The notes beneath the pieces are model-generated. The model did not search any database and had not been told where the DNA came from. It saw only the letters and a program-made list of their open reading frames with translations. The position numbers were made by a program, and so were the translations under genes. From Candidatus Spongiisociaceae bacterium (GTDB lineage: Bacteria > Actinomycetota > Acidimicrobiia > Spongiisociales > Spongiisociaceae), in NCBI GenBank assembly GCA_965262915.1, contig OZ253564.1, positions 4,960,001-5,024,000 of the forward strand: 64,000 bases of DNA, written 5' to 3'. Each line of letters begins with the position of its first letter. The first letter of the stretch is position 1. Shown here one piece after another: positions 1 through 64,000 of this stretch.

Positions 1-1
1 G

Positions 2-1837
2 GCGCGCCAGCCCGAGCACCGGATCCTGGGCCGTGGCGCCGAGCTCATCCTCCGTCAGCTCCGCCGGGCGCCCCGGGAGTTCGGCGTCGGACTGGCCGCC
101 ACCAGCCTTTACGCGGTGGCCACGATCGTCTCCTCCTATGTGATCGGCTGGGCCACCGACTCGGTCTTGCTTCCCTCCGCCCAGCGAGGGGAACTCACGA
201 CCGCGTCCCTGGTAGCGCTTACCCTCGTGGTGGTGGGGGTGGGCGTGGCCAAAGGAATCGGGATCAGCCTGCGCCGCTACGGGGCCTACCGGGCGCAATA
301 CCGGCTGGAGCAGCGGGACCGGGTCGATGTCACCGACCACTACCTCGATCTACCGATCGAATGGCACCGCCGGCACCCGACCGGTCAGCTCCTGTCCAAC
401 GTCAACGCCGACGTGGAAGCGGCCTCCCAGATCGCCGCTCCCCTACCCATGGCCTTCGGGGTGGTGGTGATGCTGGCCATCATGTCGGTGCTTATGGTGG
501 TGACCGATCCGTTTCTGGCGCTGGTCGGATTCTCGATCATGCCGGCCATCATGGTCAACAACCTCTTCTACCAGCGGAAGATGCGGATCGCCGCCGCCGC
601 CGCTCAGCGGATCAGGGCAGAGGTGGCAGAGGTAGCCCACGAATCGTTCGATGCGGCGCTGGTGGTGAAGACCCTGGGCCGGGAGGAAACCGAGGCCAGC
701 CGGTTCGGCGCCCTGTCGGACAACCTTCGCTACAGCATGGTGGAACTGGGCAAGCTCAGGGCCGTCTTCGACCCGATAATGGAAGCCCTGCCCACCATCG
801 GTGTGCTGGCGGTGGTGGGGGTAGGCGCGTGGCGGGTCGACCAAGGTGTGATGACCGCCGGAACCCTGGTCACCTTCGCATACCTCTTCCGCCTCATCGC
901 CCTGCCCATGAGGGTGTTCGCCTGGTTGCTCGGGCAGCTTCCCACCGCAGTGGTAGGTCTTAACCGTATAGAGGCGGTTCTGTCCGAGCGAGGGACGGTG
1001 GCCTACGGCCCGCAACACGTTCCGGGACGCGGCGCCGTGGAGGCGGAAGCCCGGAATGCTTCCTACCTCCATCCGGAAGCATCACTCGCCGACCTCGACG
1101 GTGAGCACAGCCGGCCCGAATCCCCGCCACTCGAAGGCCATGACCCAACCGACGACGACCGGCGAGGTGTCGAGTCGATCTCCTTCAAGACCCCGCCGGG
1201 CCATACGGTGGCCCTCGTGGGCCCTACCGGGTCGGGCAAGTCGACCGTGGCCCAGCTGCTGGTTCGCCTGTTCGATCCCGACTCCGGCTCCATCCGACTC
1301 GACGGAACCCCCCTTCCCGATCTGTCCCGGCCTGTCATGGGGAGTTCCGTAGACCTGGTATTCCAGGAGCCCTTCCTGTTCAATACCACGGTTCGGGAAA
1401 ACATCACCCTTGGCGGCGGCTACGCAGAGGACGAGATCCTGACCGCCACCCGGCTGGCTCAAGCTCACGAGTTCATAACCGAGTTGCCCGAGGGTTACTC
1501 GACCGTGCTCGGGGAGCGAGGCGCCAACCTGTCCGGAGGTCAGCGGCAGCGGGTCGCGCTGGCGCGGGCGCTGGTCCGCCGACCCCGGCTTCTGGTGCTG
1601 GACGATGCCACTTCCGCAGTGGATCCGGCGGTCGAGAGGGCCATCTTCGACGGCCTGACGACTCTGGATACCACCGTGATCATGGTGGCCTACCGCCGAG
1701 CCTCGATCATGCCGGCCGACGAGGTCATCTTCATAGAGGAGGGCCGCATCACCGGTCGGGGAGCCCACGACGAGCTGTACGAGACACTCCCCGCCTATGC
1801 GGCTCTCATCGACGCCTACGAGGTGGACGGGCAATGA
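2..1837 (+). CDS. ABC exporter subunit 1 (fused TMD+NBD), 5'-truncated by the window edge
   Basis: Frame open from position 2; TM helices, Walker A GPTGSGKST, signature LSGGQRQ; degenerate Walker B (LDDATS) and switch (AYR). Confidence 0.93.
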   Translation, partial: ARQPEHRILGRGAELILRQLRRAPREFGVGLAATSLYAVATIVSSYVIGWATDSVLLPSAQRGELTTASLVALTLVVVGVGVAKGIGISLRRYGAYRAQYRLEQRDRVDVTDHYLDLPIEWHRRHPTGQLLSNVNADVEAASQIAAPLPMAFGVVVMLAIMSVLMVVTDPFLALVGFSIMPAIMVNNLFYQRKMRIAAAAAQRIRAEVAEVAHESFDAALVVKTLGREETEASRFGALSDNLRYSMVELGKLRAVFDPIMEALPTIGVLAVVGVGAWRVDQGVMTAGTLVTFAYLFRLIALPMRVFAWLLGQLPTAVVGLNRIEAVLSERGTVAYGPQHVPGRGAVEAEARNASYLHPEASLADLDGEHSRPESPPLEGHDPTDDDRRGVESISFKTPPGHTVALVGPTGSGKSTVAQLLVRLFDPDSGSIRLDGTPLPDLSRPVMGSSVDLVFQEPFLFNTTVRENITLGGGYAEDEILTATRLAQAHEFITELPEGYSTVLGERGANLSGGQRQRVALARALVRRPRLLVLDDATSAVDPAVERAIFDGLTTLDTTVIMVAYRRASIMPADEVIFIEEGRITGRGAHDELYETLPAYAALIDAYEVDGQ

Positions 1838-3672
1838 CGGTGTCAAGGCACGCCGGAGTGAGCCTGGACCGGTCCGATGTCGGGGCGTGGGAGACCGTCA
1901 AGCGGGGCCTGAGGCTGTCGCCCGAACTCCGCCGGGGCATAGGCGTCAGCCTGGTACTCGCCCTGCTTGCCACGGCGGGTCGGGTAATCATCCCGGTGGC
2001 TATTCAACAAGTCCTGGACGGGGGCCTGACCGGAACCAGTGTCGACATGGGTTTCGTGGGGCGAATGATCGGGTTGTCGGTACTGGCCGTGCTGATCACC
2101 GCGGTGGCAACGGGGCTGATGCACCTTCGCCTGGCCCGCGTGTCGGAGGCGGCGCTGTCCGGCCTCCGGATCAGGGCCTTCCGCCACATCCACGACCTGT
2201 CGATGCTCCACCAGGCTTCGGAGCAGCGGGGCGTCCTGGTATCCAGAGTGACCTCCGACGTGGACCAGATCAGCCGCTTCATGCAGTGGGCGGGTCTGAT
2301 GATCATCGTCAATGCCGGCCAAGCCCTCCTCTCCATGGTGGTGATGGCCGTGTACTCGTGGCAGCTGTTCCTCACCGTTATGGCTGTCCTACCGGTGATC
2401 CTCTTCGTAATCCGCTGGTTTCAGTCCAGGCTGGCCGACGCCTACCTGATCGTCAGGGAGAAGGTGGGGAAGTTGCTCGGCGCCCTGGCCGAGGTGGTGG
2501 TCGGCGCTCCGGTGATCCGGGCTTACGGGATCGAGGAGCGAGTGCGGGCCGATCTGAGCCGGGCCATCGAGGACCACCGGTCGTCTGCCTCCCGGGCCGG
2601 CGGCATCTCGTCCGGTTTCTCCGGCGTCAGCGAGGTCCTCACATCAGCCGTCACCGCCGCCGTACTGGTTGTGGGCGCCGCGCTGACCGTCGGAGACGAC
2701 ACGTCGATCGGCACCGTGGTCGCTTTCCTATTCCTGGTACAGCTGTTCATATTGCCCATCCAGCTCTTCGGCGAAGCTGTCAACGAAGCCCAGTCCGCGG
2801 TGGCCGGATGGCGAAGGGTTCTCGACGTTCTGGACATACCCCCCGACGTAGCCGATCCGGGAGAGACCGGAGTGGACCTCCCCCGCGGTTCGTTCGGGGT
2901 CCGGTTCGAGAACGTGTCTTTCCGCTACCCGTTATCGGGTGAGAGGGCCCGCGAAGCCACCGGGGTGATGGCGATCGGAAGAGTCACCGTGCAACTCGAT
3001 CCGCGTACCCATGTTGCGGTGGTCGGGGAAACCGGGTCCGGCAAGACCACTTTCGCCAAACTGGCCACGCGGCTCATGGACCCCACGTCGGGGCGAGTGG
3101 TGCTGGGAAACGTGGATGTCTCGCGGGTCCGGTTCGGATCCCTGCGGGACCGGGTGGTCATGGTGCCCCAGGATGGCATGCTGTTCCGCGGCTCGATACT
3201 CGACAACGTCCGGATGGGCAAACCCCACGCCACCATGGCCGAGGTTGAGAAGGCCTTCGCTCGGCTCGGACTGCACGGCTGGCTGGCAGAGCTGGGACAG
3301 GGACTCGACACGCAAGTGGGAGAGCGGGGATCGGCCCTCTCGGTCGGCGAGCGTCAACTGGTCACCCTGGTGAGGGCGGCGATTGCCGATCCCGACCTGC
3401 TGGTTCTGGACGAGGCCACATCCGCGGTGGACCCGGCCACCGAGGTGCGTATCTCCAGGGCACTGGGCGAGCTCACCGCCGGACGCACCGTGGTCACCAT
3501 CGCCCACCGGCTGTCCACGGCCGAAGTTGCAGACCGGGTGCTCGTGTTCGATGCGGGCCGGGTGGTCCAGGACGGCCCCCACCGGCGGTTGATCGCCGAG
3601 GGAGGCGCGTATGGACGGCTTCACGAGGCCTGGGAGAGGGGAACCTCCGAACGGGCAGTCGGGTCGGGATAG
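1834..3672 (+). CDS. ABC exporter subunit 2 (fused TMD+NBD), heterodimer partner
   Basis: ATGA overlap with previous gene; GETGSGKTT, LDEATSAVD, IAHRLST; degenerate signature LSVGERQ. Confidence 0.93.
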   Translation: MTVSRHAGVSLDRSDVGAWETVKRGLRLSPELRRGIGVSLVLALLATAGRVIIPVAIQQVLDGGLTGTSVDMGFVGRMIGLSVLAVLITAVATGLMHLRLARVSEAALSGLRIRAFRHIHDLSMLHQASEQRGVLVSRVTSDVDQISRFMQWAGLMIIVNAGQALLSMVVMAVYSWQLFLTVMAVLPVILFVIRWFQSRLADAYLIVREKVGKLLGALAEVVVGAPVIRAYGIEERVRADLSRAIEDHRSSASRAGGISSGFSGVSEVLTSAVTAAVLVVGAALTVGDDTSIGTVVAFLFLVQLFILPIQLFGEAVNEAQSAVAGWRRVLDVLDIPPDVADPGETGVDLPRGSFGVRFENVSFRYPLSGERAREATGVMAIGRVTVQLDPRTHVAVVGETGSGKTTFAKLATRLMDPTSGRVVLGNVDVSRVRFGSLRDRVVMVPQDGMLFRGSILDNVRMGKPHATMAEVEKAFARLGLHGWLAELGQGLDTQVGERGSALSVGERQLVTLVRAAIADPDLLVLDEATSAVDPATEVRISRALGELTAGRTVVTIAHRLSTAEVADRVLVFDAGRVVQDGPHRRLIAEGGAYGRLHEAWERGTSERAVGSG

Positions 3673-3714
3673 GCACGACGGTTTTATCCACCACCCGGGC
3701 AGCCCCCTACGGCG

Positions 3715-4329
3715 TCACATACGCTTGCTCAGATCGACGGGAACCTGATACCGGGGACCGCCAATCGGTTGACCCGGCGCAGGCGGCCCCAGGAAGGTCA
3801 CGCTCTCGTAGAAGTCGTCCAGCGCGATGAACCGACCGTTTCGCTCCGCCCACTGCCTCATCCGGGTGTTGCAACTGTGACGCCAGGATATGACCTCGAT
3901 GTCCCAGCCTCGACTGTGCATACGCTCCAGGTCAGCATGAAAACCAACACCGCCATCGAAGCCCGCACCGTCGCCGGTGAGCAGGACCGCAATACCGGGA
4001 TCTCCGTTGTAGTCGTACCCGTCGCGCAGCATCGCATTTGACAAAGTCTGGTCCACGCCCTGTTCTCGCCCATGCGTCGTGCCGCGTTCCAATAGATGAA
4101 CGGAGACACCCTCGCCCTCCAGCCGGTTCCAGACGTGCCGCAACTCCGGCGGAATGGAACCTACCGCCACCGCGTGTTCGATCTGTCGTCCCGCGCGTGC
4201 CAACTCGAGCAGGTTCCGGAAGTCGATACGAACCCGGTATCGGGCAGCTGCGCCTTCCCTCTCAACCGCAACATGCTGCGCGCTGATGAAGATGTTGGAG
4301 TTGTCCCAGTAGAGGAACACTCTGTCCAT
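3715..4329 (-). CDS. NYN domain (LabA/DUF88, PIN-like) putative ribonuclease
   Basis: Motifs YWDNSN, EQGVD, LLTGDG, EVISW, IALDD typical of NYN domains. Confidence 0.8.
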   Translation of the reverse strand: MDRVFLYWDNSNIFISAQHVAVEREGAAARYRVRIDFRNLLELARAGRQIEHAVAVGSIPPELRHVWNRLEGEGVSVHLLERGTTHGREQGVDQTLSNAMLRDGYDYNGDPGIAVLLTGDGAGFDGGVGFHADLERMHSRGWDIEVISWRHSCNTRMRQWAERNGRFIALDDFYESVTFLGPPAPGQPIGGPRYQVPVDLSKRM

Positions 4330-4520
4330 GACGACCTCCGTGGCCAATCGATGCCAAATAGCGACTCAACCGACCATCGGTCCAATGCCGGCCGGGCGGC
4401 CCACCTGGGATATCAACAAGCCGAAGTCCTTACTCGTTCCGGTTGTTGCGCTCAGGAAGCGAATCCGATTCTGCAGCTAGCCGGTCGGTACTCTCGGCGC
4501 TCTCGGTCCGGGAGCCGAGG

Positions 4521-5282
4521 CTACTTGGGTCCCATCCTGATGCCGCCGTCCATGCGGATCGTCTCCCCGTTCATGTACGCGTGAGTAACGAGGAACAATA
4601 CTATATCAGCGTACTCGTCGGGTCGGCCCAGACGCTTGGGATGGAGGACCTGCATGCCGAGCGACGCCTTGGCGGGCTCGGGCAGACCGGCCAGCAAGGG
4701 GGTGTCGATGATCCCGGGGGCGACGGTGCTGACCCGGATGCCGAGAACCGAGAGGTCGCGGGCGATCGGCAGCGTCATGCCCACGATCCCGCCCTTGGAG
4801 GCCGAGTATGCGGCCTGGCCGATCTGGCCGTCGTAGGCGGCCACCGAGGACGTGTTGATGATGGCGCCCCTATCGTTGTTCTCGTCAGGCTGGTTCCCCA
4901 TCATCGCGGACGCCGCGACGCGGATCGTGTTGAAGGTCCCCACCAGGTTGATCTCGATCACCTTGCGGAACAGGGCCAGGGAATGCGGGGTCCCGTCCCG
5001 GGCGAGAGTCCGGCACGGCGGCCCGATCCCCGCGCAGTTCACAACCACCCGTATCTCGCCCAACTGCGCGGCCGCGTCCACCCCGGCCACCACATCGTCC
5101 TCCCTGGTCACGTCACAGTGGGCGAAGACGCCCCCCAGTTCGTCGGCAACCGCCTCACCCAGATCGTCGTTGATGTCGAGGATCGCCGCTTTCATGCCGG
5201 CACCGGCCAACTTTCGGGCGGCGGCCGCCCCGAGTCCCGATGCTCCGCCGGTCACAACCGCCACAGCTCCGTTGAGGTCCAT
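4521..5282 (-). CDS. SDR family 3-hydroxyacyl-CoA dehydrogenase (HSD10/type-2-like)
   Basis: TGGASGLG, VNCAGI, GQAAYSASKGG, NGETIRMDGG. Confidence 0.93.
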   Translation of the reverse strand: MDLNGAVAVVTGGASGLGAAAARKLAGAGMKAAILDINDDLGEAVADELGGVFAHCDVTREDDVVAGVDAAAQLGEIRVVVNCAGIGPPCRTLARDGTPHSLALFRKVIEINLVGTFNTIRVAASAMMGNQPDENNDRGAIINTSSVAAYDGQIGQAAYSASKGGIVGMTLPIARDLSVLGIRVSTVAPGIIDTPLLAGLPEPAKASLGMQVLHPKRLGRPDEYADIVLFLVTHAYMNGETIRMDGGIRMGPK

Positions 5283-5421
5283 ACCTTCCTTACCTTTCTT
5301 TCCTTAACTCGACCGACGCTACCCGCCCGGAAGCTCATACCAGAACCCGGCTCCGAATTCTTTCGCGGTCACGGCCACGAGGATGGAGTGAGCACCCGGT
5401 ATCGAGCAGGTCGATGCCATC

Positions 5422-6531
5422 ATGGTCATCGCGCCAGGACAGCTATCGGAGGAGGGATGGGTGCCGACGCGGAGCGCCAAGCCAAACCAGAGTAACCGAT
5501 CCCACTCCCCGGACCCTCGTGCCGGTGATCGGCCGTCCTCCCGTACCGTTATCTATACCGACGGAGCCTGTTCCGGCAATCCCGGCCCGGGCGGATGGGC
5601 CTGGGTGATCCCGGGCGGGCGCTACCGGAGTGGGGCGGAGCGGCACACCACGAACCAGCGTATGGAACTGGCGGCCGCGCTAGACGCGGTGAGAACCGTC
5701 GAGGGTGCTCTGGAAATCGTCAGCGATTCGACCTACGTGGTGAACTGCTTCCGGCAGCGCTGGTGGGAGGGCTGGCTCAGCCGAGGCTGGGTGAACTCCA
5801 AGAAGCAGCCCGTGGCGAACCGCGACCTGTGGGAACCGCTGGTGGAGATATACCGCGCCCGATCGATCACCTTCCGGTGGGTGAAGGGACACGCGGGCAA
5901 CAAGTGGAACGACGCCGCCGATCGGCTGGCGGTGGAGGCGTCGCTGACCCAGCGAGGGACCGATGGAGAAGGCCCTCCGCCTGCAGAGCCGATCGCATCC
6001 GCCCGGCGGGACGGTTCCCACCAGCAAGGTCGTCCGGAACGGCCGCATTCCAAACCCCCCGAGGAGGACCTCCCACCCGGACACACCGTGGTGTACACCG
6101 ACGGGGACACCCCGGGCCACTCGGGCCCGGGCGGATGGGCCTGGATGGTGCCGGGACGGCGTTACCGGAGCGGAGCCGAGGAGCGCACCACCACCCGCCG
6201 CATGGAGTTGACGGCCGCCCTCGACGCGGTGCGGGAACTCGAAGGCGCCTTGGAGGTCGTGAGCGACTCGACCTACGTGGTGAACTGCTTCCGGAACCGC
6301 TGGTGGGAAGCCTGGCTCAGGCGGGACTGGGCGAACTCGAAGGGCAAGCCGGTGGCGAACCGCGACCTGTGGGAACCGCTCATCGAGATGTACCGGGCCA
6401 GACCGATCGGCTTCCGGCTGGCGGGACCGGAGGACGACCAGTGGACCGGCGCCACCGGATGGCTGGCCACCGAGGCGGCCCGGACCCAGCAGGGAGCCCG
6501 GGGAGAGGTGCCACAACCCCCTGCGTGGTAA
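5422..6531 (+). CDS. rnhA: Ribonuclease HI with two tandem RNase H domains (second degenerate)
   Basis: Domain 1: YTDGACSGNPGPGGW, TNQRMEL, SDSTYV, WVKGHAG..NDAADRLA. Domain 2 repeats these but lacks the His and the final Asp. Confidence 0.9.
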   Translation: MVIAPGQLSEEGWVPTRSAKPNQSNRSHSPDPRAGDRPSSRTVIYTDGACSGNPGPGGWAWVIPGGRYRSGAERHTTNQRMELAAALDAVRTVEGALEIVSDSTYVVNCFRQRWWEGWLSRGWVNSKKQPVANRDLWEPLVEIYRARSITFRWVKGHAGNKWNDAADRLAVEASLTQRGTDGEGPPPAEPIASARRDGSHQQGRPERPHSKPPEEDLPPGHTVVYTDGDTPGHSGPGGWAWMVPGRRYRSGAEERTTTRRMELTAALDAVRELEGALEVVSDSTYVVNCFRNRWWEAWLRRDWANSKGKPVANRDLWEPLIEMYRARPIGFRLAGPEDDQWTGATGWLATEAARTQQGARGEVPQPPAW

Positions 6532-6553
6532 GGAGGGCCACTCCGGTGCCGGG

Positions 6554-7237
6554 CTACGTACCGGCGACGGCCATCTCCCGGCGGAACTTCTTCCAGTCCG
6601 ACACCTTGGTGGACCAGAGGACATCGGTGACGATCGACCCCACGCCCACCGCCACCACCAGGAGAGTGGCCCACAGGGGTACTCCTGCGGCCAAGGCCGC
6701 CGGGACGAGGGCGAAAGGAACGAGTTTGCTCACGATGGCCCCCGAGGCATGCATCCAGGCTCTCCTCCTCGGGTCGGCGGCAAGGTACGTGGCGTAGTCG
6801 GTCTTCACGCCCGGCTGGGGGCGGCGCAGCGTGCCGACGAACCAATGGGTGAAGCGGATCCCGGCCAGCCGGCCCACCGCCAGGTGCGCCAGCCCGTGGG
6901 TGGCCACGAGGACGGCGCCCATCCCCGCCAGGAGCAGTACGCCGTTCCACGGCTCCTCGGTGTAGTAGGCGAGACCCACCAGAACCAGTCCTACCGCCGT
7001 GCCGAGGACCGCCGCCGCGGTGCCCAACCCGACCGGGATGGTGAGCAGCGCCCACCGCTCGAACGCCTCACGGTCGATGGCGGCGATCCGCCCGCCCGAC
7101 TCCTCCACCAACCCCGGAGCCCGCTTGACGGCCTCCACCGCCGCCCAGAAACCGGATCCCGCGAGCCCGGCGGCGGGATCACCGGCCAACCTCGCCTCGA
7201 CAGCGTCGAGTATCCTGCCGACCTCGTCCCGATCCAT
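6554..7237 (-). CDS. Hypothetical membrane protein
   Basis: GC-rich coding ORF with several hydrophobic helices; start placed at MDRDEV after a purine-rich RBS. Confidence 0.7.
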   Translation of the reverse strand: MDRDEVGRILDAVEARLAGDPAAGLAGSGFWAAVEAVKRAPGLVEESGGRIAAIDREAFERWALLTIPVGLGTAAAVLGTAVGLVLVGLAYYTEEPWNGVLLLAGMGAVLVATHGLAHLAVGRLAGIRFTHWFVGTLRRPQPGVKTDYATYLAADPRRRAWMHASGAIVSKLVPFALVPAALAAGVPLWATLLVVAVGVGSIVTDVLWSTKVSDWKKFRREMAVAGT

Positions 7238-7332
7238 CCCGCCTCTCCCGTTCCGCCTCTCCAATCCTACTGTGAGCCGATTCCTAGCAGAGTGCCCGAC
7301 ACCCCGGGCCGCTCCCGGCTCGCCGTACACCT

Positions 7333-7437
7333 CCAGGAGAATGCTGAAAAACGGGTAAACGGTTGGCCCATCGTCCGCTGACATGGCATTTTGTCATCGA
7401 CCGTCGGGCGAACGGGGAGGTCTCGGCACTCTCCTAA
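7333..7437. repeat. Intergenic MITE-like/hairpin element, copy 1
   Basis: Core GGAGAATGCYGAAAAACGGGYAAAYGGTTGGCCCRTCGTCCGCTGACRTGGCAYTTTGTCATCGACCGTCGGGC shared with 58707-58819; imperfect terminal inverted repeats. Confidence 0.8.
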
Positions 7438-7479
7438 TGGGGGTCCACCACTTCTAGGAGCAAGGCTGAACACGTTCCG

Positions 7480-7560
7480 AGCCAGGTGGTGGTGGCGGGG
7501 GCGGGACCCGCCGGTAAACCGGCGGCCGCGGTTGTGGCGAACTCGGGGGCATGTCCCACC
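7480..7560 (+). pseudogene. Remnant of an FAD-dependent oxidoreductase N-terminus
   Basis: Reads SQVVVAGAGPAG (GxGxxG Rossmann motif) with no intact ORF. Confidence 0.4.
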
Positions 7561-8197
7561 TTTTCCGTTCACAGAGGTCGGGTGCCGACACTTCCCAACG
7601 GGTGGAGCCGAGTGCTCGGCTGGGATCCGCAGGAATGATGCAGACCGCCGATGTGGTGGGAGGAAACAGCTGTAACACGTGGTTTATAATAGATCTTCGA
7701 TATGAAACAATTAGAACTAGCGTATACCCATGCTATAGATGGGTCAACTTAGTTCAAGAGATTCAAATCGGGACAGTCTATTGTAGTAAGTATCAATATC
7801 CAGTGTATATATTCCAAGAATGTGACCGGAGTATGAGGATGGAATGGTTTGTTGAAAGTTTGAGGGTGGGACTGGCCGGAGATGGTGGGAAGCGGTATCG
7901 GGTCTCCGCGTCCAGGGGTACCGGATTCCTCCCCGCCGTCCGCCGGTGGGGATCAGTCGATGCAAGAGGTATTCCCGCGGTGCGTGTCGGCATATTTCGG
8001 ACAGGGAGACGGTCCGCAGAGGATGGAGGGAGGATGGAGATTCGCCATATCAATCCACGCCTAGGCCAGGATCACGAATAGCAACAGAGGATGCTATATC
8101 GGTATTGACACCGGTTATCGGCAGACCGGGTACCGGGACGATGCCAGACGACACGGGTGCCGCGCCCGGCCCGGATGCCTGTCCGCTGACCTTCCTG

Positions 8198-8683
8198 TTA
8201 CACGGGCGGTGGGACCGACTCGGGCTTTGCAAAGACGGTCTGTGTGACGTCGCTGAGCATCGTGAAAGTCCTGATCACGTCTTCAAGCTGTTCCGTATCC
8301 AGCAACTCTGCTATCTGCAGGATTCGCTCCCGACCGATGCCCCAAAAACGTTCCATGGTCTCCTGCCCCAGGGCAGTCGAGTCGCATTTGACCACTCTAC
8401 GGTCGTCTGGATCCGAGAGTCGCTCCACGAACCCCTTATCCACCAAGCGGTCTACGACGCCGGTGGTGGCCGAGAGGGTACTCCCCAAGTAGCCGGCAAT
8501 GTTGCTCATCCGCATCGGCCCCAGACATAGCAGCATGGCCAGGGTCCTAACCTGGGGGAAGGTCAAGCCCAGCCCTTTCCACTGCTCCAAGGGGCCGCCG
8601 TGCAGTTTGCCGTTCAGGTGCTCGGTCAACTCAATGACCTGCTCGATCAGTTCTTTCTTGTATTCGGTTCCCGCATGCTCCAA
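8198..8683 (-). CDS. MarR family transcriptional regulator
   Basis: LTFPQ...SATTGVVDRLVDKGFVERLSDPDDRRV winged-helix motif. Confidence 0.9.
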   Translation of the reverse strand: MEHAGTEYKKELIEQVIELTEHLNGKLHGGPLEQWKGLGLTFPQVRTLAMLLCLGPMRMSNIAGYLGSTLSATTGVVDRLVDKGFVERLSDPDDRRVVKCDSTALGQETMERFWGIGRERILQIAELLDTEQLEDVIRTFTMLSDVTQTVFAKPESVPPPV

Positions 8684-8875
8684 CGATATTGCCTTTGTCT
8701 CGCTATTAGCAACGAGTTGTTGTCGCCCGGTTTCGCGCGTCGTCTAAGGTGCATCATTCGGACACATAGCCACATGGGCATGGTCTCCGGTAGACGACAG
8801 GTAGTCGCGCCCCGATAAGATTATCCGCAACCTCCGAGACTGCCGGACAATAGCTCGTCAGCGCCATTGACAATA

Positions 8876-8922
8876 GCACGATAACGGCATAGCGTCAGCA
8901 GGATAACGGCATAGCGTCTGCA
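8876..8922. repeat. 22-bp tandem direct repeat upstream of marR
   Basis: GCACGATAACGGCATAGCGTCA followed by GCAGGATAACGGCATAGCGTCT. Confidence 0.7.
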
Positions 8923-9276
8923 ACAACATTAGTGCCAAGCACGATATTAATGGAAATCTTAATGATATGGTAAGCATCAATATTAATCCCATCGCACAAG
9001 GTAATACGGCTTTCGGGCAGTGCGCTCCGGTCACGTCGGACCATGTCGCGTCACCTAGCACCGCCACACAGCCAGCACCTCCTGGGCTGTCCGGCGCCAT
9101 CGGCCGGTTGTGCCGATCAGCGTCGATCCCGGCCGCGACCAACTTGGGCCCCGGCAACCGCTACCGAAACCAGATGTAAAGCCGGCCGCGACCGACCGTC
9201 CCCAGCTCGCCGGGGGGTGGCGCTGCGGTTGGCGGTAGTGTCAGTAGGGTGGGTGGCAGCAAGCGATCGGAGGATT

Positions 9277-9684
9277 GTGCTCACGCTCAGCGGACTGAAC
9301 TGGTTGGCGATCATCGTGGCGGCTATCGCATTCTTCGCCTTGGCGGCAATCTGGTACCAGCCACCTGTGATGGGTCGGAGGTGGATGGAGGCAGCCGGTG
9401 TCGAGCCATCCGGCGACGGACCCAACCCGTGGATCTTCGTAGGTACGCTGGTCGCCTACTTCATCATGGCGGTCGTCCTCGCCATGATCGCCCGGGGGAC
9501 CGGCGCCTCATCGTTCTCCGACGGACTCGTCCTGGGCCTCTCGACCGGTATCGTCTTCGTAGCTTCGCAAGCGTGGATCAACGCTACCTACGAAGGCAGA
9601 TCGAAGAAGCTGGTAATCGCCAACGGTGGCATCGGCATCATCGGACACGTCGTCATGGCGGTGATCGTCACCACTTGGGCTTAA
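9277..9684 (+). CDS. DUF1761 family membrane protein
   Basis: GGAGG RBS plus GTG; NWLAIIVAA..F.L.AIWY.P..G..W pattern. Confidence 0.8.
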   Translation: MLTLSGLNWLAIIVAAIAFFALAAIWYQPPVMGRRWMEAAGVEPSGDGPNPWIFVGTLVAYFIMAVVLAMIARGTGASSFSDGLVLGLSTGIVFVASQAWINATYEGRSKKLVIANGGIGIIGHVVMAVIVTTWA

Positions 9685-10122
9685 GAGGGTGTGCGGATAG
9701 GCGGACACGACTGCTCCTATCCGTAGACCCAACCCGGTTTCCCCGCCGGAGAACCCCTGGTCAGGGCCGTGGACTCGTCAACCGTCGCGGTCACTGTTTC
9801 CCCAGGTGACCACCTATCCGCACACCCTCTAGGTAGAACCTGGAGCAATCCCCCGGAAGCCGTCGCTCACCCAGGAACACCCGGATACCGGATATCGAAT
9901 GAGCTGATGTCGTTGGTGGTGTTTTTCTCCTGGAAGGGTTGGCTCTGATACCAACCGGAACCGAATACGAGCCATCACAGTTAGAGGGTGCGCTCGATGA
10001 GATCGGATTGCTTGACGTGCCCGGTTCGCCTTGCTGGACTCTGAGCCCTGCGAGGAGGTGGTCCATCCCGGCCCAAGCGGTCAACCGGTTTTCGATCATT
10101 GCGCCGACGAGTTGGGCTTGGT

Positions 10123-10875
10123 GATGTACGAGTTGCGTCGGCACCTGTGACGGCCGGCGGGCCGGTCCCGAAAAAGGGACCCGGTACCTATCGGCGCGAC
10201 TGCATCATCATGGGCGTCGCTGTCGGGGTGACCGGGACCACGTTCGGGGTGTTCGCAGACGCAGCCGGCCTCGACCTGCCACGGGTTGTAGCCATGTCTG
10301 CACTGATGTTCACCGGCGCATCACAGTTCGCGGCGGTCGGCGTCATCAACGACGGAGGGACGGGCGGTGCAGCGGTAGGTGCGGCCCTGCTGCTGGCTGC
10401 CCGCAACACCCTCTACGGTCCGGTGGTGCGCCGTGCTTTGCCGGTCTCGACACTGGCCCGGCTGGGCGCAGCCCACTTCGTGGTCGACGAGACCACCGCT
10501 ATGGCCGCTGCTCAGACCGGCCGCCGGGCCGCCGCCGGCGCCTTCCGGTTGGCGAGCATCAGTCTTTGGCTGTGCTGGAATCTGGGCTCGGTCGTTGGAG
10601 CGGTGGCCGGCTCTGTCCTGGGTACACCCGAGACATGGGGACTCGACGCTGCATTCCCTGCCATCTTCGTCGCGCTGCTCCCTGCCCATCTGCGCACGGT
10701 GGCTGGACGAACGGCAGCAGCGGCGGCAGCAGCTATCGCGTTGGGTGCGGTGCCGTTCACCGCGCCCGGAATCCCGATCCTGCTGTCGGTACTCGCTTTG
10801 CTGCCTGCGCTTTACGTTCGAGCCCGCCGACAGCGGCTACCGGGTCCTGGAAACGAGGCGGGGGCCGCGCCGTGA
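10123..10875 (+). CDS. azlC: AzlC family branched-chain amino acid export permease
   Basis: MSALMFTGASQF, VDETTA, GLDAAFPAIF; start codon approximate. Confidence 0.88.
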   Translation, partial: DVRVASAPVTAGGPVPKKGPGTYRRDCIIMGVAVGVTGTTFGVFADAAGLDLPRVVAMSALMFTGASQFAAVGVINDGGTGGAAVGAALLLAARNTLYGPVVRRALPVSTLARLGAAHFVVDETTAMAAAQTGRRAAAGAFRLASISLWLCWNLGSVVGAVAGSVLGTPETWGLDAAFPAIFVALLPAHLRTVAGRTAAAAAAAIALGAVPFTAPGIPILLSVLALLPALYVRARRQRLPGPGNEAGAAP

Positions 10876-11171
10876 GCTGGCTGTTGCTGATCGTGCTCGT
10901 GGTCGGCTCCTACGCCTTGAAGGCCTTGGGCGTCACAACGCTGGGCAGCACTATCGAGCGCAGGCTAGGCCCGGTTGTGGCGCTTGTACCGGCCTCGTTG
11001 TTCACGGCCCTTATCCTGGTCATGACCGTCGAGGAGGCCGGCGAACTGGTAATCGACGCGCGGCTCTCAGGAGTAGCCGCCGGGGCTGTGGCTGTGTGGC
11101 TCAAGGCACCGCTCATCGTCGTAGTGCTGACAGCCATGGCTGTCACTGCCGGGCTTCGAGCCCTATCCTGA
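10872..11171 (+). CDS. azlD: AzlD family small membrane subunit
   Basis: GTGA overlap with azlC; about 99-aa hydrophobic protein with SYALKALG and IDAR. Confidence 0.85.
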   Translation: MSWLLLIVLVVGSYALKALGVTTLGSTIERRLGPVVALVPASLFTALILVMTVEEAGELVIDARLSGVAAGAVAVWLKAPLIVVVLTAMAVTAGLRALS

Positions 11172-11284
11172 TCGACCAACTTGCCCTTGAGGGTGTCCGG
11201 CGACTCGGGGGGATGGCCGCTTGCCAAGGCATGATCTATCCGTGAATCACCAAGACGTCCCGCTGGTGGTGGCGTGAGGCGATG

Positions 11285-12362
11285 TCACTTCAGAACGGCC
11301 TGCTCCCATAGGCGCCAATTCCCTTCGATTTGACCGCCCCGGATGCCATACAGCGTGTTGACCGACGCCAGAAGCCCGTCGCAGGAGTTCGGAACGATCG
11401 TAACCAAGTCTCCAATGCAAGGGCGTGCAGGTGCGTCCGGGAGTTCGACCACTGCGTGCTCCGTGTAGAGGCGGGTGATTCGAGCTTCGGGATACTCCAG
11501 GATGTGCTCGTAAGTGGACCGGCCGGGAATCTCGTTGTTGGAAAGTATCCGCCATCCAACGTCGAGGACAACTCGATTGGCGTTCGGTCGGCTGATTACG
11601 GTGCTAACCACCCGTAATGCACAGTTCTCATAGGTCACCAGTCCATATTCGACTTTGGTGGCGTCGTAGAACGAGTAGTTGCCGGGCCGAGCTTCCGTGA
11701 CCGTCTTCGGCGGACAATCCGGCCAGGCTCGCATCGCGAACACTGTTCCTCCGACGCTCACCGAAGGGACATCGATTCCAGCGCGGGCCAGTCGGGATAC
11801 GACCTCTGCCAGAAGAGCTTCGCTTCGGTCGATATCGGAACACTCCGGATTGCCACCCAGGTAAGCGGCAAGCCCGGCAAACTCGAGGACCGGCGATTGG
11901 GCGACCGCTTTGGCGAGCGCCGCGGCTCGGGTCGGCAAATCCTGTGCGAGCGCCGCCGATATCGCACTCGACATACACAGGAGCCTTCCGGCCAAAGATT
12001 ACGGCAACCCGGGATAATTTTTCGATAGCTTCGTCCGACTCTGCGGTAATAGCCAATGCCGTACGGGCCTGAAGCTCCATGAACCGACTTAGCTTCTTGC
12101 TGTCCACCAGCGAGTTGGTAAGCAGGATCTCCCTGAACCCTGCCGCGACCATCGTCTCTACTTCGTCAAGGGTCTGGCAGGCGATACCCGCCGCGCCTGC
12201 CGAAACTTGCATCCGACCGAGCGCCGGGACGCGATGCACCTTGATGTGTGGACGAAGGCTGATCCTGCTCTCTCCCAGCCTCCGGTGCATAGCGATGGTG
12301 TTGGCCTCGAAGGTATCGATCATCACCATTGTGAATGGTGTCGAGAGAGTGTCCGGCGTCAA
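11285..12362 (-). pseudogene. PLP-dependent D-threonine aldolase/DSD1 (alanine racemase fold) enzyme, frameshifted
   Basis: N-half (LRPHIK, ECDIGGARTG) and C-half (EARPGNY.FYD, TEHAVV, IVPNSCD) lie in different frames; shift near 11925. Confidence 0.8.
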
Positions 12363-12380
12363 GCCAGAGATACGATCCCC

Positions 12381-12857
12381 TTACCTGGATCCATGTGGAT
12401 GGGGGTGGTCGTCCTGGGGCCCGCAGCCATCGCAGAACCCCAGGAACGCGAAGTGGTGGGGGTTGGTTTGGAAACCGTACTTGTGATGGAGGAGTTCGTA
12501 AAGAGAGGAAAACTCCGAGTGAGGTATCTCGATTGTCTTGCCGCAGAATTCACACACCAGGTGTTCGTGGTCGTGTTCCAAGGTGACGTGCCACTTTCCG
12601 GATTGCCCGTTCTTCAGCGGAATGTGATGGACCAGTCCGATACGGGCGAGGTCGTCAAGGACCCGGTAAACCGTGGACGCTTCTATGCGGCCGGTGCTTT
12701 TCAATACATGATCAATGATCATCCGGGCGCTGATGAAAGGCTCATCACTCGTTACCAGGGCACGGACTACGGCTCTTCTGGGAAGAGTCAACCGCAATCC
12801 AGCCTCCCGGATTTTCTCGATTAACAGGTCTTCAGTCAGAACGACATCGGTGGACAT
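12381..12857 (-). CDS. Fur family metalloregulator, probably Zur-like
   Basis: GLRLT.PR, STVYR.L, HDHEHLVCEFCG, GFCDGC, His-rich tail. Confidence 0.88.
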   Translation of the reverse strand: MSTDVVLTEDLLIEKIREAGLRLTLPRRAVVRALVTSDEPFISARMIIDHVLKSTGRIEASTVYRVLDDLARIGLVHHIPLKNGQSGKWHVTLEHDHEHLVCEFCGKTIEIPHSEFSSLYELLHHKYGFQTNPHHFAFLGFCDGCGPQDDHPHPHGSR

Positions 12858-12892
12858 GCGCCTGGTGGATTGTAGCACGTGCATATGGCACC

Positions 12893-12913
12893 TGTTGCAA
12901 CTTGTTGTCATCA
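12893..12913 (-). promoter_or_regulatory. Putative Zur/Fur box (autoregulatory)
   Basis: Imperfect 21-bp palindrome TGATGACAACAAGTTGCAACA about 35 bp upstream of the Fur-family gene; resembles the actinobacterial Zur consensus. Confidence 0.55.
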
Positions 12914-13016
12914 ACAACATCATCGACTTTGCCAACCACTGGCAGCTTCGGTATCAAGGGGGTCAATCTCTTGCCCGCATCTGCGGATCGGTTGCCTGCT
13001 CGAGCCTCCATTCTGT

Positions 13017-14124
13017 TCAGCCGCGAAAGCGGGCCGGATGGATGATGGTCGGGTCAACGTCGGCTTCCAGCAGGTCGTCGGGCAACCCCACGCCCAACAC
13101 CTGGCTGACCAGTAGAGCCCCATATGCGGGCGAGGTGCGGATGCCGACACCCCCTTGGCCGACCAGCCAGAAGAAGCCCGGCGCGGCCGGATCCTCGCCG
13201 ACCGCCATCTCTCGATCGGGAGCGAAAGTGCGAAGGCCGGTCCATTCGGAGTTGACCGAGCGTATTCGGAGCGTTGTTGCCTGGTTAATGCGGTCGATGG
13301 CAAGGGCCACGTCCTCGGTTCGCGGCCTAGGGTCCGTGGGCTGGGAGAACTCCTCCTCGGCAACGGAGCACAGCAACTGTACGCCGTCGGGTTTGAAGTA
13401 GAAGCGCCGGTCGGCGTCCACCACCATCGGCCAGTCTGCGTAGTCCGACTTACCCGGGACCATGAACACCGTCCGGCGAAATGACTTGAGGCCGATCGGC
13501 GCCACTCCCGCCATGATCTCCCCATGCACCCGCTGCGTTGATGACCGCCCGACACCCTATCCGCGGCCCACCGCCCGTGACAATCCAACCTGTCATTGTC
13601 CGATCGATGGCTGTAACCGCCGCCTTGGTTCGGATCTCGGCTCCATGTCGGGGGGCGACTCGCAAGAAAGCCTGGTGGAGGGCGGCCACGTCGAGGTCAC
13701 GAGCGGTCGGCTCATACAGGCCACCGACTATTCGGTCTTGCCTCATCACCGGCACCATATCCATCACTTCTTCACCTGAAAGAAACACTGTTCCGGTTGC
13801 CGAGGCACCTCCCCCTCTCCTCCCGATCTCCTCCAAACCGGGCATCTGGTGCTGGTCCGCCACCCACAGCAATCCCCGATCGGTCAGAAGCGGCGCGTCT
13901 GTGGCGCTCGGCGGTGGGTTCTCCAGGAAGCGTCGGCTAGCCCTGCCCAGTGCTCTGGAACCCGGGTCTTGGTAGTTGAGACGGAACATTGCCGCGGAGC
14001 GTCCCGTAGCGTGGTAGCTGAGGACAGGCTCCATCTCCAATAGGATGACCGACCCGTGGGGAGCGAGGTGCGCCGCAACCGACATCCCGGCAATCCCGCC
14101 GCCGATCACAACGAAGTCGATCAC
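13017..14124 (-). pseudogene. FAD-dependent oxidoreductase (DadA/DAO family), frameshifted
   Basis: VVIGGGIAG, HATGRSAA, NAAGAWG, then a frame change near 13515 to WTGLRTFAPD and GQGGVGI. Confidence 0.85.
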
Positions 14125-14250
14125 TCGGGGCGATCCTCGGCGCTGCGTCCTGCGGTACGGCCCGGCAGTGACGACGGGGAAAGATCTGTTTGGTTCCTTC
14201 CGGTTGCAAACTGTCCCTTCAAAGGGCGCTTCCAACTCTTCCGGTGATCG

Positions 14251-15551
14251 TCACAGGGCCGGTCGGGCAGATGAAGGAGACCGCTCCCCACTCGCCGCGA
14301 TGACGCCGGTCGTCTCGAGGAAGGTGTCCACTTCGGCCGGGGTGATGTAGTGACAGGTAGAGATGCGTATTACAGGACCACAGCCGAGAGCTTTGAGGAC
14401 GCGCCCCGAATAGACATCCATGTTCCGAGCCCGCACCCCGATTCCGGCCTGTGGGTACATACCAACCGCGGTGTTCGCATCGGCTTCATCGAAGCTGAAC
14501 ATGAGGATGCAGATACGAACTTTGGGGCCGTCGGAGGATCCGTGGGTGCGTACCCCCGGGATCTGCGTCAGTCCCGGTGTGGTATCCGAGCCGCGCCAGA
14601 ATCGCTCCAGGAGGAAGGCGTCATGCTGTGCGGTGGCCTGCATGGCGATCAGCACTGCTTGGCGGCGATCGGCCGGATCACCTAACTCGCCACCCAGCCA
14701 CTCCAGGTACTCCACTACTTCGGCCCAGGCGGCGAAGGTTGCGTCCTCCATGGAGCCCAGTTTCCACGCGTCGGGTGGCGCCCCCTCCAGTTTCCAGTGC
14801 GGGAGAGCCGCCAAGCGGTCTGAAAGGACGCCGAAGCCGATGCCCTTGATCCCGAACACCTTGTATGGCGCGAATATGTAGGCGTCAACGCCTAGACGGA
14901 GGGAGTCGACCGGGTAGTGAGCGGCGTACTGGACGCCGCCGACAATGGTGATCACATCGGGGCTTCGAATCCGCGCTCCGGCGGCGATCTCAGCCACATC
15001 CACCATCGCACCCGTGTCATTGGACGCGTGGGTGGTAACTATCGTATCGGTGCCCCCATCGACCAGATCCAGCACGCTCGAAGCGGCCACCCTGCCGGTG
15101 ACGGGGTTCAGCGGCGCCACCCGAATCTGCTTCCCGTGCTGACGGCCGAAGAATCGCGCTGCATCGTATGCTGCCGGGTGATCAAGATCACTGGTCACGA
15201 TATTGCTCCCGTTTCCCGCGGCCAACGCTGCTCCGACGACTCGGAAGATGGCATGTACCGCGCTCATGGCCGGCATGACCACCCGATCGCCGGCACCCAG
15301 GAAGTCGCGGACCGCTGCGATTCCCTGTCCTATCGAGGTGTTTGCCTGTATGGAGGCGGGGCTGGGACGCCCGATAGCGTCGGGCCACCGGCTCATCTCC
15401 TCCAAAGTGTTCACAGCCTGTTTGAGACGCTGTGAACCTGCTGCTCCATCAAGGAACACCCGACTACCGGATATCGGATCCTGGTCCGGGTAGTACAACC
15501 GGTCCTTATCCGCTCCAGCAACTCGGGGGCAAATGGTTTGGCGGCGGTCAT
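14251..15551 (-). pseudogene. Aminotransferase class V (cysteine desulfurase-like), 1-bp frameshift near the N-terminus
   Basis: GGAGG-ATG MTAAKPFAPELLERI; frame shifts at ~15505 (GG where GGG would restore it) into FLDGAAGS, DHPA, HASN.TG, FAPYK. Confidence 0.75.
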
Positions 15552-15816
15552 CGAACCTCCGGCTTGAGGGTTGCCGACAACCAGGTTTCCCGGTCGCGTC
15601 CTGGTCGTCCAGCCCAGGTGGGCACGGCGTTGGATCCTGGCGGGGAAAAGCGGATGACCACCCCACGGTTGGCAAGAGGATGGTGTGGCAGGCATGCTCA
15701 TCGTCATTCGAAACCTGCGGTATCGCCAAAGAGAATTTATCGCTACTGTTGGCAATTGTACTATGTATGATTATAGTGCTAGTGCAATACCGTCCGCAAG
15801 CAAAACGGGGGTCAAA

Positions 15817-16878
15817 GTGAAAGAGACGGCATCGGGCCAGCCCCACGACCACCCCCACGACCACGACCACGGTTCTTCGTTCTGGTCCGGGATCAAGCAT
15901 GGATTGAGCGAGTTGTTCGGAATGCACTCCCATGACCCCGCGGAGTCAATCGACAGCGATCTCGAAAGCAGCTCTCGGGGGATCAAGGCGCTGGTTATCT
16001 CGTTCTCCGTGTTGATGGTGACCGCTCTGATCCAGGCGGGGATTGTCTTGCTTACAGGCTCGGTGTCGCTGATCGCTGATACCATTCACAATTTCTCCGA
16101 CGCACTCACCGCCGTGCCACTGTTCGTCGCCTTCCGGCTGGGGAGGAGGGCAGCCACCCGTCGCTACACCTACGGCTACCGTCGAGCGGAGGACCTCGCC
16201 GGGCTCTTTGTGGTGTTGATGATCTTCATTTCTGCCATCGTGGTTCTCTGGGAGTCCATCAATCGGCTTTTCAATCCACGGGAACTCGAGTATCTCGGCG
16301 TGCTCTTCGCCGCTGGAATAGTGGGTTTTGCCGGCAACGAACTGGTGGCCCTATATCGCATTCGCATTGGCAGACAGATCGGATCGGCTGCTTTGGTGGC
16401 CGACGGGCGTCACGCTCGCGCCGATGGATTCACATCGCTGGCCGTGGCAGCCAGTGCGGTGGGTGTTTGGCTGGGCTTTGAGCATGCCGACCCGATCGCG
16501 GGGATCGTCGTCGGTATCGTGATCCTACGCGTCATGTGGTCGGCGGCGCGTGACATCTACGGGCGGCTCATGGACGCAGTCCAGCCGGACTTGGTCGACG
16601 AGATTGAAAGTGTCACCCTCTCCGTCGACGGAGTGCTCGGTGTCAATTCTTGCCAGGTGAGGTGGATGGGCCATCGTCTACGGGCTGACATCTCGATCGG
16701 CGTCGACTCGAGCCTTTCGGTAGGAGATGGCCACACCGTTGGAGAACATGTGCGCCATACCCTCCAACATAAAGTGCGGTTCCTTGATGAAGCATTCGTG
16801 CATGTCGACTCGGTAGCCGCCGCTATCTCAAAAGAGGACACCCCCCAAGTCATCGAAGCAGGAGAACGAGCCATTTGA
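15817..16878 (+). CDS. Cation diffusion facilitator (Zn/Co/Cd efflux) with His-rich N-terminus
   Basis: ADTIHNFSDA, YTYGYRRAEDLAG, ADGRHARAD; N-terminal HDHPHDHDH. Confidence 0.92.
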   Translation: MKETASGQPHDHPHDHDHGSSFWSGIKHGLSELFGMHSHDPAESIDSDLESSSRGIKALVISFSVLMVTALIQAGIVLLTGSVSLIADTIHNFSDALTAVPLFVAFRLGRRAATRRYTYGYRRAEDLAGLFVVLMIFISAIVVLWESINRLFNPRELEYLGVLFAAGIVGFAGNELVALYRIRIGRQIGSAALVADGRHARADGFTSLAVAASAVGVWLGFEHADPIAGIVVGIVILRVMWSAARDIYGRLMDAVQPDLVDEIESVTLSVDGVLGVNSCQVRWMGHRLRADISIGVDSSLSVGDGHTVGEHVRHTLQHKVRFLDEAFVHVDSVAAAISKEDTPQVIEAGERAI

Positions 16879-17453
16879 CAGCATGTAGGGCGCGGTCACG
16901 AAATATGGCCACGGATCACACCAAAAGAGAAAGACAGTGAACCTGTAATACAACAACCGCCACTGGTCGCGTTGGGTGGTATAGGTTTCCGTATTGGCAT
17001 TGATCGCCGCACAGCATGGCCTTGGCATAGCCCGTGAAGAAGGTATCAGGTGTGACTGAACCGTGCCGGATCAAGCATCATTTTTGTGCATTGGAAGACA
17101 CTCCGCGTGGTGGAACACACCGTCGCTGACAAGAGGAGACCGCACGAACGTGGGTGGGTCCGGTTGGCTCGGGAGCTAGTCGAAAACTTCCGGACCCCCC
17201 ATCGGCGTTGCGTTCTATTGCGGTGACGCCCCGGAGCCCGGAGGACAGTCACCCACCCAAAAAAGGGGTTGGTTTCTCTATTGGATAGACATGGAAAAAC
17301 TTGTCTACTTGCCATGGATACACATACCCTCGATTCGACAGAGAACCTCTTCTTGGCGCCGATACCATTCGTTTCTGGTGGTACTCCCGACCATCCGTGG
17401 TAACTGCTCTAAGAGGACTTAGCGACAGCCACACATCTGATAAGGGGCTCTTC

Positions 17454-18933
17454 GATGCTCCTATGGTTGTCAAGTCGGTGATGGGGCCGGTTCGTGGGTT
17501 AGGAGCCAGGTCTGGTATTGGCTGGCGAGTTGGTGGTTGTGGTCTCGGCCGCGTTCGAGTGCGGAGATGCGGCTGGGGTGGGTTCCGAGCTGTTGGGCGG
17601 CCTGGGTGACGGTGATGTTGGCGTGTTGACGTCGGCGGCGGAGCCGGGCGCAGTTCGGGGTTGGTGGCGGGTTGGTCAGCAGTCGGTAGATCTGTGGGGC
17701 GATGTGCCGCTTGAGGCAGCGGATGATCTCTTTTCGGTTCTTTGCTTCCCCCTGGCGCCGTGCCACGTATTGGTTGGTGGCTGCGTCGTGGCGTATCCGG
17801 GTGGTAGCGCATCGGCCAGAGCGCGTTGTTGGCTTGGCGGTTACCTCCCCGGTTGAGACGATGCCGGATGGTCTGTCCCGATGATGCCTGGACGGGGCTG
17901 GCGCCGCACAGCGCCGCGAAGGACCGTTCTGATTTCATCCGTCCGGGGTTGTCGCCGGCTGCGACTAGCAGGGCGGCTGCGGTGTCAGGGCCCACACCTT
18001 TGGCGGCTAACAGAGCCGGGTTCGCCTCGGCGCAGAGGCGACGGATCTCGATCTTGAGTTCTGCGATTTCTGTGTCGAGGGCTTGGTATCGGCGGGCGAG
18101 GTGGCGTAGAGCCATCTTCGCGTACGCCGCAGTGGTCTGTGCTTCACCGGGACGCCAGCGGGCACAGACCCGAACCCGGGCCTTGAGCTTGAGGCCTCTG
18201 AGCTGGCGTTTTACCTGTTCAGGTGCGGTAACGGCCACAGAATGTATCTGGTTAGCGGCCTGGGTGCGGGCCTTGGTAGCCGAGCGGCGGGCCACCAACA
18301 ACATCCGTATGCACTCAACGGGGCCGTCACCAGATTTGGGAACTGCGGTAGCTTGCCCCGAGGCCGCTGCCCGAGCTGCCGCCTCGGCGTCGACGCTGTC
18401 GGTCTTGCCGCCCCGCTGGCGGCGTAGCTGCCGGTTCGGCCGGTTCACTTCTACCACCTCGATGCCCGCCGCCATCAGATAGCGGGCTAGGCCGGCGCCG
18501 TAGCTGCCGGTGCCCTCCACTCCTACCCGGAGCAGGTGCCCGTGGGTTCCGAACCACCTGGTCATCTGCTCATATCCGACCGGATCAGCCCCGAACGGTG
18601 CCGTTCCCAGCACCCGACCGGCGCCATCAACCACCGCCGCAACATGGGTATCACGATGGGTATCAACCCCACCGAACACAACCCGACCATCTTCTCCCAT
18701 GACACCTTCCTCCTCTGCGGGATAGAATCATTTCCGATCCCCGGACCCGGCAAGCGGTGGACAGGCCACTCACGGTGGAGGAAGATCAAAGCTCCTATAA
18801 GGTCACATCCGCCCCGGGTCAGGGGGTTACACCCCCAAGCTGGGAACAGGCCGACAGATCGATGAAAAGGCACAAAGCCAGATTTCAGTTGGGTCAGACC
18901 CGCCCTAGCCCAGGAACCTTCTAATTATGAGTG
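17454..18933 (-). mobile_element. IS110 family element A (DEDD recombinase 17470-18700, frameshift near 17810, C-terminal HTH)
   Basis: GGVDTH, GVEGTGSYG, KTDSVDA, RHRLNRGGNRQAN; right end TTGACAACCATAGGAGCATC; inserted in the ISL3-A 3' IR. Confidence 0.93.
18730..18915 (-). ncRNA. Putative bridge RNA of IS110-A
   Basis: Non-coding left end contains ACTGAAATC (= left target), TTCATCGAT (approx. revcomp of right target), ATAGGAGC (= left donor) and TGAGTGG (revcomp of right donor), in that order; boundaries approximate. Confidence 0.75.
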
Positions 18934-20583
18934 GATTTCAGTGGGGAGTGACGGTGGCCAATAGGTCCCAGTTGGGTTTCCCCGCGTAGAGAAGGGCCCG
19001 GATTCGGTAGTTCGCGAAGTTGGGTAACCCGAACGCGATCCGTTTGATCCTCTTGATGAGGTTGTTGAGGGCTTCGGTGGGTCCGTTGGTTACCTTCGAG
19101 ATGTGCCAGTTGGTGATCTGGGGGGTCCAGCGGGCGATGGTGCGACCCAACTTGTTGATCTCGGGTGGGCAGGATTCGTCCTGGAGGTCGTCCGCGAGCC
19201 CGACGGTGTATCGGAGAGCAAGGGCGGGACTGTCGACCCCGTAGATGCCCCGTACCGTTTCCTTCGCGTGCCAGGCGGTGCGCACTTCGCTGTGGGGGTC
19301 ACCAGCGTCGAGGAGACCACGCAGCCGTGTTTGACCGCGGTCGCTGATCCTCTCGGAAGCGGCGGTGAGGAGCCGCCGTATCCGATACAGCGGGTCATCC
19401 TTGCGGCCTCGATGCCCGAGGGTTTCGTTTTGGACCCTTCGTCGTAGGTCGTCGAGTCGCTGGTTGGCCAAGCGGATGACGTGGAAGGGGTCCGCTACCT
19501 GCACAGCGTTCGGCAACACCCGGTCGTACGCCTTCCGATAAGGCCCTGACATGACCCGGCACCGCCCAGCGGATCCCGTCGAGCCACTCGGGGGGCTGGG
19601 ATCGGAACCACGACACCGCGCTATCAGCCGTTCTACCACCGACTATGTCGATCAGGTGGCGGCCTCCCACATCGACGACAGAAGTGCACCAAACCTTGGT
19701 GCGCCACCGGCCTTTCCGCCCCAACAACGCTTCTTGTCGATACCCACAGCTCCGACCTCGCCTATCCGATCGGTGTCGGCCCCCAACAGGGCATCGCCCC
19801 AACGGACGACCTCGTTGTTCACCGTATGCCACCCACAACCCAACTCCGAGGCGACCTCGTCGACCGGGCGGCCCCGCCCACCCACCTGGACGGTCACCCA
19901 CCGAGCCGCTCTCGATGTCAACAACGCCCGTTCGGGACCAATCTTGGGGTCTTGTTCGATGAACGACCTGATCGCACACCCCGAGTTCGGACACGTCCAG
20001 CGCCGTTTCCTCCACCGCAGCCGCACAGGCCGTCCGAACGCCGGTAAATCCACTAACACCACACTCCGATAGCCTTTCGACCACACCGACCCGCCACATG
20101 CCTCACACACCGGCCGGGCCTTGCGGGACCCGATCACCACCTCCAACGGTGCACCCTCGCCCAAGTCGTTGATCCCGACCAGATCAACCTCGCCCAGGCC
20201 TACCAACTTCTCGCACATGCGCGTAGGATCACACTCCACAGGGGTCCTCCTGCCTCGGATGTCTGTTACCAACCATCCGATTATGGAGGACCCCCCATCA
20301 CTTCTGGTCGATTACGGCACCACCTAGCCGACCCCCTACTCCCCCCTCATTTCCGAAGAGCCTGATAAGGCATACCTGAGTTATCGGATAGCACCAAGAA
20401 ACTATAAGCCTGTAGATGCACATATAGCTCCACACACATATCTTCGCCATTAATAGGCTTACGACAGGTTTTGGTTAGCTAGTCAGGGGTTCTGCCATAG
20501 CCGTCCGCTCAGCGAATAGGAAAACGTCGAGAGGCCCGATTCCGGGGATGGATTCGAAGAGACCGGAGCCGGTTCCGCTGGTG

Positions 20584-21150
20584 GACCTCGGGCCAATACG
20601 AATACGAGTTGAGGGGACTGGAAACGGGCGTCGGGTACGACGTGCAGATACGGGCGGTCAACAGTGCGGGCGCCGGTCCATGGTCCGCCACCGAGGTGGG
20701 AACACCCCGTGCGGTGCCGGACGCTCCTGTGATCGGCTCGGTCGCCGGGATTTCCCGGGGGCTCACGTTGGGGTGGGGCGCTCCGGCGAGTGCAGGCACC
20801 GAGCCGATCACCGCCTACGACGTGCGGCATATCCGCAGCGACGCTGCGGACAGGAGCGATGCCAACTGGACCGTGCACCTCGCGGCGTGGAGGTCGGGGG
20901 TTCGGGAGACACGGTGACAGGCTTGGAGATCGGTACGGAGTACGACATGGAGGTTCGGGCGGTCAGCAGTGTCGGCGCAGGCCTCTGGTCAGCTACGCGC
21001 ATGGGGACGACGGCGCTCTCCGACGATGCCACGCTCAGCGTCCTTTACCCTGCCCGGCCTGCGGGTAAGCGCAGAGAACACCGGCGGGACGGGCAGCTAC
21101 ACCCTCGGCGGGCCCGACGCCGACCTCTTCGACCTGGACACCACAACGGG
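20584..21150 (+). pseudogene. Fragments of a fibronectin type III / cadherin-like surface protein
   Basis: GLETGVGYDVQIRAVNSAGAGPWS and GLEIGTEYDMEVRAVSSVGAGLWS (Fn3); SYTLGGPDADLFDLDTTTG (cadherin-like); in shifting frames. Confidence 0.75.
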
Positions 21151-21405
21151 CCGTTGCTCCCCACCGTTTTGCAGCACCCTCCTAAGCCTGAATCCATCGA
21201 TTCATGTTCCGAAGACCAGTCCTGACCAGGGCGGTCTCCGGGATCCACCACTCACAGGAAGTTGCTCCTCTTCCCAGGACCGAACCATCCTTACCAATAG
21301 CTATCGCCGCAGATCAGGAGGCATTTCCACCATATCTCCATGTCCGCTGCGCGCTCCCCATCGGTGGATTCAGGCTAAAGGGCCGTTCCGAAGTGGAGGG
21401 GCCGG

Positions 21406-22329
21406 TTAGTTGGTGGGCCCCGTGTTGGTTTGGGCTTGTTGGAGGATCCAGTGGCGGAGTGCTTGGACTTCGGGTCTTTGCCGGGAGGCCGCGGTGGTGA
21501 TGAGGCAGCAGCGTTCGGGGGTGTCGGCTTGGTGGTCGAGGACGGGGACCAGCGTCCCGCGTTCGAGTTCGCGGGCGATCAGCACGGGACGACCGATCAC
21601 AGCCCCTAGCCCGTGGGAGGCGGCTTCGATGACCATGCTGTACAGGCGGAAGCCCGAGGCCTGGACGAGGTCCGGTGCGGGCTGGTTCTGGCAGGCCGAC
21701 CAGTACGCCCAGTCGTTGTCCCATCCAAGATCATAGAGCAGGGGCCAGTCGTGAAGATCGGCCGGGCTGCGGGGCGGACCGCGTGCCGCTAGCAGGGCTG
21801 GACTGCACACGACGATCAGGTTCTCCTCGTAGAGGGTCTCCTCGATCAGGGTGTCCTCGCGTCGGCTGATCGGCCGCGGCGCCGCCGTCTCACCGGTGTA
21901 GGCGATCCAGACGTCGAAGTCGCGGCGCTCGGGGTCGACACCGCGATGGTCGGTCTCCAACTCGATCGCCATACCGGGATGGGCCGCCTCGAGGGCAGGC
22001 AGCCTCGGCAGCAGCCACTTCTCGGCCACGGCCTCCACCGACACGATCCGGATGCGGCTCGGACGGCGGCGTAGCCGTTCGGAGGCGCCATGGACCTCGG
22101 CGAGGATACGCTGCACCTCCTTCAGGTAGGCGCGGCCGCGGCGGTTGAGGCGCACACCTCTGCGGCAACGCTCGAAAAGACGCACGTCGAGACGCTCCTC
22201 GAGGGTCCGGATACGGTGGGCGACAGCCGCGGCGGTCACGCCTAACTCGGCCGCGGCGCGAGCGAAGCTCTGATGGCGCGCCGCTGCCTCAAAGAAACGC
22301 AGGCTGTCAAGCGGGGGCAAACGCATCAC
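21406..22329 (-). CDS. LysR family regulator, GcvA-like
   Basis: LPPLDSLRFFEAAARHQSF..AAAELGVT HTH; WLLPRL. Confidence 0.9.
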   Translation of the reverse strand: MMRLPPLDSLRFFEAAARHQSFARAAAELGVTAAAVAHRIRTLEERLDVRLFERCRRGVRLNRRGRAYLKEVQRILAEVHGASERLRRRPSRIRIVSVEAVAEKWLLPRLPALEAAHPGMAIELETDHRGVDPERRDFDVWIAYTGETAAPRPISRREDTLIEETLYEENLIVVCSPALLAARGPPRSPADLHDWPLLYDLGWDNDWAYWSACQNQPAPDLVQASGFRLYSMVIEAASHGLGAVIGRPVLIARELERGTLVPVLDHQADTPERCCLITTAASRQRPEVQALRHWILQQAQTNTGPTN

Positions 22330-22462
22330 GTCTCGTAACGTCGGGGCGGGATATGGAGAACTCGATTATGCCACACGGAACGTCGTGAACCGCCCACAGG
22401 TGAAGAGGATGTTCTTGTTCACTCAAGACGGATGTGCCGGGTTAGCTGTTCCATCGAACTCT

Positions 22463-22872
22463 AGGACAGTCACCCACCCAAATGTGGGGTTGGTTTCTCT
22501 ATCGGATAGACATAGAATAACTTGTCTATTGGGCATGGATACGCATCCCCTTGATTCGACAGAAAATCTCTTCCTGGCACTGATACCAATCGTTTCTGGC
22601 GGCACTCCCGACCATCCGTGGTAGCTGCTCCGGAGGATTAGCGACAGCCATACATCGGATAAGGCATACTTATATTATCCGATAGACCAAGGAGCATATG
22701 TCTATCTATAGACGCATAGTGCACACAAACAATCTCTCGATTGGTAAGCTGACAACAGGTGTCTCGAGCCGATCAGAGACGCTGCCATAGACCTCGGCCC
22801 AATGAGAATGCGGCGTAGTCGGGAGGCCCGATTCCGGGAATGGATTTGAAGAGACCGGAGCCGGTTCCGCTG
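22463..22872 (+). repeat. ~410-bp non-coding leader module, copy 2 (uninterrupted)
   Basis: Begins AGGACAGTCACCCACCCAAA, ends GAAGAGACCGGAGCCGGTTCCGCTGGT; homologous to the split copy 1. Confidence 0.85.
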
Positions 22873-23572
22873 GTAGGAGTATCGTGGCAAGCGGGACGCG
22901 ATGAGCACGCTGTCAAGCCTCCGGAGGTGGACGCCGACGGCACCCTCCCGCTCGCGAGGGCAGTCCCCGGCAGGGCGACCCGGTCGCTTGTTCTGGTGGC
23001 CATACTGGCAGCGACCCTGGCGGCTTGTGGAGACCGTGACGGGTCCACGCCGGGGTCCTGCCGCCCCATCGGGAACCACGGCGGTGGTAGCCGCACAGGA
23101 ACCGGAGCGAGCAACCGGCGCCGACCCACAGCCGACCACCACAGCAACCCCGACAGCCGAACCTGTAACCACGCCCGCTTCCACCGCACCGAAGTCCACA
23201 TCGGCCGCAAACGACGATCCCGACCAACCCTCCGCCGCTCCGAAGCCAGCGCCCGAACCAGCCACCGACACCGACACCTCCCAGGACCGCGTAACGAAGT
23301 CCACTGTGGCCGCAGGTGACGATCCCGACCAACCCTCCGCCGCACCACCAACGGCGGAACCGGCGCCCGAACCGGCCACCGACACCGACACCTCCCAGGA
23401 CCGCGTAACGAAGTCCACTGTGGCCGCAGGTGACGATCCCGACCAACCCTCCGCCGCACCACCAACGGCGGAACCGGCGCCCGAACCGGCCACCGACACC
23501 GACACCTCCCAGGACGGCGTGTCGACGGCTGGGTTGAGGGGGCCGCCCCCGGATCCGCCGCAGCCGGCGGGG
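22840..23572 (+). pseudogene. Lipoprotein N-terminus with Pro/Thr/Asp-rich repeats; frameshifted and truncated by IS3
   Basis: Lipobox LVLVAILAATLAACG in one frame and the repeat linker in another; ends at the IS3 IR. Confidence 0.6.
23213..23516 (+). repeat. 114-bp (38-aa) tandem repeat, about 2.7 copies
   Basis: Unit TDTDTSQDRVTKSTVAAGDDPDQPSAAPPTAEPAPEPA; starts at 23281 and 23395. Confidence 0.9.
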
Positions 23573-25708
<2,136 letters not shown>

Positions 25709-25714
25709 GGCCCT

Positions 25715-28367
25715 GCGTTATTTCACGGTTTCGATCGGTCCAAGTGGACGGCGGGCAATGCACAGGAGCGGTTGGGATTGCTGCCAGCCGCCCAGGAGCA
25801 CGTCCTGGCTCAGGAAGACGGCAAGGAACGCTGCCTGAATGCCGTGAGGGAACTGTCGCAAGCCTTCGCGCTGGCCGTGCCGCACCCGGAGACCTTTCGC
25901 ATCCGAGACGACGTGGGCTTCTTCTAGGAGACTGCTGATTTAGTCGCCTTGTCGGGACCTGGCCGGTTCGCGTTTTGTGTTTGTTGGTAGTATTGTAGGG
26001 GCTATGTTAGGACATGAAAGCTTCGACCGTGAGTTTCTGGACACAATGGATCTGTGGCATCTGGTTCCGGAAGGGTCTGTGTACCGGTTCTTGGCCGAGA
26101 ACCGCCGCCGCCTGTTCCCAGATGAGATGTTCTCCGATTTGTTCGGCCCGCGGGGCCGCCCGTCGATACCGGGTCCGGTGATTGGGGCGGTGATGGTTCT
26201 CCAGGCGTTGGAGTGCCTCTCTGACCGGGAAGCGATCCAGCGGCTACGCCGTGACATAGCGTGGAAAGCCGCGGCTGGTCTGTCGTTGACCCATGGGGGG
26301 TTCCACCCGACGGTGCTGACCTTGTGGCGAGCCAGGTTGCGTGCGAGTGACCGTCCTGAGCGTATCTTCGACGCGGTGCGCCAAGTTATGGATAGTTGCG
26401 GGGTGTTGGCTAACAAGGACCGTCGGGCCCTGGACTCGACCATTTTGGACGACGCGGTTGCTACCCAAGACACGGTAACGATGATCTCATCGCAGATAAG
26501 GCGTTGCCGCCGTCTGATACCGCAGGCAGCCGACCTGGTGCTGGTAGCCCATGACTACGAATCGAAGACGAAACCGTCCTGCGACTGGTCTGATCCCGAC
26601 AGCCGCTCGGAGTTGGTGGACGGCCTGGTAGGCGACGGTCTAGCGGTGATCGACACAGTCGAGGACATAAAGCTGGACCCCGACCAAGCCGACGCGGTAG
26701 GTCTGTTGGGAGTGGTTACGGGCCAGGATGTGGAACCGGACCCCGACCGGGAAGGCCGATGGCGGATAGCCCGGCGTGTGGCGAAGGACCGGACAATCTC
26801 AACGGTGGATACCGAGTCCCGGCACGGTCACAAGACCCGGACCAGCAAACGGGACGGGTACAAGGCCCATGTGGCTACCGAACCCGAAACCGGACTGGTC
26901 ACCGCCGCGGTTCTGACCGCTGCCAACACCACCGACGCCGACAGCATCGCGGATCTCGTTGCCGACCAACCCCCGGGCGCCGAAATCGTCGCGGATTCGG
27001 CGTACGCGTCCGGATCGGCGCTCGAAACGTTCGACGATCTTGGTCACACCCCGGTGACCAAACCCATCGTACGCAAACCCCACATCAAAGACGGGTTCCA
27101 CCGCGACGATTTCGATATCGACACCGGAGCCCGCACAGTCACCTGCCCCGCCGGGCACACCGCCCGCCTACGCCCCGGTGGTACCGCCCCGTTCGCGAAG
27201 CGGTGCAACGGCTGCCCCCTGCGGGCACGATGCACCACCTCGAAGACGGGACGCACCATCACAGTCGACAAACACCACGACCTACGAGCCGCGAACAAAA
27301 CAAGGTGGGCCAAAGACGAAACCCGCAACACCTACCGGAACTTGCGGCCGTCCGTCGAGCGGACCATCGCCTGGCTCACCCGCGGCAAAGCCAGACGCGT
27401 CCCATACCGAGGAATCATCCCCAACCAGCAATGGCTCACCACCAGAACAGCAGCCATCAACCTACGACGCCTCATCAACCTCGGACTCACCCACACCACC
27501 ACCGGCTGGGCCACCAACCCCGCCTAGAACCCCAAAAACCGGGACGCCGCCCCCAACCAACCCCGCCACCGCCAACACCGCCATCAACCCACCCAACACC
27601 ACCACCCCAACACACCAACACAGCCACCTCGCCGGCCCCGATAATCGGCAGGCTCCTAGGCGGTGAGGGCGGCCCTGTCGAAGCGGGCAACGGGAGAGGC
27701 GCGCCCCGAGGAGGATCTGGACCTGGCCGTGCGGCAGATCATCTCACGGGCGGTGGCCTCCGAAGGCGTGTTGGACATCTTCGCCGCCGCGGGACTCGGC
27801 AAGCCGGACATCTCGGTGCTCTCCGACGAGTTCCTGGCCGAAGTACAGGGCTTGCCTCAGCGCAACCTCGCAGTGGAGCTGTTGCAAAAGCTGCTCAAGG
27901 GGGAGTTGCATATCCGCCGTCGCAAGAACGTGGTGCAGGCGCGGTCCTTCGCCGAGATGCTTGAGCAGACCCTGCGCCGCTACCAGAACCGAGCGATAGA
28001 GGCGGCGCAGGTCATTGAGGAGTTGATACAGCTTGCAAAGGAGATGCGAGAGGCCAACGGCCGTGGCGAGGAACTTGGTCTCTCCGAGGACGAATTGGCC
28101 TTCTACGATGCGCTGGAGACCAACGACAGCGCGGTGCAGGTGCTGGGCGACGAGACCCTCCGCGCCATCGCTCGCGAGCTGGTCGACACCGTGCGGAACA
28201 ACGTCACTATCGACTGGACGCTTCGGGAGAACGTCCGCGCCAAGCTCCGGGCGCTGGTCAAGCGCATCCTGCGCAGGCACGGCTACCCGCCCGACAAGCA
28301 GGAGAAGGCCACAATCACCGTTCTTGAGCAAGCCGAGGTCCTATCGGAGGGCTGGGTTGTCGCATGA
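25715..28367 (+). pseudogene. hsdR: Type I restriction enzyme R subunit, C-terminal fragment (DUF3387 region), interrupted by IS1182
   Basis: [20 protein letters not shown]|[44 protein letters not shown]. Confidence 0.88.
25928..27655 (+). mobile_element. IS1182 family element copy 1; intact transposase (~26004-27527)
   Basis: IRs GAGACTGCTGATT/GAGCCTGCCGATT; CTAG TSD; LSDREA, ALDST, GYKAH, ADSAY, CPAG..C..CPLR..CT. Confidence 0.92.
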
Positions 28368-28540
28368 GACGCTCTGGGTATCCATCGCGCCTACACCACC
28401 AACCGGAACCTCAGCGTGAAGGTTCTTGATTTTGTCAAGTTTCGTGGGCCTAAAGGGACTGAATTGCGAACTTTTCGGTGGGCCGTCTCAATATGAAGGC
28501 CGGATCGTAGAACGCTACCTAGTTTCGAGGCGGGTTGCTA

Positions 28541-30325
28541 CTACTCATACCAGCCCGACCCAAATAGCAGTCCGTCATGCCGCACAATCCAAGTGTGCTT
28601 CTGACGGTTCTCGCCCGATTCCGGGTTGAGCAACAAATAGTCCACCCAATGACCCGCCTCAGTGGCGCTCCGTAAGTCGTCGCCATAGAAATACCCCGTG
28701 GCGTCCACACGGAGGCTGGGATCACGCCCTCGAAACTGCGGGTTATGGTGGGCTATCGTGTAGCCGTCTGGGTCGATGATGAAGACGTACCACTGGCCGT
28801 CAACACTCTCCTTGGTGTTGTAGTAGGCGACGGTCTCCTCCAGGCCGAGGGCGACGTAGAGGTTCATGGCCTGCTGCACGAAGGCCTTGGTGTAGGCGGG
28901 GGCGTCGGACTTGCCGGGGCCGCGTTCGTACCAGCCGGAGCCGAAGGTAATGCCGTCGTGGATCACCATCCAGGAGTGCTTGGTCTCCACAACGCCAGAG
29001 GCGGGATTGGCATAGGTGTAGTCGAACCAGGCGCCGTCCTGGTCGGCGGAGGCGGCGACGGCGGACCCGGTGGGGTAGGAGTTGGGTCCCAAAGCCTGGG
29101 AGATGTGCTTGCCCACCAGGTCAGGGTCGGGGGCATGAGCGACGATGGTCTGGTTCTCATCGCTCATGAAGACGTACCACTGGCCGTCAACACTCTCCTT
29201 GGTGTTGTAGTAGGCGACGGTCTCCTCCAGGCCGAGGGCGACGTAGAGGTTCATGGCCTGCTGCACGAAGGCCTTGGTGTAGGCGGGGGCGTCGGACTTG
29301 CCGGGGCCGCGTTCGTACCAGCCGGAGCCGAAGGTAATGCCGTCGTGGATCACCATCCAGGAGTGCTTGGTCTCCACAACGCCAGAGGCGGGATTGGCAT
29401 AGGTGTAGTCGAACCAGGCGCCGTCCTGGTCGGCGGAGGCGGCGACGGCGGACCCGGTGGGGTAGGAGTTGGGTCCCAAAGCCTGGGAGATGTGCTTGCC
29501 CACCAGGTCAGGGTCGGGGGCATGAGCGACGATGGTCTGGTTCTCATCGCTCATGAAGACGTACCACTGGCCGTCAACACTCTCCTTCGTGTTGTAGTAG
29601 GCGACGGTCTCCTCCAGGCCGAGGGCGACGTAGAGGTTCATGGCCTGCTGCACGAAGGCCTTGGTGTAGGCGGGGGCGTCGGACTTGCCGGGGCCGCGTT
29701 CGTACCAGCCGGAGCCGAAGGTAATGCCGTCGTGGATCACCATCCAGGAGTGCTTGGTCTCCACAACGCCAGAGGCGGGATTGGCATAGGTGTAGTCGAA
29801 CCAGGCGCCGTCCTGGTCGGCGGAGGCGGCGACGGCGGACCCGGTGGGGTAGGAGTTGGGTCCCAAAGCCTGGGAGATGTGCTTGCCCACCAGGTCAGGG
29901 TCGGGGGCATGAGCGACGATGGTCTGGTTCTCATCGCTCATGAAGACGTACCACTGGCCGTCAACACTCTCCTTGGTGTTGTAGTAGGCGACGGTGGCAT
30001 CTAGTCCTTCCGATTCGTATCTGCTGATGGCGTCTCTTACTAGGAACTTGGTGTAGTCGGCGGGCGTCGACTTGGGAGGTACGGTCGCCGTGGCATAACC
30101 CGTGTCCAACTGCTCCTGTATCTGCTCAATGAGAGACGCGACGGTGGCCTCATCCACGAGGGCGGGTGCGCCCGCGGGCGCTGGAGGTCCGGCTGGTCCG
30201 GGTGCGCCTGAGGAGCCCTGCGGCCCGGGAGGCCCCTGCCCCCCAGCGGGCCCGGCGGCTCCCTGGCAGGCAGAAATTGACAGGATAAGAGCGATGATCA
30301 AGATTACTCTGATTAGGGCGCGCAT
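28541..30325 (-). CDS. Lipoprotein with collagen-like linker and four tandem Cache-like domains
   Basis: Lipobox LSISAC; GPP/GPQ/GPA triplets; repeated unit YYN..ESVDGQWYVF..H..P....K(H)SW...HDG..FGSGWY resembles single-Cache folds. Confidence 0.8.
   Translation of the reverse strand: MRALIRVILIIALILSISACQGAAGPAGGQGPPGPQGSSGAPGPAGPPAPAGAPALVDEATVASLIEQIQEQLDTGYATATVPPKSTPADYTKFLVRDAISRYESEGLDATVAYYNTKESVDGQWYVFMSDENQTIVAHAPDPDLVGKHISQALGPNSYPTGSAVAASADQDGAWFDYTYANPASGVVETKHSWMVIHDGITFGSGWYERGPGKSDAPAYTKAFVQQAMNLYVALGLEETVAYYNTKESVDGQWYVFMSDENQTIVAHAPDPDLVGKHISQALGPNSYPTGSAVAASADQDGAWFDYTYANPASGVVETKHSWMVIHDGITFGSGWYERGPGKSDAPAYTKAFVQQAMNLYVALGLEETVAYYNTKESVDGQWYVFMSDENQTIVAHAPDPDLVGKHISQALGPNSYPTGSAVAASADQDGAWFDYTYANPASGVVETKHSWMVIHDGITFGSGWYERGPGKSDAPAYTKAFVQQAMNLYVALGLEETVAYYNTKESVDGQWYVFIIDPDGYTIAHHNPQFRGRDPSLRVDATGYFYGDDLRSATEAGHWVDYLLLNPESGENRQKHTWIVRHDGLLFGSGWYE
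28779..29994. repeat. 387-bp near-perfect tandem repeat (three units plus a partial one)
   Basis: ATGAAGACGTACCACTGG recurs at 387-bp spacing; one substitution seen near 29588. Confidence 0.95.
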
Positions 30326-31121
30326 TGTCAGATCTCCTGGTTGCGACGGGCGGCGCCGGACCTCACGGTGGCGAATACTGTCGCTGCGCCGGAAGTGTCC
30401 GAGTCAAACTTCAGCCCGCGGAAGCGCATACGCCGCTTCCAAGTCGTTGTTGCTCTGTGTGGCCCAATCCACGTACTCAAAATCGGAATGGGCGGTGGCC
30501 GTGCCCTCATCGGTTTTCCACGCGATAATGAAGTCATAAGCCGGTTGCCCGATCATATTGAGCGTGCTGAGCGTAGCATTCAACCGCCTCGCTATCACCC
30601 TGACGAAGTCACCCAGCGTGATGGTAGTAGTGGGGCCGGTCCATTCCGGTAGGAAACGGACCAAGGCCTGACCGGGTTCGGGCTGACCACGGATCCGCTG
30701 GTGAGCAACGGGAACCTCATCATCTCGGAGACGATCCGCACGCTGGTCCCGTGATCCTCGGGGTTGATCCGTTGCTCACGGAGCGCATCTGGGCGGATCT
30801 GGTTGTGAGGAGCCCTCATTACCTGATGACGCCGCCACTGCTCGCCATGAAGGCTTCCATCTTCTCAACCAGTGGGCGGATACCTTGGGGGGTGCGCTCG
30901 ATGAGGCCCAAGGCGATGAGCCGGCTTATGTCACGGGTCACGGTCTTGGAGGTCTTTCCGGCATAGGCCGCCGCCAGATGCGGGGTGAGCAAGGTGATCT
31001 CCGAGCGCGGCGTGGGATCGGACGGCGATAGAGAAAGCACCAACTGGCGTTGCCTGCGCCCGGCGGCCGTGTCGTGGCGGCGCATCGCCTCGTCGACGTA
31101 ACTCTGCCAGGCCAGCGCTAG

Positions 31122-34100
31122 GAGACTGCTGATTTAATCGGTCCTGTTTGTTGGTGGGTTCGCGTTTTGGGTTTGTTAGGATTATTGTAGTGGTATGCAG
31201 GGTAGTGAACGTGGTGATCGTGAGTTTCTGGACGCGATGGAACTGTGCGGGGAGCTGGTTCCGGAGGATTCGGTGTACCAGTTTTTGGCTGAACACCGCC
31301 GGCGCTTGTTTCCCGCCGAGATGTTCTCCGATTTGTTCGGTAGTGGACGGGGCCGTCCTTCAACACCGGGGTCGGTGGTAGCGACGGTGATGGTCCTCCA
31401 GGCGTTGGAGTGCCTCTCGGACCGGGAAGCGGTCCAGCGGCTGCGTCGTGATATAGCGTGGAAAGCAGCAGCGGGTCTGTCGCTGACTGATGGGGGGTTC
31501 CACCCGACGGTGCTGACGCTGTGGCGTGCAAGGCTGCGGGCCAGTGACCGACCTGAGCGTATCTTCGACGCGGTGCGCGAGGTGGTTTCCGCCTGTGGGG
31601 TGTTGGCGAACAAGGGTCGCCGGGCGCTGGACTCGACCATCCTGCACGACGCGGTTGTTACCCAGGACACGGTGACGATGATCTCATCGCAGATAAGGCG
31701 TTGCCGCCGTCTGATTCCCGAAGCGGCCGACCTGGTGCTGGTGGCCCATGATTACGAGTCGAAGACCAAACCGTCCTGCGACTGGTCTGATCCCGACAGC
31801 CGCTCCGAGCTGGTGGATGGTTTGGTCACCGACGGTCTAGCGGTGATCGAAGCAGTCAACAACGTCAAGTTGGATCCCGACCAGGCCGACGCGATAGGTC
31901 TGTTGGGAGTGGTGACGGGCCAGGATGTGGAACCGGACCCGGATAGGGAAGGCCGATGGCGGATAGCGCGGCGTGTGGCCAAGGACCGGACCATATCGAC
32001 GGTGGATGCCGAAGCCAGGCATGGTCACAAGACCCGGACCCGTAAACGGGACGGGTACAAGGCCCATGTGGCTACCGAACCCGTAACCGGGCTGGTCACC
32101 GCCGCGGTCCTAACAGCTGCCAACACCCCAGACGCCGACAGTATCGGGGATCTCGTTGCCGAAGAACCCCCGGGTGCCGAAATCGTTGCGGATTCGGCGT
32201 ACGCGTCCGGTGCGGCGCTCGAAACGTTCGACGATCTTGGTCACACCCCGGTGGTGAAACCCATCGTACGCAAACCCCACATCGAGGACGGGTTCCACCG
32301 CGACGACTTCTGTATCGACACCGGAGCCCGGACGGTGACGTGTCCCGCCGGGCACACCGTCCGTATACGCCCCGGTGGTACCGCCCCGTTCGCGAAGCGG
32401 TGCAACGGCTGCCCCCTGCGGGCACGATGCACCACCTCGGAGCGTGGACGGACCATCGCAGTCGACCAACACCACGACCGTCGGGCGGCGAACAAAGCAC
32501 GATGGGCCAAAGACAAAACCCGCAACACCTACCGGAACTTGGAGTTGCCCCGCTTTTTTGGACACTTCGCGATTTGTTATCCACAGGGTGGTTGTGGGCT
32601 CCTTTCGTAGTCTACGGGTGAGTGGTATCCGATGGCTGAGTGCCGCCGGTGGGGGTTGTAGAAGCCTTCGATGTAGTCGAAGACGGCGGAGCGGGCCTGG
32701 TTCCGGGTGGCGGAGCTGGTCCGGTCCAGGAGTTCGGTCTCGAGGGTGGCGAAGAACGACTCGGCTACTGCGTTGTCGTAGGCGTCGCCTCGGCGTCCCA
32801 TCGACACCGCGACGCCGGCCTGCTCGCAGCGGGCCCGGAACGCCCCCTTGAACCTGGTTTGGGAACCCCTATCAGAGTGGTGGATCACCCGGTCGGGTTT
32901 GCGCTGTGCGAGGGCCATGTCCAAAGCGTCGGTGACCAACGGTGTGGTCAGGTCATTGCGCATGGACCAGCCCACTACCCGCCGGGACCAGACATCGATC
33001 ACAGCAGCCAGGTACAGAAACCCCGCCTTGGTCGGTATATACGTGATGTCCGCAACCCAAAGGTGGTTTGGTCCAGTAGCGGTGAACTCTCTGCGTACCA
33101 GATCCGGTGCTGCCAGACGTTCGGGATTCTGCCTGGTAGTGGCCACTTTACGGCGGCGGTGAACCCCCTGGATGCGGGCTTGGCGCATGAGCCGGGCTAC
33201 CCGCTTGCGACCCACAGCCACCCCTTCGGCTGCTAGCTCTGCGTGGATGCGGGGAGCCCCATAGGTGCCCCGAGATCGGCTGTGGATGTCCACAATCTGG
33301 TCCCGCAGTGCCCGATCAGCCTGCTCCCGGGCGGACGGAGGACGCCTCAGCCATGCGTAGTAGCCGCTGGCCGAGCACACCCAGGAGGCTGCACATGCGC
33401 CGCACGGAATGGGAGGCCTGGTTGGCTTTCACGAACCCAAACGCCGCCTGGGGGTCGATCCGGTCTCCTCGGCGAACCAGGCCGCTGCTTTTGCCAGGAT
33501 CTCCTTCTCCTCACGGAGGATCCGGTTCTCCCGCCGCAGCCGGCGCAGCTCCTCGCGTTCGGCAGTCGTTAGCCCTTCGCGGCGGCCCTCGTCAACATCG
33601 GCTTGGTTCACCCAATTGCGGATCGTCTGGTCAGACGGTTCGAACTCCCGGCTCAGTTCACCAGGCGTCCGACCCGCCCTGACCAGGCGGACCATCTCCG
33701 CCCGGAACTCAGCCGGGTACGGCGCTCTTGTCTTCGGCATTCTTCTGAACACTCCTATCTGGGAACAATCCCAAGTCTTAGAGTGTCCACGAAAGCGGGT
33801 CAACCTCAACTTGCGGCCGTCCGTGGAACGGACCATCGCCTGGCTCGCCCGCCGCAGAGCCAGACGTGTTCCCTACCGAGGAATCATCCCCAACCAGCAA
33901 TGGCTCACCACCCCAACCGCAGCCATCAACCTACGACGCCTCATCAACCTCGGACTCGCCCACACAACCACCGGCTGGGTGCTCAACCCCGCCTAGAACC
34001 CCAAAGCCGGGACGCCACCCCCAAAGAACCCGGCCACCGAACCCACAAATACCCGTCCCAAACCCCCCCCAACCGACCCCACCACACCAAAACACGCCCC

Positions 34101-34148
34101 CCAACAGGCCAACACCCCCACCCCGACACCCCAATAATCGGCAGGCTC
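31122..34148 (+). mobile_element. IS1182 family element copy 2, interrupted by IS3
   Basis: Same IRs and CTAG TSD (31118-31121, 34149-34152); transposase closely similar to copy 1. Confidence 0.92.
32540..33808 (-). mobile_element. IS3 family element 2 (orfA 33429-33740, orfB ending at 32577)
   Basis: TG..CA IRs (TGGAGTTGCCCCGCTTT / TGAGGTTGACCCGCTTT); 3-bp TSD ACT; YGAPRI, WVADITY, DNAVAESFF. Confidence 0.92.
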
Positions 34149-34387
34149 CTAGATGTTGGGCCTTGATCCAATCCGACTGCTCCCCGAGACCGTCCACGAA
34201 CCCATCGAGTTCATAGGCGATGAACTCGACCGGCGACCACGGCCGTATCTGGCTCAACCGATCCAGTACCTGGTAGTAGCGGCCCGCGGGTCTGGTTGTA
34301 GTAGTTGGACAACAGGTGGACCGCGGGAGTGGGCACCATTCCCGATCCGGCAAGAAGGTGGAACTCCACCAGTCTCGCCGTACGCCC

Positions 34388-34431
<44 letters not shown>

Positions 34432-35400
34432 AGGGATGGATCCATGCGATGTAGAGGTGGGCCAGTAGCCCCTGCGTCAACACCCGGGTGAAGGCGAGCG
34501 GATGGTCCTCCCTAGCCTCGAAGTCGGAGCAGGCAAGCCAGTCGTACCGTCGATTGAGCAGGTGGGCGCAGTCTTGGGCGGGTGGTCCCCGGTACCGGCC
34601 GACCGTGACCTCGTACTTACGGATACGGCCTGGCCGGATCCGGTCGTCCCACTCCACATCGCGCAGAACCAGTTCGTTGTAGCTGCAGATGATCTCAGGG
34701 GTCAGCGTGAGATCCTTGCCGGTTCGGACCCGATCACCGATGATCTCGTAGGCGTCGAGCACGTTGCGTACCTCTTGTTCCAGGTAGCGACGCGAGGGCG
34801 GGAGACCGAGGGGACCGTCCAGCATCCTGGATACCTCGTCCTCGGTGAGCGTGTTGCCCTCGATGGCGGTGGTCGCATGCGCGCCCTTGCTCAAGTACGT
34901 CCTGTGCAACCGGTCGGCCACTGCCGGAACGAGGGGCGTCCCCGCGAGACGAGCGCATCCGGCCTACGACCTGCCGAACGACACCCACTCCTGCGGGCCG
35001 AACCCCGCAATGTCGAAGCCGAACGACAACCAAGGATGTGTCTCCTGATACCGGCAGTCGATTTTCGAGACCCTCCCCACATAGTAAGGGGTAATAGAGC
35101 TGTCAGACTAATTATACACAGGGTTTTGTCCCCTATAATGTCCCTCGGTAACGGTGCCGTTGTCGGCCACTAGTCAACCGGGATACCACCGGACTCCGGC
35201 TAAGCAGAATGACCGGCGGGCACCCGGCGACGCATTAGGCGCCTGAGATCTGGTTCACAACGATTGTGCGTTGAGACGTGACAGGAAGAAGTCAGCTACT
35301 ACTTGTCGTCACTGTAGCCGACAAGAGCACGCTAACACATGATCTATAGTGGACCAGTGCAACCCCCTAGGGGTAGGTAACGGTACTTGATTCAAAACCC

Positions 35401-35661
35401 GATCGCCTGTGGACCGTGGCCGAGGCCAAGGCGCATCTTTCCGAAATCCTGCGCCTTTCCGAAACAGAAGGACCCCAGCACATCGGTATCCGCCGACGCT
35501 TCGCCGTCGTACCTGCCGCAGCATGGTACGAGCAAACGGCGCCTCTCAAACCCCTCGGTCAGTGGCTCATCGAGAACGTCCCCCGAGGTGTAAACCTCGA
35601 GATCCCTGGTGATAGGCGATCGGCGCGAGAGATCCCCTTCACCGACAGCGAGCCCCGTTGA
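35401..35661 (+). pseudogene. Phd/YefM-like antitoxin; start codon uncertain or lost
   Basis: WTVAEAKAHLSEILRLSETEGPQ; overlaps the downstream PIN gene. Confidence 0.7.
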
Positions 35662-36062
35662 CGAGGTTTCTCTTGGACACCTCTGTGGTGTCCAAACTGA
35701 CGAAAGACACGCCAGACTAGCAGGTGATCGAGTTCCTGGCTACTCATGACGACTTGTGGTTGTCATCGATCATGATACATGAGCTGGAGTACGGCCTGCA
35801 TCTGCTTCCAGCCGGACACCGGCGCGATCGGCTTACAGCCATGATATCGGGCATCGTCTCGGCATATGCGGACCGCATCCTGTCATTGGACAGGACCGGC
35901 ACAGAGTGGGCCGCCCGCCTCCGGGCATATGCACGCCGGTCCGGATACTCCATCGACCTGGGTCATGTACTTATCGCCGGAATAGCTCGCGCCAATAATC
36001 TGGCGATCGCGACGCGTAATGTCTCTGATTTCCGAGCTTTGGGTGTCCTAATCATCGACCCT
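35658..36062 (+). pseudogene. vapC: VapC/PIN toxin with internal TAG; 3' end abuts ISL3
   Basis: FLLDTSVVS...PD*QVIEFL, ELEYG, IATRNVSDF. Confidence 0.85.
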
Positions 36063-36109
36063 GCGCGGTTTCGTGGGGTAGGGCGTTTCTGTTGTCGGTG
36101 TGGGGGTCA

Positions 36110-37571
36110 TGATGCTCCTATATTGTGCAAATCGGTTGTTGGGTGAGCCAGTGTTGGTATCGGGTAGCGAGCTGGTGGTTGTGGTCTCGGCCTAGCTCGA
36201 GTGCTGAGATGCGGCTGGGGTGGGTTCGGATAGCTCGGGCGGCCTCGGTGACGGTTATACCGGCTTGTCGGCGTTCGCTGCGTAGTTTCGCGCAGTTCGG
36301 GGTTGGTGGCGGGGTGGTGAGGATCCGGTAGATCTCGCGGGCGATGTGCCGTTTCAGGCATCGGATGATCTCGGTTCGTTTCTTGCCCTCCGCCTGGCGT
36401 CGGGTGACGTAGTCTTTGGTGGCGGCGTCGGTGCGCATCCGGGTGGTGGCTATCCGCCAGAGTGCGCTGTTGGCTTGCCGGTTGCCGCCCCGGTTGAGAC
36501 GGTGCCGAACTGTTCGGCCAGACGACGCTTGGACGGGGCTGGTGCCACACAGCGCAGCAAAGGATCGTTCCGATTTCATCCGCTTGGGGTTGTCGCCGGC
36601 GGCGACTAGCAGCGTGGCAGCTGTGTTGGGTCCGATACCTTTGGTGGCCAACAACGCCGGGTTGGCCCTGGCGCAGAGGCGTTTGATCTCGGTGTCGTGT
36701 TCTGCGATCTCGGCGTTGAGTGTCTGGTAACGGCGGGCTAGACGACGGAGAGCCAGCTTGGCGTAGCTGACAGAGGACTCTCCGCTGGGTCGGAACCGGG
36801 CGCAGACCCGGACCTGTGCTTTGAGTTTCATATCGCTTAGCTGGGCTTTTAGCGGCTCTGGGGCACCAACCAACAGAGAATGGAACTGGTTGGCGGCCTG
36901 GGTTCGGGCCTTGACCGCCGAGCGCCGAACTACTGTCAGCATCCGTATCCACTCGACCGGCCCATCCCCGGACTTGGGAACCGCGGTTGCTTCACCACTG
37001 AGAGCAGCACGAGCGGCTGCCTCGGCGTCGACGTTGTCGTCTTTGCCCCGCTGGCGACGTAGTTGCCGGTTGGGACGGTTCACCTCCACCACGTCTATGC
37101 CGGCCCCGAGGAGATGACGGGAGAGACCGGCGCCGTAGCTGCCGGTCCCTTCCACCCCGACCCGGCTGATCCGACCCTGCGACTCCATCCAGGCCACCAG
37201 TTGCGCATAGCCGGCGGGATCGGCTCGGAACTGGGCGGATCCCAGCAGGCGACCTGCGGTATCAACCACCGCCCCAACATGGGTATCCCGGTGTGTGTCC
37301 ACCCCACCGACCACAACCGGCTCCTCGGCTCTATCTTGGTCTGTCATGTGCTCACCCTTTCGCTGGCTGACTACAATTCCAAGTCCCCTGAGCCGGGTAG
37401 AGCGGCGGACAGAACACTCAAGGCGCAAAAGTCGAAGCTCCTATTAGGTCACCCCGCTCCCCGGTTCAGGAGTCCCAGCGGGGGCCAGGTCGACAGATCA
37501 TGACAAAGGCACCAAAGGCCAGTTACGAGGTGAGTCAGACCCGCCCCCGCCGAAGACCCGACCATTATGAG
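36110..37571 (-). mobile_element. IS110 family element B; intact recombinase 36118-37347 with C-terminal HTH
   Basis: GGVDTH, GVEGTGSYG, GKDDNVDA, ASSG..RHRLNRGGNR; right end TTGCACAATATAGGAGCATC; inserted at the ISL3-B stop codon. Confidence 0.95.
37375..37555 (-). ncRNA. Putative bridge RNA of IS110-B
   Basis: Same scaffold as IS110-A with guides CCTCGTAAC (= left target), GTCATGAT (revcomp of right flank), ATAGGAGC and TGAGTG (donor); boundaries approximate. Confidence 0.78.
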
Positions 37572-38871
37572 TGTTACGAGGATTCCTCGGGCGGCGTAGT
37601 TGTCGTAGTTGGTGAACCCGTGGGCGACGCGGCGTAGGACTTGGAGGAGGTTGTTGGTTCCTTCGATGGGTCCGTTAGTGGCTCGTCTGCTGGTGTGGTA
37701 GGCCAGGATTTGTTCTCCCCAGGCGATGATGGTGTCCACAACTTGGTGGTATTGGGGTATCTGTCCGGTGGCGTAGAGGTCGGCGAACCGTCCGAGCGCC
37801 TGGTTAGCTTGATCCGGGTTGTCGGCTTCATACAGTTGGTAGAGCTCTTGGAGAGCGTCCCACGCGGTTCGCAGGACGTGGATGAGCGTCGAAGAGCCGG
37901 TCGAGATACTTCTGGTGGGCTTCGGTGAGGTGATCGGCTCGGCGTAAGAGGGTAAAGCGGGCTCGGAACAGGTCCGGCTCGAACGTTGGGGGACGCAGCT
38001 GGGGGTCCCGGCGTTGTATCTCTCGTCGTACCAGGGTGAGGCCTTGGGTGAACCAGCGGACGACGTGGAACCGGTCGAGCACATGGCGAGCATCGGGCAG
38101 ATACTGTGCGATGGCTGCCTGGTAGGAGCGGGACCCGTCGGAGACGACTATCTCCACCTGGCGGCACCACCAGGCTCCTTGGTCTCTGAAGAACCTGGCC
38201 AAAGACCCTTTCGTGCGACCTGGGATCATCGCCAGGACCTTGCCGCTGTCACCACAGGCCACCACGGTCACATACCGATGCCGGCGCCGGATCGATGTTT
38301 CGTCGACCAACAGCACACGACACGGCCGGGCCCGGCGACGCTGCGCCACCCGCTCCGAGTGAGCTCTCACCAACCCCATGATCCGATGCCATCCCACCCC
38401 ATGATGGCGGCCCACCGCCCGAATCGACATCACCGTTGCGTCGGCGACTAGACGACGGGCGAAACGGCGGGTCAACCCGGCTTGGAACTCGGCATGGTCC
38501 TCAAGGTGACGCTCCCCACAGTTTCCACATTCGAACCGGCGGCGACGTCACACCAACGTTGTGCGGCGTCCACTCACCTCCAAATCCCGAACCCTCTTTA
38601 CCCTTCGGTCCCACACCCTGTAGCAGCGGAACCCACAATGGCGGCACCTCGACCACTCCCGGGCCGATTCGACTTCAACCTCAAGACGCTCAACAGAGTC
38701 GACCCCCACTCTCATCACGCGAACACCCGACAGGTGCAGCCGTACTTGCATAACATCAGACATCGAGGCCTCTCCCTGGATTCGGCGTTTTGGCTATTCA
38801 CCGATTCCAGCGAGGCCTCAACCCCATTCCAAGGATTTCAACCCACCCACCCCACAATTCCGCGCAGCCTC

Positions 38872-39093
38872 TACAAGACAGAACTCATCCGACAGAGGGG
38901 ACCGTGGCGCAACCTCGACCAGGTCGAGTACGCCACACTCGAGTATGTGGACTGGTTCAACCACCGGCGGCTCCTCGAACCCATAGGGCACATCCCACCA
39001 GCAGAGAAGGAGTCCAACTACCATCGCCAACAGAACCGAGTCCAGCTAGCTGGACTCAAATAAAACACTCTCCGGCAAAGCCGGTACGGTTCA
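38872..39093 (+). mobile_element. IS3 family element 1, 3' part with right IR
   Basis: YKTELI..GPW....EYVDWFNHRRL; ends CTCTCCGGCAAAGCCGGTACGGTTCA, matching the IR at 23573. Confidence 0.88.
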
Positions 39094-39444
39094 GACCTCT
39101 AATAGAAACACGCACACAGTTTTGAGGGCTGGTTCGTGAGGTGGTTGACGGCAACCGCGCCCCGGGGGCAATCTCGATGGTTCATTCTACCGAAAGTCGC
39201 CAACAGCCCTCGGATGTATTGTCTCGTCCCCAGATGAGCATGTCTTCGAATACCCTCACCGACACTCGAATACCCTCACCGCTCTGCCCACCTGTTCTCG
39301 GTCGGTCCAATCAATGTTCTTTTCGTAGGTAGCGAACAAGCTCCGCCGCTGTCCGACCAAATCAAGACATAGCACGACCTGCGATACGGGGGTGGGCGGA
39401 GGGCACCAGCCACAGCGAACGCACCGCCAACGACCACCCTCCGC

Positions 39445-41214
39445 TCAAAAGGCCCATAGCCGGGGAATGAAGATGGTGGACAGGATGCAGAACAGGATGT
39501 TGAGGGGCACCCCGGCCCGCAGGAAGTCGACGTATCGGTATCCCCCCGGGTTGTAGATCATGGTGTTGGTCTGATATCCCACCGGCGTGGAGAACCCAGT
39601 TGAGGCCGCGAAGGTGATGGCCATCAGGAATGGTTTGGGGTCCACTCCGAGGTGACCCGCGGTGGAAATGGCTATAGGCGCCAGCAGCACCGCAGCCGCG
39701 GCGTTGCTCATGGTTTCGGTCATGATGGCCGCCAGTAGGTAGATAGCCGCCAGCACGGCCACCGGACCCATGTCGCCCACCAGCGACACCACCTGAGAAG
39801 CGAGGAAGCCCGCGGCCCCGCTGGTATGCATGGCGATACCCAGGGGAAGCACTCCGGCCAAGAGGAATATGACCTGCCAATTGATGGAGCGGTATATGTC
39901 CTCCGGTTCCAGTATCCGGGTCATCACCAGGGCCACGCAACCGAGTACCGCGGTTACCGGAATCGGGACGACATCGAAAGCGGCCAGGCCCACGACCGCC
40001 AGGAGTATCCCGATAGCCAGAGGCGCTTTGTGGCGCAGGGTGCCGCCGGGCACCTCCCCGAGAACGATAAAGTCGGCATCCCGCCGTAGCTCCCGTATCT
40101 GCGTTCCGTGCGCCTGTATCAGCAGAGCGTCGCCCAGCCCGAGCCTGACCGAACCGAGCCGGTCGTTGATAGTCTTGCCCCGGCGCTGCATGGCCAGCAC
40201 TAGCGCCTTGTAGCGGTTGCGGAAATCCACTTCCTTCAGAGTGTGCCCGATCAGGTCGGAACCAGGAGCCACCAGGGCCTCCACCAGACGCAAATCCTCA
40301 CTCTGCAGCGTTTCGTCTCGGAGCTTGAAATCGGCATCTATCCGCAGACCCATAGTTCCCCGGAGCCGCATCAGGTCAGGCAGCGAGCCATGCACCAGAA
40401 GCACGTCGTCTGGTTGGAGAACTCTCCTGAGGGGCGCCCATCCCTCCTCCCCTGCGTTGAGCACCCCCAGCACCCTTATATCGTGGTCCTCGCCCAGTCT
40501 GCTCTCCAGCACCGATTTCCCCACCAAGGGGGACTTGTGGCGTATTCTCAGTTCGGTCACATATTCGCCGAGGTGGTAGCTAGTCGCTAGTTCATGAGGC
40601 TGGCGGTCAGGCAGCAACCAGCGGCCGAAGATCAGGAAATAGGCCACTCCGGCAGCGAACAGGATCAGACCCATCCGGCTGAACTCGAACATGCTGAATT
40701 CCCCGTAGCCCGCCTCGGCGGAGATGGAACTCACCAACAGGTTGGTGGAGGTGCCTATGAGCGTGCATACCCCTCCGAACTGGGAGGCGTAGGAGAGAGG
40801 GATCAGAAGTTTGGACGCGGCTATCTTCCGTCTGGTGGCCAGGATCGTCACCAGTGGTATGAACACCGCCACTGCGGCTGTGTTGTTCACGAAGGCCGAC
40901 ATCACCGTCACCGCCACCATGATCACGACCAGCGCGGCGAAATGGTTCCGGCTGTAGCGAACCATCATCCGGCCTACCACCGCGGTGGCCCCCGTTTTCT
41001 GCAGCCCGGCGCTGAGTACGAACATGGCAGCGACTGTCAGCGTGGCCGGGTTGCTGAACCCAGAGAACCCATCCTCGAGAGTTACCAAGCCGAGCGCCAG
41101 CAACACCCCGAGGCCCAGCATGGCCACTATGTCCAAGCGGTACTTCTCGGAGACGAACAGCACCACAATCCCAACGAGGATCGCGGTCACCAGCAGGCCG
41201 TCGACGGTCATCAC
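39445..41214 (-). CDS. SLC13/CitMHS family permease with two TrkA-C domains
   Basis: SAFVNNT, GGVCTLIGTSTNL, TPVGYQTN..IY.PGGY. Confidence 0.92.
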   Translation of the reverse strand: MMTVDGLLVTAILVGIVVLFVSEKYRLDIVAMLGLGVLLALGLVTLEDGFSGFSNPATLTVAAMFVLSAGLQKTGATAVVGRMMVRYSRNHFAALVVIMVAVTVMSAFVNNTAAVAVFIPLVTILATRRKIAASKLLIPLSYASQFGGVCTLIGTSTNLLVSSISAEAGYGEFSMFEFSRMGLILFAAGVAYFLIFGRWLLPDRQPHELATSYHLGEYVTELRIRHKSPLVGKSVLESRLGEDHDIRVLGVLNAGEEGWAPLRRVLQPDDVLLVHGSLPDLMRLRGTMGLRIDADFKLRDETLQSEDLRLVEALVAPGSDLIGHTLKEVDFRNRYKALVLAMQRRGKTINDRLGSVRLGLGDALLIQAHGTQIRELRRDADFIVLGEVPGGTLRHKAPLAIGILLAVVGLAAFDVVPIPVTAVLGCVALVMTRILEPEDIYRSINWQVIFLLAGVLPLGIAMHTSGAAGFLASQVVSLVGDMGPVAVLAAIYLLAAIMTETMSNAAAAVLLAPIAISTAGHLGVDPKPFLMAITFAASTGFSTPVGYQTNTMIYNPGGYRYVDFLRAGVPLNILFCILSTIFIPRLWAF

Positions 41215-41509
41215 AGCGAGGGGTCAACGGGTTTCACGTCACCCACAGAGGGGAGACTCCCCCGCCCCTCAGGAAAGGCTTCCCTTGAGTGCCCGGAGTC
41301 CGCCAAACACCCGACATACTCGTCATATCTACTGGCGACGCCTTCGACGATTTCGACCGCCTCGCATCTGGACAACCCTTCGCAGCGAAACGCCCCCACC
41401 GAAGCCTGTGGGTCGCATCTTCGACCTGCATACGAACTGATGGCGATCGCTGAAATTCCTCAGAGTCGATCATCGAAATTCCCCTTTACCTTGTTGGGGG
41501 GAGTCTGCT

Positions 41510-42075
41510 GAGTCTAGTGGCGATCTCCTTTCGGTCGGTGTTTGCGGGCCTGGGCTTGGTAGGAGCGGAGCCGGTAGTTGTCGCCTGTGATGGTGAACGC
41601 GACGCTTCGGTGGAGGAGCCGGTCCACATGGCAGCGGCGATGGTGGTGTCGGAGAAGATGTCTCCCCAGGACGCGACGTTGCGGTTGGTGGTCAGGATGA
41701 CCGATCCTTGCTGGTAGCGGCGGGAGATGACCTGGAACAGAGCAGCCGCGTATCGTGATGGCATTGGTAGGCAGCCGAGTTCGTCGATTATGAGCACGGC
41801 GGGGCCGGAGAAGAACCGCATGGTGGCTGCCCATCTGCCTTCGAGGGCGGCTTTGCGGCAGCGCGCTGCTAGCCACCCCTTGGAACTAACCGTCTAGGTC
41901 AGCGGCGGTTGTGTAGTAGACCCGGTGGCCGCCGTCGACCGCGGCCCGGCCCAGGATGACCGCCAGCATGGTTTTTCCGACACCGGGCGGTCCGATGAAC
42001 AGCACGTTGGTCGCGTCGGCCAGATAGCCGCCGCATGCGAGTTCTCGTACGAGTTTTTCATTGATGCTGGGCTGA
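41510..42075 (-). pseudogene. istB: IS21 family IstB helper ATPase remnant
   Basis: QPSI, NVLFIGPPGVGKT, LIIDELG, LFQVISRRY, ILTTN, GDNYRL; disrupted by an insertion and a frameshift. Confidence 0.85.
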
Positions 42076-42171
42076 GGACTATGCCGTATGCTGGCGGGTG
42101 GAGGAAGGAAACTGCCTTTGACCTGGGATTATGAACAGTTCTGAAACAACGAGCGACCATCAGCAACAGTG

Positions 42172-42244
42172 TGGGCCCGGCGGGGATCGAACCCGCGACC
42201 TTCGGATTAAAAGTCCGCTGCTCTCCCGACTGAGCTACGGGCCC
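42172..42244 (-). tRNA. tRNA-Lys (TTT)
   Basis: GGGCCCGTAGCTCAGTCGGGAGAGCAGCGGACTTTTAATCCGAAGGTCGCGGGTTCGATCCCCGCCGGGCCCA forms a cloverleaf; CCA not encoded. Confidence 0.97.
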
Positions 42245-42304
42245 GATTACCAGGGTAGCCGCCGGGTGGGCAACGGATTGGCTCCGGGGCGATAGGCTCG
42301 GCGG

Positions 42305-44113
42305 GTGATCGGCTACGGGTACTCTGGACTTCCTCCGGTGGGCGTGACGGACGATGCGTTCCTGGACGACTTGGTGGAAAGGGGCCATCAGGCGTTCGAG
42401 TTGGCCTTCACACGGGGGTTTCCCTGGAAGGAGAGGCGGTGCGCCCGCTTCGGACATCTGGCGGCCGAGAGGAGGATTCGGCTGTCGGTCCACGCCCCCT
42501 ACTTCGCAGTTCTCACCGTGGCTGACGAAGACCGGGCTAAGCAGTGCCGGGCGGCCCTCGAGCACACCGTCAAGCTGGGAGCCGAACTCGACGCCCGGAT
42601 CGTGGTCGCCCACCTGGGTGCGCGGCGGGGGGAGGAGCCCGGCGTCCTGCTCGACCGCATCCGGGAACACCTGGATTGGATCGGCGCCAAGGTGTCGGGC
42701 CTGGGAGTGGGCCTCGGCCTGGAGACGACCGGGCGCCTCTCCCACATGGGCAGCCTGGGGGATATCGCCCTGCTGGCCGCCGAGTTCCCTTTCGTGCGCC
42801 CGGTGGTCGACTGGGCTCATGTCCACGCCATCAGCCGGGGCGGTCTGGAATCTGCCGAGGCCTTCGCGGCGGTGCTCGGATTCCTGCGCGAGAACTTCCC
42901 CGGCTGGAAGATCGACCCCCTCCATACCCAGTTCAGCGACGTCCTGTACGGCGAGATGGGTGAGATCCGGCATATTCGGTACGGAGACGGAACGCTACGG
43001 GTGGAACCCCTCATGGAGGCGGTCCGGGCAGCCGGAATGCGCATGACGGTAATCTCGGAGTCCCGCGACACCCGCTCGCACGATGCCATTCACACCGGAA
43101 TCCTCGACGCGCTCGCCGCCCCGGCGCCCGGCGGGCCGGATGGCCGGGAGGTGGCGAGCGGAGCGGTCGAGTTCCCGGTGGTTCCCAGGGCCAGGGAGAT
43201 GGCCGACGGGTATCCCTTGACGGGCTACGAGCGGCCTCTGCGCCTCTCCAACCTCGACAAACAGTTCTTCCCCGACGGGTACACGAAGGGAGACCTGATC
43301 TCGTACTACGCGTCGGTGGCTCCACTTCTCCTCCCGCATTTGGCGGACCGAGCAATAGTGATGGCCCGATTCCCGGACGGCTCGGAAGGGGGGTTCTTCT
43401 ACGAGAAACAGGCTCCAGGTCATCAGCCCGACTGGATGCAGCTCGCCCCCCTCGAGTCGGCAGCCAGGGGCGGGATTATCGACTTCGTGACCGCCCTGAA
43501 CGTGGAATCACTGATGTGGCTGGCCAACATGGGCTGCATCGAAATCCACCCTTGGCTGTCGCGGCTCCAGCATCTCGACAGCGAGGACTTCGCCGTTTTC
43601 GATCTCGATCCTGCGGAAGGCGCGAGCTGGGAGCAGGTCGTGTCGGTGGCCAAGCTGCTCGGGGTGGCACTGGATCGTCTGGGACTGCGCGGCTATCCGA
43701 AGACCTCGGGTGCCAGCGGGATCCATGTCTACGTCCCCCTCGACCCGGTACACGGATACGGGAGGGTGCGTCGCGTCGTCGAACAGGTGGGTCGTCTCAT
43801 GGCATCGGCCAATCCCGCAGACGTGACCATGGACCGCCACATCCCCAACCGGAGGGGGAAGGTCTTTATCGACTCGGGACAGAACCGGGCGGGCGCCACG
43901 ATCGCCTCGGTCTATTCGGTGCGCCCCCGACCCGGAGCGCCGGTGTCGACCCCGATCCGCTGGGAGGAACTGGATCAGGTCACTCCCGGGGATTTCACCA
44001 TCGCCACCGTGTGGGACCGGATCTCCCGCTACGGCGACCTGTTCGCTCCGGTTCTGGAAGGCGGTCAGGTTCTGGACCGGGCAGAAGATGCCCTGGGCTT
44101 CGGCAGGGACTAG
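42305..44113 (+). CDS. Fusion of endonuclease IV-like TIM barrel and LigD-type primase-polymerase (PrimPol) domain
   Basis: N-half: SVHAPY, GLETTGR, DWAHVHA, GEIRH, VISES. C-half: LSNLDK, TKGDL, FYEK, FDLDP, KTSG..GIHVY, YSVR...GAPVSTP..WEEL. Confidence 0.88.
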   Translation: MIGYGYSGLPPVGVTDDAFLDDLVERGHQAFELAFTRGFPWKERRCARFGHLAAERRIRLSVHAPYFAVLTVADEDRAKQCRAALEHTVKLGAELDARIVVAHLGARRGEEPGVLLDRIREHLDWIGAKVSGLGVGLGLETTGRLSHMGSLGDIALLAAEFPFVRPVVDWAHVHAISRGGLESAEAFAAVLGFLRENFPGWKIDPLHTQFSDVLYGEMGEIRHIRYGDGTLRVEPLMEAVRAAGMRMTVISESRDTRSHDAIHTGILDALAAPAPGGPDGREVASGAVEFPVVPRAREMADGYPLTGYERPLRLSNLDKQFFPDGYTKGDLISYYASVAPLLLPHLADRAIVMARFPDGSEGGFFYEKQAPGHQPDWMQLAPLESAARGGIIDFVTALNVESLMWLANMGCIEIHPWLSRLQHLDSEDFAVFDLDPAEGASWEQVVSVAKLLGVALDRLGLRGYPKTSGASGIHVYVPLDPVHGYGRVRRVVEQVGRLMASANPADVTMDRHIPNRRGKVFIDSGQNRAGATIASVYSVRPRPGAPVSTPIRWEELDQVTPGDFTIATVWDRISRYGDLFAPVLEGGQVLDRAEDALGFGRD

Positions 44114-44152
44114 CTCCGGGCCCTGTCCGAAGGTGCTGCCCCAGCGACTTGG

Positions 44153-44761
44153 CTAGCTGGGAGCCAGCCCGTTCCAGACGGTGTCGACTGTGTGTTCTAT
44201 GCGCTCCCTTGACTCGGGAGCACCCAGAATGCGTCTCATGAACATCGCCCCCACCATCGCCTGGACGGCGATCTCCAAGTCGGCATCCGGCCGTATCTCT
44301 CCCCGCTCCACGCCACGTTGAAGCACCATGACCGCCTCGTCCCTGCGGGGGTGTATCAGCCGTTCGCGGAATAGCTCCAAGAGTTCAGGGCTGCGGCGCT
44401 CCTCAACGAGTAGAGCACCGATCATGGCGATGCCCGGACCGTTCTCGAGGGCATGCTGGTTCTGCAGGATCATCTCAACGATGTCGGTGCGTATGTCACC
44501 CGTGTCCGGGAGCTGGCCCAGATCGTCCCTCAGCGTGCCCACGGCGGCGGCCACCAGCTCTTCCTTGGACGAGTAGCGCCTGTAGATGGTGGTCTTTCCG
44601 ACTCCGGCCTCGGACGCCACCCGCTCGATCGACATACCGGCATATCCCCGGTCCATGAGTAGCTTCAGAGTGGCTTGCAGGATGGCAACGTCGACCTCAG
44701 GGTCGCGAGGGCGACCGCGCTTGAGGTCTCTCGGTCTCGTAGTCTCGGTGGATCCTGTCAT
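44153..44761 (-). CDS. TetR family regulator
   Basis: GRPRD...VASEAGVGKTTIYRRYSSKEEL. Confidence 0.92.
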   Translation of the reverse strand: MTGSTETTRPRDLKRGRPRDPEVDVAILQATLKLLMDRGYAGMSIERVASEAGVGKTTIYRRYSSKEELVAAAVGTLRDDLGQLPDTGDIRTDIVEMILQNQHALENGPGIAMIGALLVEERRSPELLELFRERLIHPRRDEAVMVLQRGVERGEIRPDADLEIAVQAMVGAMFMRRILGAPESRERIEHTVDTVWNGLAPS

Positions 44762-44811
44762 CGGGTCGCTTCTGCTAGAGCCCCTCGAGGGTTGGAGGTT
44801 GTGTCTTCACT

Positions 44812-46353
44812 TCAGGATTCCGCGTCCTCGCGCTCAGGAAGGTGGTGCGGCGGCATGAACTTGGCGATGAGCACCGCTCCGGTCAGCGCCACACCGGCGC
44901 TCACCAGCACCGCCAGACCGAGTGCATCCGTGAAAGCTGCCTTTGCCGCATCCGCCAACCGGATACCGGCCTCGGCCGGTATCGTGGATGCGATCTTGGA
45001 TGCTGCACCTACCGAGTCACCAGCGGCACTCGCCGCCTCGGGCGGCAACCCGGCCACTGCCTCATCCATCCTACCGCTGTAGGCCGTGTTGATGACAGAC
45101 CCGATCACAGCCACGCCGAAGGCCCCCGCCACCATCCGGGTGACGTCGTTCATCGCCGAGGCTATGCCGGCGTTGGCTTCCGGAACGGCTCCCATCACCG
45201 AATCGGTGGATGGCGCCATCACGGTGCCCATACTGAACGCCATGAAGAAGAAGGTCAGGCCGACGATCCAGTAGTCGGTACCGGGATCCCAGAAGGTGAT
45301 GGTAACGAGCACTACCGTCAGAACCCCTAGGCCCAGCGCCACTACTTTGTTGGTACCCAGCTTCCCGACCAATCGATGGCTTGTACCGGCTCCGGACGCC
45401 ATGCCCAAGGCCATCGGCACCATTCTCACGCCGGCCTCCAAGGGCGTGTATCCCTGGACGAACTGGAGGAACTGCGTCATCCCGAAGATAATGCCGAACA
45501 AGGCGAAGAACCCGATGGAGATTCCGCCCGCTCCGGCGGAGAACCGTGGGTTCTTGAAGAACGACAGGTTGAGCATCGGGTGTTCAGTCCTGATCTCCCA
45601 ATACCCGAAAGCCGCAACGAGCAGCGCCCCACCCACGAGACCGGCAATGACCAGCCCGTCGGCCCACCCTCGGACGGGCGCCTCGATGATCGAGTACACC
45701 AGGGTCGTTACGGCCGTTATCGACAGGACAGCGCCCGGAATGTCCAACGGTGCTGAGTTCGGGTCCCGACTCTCGGGGACGAGAACGAGTCCGGCCGCGA
45801 GGGCAAGCCCGATGATCGGAATGTTGACCCAGAACACGGAACCCCACCAGAAGTGCTCGAGAAGAAGACCCCCGGTGACGGGGCCGAGACCGATGCCCAA
45901 TCCGGCGACCCCGGCCCATATCCCGATCGCTCTCCCGCGCTCCTCCCTGGGAAACACGTTGGTGAGGATCGACAGGGTGGACGGCATTATGAGCGCCCCT
46001 CCGATCCCCATCAGAGCTCGCGCGGCGATGAGCTGTGCGCTCGATCCCGCGTACGCCGCGAACAAACTCGACAGGCCGAACACCACCAGCCCGACCTGGA
46101 GAGCTCGCCTGCGCCCGAATCGGTCACCGAGCGAACCCATCGTCAGCAACAGACCGGCGAACACAAGAATATATGCGTCGATCATCCACTGAAGCGACGT
46201 GGAAGTGGCGCTGAATTCCTGCTGAAGGGTGGGGATCGCTACGTTGAGGATGGTGTTGTCCAGGCCGATGATCAGCAAGCTCATCGACAGGACACCAAGA
46301 GTCCACCACCTCCTCCGATACACGGCCGACCCGGGAGAGCTTGAACTGGTCAT
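44812..46353 (-). CDS. DHA2/EmrB-QacA family MFS efflux pump
   Basis: LDNTILNVAIP, GSLGDRFGRR, WGSVFWVNIP; 14-TM pattern. Confidence 0.93.
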   Translation of the reverse strand: MTSSSSPGSAVYRRRWWTLGVLSMSLLIIGLDNTILNVAIPTLQQEFSATSTSLQWMIDAYILVFAGLLLTMGSLGDRFGRRRALQVGLVVFGLSSLFAAYAGSSAQLIAARALMGIGGALIMPSTLSILTNVFPREERGRAIGIWAGVAGLGIGLGPVTGGLLLEHFWWGSVFWVNIPIIGLALAAGLVLVPESRDPNSAPLDIPGAVLSITAVTTLVYSIIEAPVRGWADGLVIAGLVGGALLVAAFGYWEIRTEHPMLNLSFFKNPRFSAGAGGISIGFFALFGIIFGMTQFLQFVQGYTPLEAGVRMVPMALGMASGAGTSHRLVGKLGTNKVVALGLGVLTVVLVTITFWDPGTDYWIVGLTFFFMAFSMGTVMAPSTDSVMGAVPEANAGIASAMNDVTRMVAGAFGVAVIGSVINTAYSGRMDEAVAGLPPEAASAAGDSVGAASKIASTIPAEAGIRLADAAKAAFTDALGLAVLVSAGVALTGAVLIAKFMPPHHLPEREDAES

Positions 46354-46371
46354 AGCGTGACCCCTCATATA

Positions 46372-46392
46372 GAAACGATACGGTAGCGTTTC
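46372..46392. promoter_or_regulatory. Putative TetR operator upstream of the MFS-tetR operon
   Basis: Palindrome GAAACGATACGGTAGCGTTTC just upstream of the MFS start. Confidence 0.65.
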
Positions 46393-46484
46393 ATTATTAG
46401 GGGAATAGGCCTGTTCGTCAAGTCCTCCGGTTGAGAAGCACCCAGACCGCCGAGACTCCTAACTTCTGAGTAGTTACTCCTAGA

Positions 46485-47234
46485 GTGGGGGCTGTGACAG
46501 ATGGGCCTCTCACATACCGGGTCGAGGAATTGGCCACTGAGGCGGGTATAGGCGTCGATACCATCCGCTACTACCAGGGGATGGGGCTGTTGCCCCCTAC
46601 GGATCGCGATGGCCGCGCGGTCGTCTACGGACCTGCACACCTCACCCGGCTGCGGACCATCCGGGCGCTGGCGGATGACGGATTCACGCTCGCGCAGATC
46701 AAGCGGCTCCTGGACGAGTCCGGACACCCGCTACTTGTCTCGCTAGCCGGAACGGTTGTCGGATTGACCAGAGCCGAACTGGCCGAGCGATCCGGACTGG
46801 CACCGCCATTGGTGGACATTGCGGTCTCGACCGGCCTCATCGAACCGCTGGGCGGGGGTGGCGACGAGCGTTTCTCACCCGATGTGGCACCGATGCTGGC
46901 CGCCGGACTGTCACTGCTGGAAGCCGGTTTCCCGCTCGACCGGCTTGCCGCTCTGGCTACCCGCCATGCAACCGGGGTGGAGAGCGTGGTCGACGAGGCG
47001 ATCGACCTGTTCAAGGAACATGTACGATCCGGCCAGTCGGACAGCCCCGATGCCCTCGCCGGGTTGTTCCTGACATTGGTAACCCACGTGACCAGGCTTG
47101 TCGCTCAGCACTTCCATCACACCGTCGCAAGCCGAGTGAAAGAACGACTCGAAGGATCCGACGACGTGGCGCTGGTCGCAGCCCTCGAGAACGCCGGGAA
47201 GCAACAACTCGTCATCTCCACCGAATGGCGATGA
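46485..47234 (+). CDS. MerR family regulator with tandem HTH
   Basis: YRVEELA..AGIGVDTIRYYQ..GLL; second HTH LTRAELAERSG. Confidence 0.85.
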   Translation: MGAVTDGPLTYRVEELATEAGIGVDTIRYYQGMGLLPPTDRDGRAVVYGPAHLTRLRTIRALADDGFTLAQIKRLLDESGHPLLVSLAGTVVGLTRAELAERSGLAPPLVDIAVSTGLIEPLGGGGDERFSPDVAPMLAAGLSLLEAGFPLDRLAALATRHATGVESVVDEAIDLFKEHVRSGQSDSPDALAGLFLTLVTHVTRLVAQHFHHTVASRVKERLEGSDDVALVAALENAGKQQLVISTEWR

Positions 47235-50200
47235 GCGACAGGAGCCATCTGGAGAAACGGATCGCCCAGGCAGCTGCAAGGGCGGCGGTTTCAGGTAGGC
47301 CATCTGTGGTCACCGTGGCCGCCCGAGCGGATGGTGCCGACCCCTTAGCCGTAGCCTTGGGAAGCGACCCGCCATTCGCATACTGGGAGATGCCGGACCG
47401 TGGTTTCTCCTTTGCAGCACTCGGCGAAGCGCACCGGATAGTTCCGGGGCGGGAGACCAACAGATTCAGAAGCGCCTCGGCGGCCCTGCGCGACCTGGTT
47501 ACCCGGACCCACCAAGTGTCCCTGGACGGAGCAGAACGGACGCCGATGCTGGTGGGCGGCTTCTCGTTCCATCCGGAGGGCGGTTGGCCAGGGTTCCCGG
47601 CCGGCTGCCTTGCCTTGCCCGAATTGGCCCTCATCCAGCGCGACCGGGGCAGTGTGTGGGTGGCAGCGACCGAGATAACGGACGCGGATGATCCTGAAAC
47701 CCGAGCGGACGCGCTGATCGAACGAATCGAGAAGGCCCGTACCAACCACATTCCACGAATCACTCCAAAGGTGTTCGACCGTCCTGAAGCCGGCAGCGTC
47801 GACCTCACCGACCCCGCTTTCCTGGACGTGGCGGCCGTAGCGATCCGCCAGGTTCGTAGCGGAACCCTCAGGAAGGTCGTCCTGGCTCGGCAGGTCGAGT
47901 TGGACCATCGTCCCGATCTCGGCCCGTTTCTGGCCGCGCTCCGCCAGATCCACCACACCTGCGCTGTCTTCGCCTTCGGCCGCGAGGGGGGCTCGGTCTT
48001 CTGCGGAGCAACGCCCGAACTTCTGGCCCGGGTCGACGGCGTCGGCGTATCCACGCTCGCCCTGGCCGGCACCGCTCCCCGGGGCAGCAGCCGTGCCGAC
48101 GACGACCTGCTCGCCGACCGCCTCCGTAACGATCCCAAGGAACTGGAGGAACACGAATACGTGCACTCCGAGGTCTTGCGCCGGCTGGATGAAGAGGGCT
48201 TCGTCGTTGCGCCTCCTGCACCTACCGAGGTGATGAAACTAGCCGGTATCCAGCATCTGGCCACTCGGGTCACCGCCATCGCCCCGGTCGGGACCAACGT
48301 CTTGGACGTGGTGGGAGCCCTGCACCCAACCCCTGCCGTGGCCGGCCTGCCAAGGGATCGCGCCGTGGAGTGGATCGAAGAGCAAGAGCCACTCGACCGA
48401 GGCTGGTACGCCGGACCGATCGGCTACTGCGATCTGGCCGGCAACGGTGAGTTCCATGTCGCCATACGTTCCTGCCTGATCGAAGGGGAGCGCACCCGGC
48501 TCTTCGCCGGCTCCGGCATCGTGGGAACCTCCTCGCCCGAGCGGGAACTGAAGGAGACCGACCTCAAGCTGGGCGCGATCCTACCGTCGTTGTTCGGGAT
48601 GCAGGACCACCGCTGGCGTACGTATGCAACCGCCGACACTCTGCTCGCTTCCCTCCGCTCGGGAGGGGTGGAAAGCGTCGTGATCTCACCCGGTTCCCGA
48701 TCCACCCCTCTGGTCGTCGCCGCGGCGAGCGAGGGACCACCCTCGCACGTAGTGCTCGACGAGCGGTCAGCCGGTTTCGTGGCGCTGGGAATGGCCAAGG
48801 CTTCCGGTAGGCCGGCGGCGCTGATCTGCACATCCGGCTCGGCCGCAGCCAACTACCTGCCGGCCGTCGTTGAAGCCGACCGGGCCCGCGTGCCACTCGT
48901 GGTGCTGACCGCCGATCGGCCACCCGGGTTTCTCGACAGGGACGCTCCCCAGACCATCGATCAGGTAGGACTCTACGGCTCCCATATCCGGGCGGCTGTC
49001 AACCTACCCGTCGCCCACGAATGCAACCCGCGCCAGGTGCTGCAGGAAGCGATCCGGGCAATCCGGGCCGCCGAGCCCCCCAATGCGGGCCCCGTCCACG
49101 TCAACGTCCCCTTCGCCAAACCCCTCGAGCCGCCCACCCTCCGCGAACTGCAGGTCGACCTACCGGTAACCGGGTCAGTACCGCGACCGACCGGTGGCGC
49201 GGGCGCAGCCTCGGTCGAGGCGTTGAGCAACTTCATCGGGAGGTCCGGGCGCGGGGTGATCGTGGTGGGACCGCGCAGCACTGACCCGGCCGAGCGGGAG
49301 GCTATCGCCGGGCTCGGTTCAGCATCGGCCTGGCCCATCCTCGCCGACGGGATGTCCGGGTTAAGGGTCCTCGAACACCAGAACCTCCTCACGACGGGAG
49401 ACCTCCTGCTGCGGGATACATCCTTCGTTGCGGCCCACCGGCCGGACGCAGTGGTGCGGATCGGACCCACCCCGACCGGATCGACCACCCAGGGCTGGCT
49501 GGAGTCACTCGATGTTCCCGTTGCCGTGCTGGACCCGGACTTCCGATGGTCAGTTCCCGGACCGGAACTGGTCCTGCGCGATCCTATAGGCCCGCTCCTC
49601 GAAGTGGTGTCACCCCGTCCCCTCGGACCCGGATGGTCGGCTTCGTGGCGTGCAGCCGAGGAGCGCGTACGCCGCCGTCGCGCGGTCGAGCGCTCCCAGC
49701 ACGCCGATACCGAACTGGCTGTCACGGCTGCGGTGCTCGAGTCCGAGCCGGTGGTGTGGACTGCCTCCAGCATGCCGGTGCGGCACGTGGACGCGATGAT
49801 GGAGCCGGGATGCGGCGCGCTGGTGCTCGGCAATCGGGGCGCGTGCGGGATCGACGGAACCATCGCCTCGGCAACCGGCGCTGCCCTGGCGCTCGGAAGG
49901 CGGGTGACCGCCCTGGTAGGCGACCTCGCCTTCCTCCACGACGTCGGTTCGCTGGCCGCGGCCCGGAGACTTGAGGTGGATCTCTCGATAGTCGTACTGG
50001 ACAACGGAGGAGGCGCCATCTTCGAAGCTCTCCCCTACCTGCGATCCCTCCGCGAGGCGGGTGACGAGAAGGCCTACGCCAAGGGACGGGAACTGTTCGT
50101 CACCCCCCACAGCCAGGATCTAGTCGCCGTGGCGGCCGGATTCGGCGTGCCGGCCGAGCGGGTGCGTCCCGAAAAGCTACCCGCGGCGCTGGCCGGGGGG

Positions 50201-50395
50201 CATAGCCGGGCGGGCATCTGCGTCTTCGTCGTGGAGACCGACCCGGCGGCCATGTTCGCGGCCTACGACCGTCTGGCCGGACGGTGGGACCGGCCTCGCC
50301 GACGGTCCGAAACCGCCGACCCGGCTCAGCCTTTGAAACCGGCGATCAGGTCCTGTTTCAGGTCGGAAAGTTCGGGGCTGAGCGACACGTGGTAG
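47231..50395 (+). CDS. menF-menD: Fused isochorismate synthase (MenF) and SEPHCHC synthase (MenD)
   Basis: KVVLAR, GATPELL, LAGT, HPTPAV, DRGWYAG; then [46 protein letters not shown]; one continuous ORF. Confidence 0.92.
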
Positions 50396-51855
50396 GTGTG
50401 GGGATTGACCAGCCGCCGCACCCCGGGATCGAGCCTGGCCAGATCGGCGGCTCGCCGCGCCCGGGCGGCCTCGATATCCCCGACACCGTCGCGTATCCTT
50501 CCTCCGCGGTCCAGTACCTTCACCCGGAGGGACTCCACTTCGGAGACCTGGAAGTGGGTGAGGGTTCTCGTCACATCCGGATGGCTGGGGTGCACCAGGC
50601 GGATGGGGCGATCGTCCGGGTGGTGGTCGTTGAGGGTGACCATGTCGGCAGTGGCGGTACCTCGGCTGTCGTAGACCCTCCATAGGCGCTTGCGCCCCGG
50701 GTCCGGGACCTTGGCCGGGCTCTCCGAGATCTTGATCGCCGGAGCCCACTCGCCGTCGGAGGCCTCGATCGCCACCAGCTTGAACACCCCGCTGAGGCTC
50801 GGGTAGCCGTGGGATGTGGCCAGCCGGGTCCCCACCCCGTACACCAGCCGGTCGAGCAGCCGGCCGGCCTCGACGCCGTAGCGGGCGGCCTCCTCGGCGA
50901 TCTGGTTGCGGATCTGCCAGATGGTCAACTCGTCCAGTTCCGAGGACAGGACAATCGACACGTCGGCGAAGCCGGCCTTGTCCAGCAGGGCCGCGGAACG
51001 GATGGCCAGATGCGCCAGGTCGCCGGAATCGAGCCGGACCCCCACCGGCCGGTGTCCCCGGCGGCGCAGTTCCTCGAACACGGTGATGGCGTTGGGAATG
51101 CCCGACCCGAGGGTGTCGATGGTGTCGACCAGCAGCAGGCAGTCGTCGGGATAGACATCGGCGTAGGCGCGGAAGGCGTCCAGCTCGCTTCCGGAGTCCG
51201 CCATGAAGACCTGCACCATCGAATGGGCGTGCGTCCCCTTGGACGGGAACCCCAACTGGTGGGAGGCAGCGAAGTTCGAGGACCCGACCGCTCCGCCGAT
51301 CAGGGAAGAGCGGGTCGCCACGGTGGCGGCCGCTCCCGGCGCCCGGCGCATACCGAACTCCATCACCGCGGCGCCCCCGGCCGCTTCCACCACCCGCGAG
51401 GTCTTGGTGGCGATCAGGGTGGCGTAGTTGAGCCGGTTGAGGAGGGGGGTTTCCAGCAGCTGGGCGACCGCCAGCGGCGCCTCGACGGTGAGGACCGGGG
51501 TGTTGGGATGGACCACCCTGCCCTCGGGCACCGCCCAGATGGAGGCGTCCGCGAAGCCGTCCGATCGGGTAAGCCACTCGATGAACGGGTCTCCGAACAG
51601 CCGATCCCCGGTGCTGGTCCTGATGTCTCGGAGGGCCGACCGCTCCTCCCTTCCGAACCAGGTCCGATCGATCCAGCCCAGCAAGGGTCCCAGCCCGGCC
51701 GTGATGCAGTAGCCGGCCTGGTGGCTCCCGTAATCGGGGTACGAGCGGAACAGGTAGTCGAACTGGGCTCGTCGTTCGTCCAGCCCGTACCGGTGGTAGA
51801 GCTGCGCCATCGTGAGCTGGTAATGGTCCGTGAAAAGGATGCCCTCGGTGAGCAC
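50326..51855 (-). CDS. pncB: Nicotinate phosphoribosyltransferase
   Basis: [37 protein letters not shown]. Confidence 0.93.
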
Positions 51856-52020
51856 ACCCCAACGTTACCCGAGCTACCTCCCGTGACGGAAGCCGAATCA
51901 TCGTTCCGCCCACGGAATCGATAGATCGGAGAATACCATCTGCCAACCCTCCGAGGATCGACGACGCGGGACGACCCGCCCCCGGTTGAACCGCCCCCCG
52001 GTACAGGTCCGGAACCTCAA

Positions 52021-52053
52021 CGGGTGCGCATATGTCCACGGGTACGCATATGT
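52021..52053. repeat. Direct repeat CGGGTRCGCATATGT x2 (18-bp period)
   Basis: Directly visible upstream of the nuclease-like gene. Confidence 0.65.
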
Positions 52054-52100
52054 ATATTGGTGTATAGCGACCCTCCCGGGGTGCCACATGGGGTGATCGC

Positions 52101-53181
52101 ATGACCGGCATATGGACGGACACGGGCGATGGCTGGAAGTTGGGCTCCCCCCGGCCGTACGACGATGAAGCCACCCTGCATCGCCTCATTGCCGATTACC
52201 CGCAACTCCTGCCTCTGGCCGGCTCGTCCCGCCTGCGGGTCTTCGGCTCGGAGGTGCCGCTGGGCCCCGGATGCGCGGATATTCTGGCGGTGGAGTCCTT
52301 GGGACGCCCCACGATCATCGAGGTGAAGCTCTCCCGCAATCGAGAGGCGCGCCGGGAGATCGTGGCGCAGGTACTCGCCTATGCCGCCTTTCTTCGAGGC
52401 TTCGACGTGGAAGGCCTGGAACGCGGTCCCCTGCGCAGCTCTCTCGTGAGGGCTGGGTACGGGTCCATCCTCGAGGCGGTGCAGGGCCAGGACCAGGAAG
52501 GTGCAGTGGACTCCGATTCCTTCGTGGCCTCGTTGCAGGAGTACTTGGATCGGGGCAGTTTCCGGCTGGTGCTCGTGCTGGACGAGGTTTCGGCCGAATT
52601 GGAGAGGGTCGTCGCCTACCTGGACGCCTTGACTCTTCAGGCCCTCACGATCGACCTGATAACTCTGAATGTTCTATGAGGTGAACAACGCAAGGATCGC
52701 CCTACCCCAACGTGTGTCGCCTGACCTCGACGCGGCTATGCCCGTCCTGTCCTCCGGCGGGGCACGGTCATCCGGTTCCAAGGGCACCTTGTCCGATGGT
52801 ACCGGCGCGTTTCGAGCCTCGATTGCGGAGACCACGGGCGAGATCCGGGCCATGTTCGACGATTTGATCCAGTGGGCAGAGCGCGTTGCCAAACTTCCCG
52901 GCGTACGCCTCTTCACGTACAAGGGAGTAGCCGAGCGATACACCTTGCTGCCGAGAATCATGCCGGACAAGGCCGGCCTGGTGACCATCTGGAACGACAA
53001 GCAGAAACCCTACATCTCGGTGTGGCGCTCCGTGTTCGAGCGACATGCTCCTGACTCGATCGATGCCGTTGAAGCAACGATCGCGCCGCTGAAGCTCGCG
53101 CAGGGAAATACCATACACGAGATAACGCCCGGGTTTCTCGAAGCCGTGATGGCGACCTATCAGGAAGCCGACCGGCAATAG
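52101..53181 (+). pseudogene. PD-(D/E)XK (NucS/DUF91-like) nuclease-domain protein split into two ORFs (52101-52679, 52669-53181)
   Basis: E..L...ADILAVE..G..TIIEVKL...Q.L.YA motif; the second ORF reads as a continuation, suggesting a frameshift near 52670. Confidence 0.6.
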
Positions 53182-53279
53182 GTCAGGCGGTAGTGCACGG
53201 CCGATCGGCTGGATGTCTTCCGAGCCGGGCGGGCCCCCGGCGTCCGGCTTCGGACCCGTCCGGTTAACCTCATCGGACC

Positions 53280-53867
53280 ATGAAGGGATACGACAACCAA
53301 ACGGCTCTGGTAGTGGTGGATGTCCAGAACGACTTCGCCGATCCGTCCGGGAGCCTGTACGTGCAGGGTGGGGACACCGAGGTGGTCCCCGCTGTGAACC
53401 GGGAGATCGACGGGGCTGTGGCGGCGGGGGCGAGCATCTTCTACACGCAGGACTGGCACCCCGAGCGTACGCCCCACTTCGCCGTCGACGGCGGCATCTG
53501 GCCCGTTCACTGCGTGGGGGGATCGGCCGGGGCCGACTTCCATCCCGATCTGCGGGTCGAGGGGCCGAGCGTCCACAAGGGCGCCAACGGCGAGGACGGA
53601 TACTCCGGGTTCACCATGAGGGACCCCGTTTCCGGAGAGACGATTCCCACTCCCCTGGCGTCGATGATCCGTGATGTCGCCTGCAAGCGGGTGGTCGTGG
53701 TCGGGCTCGCCCTCGACTACTGCGTGAAAGACACCGCCCTCGACTCTGCACGGGAAGGTTTCGAGACCACCGTCCTGCTGGGCGCCACCGCCGCTGTGAA
53801 CCTATCGCCCGATGACGGCGAGAAGGCTATAGACGAACTACGCCAGGCAGGTGTAACAATCAAGTGA
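53280..53867 (+). CDS. pncA: Nicotinamidase/pyrazinamidase
   Basis: VVDVQNDF, TQDWH, WPVHCV, YSGF, GLALDYCV. Confidence 0.93.
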   Translation: MKGYDNQTALVVVDVQNDFADPSGSLYVQGGDTEVVPAVNREIDGAVAAGASIFYTQDWHPERTPHFAVDGGIWPVHCVGGSAGADFHPDLRVEGPSVHKGANGEDGYSGFTMRDPVSGETIPTPLASMIRDVACKRVVVVGLALDYCVKDTALDSAREGFETTVLLGATAAVNLSPDDGEKAIDELRQAGVTIK

Positions 53868-54188
53868 GGCGCGGGGGACCATCCGTCCGCGCCGACCCAA
53901 AGCCATCGGAGCCCGACTCAGCACGGTTCGTCATCACAACCGGTTCCACGGGTTGAGCACCTCAAGCCCTTCGAAGCGCCCGAAGCCGCCGGTATTGCGA
54001 GTGACAACCGCCATACCGTTGACAGCGTCACCTCCGGCCGGCCGGCCAGGCGTATGCCGGGATGTTGTGGCAGGCGGTCACCCCGCTCCCGTCAGCGGTG
54101 GAGCGGGGAACCGGTCGGACCGGCTGGAAACGGGCTAGGGTTACGTGTGAGCCAGGCACCAGGTCCGGCTTGAACAGAGAGAGAATTA

Positions 54189-54386
54189 ATGCAAGGAACG
54201 GTCAAGTTTTTCAATAGTGATAGGGGCTTCGGCTTCATCTCCCGTGACGGAGGCGCCGATGTGTTCGTTCACTACTCCAACATCGTTGGAGAGGTCTACA
54301 GGTCCCTCGACGCGGGTCAGACGGTCGAATTCGACATCGGGCAAGGCCGTAAGGGCGATGAAGCCCAGAACGTCAGACGCGTCTGA
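54189..54386 (+). CDS. cspA: Cold-shock protein, copy 1
   Basis: GTVKFFN..RGFGFI..DVFVHYS. Confidence 0.93.
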
Positions 54387-54568
54387 CCGAACAGGCTCGG
54401 CGAAACGAGCGGGTGCGATGGAACTTCCCGATGACGTGGGGTTGTCCGGCTTCTCACAGGTCGGTGCCCGGCGGCGGTGGATCGGAGAACCGGTCGGACC
54501 GGCTGAAAAACGGGCTAGGGTTACGTGTGAGCCAGGCACCAGGTCCGGCTTGAACAGAGAGAGAATTA

Positions 54569-54766
54569 ATGCAAGGAACGGTCAAGTTTTTCAATAGTGA
54601 TAGGGGCTTCGGCTTCATCTCCCGTGACGGAGGCGCCGATGTGTTCGTTCACTACTCCAACATCGTTGGAGAGGTCTACAGGTCCCTCGACGCGGGTCAG
54701 ACGGTCGAATTCGACATCGGGCAAGGCCGTAAGGGCGATGAAGCCCAGAACGTCAGACGCGTCTGA
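54569..54766 (+). CDS. cspA: Cold-shock protein, copy 2 (identical protein)
   Basis: Identical to copy 1. Confidence 0.93.
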
Positions 54767-55028
54767 CCGAACAGGCTCGGCGAAACGAGTGGGAGCGGCC
54801 GCGACACGCGGCCGCTCTCTACGTTGACGGTCGCCGCCCGGAGGATCGCACGAGAACCTGTGGTATCCTCGGGTGCAATCCGGCCGGTAGGTCGGTTGGT
54901 GGGTTCGCAGACGGGTCTTGGTTTTTCCAGTCATCGTGGACCAAACCCGAAAGATGGCCCGACCTCATCACCCCTTTGAGGCGCCACCGAACCCCGTGAG
55001 TCGTCCGCGTGAAGCGGCAAGGAGACCA

Positions 55029-56351
55029 ATGACCCCCACATTCGCCCAACTGGGCGTCCCCAAGTCCATAGGCCACGCCCTCGCTCGGCGTGGCATAACC
55101 CAACCATTCGAGATCCAAGCGGCCGCGATCGCCGACGCGATGAGGGGACGCGACGTTTGCGGTCGCGCTCCCACCGGATCGGGCAAGACGCTCGCCTTCG
55201 GGATTCCGCTCGTAGTGAATGCCGGACATGCCGAACCACACAAGCCCAAGGCGCTGGTGCTGGCCCCGACCCGCGAGCTCGCCGAGCAGATCACAACCGA
55301 GCTTCGCTCCTTCTCGGGGAAAACACGGGTCGCGGTCGTCTACGGAGGCGTCGGATACGGCCCCCAGTTCAGCTCCTTCCGTCGTGGCGTTGACATACTG
55401 GTGGCGTGCCCCGGTCGCCTCGAAGACCTGATCCGTCAAGGCGCTGTCCACCTCTCTGCGGTGGAACGGGTCGTAATCGACGAGGCCGACCGTATGGCCG
55501 ACATGGGGTTCATACCCGCGGTCCGACGCCTCCTCGACCAAACAACCAGGAGACGGCAGACGATGCTGTTCTCCGCCACACTCGACGGCGCGGTCAGGTC
55601 ACTCACCAACGACTACCAGCGCGATCCGGTGCGGCACGAAGTAGGCGCCACCACTCCCGATGTCATCGCTGCTGACCATTTGTTCTGGCACGTGACCAGG
55701 AGCGACCGGATCGGGGTCAGTGCCAGGGCCATCGACGCGGCAGGATCCACGATCGTCTTTTGCCGGACTCGGCATGGCTGTGATCGGGTGGCCAAGCAAC
55801 TCGCTCGACGGGGCATCTCCACAGCCGCAATCCACGGTAGACGGAACCAGAACCAGCGCACCAGAGCACTGAATGACTTCGCCACCGGAAGGGTGCGAGC
55901 GTTGGTCGCGACCGACGTCGTCGCACGAGGCATCCATGTCGAAGACGTCCAGGCCATCATCCACTTCGACCTTCCCGCCGACCACAAGGCCTACCTCCAC
56001 CGATCAGGCCGTACCGCCCGAGCCGGCAAGGGCGGCATCGTGATCTCGCTCGTCCCGCCCGATCAAGTCAAAGAACTCCGACATATGACACGCCGCCTCG
56101 GCTTGCGGCAGCCCATCACCAACGTGGACCTCACCGCCATCCCAACGCCCGGCCCCAAGACACGCCGTCCCGGACCCAGCAGGATGGGCGCCGGTTCGAA
56201 CGGACGCCCCATGAACCCCCGGCGTCCACGCCGCACGTCAGGACGCCCGGCCAACAGGAGGCCGTCCCGGCACCGACCGAGCAGTAACAAACGGTCACCG
56301 TCCAACAGGCGCAACAGGCGCGTATCCACCAAGGCGACCAACCGACGTTGA
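55029..56351 (+). CDS. DEAD-box RNA helicase with basic C-terminal tail
   Basis: APTGSGKT, PTRELA, DEAD, SAT, ARGIHV, HRSGRTARAG. Confidence 0.95.
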   Translation: MTPTFAQLGVPKSIGHALARRGITQPFEIQAAAIADAMRGRDVCGRAPTGSGKTLAFGIPLVVNAGHAEPHKPKALVLAPTRELAEQITTELRSFSGKTRVAVVYGGVGYGPQFSSFRRGVDILVACPGRLEDLIRQGAVHLSAVERVVIDEADRMADMGFIPAVRRLLDQTTRRRQTMLFSATLDGAVRSLTNDYQRDPVRHEVGATTPDVIAADHLFWHVTRSDRIGVSARAIDAAGSTIVFCRTRHGCDRVAKQLARRGISTAAIHGRRNQNQRTRALNDFATGRVRALVATDVVARGIHVEDVQAIIHFDLPADHKAYLHRSGRTARAGKGGIVISLVPPDQVKELRHMTRRLGLRQPITNVDLTAIPTPGPKTRRPGPSRMGAGSNGRPMNPRRPRRTSGRPANRRPSRHRPSSNKRSPSNRRNRRVSTKATNRR

Positions 56352-56739
56352 GCGGGCGCGCGCAGGAATACCGACCGTAACCGGCCGGGTTCTCCCAGCC
56401 GGTTACGGCCAGGAGAACCCCTGGCCCCATCGCCAACCGATTGACCATGACAGACGACTTCTACCCAGGTCAGCGGCCTACCCCCAAACCTTCCAAGCCC
56501 GCCCATAGTGGCTCCTGCGCCTCCACCCTTCCCAACCGCAGGCGACCTCCGCGAAGTCTGCGCCCCTCGGATCTTCGACGACCTGGACCGTCGCTCGTGG
56601 TCAGGGGTGTTGTCGGATCAGCCGCCGGGCATCCGTCGGTACCAGCGAGGGCGATGGGACTTTCCTATTGGGTAGCACCCCCCGACTTCGGGGCGCTCGT
56701 TGGAGGTCGGAGTGAGAGCCGGCCTCCCCGTACTGTTCG

Positions 56740-57588
56740 TTATCCGAGGGGAGGTCCGGGTCGGGGACCGGTAGCTACGGGAAATCCGGCCGACGACCAG
56801 TCGGACCATGAGCCCGGGTAGAGTATCGCTTCCGGGAACCCGGCCAGGTGCAGGGCCAGGATGTTGTGGCATGCGGTGACTCCGCTCCCACACGAGCTGA
56901 CGATGGGCATCGAGGTATCGATTCCCAGATCGGTGAAGCGGGCTGCCAGCTGCTTCGGCGACTTGAACAGACCGTCCGATCCCAGGTTGCCGCCGGTGGG
57001 GGCCGAAATCGAGGTCGGAATGTGCCCCGCCGCCGCATCGATCGGCTCGATTTCCCCGCGGTAGCGCTCCGGAGGGCGGGCGTCGATCACCTGGACGGAT
57101 CCCAGCCGGGATCGCAGGGAGAGGCGATCGATGGTGGAGGTGCAGCCGCACCCGGCTTCGAACGTGGTGCCGGGCAGGTGTGGAACTGCCGTCGTGGTGG
57201 GGCCACCGGAGGCTGCCCATTCGTGGTAACCGCCGTCCACCACGCTGACCCGGTGGTGCCCGACGCTGCGCAGCATCCACCACAGGCGGGCTGCGATAGC
57301 GCCGGAGCCTTGGTCGTACACCACCACATGATGCCGGTTGCCGATCCTGTGCCGGCCCAGCATGGCGCCGAAAGCGGCTCGTCTGGGAAGCGGATGCCGA
57401 CCGGGTCCGGTGGTTGCGGACAGATCGTGATCCAGATCGAGGAACACGGCGCCGGGGATGTGGCCTTTCTCGTACCGGCGGTGACCCCCTCCGGGCTCCT
57501 CGATATACCACCGGGTGTCCACCACCCGGATACCGGGGTCGTCGAGGCTCCCGGCCAACCAGGCGCACGAGACGATCGGGCGGCTCAC
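56740..57588 (-). CDS. sseA: Sulfurtransferase (rhodanese, SseA-like)
   Basis: GHIPGA, GRHPLP, ARLWW, CGSGVTAC, LYPGSWSDW. Confidence 0.92.
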   Translation of the reverse strand: MSRPIVSCAWLAGSLDDPGIRVVDTRWYIEEPGGGHRRYEKGHIPGAVFLDLDHDLSATTGPGRHPLPRRAAFGAMLGRHRIGNRHHVVVYDQGSGAIAARLWWMLRSVGHHRVSVVDGGYHEWAASGGPTTTAVPHLPGTTFEAGCGCTSTIDRLSLRSRLGSVQVIDARPPERYRGEIEPIDAAAGHIPTSISAPTGGNLGSDGLFKSPKQLAARFTDLGIDTSMPIVSSCGSGVTACHNILALHLAGFPEAILYPGSWSDWSSAGFPVATGPRPGPPLG

Positions 57589-58103
57589 CCGCTCGACCCC
57601 GTGGGTCTCGGGCCGGGCCGGGGGGTGCTACGGACCGTCGATCCCACCGACGAGAGGGCGAAGGTCATCCGGATGATGACGTACCACGCCAGCACCAGAG
57701 GCTCCAGCGGGATCGGGAAGTGAGAGTGGAGATGCATCCTCCTGGTGGTCCACATGCGAAGCTCGGCGATCGCCGCGCCGGGTTGTCCCAGTGTCCAGCG
57801 CCCCTTGAATCCCGACCGGTTGGTCAGCTCGTATGAGAAGCGGATGCCGGACAGCTCCCATCGTCGCCCCCACGGATCGAGGCGCTCCGCCGAGACCAGG
57901 AGGCGATCGCCGTCCAGGACCCGGAGCCCGTCGGCGCCGTCCGGAATGATCATCCAGGTACTCCCGTCGGGCAGATCCACGCGTGCCGTCCGCCGGCGAG
58001 CCGGGATAGCCCGGGCGAGGGATCCGGCCGGGGAGTGGAACCGCCACACGGGGGACAAGCCCCGTCTGGAGATGGTGACGACCTCGGGCGCTTCCAGCGT
58101 CAT
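57585..58103 (-). CDS. Hypothetical protein
   Basis: Overlaps both neighbours by 4 bp, as in an operon. Confidence 0.7.
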   Translation of the reverse strand: MTLEAPEVVTISRRGLSPVWRFHSPAGSLARAIPARRRTARVDLPDGSTWMIIPDGADGLRVLDGDRLLVSAERLDPWGRRWELSGIRFSYELTNRSGFKGRWTLGQPGAAIAELRMWTTRRMHLHSHFPIPLEPLVLAWYVIIRMTFALSSVGSTVRSTPRPGPRPTGSSG

Positions 58104-58606
58104 TGCTCATCCTCCGTCCCCCACATCCGCCGGGCCCGGGCCGAGGCGCTCCCGGCAGTGTCACGCACCGTTGTGCCCACCGCATCGATCAGGGACCCGA
58201 AGGCGTGGTTGGCCCCGGTGCGTATCTCGGGGTCGTTGACGGTCGTGACCCGTGGTCTGTCTGTGAAACGGCGGCGTGGTATGCGTCGGCAGCGGCGTGC
58301 CCCCCAAGGCCCACCGACGAAGGCGTACCCGCAGCGGTACGTCGAGGAGGCGGAACGCAGCGAGAGGCGTCGATGGCAAGCAGAGCACGGCAAGTCGTTT
58401 TGTAGACAGACCACCAACGCTTGGCCCAGGCCTTGTGCGGCGGTCGCGAAGCCCGCCCAGGCTCGGCGGATCTCCTCTCTCGTGGCGCTGTCCCGGTCCT
58501 CGAGATCGTCGAACCCCGAGCGCAGCCGATCGCCCAGTTCCGTAAAGCCGGACGCTACCCGCCCCCAAGAACCTTCGGACCTGCTGTCGTCCCCGTCGTC
58601 GGCCAT
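58100..58606 (-). CDS. Hypothetical helical protein carrying an in-frame MITE insertion
   Basis: GGAG RBS; helical N- and C-parts flank an unrelated 55-aa insert. Confidence 0.65.
   Translation of the reverse strand: MADDGDDSRSEGSWGRVASGFTELGDRLRSGFDDLEDRDSATREEIRRAWAGFATAAQGLGQALVVCLQNDLPCSACHRRLSLRSASSTYRCGYAFVGGPWGARRCRRIPRRRFTDRPRVTTVNDPEIRTGANHAFGSLIDAVGTTVRDTAGSASARARRMWGTEDEQ
58252..58414. mobile_element. MITE with ~19-bp terminal inverted repeats
   Basis: GTGGTCTGTCTGTGAAACG ... CGTTTTGTAGACAGACCAC. Confidence 0.8.
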
Positions 58607-58706
58607 GTGATTCTCCACTTGCTCGATACTACCTGCGAACTCCCCACCGGTGAGCAGCGGATAGGCGGAGCGCGCTCGCCCCTGTAGTCATTCCGATGCG
58701 GCTGCC

Positions 58707-58819
58707 GGTCCTGGGAGAATGCCGAAAAACGGGCAAATGGTTGGCCCGTCGTCCGCTGACGTGGCACTTTGTCATCGACCGTCGGGCCGCCGCGGGTTTT
58801 CTCAGTATTCTCCTGGACC
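58707..58819. repeat. Intergenic MITE-like/hairpin element, copy 2
   Basis: TIRs GGTCCTGGGAGAATGCCGAAAAAC / GTTTTCTCAGTATTCTCCTGGACC; core shared with 7333-7437. Confidence 0.82.
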
Positions 58820-58907
58820 CCCAGGTCATCGCAGTCGCCTCTTCAACTGTCGCAGCCCGTGTCTCCCCAGGTGAGCACATGTCCGCGCACCCTCTAACAT
58901 CGTTGAG

Positions 58908-59774
58908 GTGAACCTCCACCTGCTCGACGCCACCTACGAGCTCTTCCGCGCCTACTTCGGCTATCCCAAGCGGAAGGCTCCCGACGGAACGGAGGTGGGC
59001 GCCGTGTACGGCATCATCGAGACGACGCTGCGGCTGCTCAGGCAGGACGGCGTCACCCATCTGGCGGCGGCGACCGACGCGGTCGTCGAATCGTTCCGCA
59101 ACGATCTGTTCGACGGCTACAAGACGGGGCAAGGCACTCCGCCGGACTTAATGGCCCAGTTCAGGCCGGCCGAAGAAGCACTCGAGACCATCGGCGTAAC
59201 GGTGTGGGCGATGCATGAGTTCGAGGCGGACGACGCCCTGGCCGCCGCCGCCCTCCGGTGGGTCGACGAGGTGGACAAGGTGGTGATCCTCAGCCCTGAC
59301 AAGGACCTTATGCAGTGTGTGATCGGTGACCGCGTCGTGACATACAACCGGCGCGCCCGCAAGCAGTATGACGAGGCAGGCGTGGTCGAGAAGTTCGGGG
59401 TTCTGCCCACGGCCATCCCCGACTACCTCGCCCTGGTGGGGGACAGCGCGGACGGCATACCGGGAATCGCCGGGTGGGGCGCCAAGTCGACCTCGACGGT
59501 CCTGGCCCGGTATGTCCGGATCGAGCGCATACCCCGGTCGCCCGGTAGCTGGGACGTGGCGGTGCGGGGTGCGGCGCGCCTGTCGGCCAATCTCGAGGCA
59601 GCCCGGACGGAGGCCCTCCTTTACCGGACGCTCACCACCCTGCGCCGTGACGTGCCGCTGGACGAGTCGCTCGAGGGCCTCGAATGGAAAGGCGCCCACC
59701 GCTCCCGATTCGAGGCCCTCTGCGGACGGCTCGGCTTCCGGGGAATCCTCCAACCGCACCGCTGGGCGGAGTAG
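58908..59774 (+). CDS. 5'-3' exonuclease / flap endonuclease (stand-alone PolI N-domain)
   Basis: LLDATYELFRAY, YKTG, EADD, SPDKDL, LVGDSADGIPG..GWGAK. Confidence 0.92.
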   Translation: MNLHLLDATYELFRAYFGYPKRKAPDGTEVGAVYGIIETTLRLLRQDGVTHLAAATDAVVESFRNDLFDGYKTGQGTPPDLMAQFRPAEEALETIGVTVWAMHEFEADDALAAAALRWVDEVDKVVILSPDKDLMQCVIGDRVVTYNRRARKQYDEAGVVEKFGVLPTAIPDYLALVGDSADGIPGIAGWGAKSTSTVLARYVRIERIPRSPGSWDVAVRGAARLSANLEAARTEALLYRTLTTLRRDVPLDESLEGLEWKGAHRSRFEALCGRLGFRGILQPHRWAE

Positions 59775-59874
59775 ACCGATCGACTCGACCGCGCCCAAGG
59801 GCGAGACGCGGGAAGCTCACCTGGATACCTTGACGTAGGCCGGTTTTTCTGCTCTACTTCCGTTTACACAACGC

Positions 59875-59955
59875 GCTCATCCAGAGCGGTGGAGGGACAG
59901 GCCCTGCGAAGCCGCGGCAACCGTCAAGAGCGGTGCCAATGCCTGATCGATGAGT
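59875..59955 (+). ncRNA. SAM-I (S-box) riboswitch with minimal P4
   Basis: CTCATCCAGAG.GGTGGAGGGACAGGCCC..GAAGCC..GGCAACC...GGTGCCAA...GATGAG; P1 CTCATC/GATGAG; TTGACG -35-like hexamer upstream. Confidence 0.88.
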
Positions 59956-60285
59956 CTGCCGAGGCGGATTCCCGCTCGCGGCGCTCGAGGAGCGCGTGAG
60001 AAGCGATAGGAGAACTGCCATATGTACGCCCGGCACCTACCACCCGACTCTCTGCACGGGGACATGTCCTGTCCCGGCTCCCGGGTGCTCCACCCGGGCG
60101 GTTCCGCTAACCGCCCGTAGCGAACGCCACCACCCGGGAGGCACCGGCACCTTTCGGGGTGCGGCGTCCGATCCCCTCCGACCGGCAAGCAAACTGCCCC
60201 CTTGGGGAGCGAGAGCGGGACGAACGGGGATCAGACCAGATCAGACGATCCCAACCACAACCAGACATCAAAGGAGAGACAACCC

Positions 60286-60840
60286 ATGAGCAAAGGTGAG
60301 ATCAACGGAGTCGACACGGCGCACCTGCTGTTCGCCCGGGGAGTGGTCGGAGACACGCCGGCCGCGGGCGAGTACACATGGAGGGCCTCGAACGAGTGGG
60401 TCCACGGAACGCACAGCAAGACGACGATCGGTGGCTATTTCGGTCTGGGTGAAGAGCGCGACCACAAGGGAACTTACGAGTTCGAAGCAGACCATCCTCT
60501 GGAGTTCAACGCCGGGGACAACGCCGCCACTCCCGTCGAGATCGTGCTCGCCGGTTTGGCTAGCTGCCTGACCGCCGGTGTGGCTGCGGTGGCCGAGAAC
60601 CGTGAGATCAGGCTGCGTTCGGTAAAGGCAACTCTGGAAGCCGACATGAACATCGGAGGCATCCTCGGAGCGGATCCCGAGGTCAGAAACGGGTTCAACG
60701 ACGTACGCGTGAACTACGAGATCGATGCCGACGACACCAGCGAGTCGGATCTCGAAGCGCTGGTCGCCCAGTCGCAGAAGATTTCGGCGGTGTTCGACAT
60801 CATGACCAACCCCACGAACGTGACGGTCTCGGTCAGCTGA
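60286..60840 (+). CDS. OsmC family protein
   Basis: INGVD, ADHP, PVE.VLAGLASCL, GILG...RNGF; AAGGAG RBS. Confidence 0.88.
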   Translation: MSKGEINGVDTAHLLFARGVVGDTPAAGEYTWRASNEWVHGTHSKTTIGGYFGLGEERDHKGTYEFEADHPLEFNAGDNAATPVEIVLAGLASCLTAGVAAVAENREIRLRSVKATLEADMNIGGILGADPEVRNGFNDVRVNYEIDADDTSESDLEALVAQSQKISAVFDIMTNPTNVTVSVS

Positions 60841-60856
60841 CAAGCGAGATAGAGCG

Positions 60857-62110
60857 GTGCGTACTACCACTGTCGTAATCGGCGCCGGGCATACCGGCCT
60901 GGCGACCAGCTACCTACTCTCCGAGCGTTCCATCGATCACGTGGTCCTCGAGCGGGGGGAAGTAGCCAACACGTGGCGGACGGAGCGATGGGACTCGCTC
61001 CGTCTGCTCACGCCCAACTGGCAGACCACTTTGCCCGGCTTCGCATACGATGGGGACGATCCCGACGGTTTCATGACCATGACGGAGGTTGTGGATTTCA
61101 TGGACCGCTACGCACGGGTGGTGGACCCACCTCTGCATACCCTCACCACGGTCACCTCCGTACGGAAGGACGGCGACGGCTACGAGGTGGTGACGGATCG
61201 CGGAGTTTGGTCGTGTCGATCGGTGGTGCTGGCAACCGGCGGGTTCAATCTGCCCAAGGTGCCTCCCATCGCCGCGGCCCTTCCGACCTCGGTCGATTCG
61301 GTGACCCCGCTCAACTACCGCCGCCCGTCGGATCTTCGGGAGGGCGGCGTGCTGGTGGTGGGAGTCTCGGCCACCGGTGTGCAGCTCGCCGACGAGATCC
61401 ACCGTTCCGGGCGTCCGGTGACGGTATCGGTGGGCGAGCATGTACGCATGCCCCGGGTCTACCGCGGGAAGGACATCCGCTACTGGATGGATGTCACCGG
61501 CCTCTCCGACGAGCGCTACGACGAGGTGGACGACATCCTGAGGGCCCGCACCGTTCCCTCCCCGCAGCTGGTCGGGACACCGGAGCGGCTGACGCTCGAC
61601 CTTAACGCCCTGACCGACCGAGGTGTGCACATGGTGGGCCGGCTGGCCGGGATCCGGAACGGGAAGGCCCAGCTATCGGGATCCCTCCACAACAAGTGCA
61701 ACCGTTCCGACCTCAAGATGGGTCGGCTTCTCACCACCATCGACGAGTGGGTCACCGAGAACGGCTTGGACGCCGGATTCGACCCTCCCCATCGCTTCGA
61801 TCGGACCCGTGTCGAGAAGTCGCCACCCTTGGGTCTCGATCTGGCGAACGGAACGATCAAGACCGTCGTCTGGGCCACCGGCTACCGGCCGGACTACTCG
61901 TGGCTGCACGTTCCGGTGCTCGACCACAAGGGCCGCCTCCGCCACGACGGAGGGATCATCACGGACTCGCCCGGGATGTACAGGATCGGATTGAACTTCC
62001 TCCGCCGGCGCAAGTCGAGCTTCATCCACGGCGCCGAGGACGACGCTGGTGACCTGGTCGACCATCTGGCTGCCCACCTGTCCGCCCGAGTACCGGTCAG
62101 GAGCGGATAG
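60857..62110 (+). CDS. Flavin-dependent monooxygenase / NAD(P)-FAD oxidoreductase
   Basis: VIGAGHTG, WRTERWDSLRLLTPNW, VLVVG...TG.Q, WATGY. Confidence 0.88.
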   Translation: MRTTTVVIGAGHTGLATSYLLSERSIDHVVLERGEVANTWRTERWDSLRLLTPNWQTTLPGFAYDGDDPDGFMTMTEVVDFMDRYARVVDPPLHTLTTVTSVRKDGDGYEVVTDRGVWSCRSVVLATGGFNLPKVPPIAAALPTSVDSVTPLNYRRPSDLREGGVLVVGVSATGVQLADEIHRSGRPVTVSVGEHVRMPRVYRGKDIRYWMDVTGLSDERYDEVDDILRARTVPSPQLVGTPERLTLDLNALTDRGVHMVGRLAGIRNGKAQLSGSLHNKCNRSDLKMGRLLTTIDEWVTENGLDAGFDPPHRFDRTRVEKSPPLGLDLANGTIKTVVWATGYRPDYSWLHVPVLDHKGRLRHDGGIITDSPGMYRIGLNFLRRRKSSFIHGAEDDAGDLVDHLAAHLSARVPVRSG

Positions 62111-62220
62111 GCGGAAACCGAGCCCGCACCGATCCCGGTGGCGGGCCGCGGGCGTGATCGGCGTCGGTTCCCCCGCTCCTAGCCTGGACCGGAACCCGTC
62201 GGCGGCCCGTTGACTTCAGA

Positions 62221-63639
62221 TCACCCGGATGCCAGGTATTCCCGTACGGAAGCGGCGGCTGCATTGGCGCCGCACATGCCGTGGACGCCGGGACCGGGTG
62301 GGGTGGCCGCCGAGCAAAGGTACACGCCCGGAAGGCCCGTCCGGTAAGGGTTCCCGAGCGGGCCGGGACGTCCGAGCAGCCGTCGGAGGGTCTGGGCACC
62401 GGTAGCGATATCCCCGCCCCTGTAGTTCGGGTTGTAGGCCTCCAGTGCGTGCGGCGTTGTTACATGGGAGGCCAGCACGATATCTCGGAACCCGGGTGCG
62501 AAGCGCTCGATCTGGGCCTCCACCCGGTCCTTCACCGACCCCTCGAAGCCCGCCGGGACATGAGTGTACGTCCACAGGGTGTGCTTGCCGGCCGGGGCTC
62601 GCGTCGGATCGAAGAGGCTCTGCTGGCCGACGAGCACGAACGGTCGATCCGGCACCGCGCCCGCCTCCACGGCCCTGCCGGTAGCCACCACCTCCGAGTA
62701 GGTGCCGCCCAGGTGGACCACTCCGGCCCGGGCACACTCCCGGGCGGTCCAAGGGACCGGAGCGTCCAGCGCGTAGTCGATCTTGTAGGCGGCCGCGCCC
62801 TGCCGGTACCGGGCGAACCGGCGTCTGGTCGATGCCGGGACAACCCGCTCACCATAGATTTCGAGCAGGCCGGAAGGATGGGTATCGAACAGGACCACGC
62901 GGCTCGCTGGCAGGTCCCCCGGGCCCCGGACCCGGTGATCCAGGCGCACCTCCCCGCCGAGGGACCCCAGATGGTCGGCAAGCGCGGTGGTGATCGCGGA
63001 GGACCCTCCCTCCACGAGCGGCCAACCGCCTACATGGGCCAAAGCGCCGAGCACGATCCCGACCGCGGCCGTCGCCGGGGCGTCCAAGCGGCGCATCCCG
63101 TGAGCGGCCAGACCAGCGAACAGCGCCTTGGTGGGCTGGGCGCGGAACCGCCCGGCGAACAAGGCAGCCGGGAGCGCCCAGGACGCCAGCCGCAGGGGCG
63201 GGAAGGGCCTTGCGGTGACCGGTTCCAGCACGGCAGGAGCCACGGCGGTCCAGTTTTCGACGATAGTCCCAACGGATTGCCGCCATCGGTCACCGTCCCG
63301 CCCGAGACGGTCGCAGGTGGAGTCGAGCGACCTCCACAGCGCGGCCGCGCTGCCATCTTCGAACGGATGTGCGACCTGGACCTCGGGAAGGATCCACCGG
63401 ACACCGAGGCGCTGCATCGGGAGACGACCGAAGAAGGGCGAGGCTATGCCGAGCGGGTGGAAGGCCGAGCAGATGTCGTGGCGGAATCCCGGGAGGGTCA
63501 ACTCCTCGGTACGAGTGCCCCCGCCGATGGTCTCACTCGCCTCGAGCACCACAACGCGGAATCCCTGCTCCGCGACTGCCACCGCCGCCGCCAGGCCGTT
63601 GGGTCCGGACCCGACAACGACGGCATCCCAACGGGCCAT
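62221..63639 (-). CDS. Phytoene desaturase family FAD-dependent oxidoreductase
   Basis: [35 protein letters not shown]. Confidence 0.9.
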
Positions 63640-63641
63640 CC

Positions 63642-64000
63642 TCAGTGGGCGGCCCCGTCCCCTGCCACCGATGGCTCACTGGTCTCCGGAACTGATCGGA
63701 GAACCAGGTAACCGAGGATCCCGGCGATGATCGAGCCCAAGAAGATGCCGATCTTGGCCAGGTCGATGGTCGCCTGGTCCGTGTACGCCAACTCGGCGAT
63801 GAACAGAGCCACGGTGAAGCCCACCCCCGCCAGCATTCCGGTGCCCGTCATGTGCCGCCAGCCGACCCCTGAGGGCAGGCGGCCCCAACCCAGCTTGACC
63901 ACCAGCCAGGCAAAACCCGTCACGCCCACCGTCTTACCGACCACCAAGCCGAGCGCCACGCCGAGCGCGACCCTCGAGGTGACCGAGTCGATCAGGTCTA
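63642..64000 (-). CDS. nhaA: Na+/H+ antiporter NhaA, C-terminal part (truncated by the window edge)
   Basis: [29 protein letters not shown]. Confidence 0.9.

What the first reader, a model, noticed from the sequence alone, without database searches (positions are those of the whole stretch)
17446..37580. Two IS110 elements with differently programmed bridge-RNA guides both target the 3' end of ISL3 elements
SEEN: the left ends of IS110-A and IS110-B share a scaffold (GGGCGGGTCTGAC-[guide]-TGGC..GTGCCTTT-[guide]-CTGTCG...GTGACCT.ATAGGAGCTT...TGAGTG..CTGTCC) but differ at the guide positions. In A, ACTGAAATC (18881-18889, minus strand) equals its left flank CCCC-ACTGAAATC, and TTCATCGAT matches the revcomp of the right flank at 7/9 positions. 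In B, CCTCGTAAC (37522-37530) equals its left flank, and GTCATGAT (37497-37504) is the exact revcomp of ATCATGAC. Donor guides ATAGGAGC and TGAGTG(G) match the predicted circle junction. That junction forms TTGACA-18-CATAAT in A and TTGCAC-17-CATAAT in B. Removing A restores the ISL3-A IR just after its TGA; removing B restores the ISL3-B stop codon (GTA ACA TGA). KNOWN: IS110 bridge RNAs (IS621 type) encode target and donor guides in this order. INFERENCE: this is an IS110 lineage whose guides have been reprogrammed to different ISL3 sequences, an RNA-guided IS-on-IS parasite or hitch-hiker. I do not know of ISL3-end targeting being described.
Basis: partly seen in the sequence, partly recalled or inferred. 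Interest (0 to 1): 0.88.

Follow-up and report, generated by a model that had tools for sequence, protein, structure and literature searches.

The report
RNA-guided IS110 elements homing into ISL3 ends
Two jumping genes of the IS110 family carry guide RNAs that match, letter for letter, the ends of other jumping genes (ISL3 elements) into which they have inserted, a new example of a known habit of this family.

Summary
IS110-A (window 17454-18932, minus) and IS110-B (36111-37572, minus) belong to one IS110 lineage that has 31 left ends in this 5.06 Mb genome. Each left end encodes an IS621-type bridge RNA. The target-loop guides match the element's own flanks at 12 or more of 14 positions in 37 of 38 copies, spread over 10 guide classes. 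Only 5 of 1082 cross-class comparisons score that high. A filled and an empty ISL3-A copy with identical bodies (1425/1425) show a clean insertion 8 bp from the tip of the right inverted repeat.

In this genome 23 of 30 complete copies sit in ISL3 ends. One guide class hits ISL3-A and three hit different sites of ISL3-B. Other classes hit an IS21-like end and another IS110-family transposase gene. Near-identical IS110 copies lie in ISL3-A copies that differ by 6-12%, so these are independent insertions, not co-transposition.

IS110-family targeting of another element's inverted repeats is already on record (IS1383 in IS1384; IS4321/IS5075 in Tn21). Hitch-hiking is unlikely because the ISL3 repeat is split. 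I file this as a new member of a known kind. No expression or circle data were obtained.

The parts
17438..17445 (.). Right copy of the 8-bp target-site duplication (CCTTATCA on the minus strand) made by ISL3-A. It flanks the whole ISL3-A::IS110-A composite.
   Evidence: the same 8 bp precede the ISL3-A left repeat at 20370-20363
17446..17453 (-). Outer 8 bp of the ISL3-A right inverted repeat (GAAGAGCC), cut off from the rest of ISL3-A by IS110-A.
17454..18932 (-). IS110-A, 1479 bp, subgroup A1. It runs from left end ACTCATAAT... to right end ...CATAGGAGCATC. The transposase gene (ATG at 18700) is frameshifted near codon 296, so this copy is probably not autonomous.
   Evidence: In one search the match is split into residues 7-296 and 293-402.
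18740..18917 (-). Predicted bridge RNA of IS110-A (ends approximate). Guides: LTG 18889-18881, RTG 18866-18858, LDG 18798-18791, RDG 18773-18766.
18933..20362 (-). Body of ISL3-A, from the left repeat GGCTCTTCGG... at 20362 to the stop codon TGA at 18940-18938. There is an in-frame stop at about 19652, so this copy is a pseudogene.
20363..20370 (.). Left copy of the 8-bp target-site duplication of ISL3-A.
36059..36110 (-). Last 52 nt of ISL3-B, from TGA-ACCCCC... to a diverged right inverted repeat ...CCCACGAAACCGCGCAGGG. IS110-B separates it from the rest of ISL3-B.
   Evidence: Compared by eye with the intact copy at G000 689262-690612.
36111..37572 (-). IS110-B, 1462 bp. The transposase gene is intact (37347-36118, 409 codons). 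Its TAG stop lies inside the terminal ATAGGAGC.
   Evidence: (open frame, no stops)
37385..37557 (-). Predicted bridge RNA of IS110-B (ends approximate). Guides: LTG 37530-37522, RTG 37504-37497, LDG 37444-37437, RDG 37420-37414.
37573..38869 (-). Body of ISL3-B. The transposase is frameshifted. Insertion of IS110-B removed the TGA stop and extends the frame about 41 codons into IS110-B.

Best explanation
IS110-A and IS110-B are members of one actinobacterial-type IS110 lineage, which I call IS110-I. It moves by bridge-RNA-guided recombination of the IS621 type.

Proposed mechanism, with each step marked as shown or inferred:

1. The element excises as a circle. Joining the right end to the left end assembles a sigma-70-like promoter: -35 TTGACA or TTGCAC in the right end, 17 nt, then -10 CATAAT in the left end. 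The sequence is shown; expression is inferred.
2. The roughly 180-nt left-end transcript folds into two stem-loops with internal loops. This is supported by covariation.
3. In the first loop the 5' side (LTG, 9 nt) has the same sequence as the DNA left of the crossover, so it would pair with the bottom strand. The 3' side (RTG, 5 variable nt plus a constant GAU) is complementary to the top strand right of the crossover. This is shown by covariation over 10 guide classes.
4. In the second loop LDG equals the right-end terminus (ATAGGAGC) and RDG is complementary to the left-end start (ACTCA). This is shown, with two covarying changes.
5. The DEDD/Ser recombinase exchanges strands at a dinucleotide NC whose second base, C, is invariant. 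This is inferred from homology to IS621 and ISCro4.
6. The result is a simple insertion with no duplication. This is shown by a filled/empty pair.

The guides of this lineage have diversified so that most classes home into conserved terminal sequences of other multicopy insertion sequences. A-type cuts ISL3-A 8 bp from the tip of its right inverted repeat. B cuts ISL3-B inside its stop codon. Sister classes cut the ISL3-B inverted repeats, the ISL3-B left end, an IS21-like left end and another IS110-family transposase gene.

The most likely rationale is inferred, not shown. Ends of abundant ISs are harmless, repeated landing sites. Splitting the repeat probably immobilises the ISL3 copy that is hit.
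For: Family and homology
- Pfam finds DEDD_Tnp_IS110 plus Transposase_20 in both elements. The flanking ORFs are DDE_Tnp_ISL3.
- Solved structures: distant homology to the bridge recombinases ISCro4 (E 3e-11) and IS621 (E 5e-11).

Copies and guide/flank match
- There are 31 left-end scaffolds in the genome, 30 of them with both ends.
- Guide against own flank is at least 12 of 14 in 37 of 38 copies. Cross-class comparisons reach that in 5 of 1082. None of 200000 class permutations reached the observed total.

Insertion sites
- Filled versus empty ISL3-A: bodies identical at 1425/1425, clean insertion, 8-bp ISL3 target-site duplications intact.
- Intact copies of the B, ISL3-B-repeat, ISL3-B-left-end and IS21-like targets exist in the genome.

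RNA structure and donor guides
- 13 left ends, 40 pairs: 88.5% of cells paired against 37-54% when partners are slid. 13 pairs show changes on both sides. 0 of 500 shuffles reach the covariation score.
- LDG and the right-end terminus change together: GTAGGAGC in class c642094 and ATAGAAGC in L012.

Independent insertions rather than co-movement
- Occupied and empty ISL3-A copies are interspersed on the tree.
- Mantel r is 0.19 (p 0.055). IS110-A2 copies differ by at most 0.7% yet sit in ISL3-A bodies that differ by 6-12%.

Relatives
- G007 has a B-like element at the stop codon of an ISL3-B-type transposase (84% identity over 414 aa).
- G002 has one in an ISL3-B-type right repeat.
- G043, a different genus, has one in an ISL3-B-type left end.

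Agreement with the published model
- Durrant 2024, section 6: the first loop binds the target and the second the donor. The 5' sides pair with the bottom strand over 8-9 nt and the 3' sides with the top strand over 4-7 nt.
- Hiraizumi 2024, passages: the second core base is nearly invariant and the first is variable.
Against: - There is no direct evidence of the RNA, the circle or activity. Rfam has no matching family. Only assembled contigs could be laid, and they showed no joint across IS110-B.
- In three classes (A, c642094, c962732) the 9-nt LTG match ends one base before the crossover rather than at it. The canonical register does not explain this.
- The left junction always keeps the target's first core base (C, A or T) and the right junction always has TC. 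So donor and target cores differ at the first position.
- One copy (G000 3665077) matches its flanks at only 6 of 14.
- Class c962732 and the class seen in G021 (locus L003) are not inside a recognised IS.
- The preference for ISs may partly be ascertainment. Only classes with multicopy targets can reach many copies, and 7-11% of this genome is repeated DNA.
- Window copy A has a frameshifted transposase.
Confidence: 0.9

Rival explanations
1. Co-movement. An IS110 entered an ISL3 once, and the ISL3::IS110 composite then spread as a unit, either by ISL3 transposase or by homologous recombination between ISL3 copies. The guide/flank match would then be inherited rather than re-created at each site.
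For: 8-bp ISL3 target-site duplications flank the whole composite, which is what a moving composite would also leave. One pair of composites is similar in both parts: ISL3 distance 0.03 and IS110 distance 0.014.
Against: - Occupied and empty ISL3-A copies are interspersed on the tree.
- Mantel r is only 0.19. Near-identical IS110-A2 copies sit in ISL3-A bodies that differ by 6-12%. ISL3-A bodies only 1.2% apart carry IS110 copies 19% apart.
- One occupied ISL3-A is identical to seven empty copies in the tree.
- No two occupied bodies are identical.
- Right of the IS110 only 8 bp of ISL3 remain. That leaves no homology arm for gene conversion, and the repeat that the ISL3 transposase must bind is split.
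Confidence: 0.04
2. Protein-directed site choice. The recombinase itself, perhaps through its C-terminal helix-turn-helix-like tail, recognises IS ends. The left-end matches to the flanks would be incidental.
For: The transposase has an extra C-terminal stretch with weak HTH_31/HTH_3 hits that fall below Pfam's cut-offs. IS621 (328 aa chain) lacks such a stretch.
Against: Ten guide classes change both halves of the loop in step with unrelated flanks, while the transposases stay 69-84% identical. A protein reader could not follow such changes. Chance matches of this quality are seen in 5 of 1082 cross-class pairs, and those are between related classes.
Confidence: 0.02
3. Host-serving suppression of transposons. 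The lineage is kept because its insertions disable active ISL3 copies. This would be an arms race, not merely the use of safe landing sites.
For: - 16 of 32 ISL3-A right ends with the cognate 18-mer are occupied. 0 of 11 ends with variant sequences are occupied (7 of those read AAACGC).
- An open ISL3-A transposase frame of at least 430 aa survives in 3 of 13 occupied copies against 15 of 23 empty ones.
- Identical ISL3-A bodies, the sign of recent transposition, occur only among empty copies, in groups of 7 and 2.
Against: The copies are related, so these counts overstate the case. Older ISL3 copies would accumulate both IS110 hits and decay without any causal link. Loss of ISL3 mobility was not tested. 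IS110-I itself has about 30 copies, so it is a burden too.
Confidence: 0.15

Closest known systems
IS621 / ISCro4 (IS110 family, bridge RNA; Durrant et al. 2024, Hiraizumi et al. 2024)
   Same: - The recombinase has a DEDD domain and a Tnp domain.
- There is a long left non-coding end and no terminal inverted repeats.
- A promoter is split across the right-end/left-end junction.
- The RNA has two internal loops, the first for the target and the second for the donor.
- The 5' sides have the same sense as the DNA (9 nt and 8 nt). The 3' sides are complementary.
- The second core base is invariant and the first is variable.
   Different: - Protein similarity is only distant (E about 1e-11).
- The core is NC with donor TC, where IS621 has CT.
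- Donor and target cores differ at the first base in most classes.
- The LTG register is shifted by one base in three classes.
- The transposase is about 80 aa longer, with a C-terminal tail, and its gene runs into the terminal donor sequence.
- The targets are ends of other ISs, where IS621 uses REP elements.
IS1383 (IS110 family) in the inverted repeats of IS1384 (Muller, Lauf and Herrmann 2001)
   Same: An IS110-family element whose specific target is the inverted repeat of another insertion sequence. I saw only the title, in reference lists. The family assignments, IS110 and IS5, come from a table in PMC5141477.
   Different: - The prey is an IS5-family element in Pseudomonas.
- As far as the title tells, there is one target.
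- Here the prey are ISL3 and other families in an Acidimicrobiia-type genome, with several guide classes per prey.
- The paper itself was not read.
[quoted passage not shown] 2024)
   Same: RNA-guided (seekRNA), orientation-specific insertion into the terminal repeat of another mobile element. Nearly 900 insertions are reported for the IS4321 target (passage).
   Different: [quoted passage not shown] The elements here have a 232-nt left end upstream of the gene and no subterminal repeats that I could see.
ISPpu9 / ISPpu10 / ISPa11 (IS110/IS1111 elements in REP sequences)
   Same: The same strategy of homing into a repeated, presumably harmless sequence. I saw abstracts and a passage.
   Different: The target there is a host repeat, not another transposable element.

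Membership tests
IS110 family, IS110/IS621 (bridge RNA) group | N-terminal RuvC-like DEDD domain (PF01548) | tested here: met
   87.1 bits for A and 85.2 bits for B against a cut-off of 29. The individual D/E/D/D residues were not checked.
IS110 family, IS110/IS621 (bridge RNA) group | C-terminal Tnp domain (PF02371) with catalytic serine | tested here: met
   55.9 and 75.6 bits against a cut-off of 21.3. In one search the SSGR stretch aligns with the ESGSS stretch of ISCro4. The serine itself was not mapped onto IS621 S241.
IS110 family, IS110/IS621 (bridge RNA) group | Long non-coding left end encoding an RNA with two internal loops | tested here: met
   Left ends measure 232 nt (A) and 225 nt (B); 40 pairs, 88.5% paired, 13 pairs with changes on both sides.
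IS110 family, IS110/IS621 (bridge RNA) group | First loop covaries with the target, 5' side same sense and 3' side complementary | tested here: met
   37 of 38 copies score at least 12 of 14 over 10 classes; 0 of 200000 permutations reach the observed total.
IS110 family, IS110/IS621 (bridge RNA) group | Second loop matches the element's own ends (donor) | tested here: met
   LDG ATAGGAGC equals the right-end terminus, with two covarying variants. RDG is complementary to ACTCA plus the core.
IS110 family, IS110/IS621 (bridge RNA) group | No terminal inverted repeats and no target duplication beyond the core | tested here: met
   by inspection. In one search the filled/empty pair shows only one shared C.
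IS110 family, IS110/IS621 (bridge RNA) group | Promoter assembled across the right-end/left-end junction of a circular form | tested here: inconclusive
   The hexamers are present and conserved over the classes. No circle or transcript was seen.
IS110 family, IS110/IS621 (bridge RNA) group | RNA-dependent recombination activity | not testable with these tools
   This needs an assay.
IS1111 group (seekRNA) | [quoted passage not shown] | tested here: not met
   The long non-coding region lies upstream of the gene and the gene runs to the right terminus. I saw no subterminal repeats. The definition of the subterminal repeats is taken from a passage.
ISL3 family (the prey elements) | DDE_Tnp_ISL3 transposase, terminal repeats beginning GGCTC..., 8-bp target duplication | tested here: met
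   (143 bits; zinc ribbon and HTH of ISL3). Searches give the repeats and the 8-bp duplications for ISL3-A. For ISL3-B the repeats are shown; a duplication was not found in the window copy.

The most novel reading that the evidence does not exclude
This genome records a running RNA-guided contest among transposons. IS110 lineages keep re-aiming their bridge-RNA target loops at the termini of whichever IS families are abundant:

- ISL3-A at one site.
- ISL3-B at three sites.
- An IS21-like element.
- Another IS110-family element.
- A second lineage, IS110-II, even homes into the donor-guide DNA and the right terminus of IS110-I.

Each hit would split a repeat or a gene and so silence that copy. 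ISL3-A ends that read AAACGC instead of AAATCC would be escape alleles. On this reading IS110 elements act as natural programmable suppressors of other transposons, and guide turnover is driven by an arms race rather than by drift.
Probability: 0.2. Interest if true: 0.75.

Novelty: new member of a known kind. Interest (0 to 1): 0.55.

Why it matters
Bridge recombinases are being developed as programmable genome-writing tools. How their guides change in nature is little documented. One genome here holds about 30 copies of one lineage in at least 8 guide classes, with empty and filled sites side by side. That makes it a natural reprogramming series, and it shows three things:

- Both halves of the target loop are replaced together.
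- The first core base may differ between donor and target.
- The left guide tolerates a one-base shift of register.

All three are design-relevant rules that can be tested directly.

The data also show that in an IS-rich genome, RNA-guided elements live mainly inside other transposons. This bears on how IS loads are held in check, and on how nested IS structures in assemblies should be read.

Tried and rejected
- **Rfam** (E-value mode, window 15000-40000). There was no bridge-RNA family hit. The only hit was a chance miRNA model at 27 bits against a cut-off of 79.
- **Sequencing runs**. All 24 runs offered are kept as assembled contigs. On window 35900-37800, four runs (X3, X4, X5, X18) gave no joint that skips IS110-B and none that joins its ends.
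  - Loose ends at 37572 in X3 and X5 read on as an ISL3-B-type 3' end without IS110. Their continuation differs from this locus, so they come from other ISL3-B copies or other organisms.
  - X18 is only guessed to be RNA. One of its contigs ends at 37562, just after the -10 box. Contigs cannot show a start, so I draw nothing from it.
- **RNAalifold on the untrimmed left-end alignment**. It paired ACTCA with TGAGT, which is the donor/guide complementarity and not an RNA helix. I refolded with the guide columns kept single-stranded and counted that structure.
- **A-type target as a 17-mer.** I considered that the true A-type target is the 17-mer ACTGAAATCGATGAGCC. It occurs once, unoccupied, at G000 306070-306086, and fits both guides in the canonical register.
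  - I rejected this as the general target. Sixteen empty ends, seven of which have bodies identical to an occupied copy, carry the 18-mer.
  - The IS21-like class shows the same one-base offset against two intact sites.
  - The 17-mer may be an excision scar. This is unresolved.
- **Class c962732.** I first read it as lying inside an IS630-like end. Comparison with a second copy of that IS places the insertion about 65 nt outside it. I leave this class unassigned.
- **Plasmid relatives**. I looked at only 5 of 2006 matching records. Guides could be parsed in two of them (Rhodococcus erythropolis pREL1 and R. pyridinivorans). For Streptomyces, Paenarthrobacter and Pandoraea my pattern found no scaffold, so no guide claim is made.
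- **Supplementary files** of papers are closed. Supplementary Table 1 and Data 1 of Durrant et al. 2024 list known IS110 targets and might already include ISL3 ends.

Full report
**What is in the window.**
On the minus strand, two 1.46-1.48 kb elements share about 75-79% of their DNA. Both encode a protein with the DEDD_Tnp_IS110 and Transposase_20 domains. Each lies directly behind an open frame with the DDE_Tnp_ISL3 domain. Against solved structures, the B protein finds only the bridge recombinases ISCro4 (E 3e-11) and IS621 (E 5e-11).

**Boundaries.**
An ISL3-A copy elsewhere in the genome (G000 311358-312790) has no IS110. Its body is identical at 1425 of 1425 positions to a copy that has one (4455389-4456812). 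The empty right end reads ...CACTGAAATCC|GATGAGCC. The filled one reads ...CACTGAAATCC-ACTCATA...TAGGAGCATC-GATGAGCC. Both copies keep their own 8-bp ISL3 duplications.

- The inserted DNA therefore runs from ACTCATA to GCATC, and only one C is shared with the target.
- In the window this gives IS110-A = 17454-18932 and IS110-B = 36111-37572.
- The 8 bp GAAGAGCC at 17453-17446 are the cut-off tip of the ISL3-A right repeat.
- The duplication CCTTATCA flanks the whole composite.
- For B, the uninterrupted CCTCGTAACATGAC is found twice in the genome at the end of ISL3-B-type transposase genes. B therefore sits inside the stop codon, 52 nt from the ISL3-B terminus.

**How many copies there are, and whether the guides follow the flanks.**
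The left-end scaffold (GGTCTGAC-guide-TGGC...CCTTT-guide-ATCTGTCG) occurs 31 times in the 5.06 Mb genome. For 30 of these both ends were found. I added eight loci from four related genomes (G021, G002, G007, G001). I then scored 9 nt of the left guide plus the 5 variable nt of the right guide against the flanks.

- 37 of 38 copies score at least 12 of 14, with a mean of 13.1.
- Guides tested against the flanks of other classes average 6.0. They reach 12 in 5 of 1082 comparisons, all between related classes.
- With one representative for each of the 10 guide classes, none of 200000 permutations reached the observed 131 of 140. The best non-identity permutation scored 122.
- The scoring allowed two registers of the left guide for own and foreign flanks alike.
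- Left out of the count: the truncated left end at 4427098, loci that duplicate others (L008, L009, L029), and the five G042/G043 loci. Four of those five lack a right end.

**The RNA.**
Thirteen left ends from different classes and genomes align well. With the guide columns held single-stranded, the consensus has two stem-loops, each with an internal loop that carries a guide pair. Counted on the alignment:

- 88.5% of cells are standard pairs, against 37-54% when partners are slid by 1-3 columns.
- 13 of 40 pairs show changes on both sides.
- 0 of 500 shuffles reach the covariation score.

The structure was derived from these same sequences, so the slid control flatters it somewhat. The order of the loops and the strand rule agree with Durrant et al. 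2024, section 6. The donor loop also follows the ends. LDG and the right-end terminus change together to GTAGGAGC in class c642094 and to ATAGAAGC in G001.

**What the classes aim at.**
This genome holds 30 complete copies.

- A-type has 17 copies. Sixteen lie in the right repeat of ISL3-A. One (3665077) lies at a site that matches only 6 of 14.
- Class c541975 has 4 copies, in the terminal repeats of ISL3-B at either end, with the right end facing the ISL3 interior.
- Class c2009260 has 2 copies, about 34 nt inside the ISL3-B left end.
- B has 1 copy, at the ISL3-B stop codon.

That makes 23 of 30 in ISL3 ends.

- Class c642094 has 2 copies, about 60 nt before a transposase with rve and Mu-transpos_C_2 domains. 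I call it IS21-like from recall of that domain make-up. Two intact sites of this element exist.
- Class c715300 has 3 copies. Two lie in the 3' part of another Transposase_20 gene and one elsewhere at 12 of 14.
- Class c962732 has 1 copy and is unassigned.

In relatives:

- G007 carries a B-like element exactly at the end of an ISL3-B-type transposase (84% identity over 414 aa).
- G002 carries one in an ISL3-B-type right repeat.
- G043, another genus, carries one in an ISL3-B-type left end.
- G042 carries one in the IS21-like end.
- For the class seen in G021, the one locus whose flanking genes I identified (L003) lies between ordinary genes.

About 7-11% of the genome is repeated DNA. Six of eight classes aiming at ISs is therefore far above a random expectation. 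It is partly an ascertainment effect, because only multicopy targets allow many copies.

**Independent insertion or co-movement.**
Of 44 ISL3-A-family right ends:

- 16 are occupied.
- 16 are empty with the same 18-mer.
- 1 is empty with a 17-mer.
- 7 read AAACGC.
- 4 differ otherwise.

On a tree of 36 full-length bodies (partial copies left out), occupied and empty copies are interspersed. One occupied copy sits in a group of identical empty ones. For 13 pairs, IS110 and ISL3 distances correlate weakly (Mantel r 0.19, p 0.055). The A2 subgroup differs by at most 0.7% yet sits in ISL3-A bodies that differ by 6-12%. ISL3-A bodies 1.2% apart carry IS110 copies 19% apart. With only 8 bp of ISL3 to the right of the IS110, gene conversion has no second arm. 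I conclude that targeted insertions happened repeatedly and recently.

Subgroups A1 and A2 differ by 19% but keep identical guides. Twelve A-type copies have an open transposase frame of 418-421 aa. The window copy A does not. B is intact.

**Consequence for ISL3.**
The insertion separates the outer 8 bp of the ISL3-A repeat from the rest. In ISL3-B it splits the repeat or removes the stop codon.

- An open ISL3-A frame of at least 430 aa survives in 3 of 13 occupied bodies against 15 of 23 empty ones (Fisher p 0.035).
- Identical bodies occur only among empty copies, in groups of 7 and 2.
- None of the 11 variant ends is occupied, against 16 of 32 cognate ends (p 0.003).

The copies are related, so these tests overstate the case. 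They fit immobilisation and possible escape but do not prove either.

**Unexplained details.**

1. In classes A, c642094 and c962732 the 9-nt match of the left guide ends one base before the crossover. In the other classes it ends at the crossover. For A and c642094 the intact sites leave no doubt.
2. The right junction always reads TC. The left junction keeps the target's CC, AC or TC. The bases of RDG next to ACTCA follow the left junction, GG for CC and GT for AC. This would fit guides tuned to the product strands, as in the handshake pairing of Hiraizumi et al. (passages). It would also fit insertion of a single strand, as proposed in a 2026 preprint whose abstract I read. Both are inference.
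3. The single 17-mer end (G000 306070-306086) is exactly what both guides specify in the canonical register. It may be an excision scar.

**Comparison with what is known.**
The system works like IS621 and meets the family features I could test. IS110-family homing into another element's terminal repeat is on record:

- IS1383 in the repeats of IS1384. I saw only the title in reference lists. The family labels come from a table.
- IS4321/IS5075 in Tn21 repeats (title and passage).

Full-text searches for IS110 together with ISL3 listed no paper whose title or abstract reports ISL3 ends as an IS110 target. The term ISL3 is absent from Siddiquee 2024 and from a 2026 preprint on IS110 expansion. 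Supplementary target tables could not be opened.

More distant relatives on plasmids (46-58% identity) were looked at in 5 of 2006 records.

- One in Rhodococcus erythropolis pREL1 has the same scaffold, and its right guide matches the junction 9 of 9. It lies directly after annotated IS30-family transposase pieces.
- One in R. pyridinivorans lies about 45 nt after an IS256-family gene.
- One in Streptomyces lies between IS1182- and ISL3-family genes.
- Two have no IS neighbour.

**Verdict.**
The elements are new members of a known kind. The added value is a within-genome radiation of guide classes onto IS ends.

Noticed in passing
L046:410-1950 (G000:C1:3638520-3640060); also G000 4420419-4421959, 287283-288795, 290128-291615 and seven more places: There is a second IS110-family lineage, IS110-II: about 1.49 kb, 427-aa frame, CT core, 11 copies. 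Seven copies lie next to tandem heptad repeats (GACACCT/GGCACCT), on both sides in four and on the right side only in three. Three copies are inserted in the donor-guide (LDG) DNA of IS110-I left ends. One is inserted in the right terminus CATAGG|AGCATC of an IS110-I copy. Its own target-loop guides differ among these three groups and follow their flanks.
   Followed up: partly
G000:C1:4462318-4466853 (outside the window): Three-deep nesting. An IS110-I of class c642094 in an IS21-like end is interrupted by an ISL3-A. That ISL3-A in turn carries an A-type IS110-I in its right repeat.
   Followed up: partly
G000:C1:4175387-4178303 (outside the window): The reverse case. An ISL3-A copy (4176829-4178267) is inserted near the right end of an A-type IS110-I.
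   Followed up: no
G000:C1:306070-306086 (outside the window): This is the only ISL3-A right end that reads ACTGAAATCGATGAGCC, one C shorter than all other cognate ends. It fits both A-type guides in the canonical register and is unoccupied. It may be an excision scar.
   Followed up: partly
L003:2150-2264 and L005:2150-2264 (G021): Directly before a full element lie one or more extra copies of the first 51 nt or so of the left end, each ending exactly at the end of the left guide. This looks like recombination at the guide-coding DNA itself, a half-site.
   Followed up: no
window 36118-36300 (minus); residues about 381-415 of the frame (36118-37428) of the B transposase: The transposase has a C-terminal tail that IS621 lacks. 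It gives weak helix-turn-helix hits below Pfam's cut-offs: HTH_31 at 22.8 bits against 27, and HTH_3 at 21.9 against 23. The gene ends inside the terminal donor sequence and overlaps the -35 box.
   Followed up: no
window 25977-27527 and 31195-32610 (plus): Two related open frames of 516 and 471 aa share DNA repeats at 81-87% identity. The repeat at 26056-26146 encodes a peptide like the start of a frame elsewhere in the genome that Pfam calls DDE_Tnp_1/DUF772, which is IS5/IS1182-like. These are probably two more IS copies.
   Followed up: no
window 28773-30074; 23136-23525; 54088-54797: Three sets of long tandem repeats: 387 bp in 3-4 copies at 98-99% identity, 114 bp in 3 copies, and 380 bp in 2 copies. 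The first two lie inside long open frames.
   Followed up: no
window 17242-17409 and 22463-22630; 7336-7409 and 58714-58787: Two unexplained dispersed repeats: 168 nt at 88% identity, whose first copy lies just beyond the ISL3-A::IS110-A composite, and 74 nt at 92% identity.
   Followed up: no
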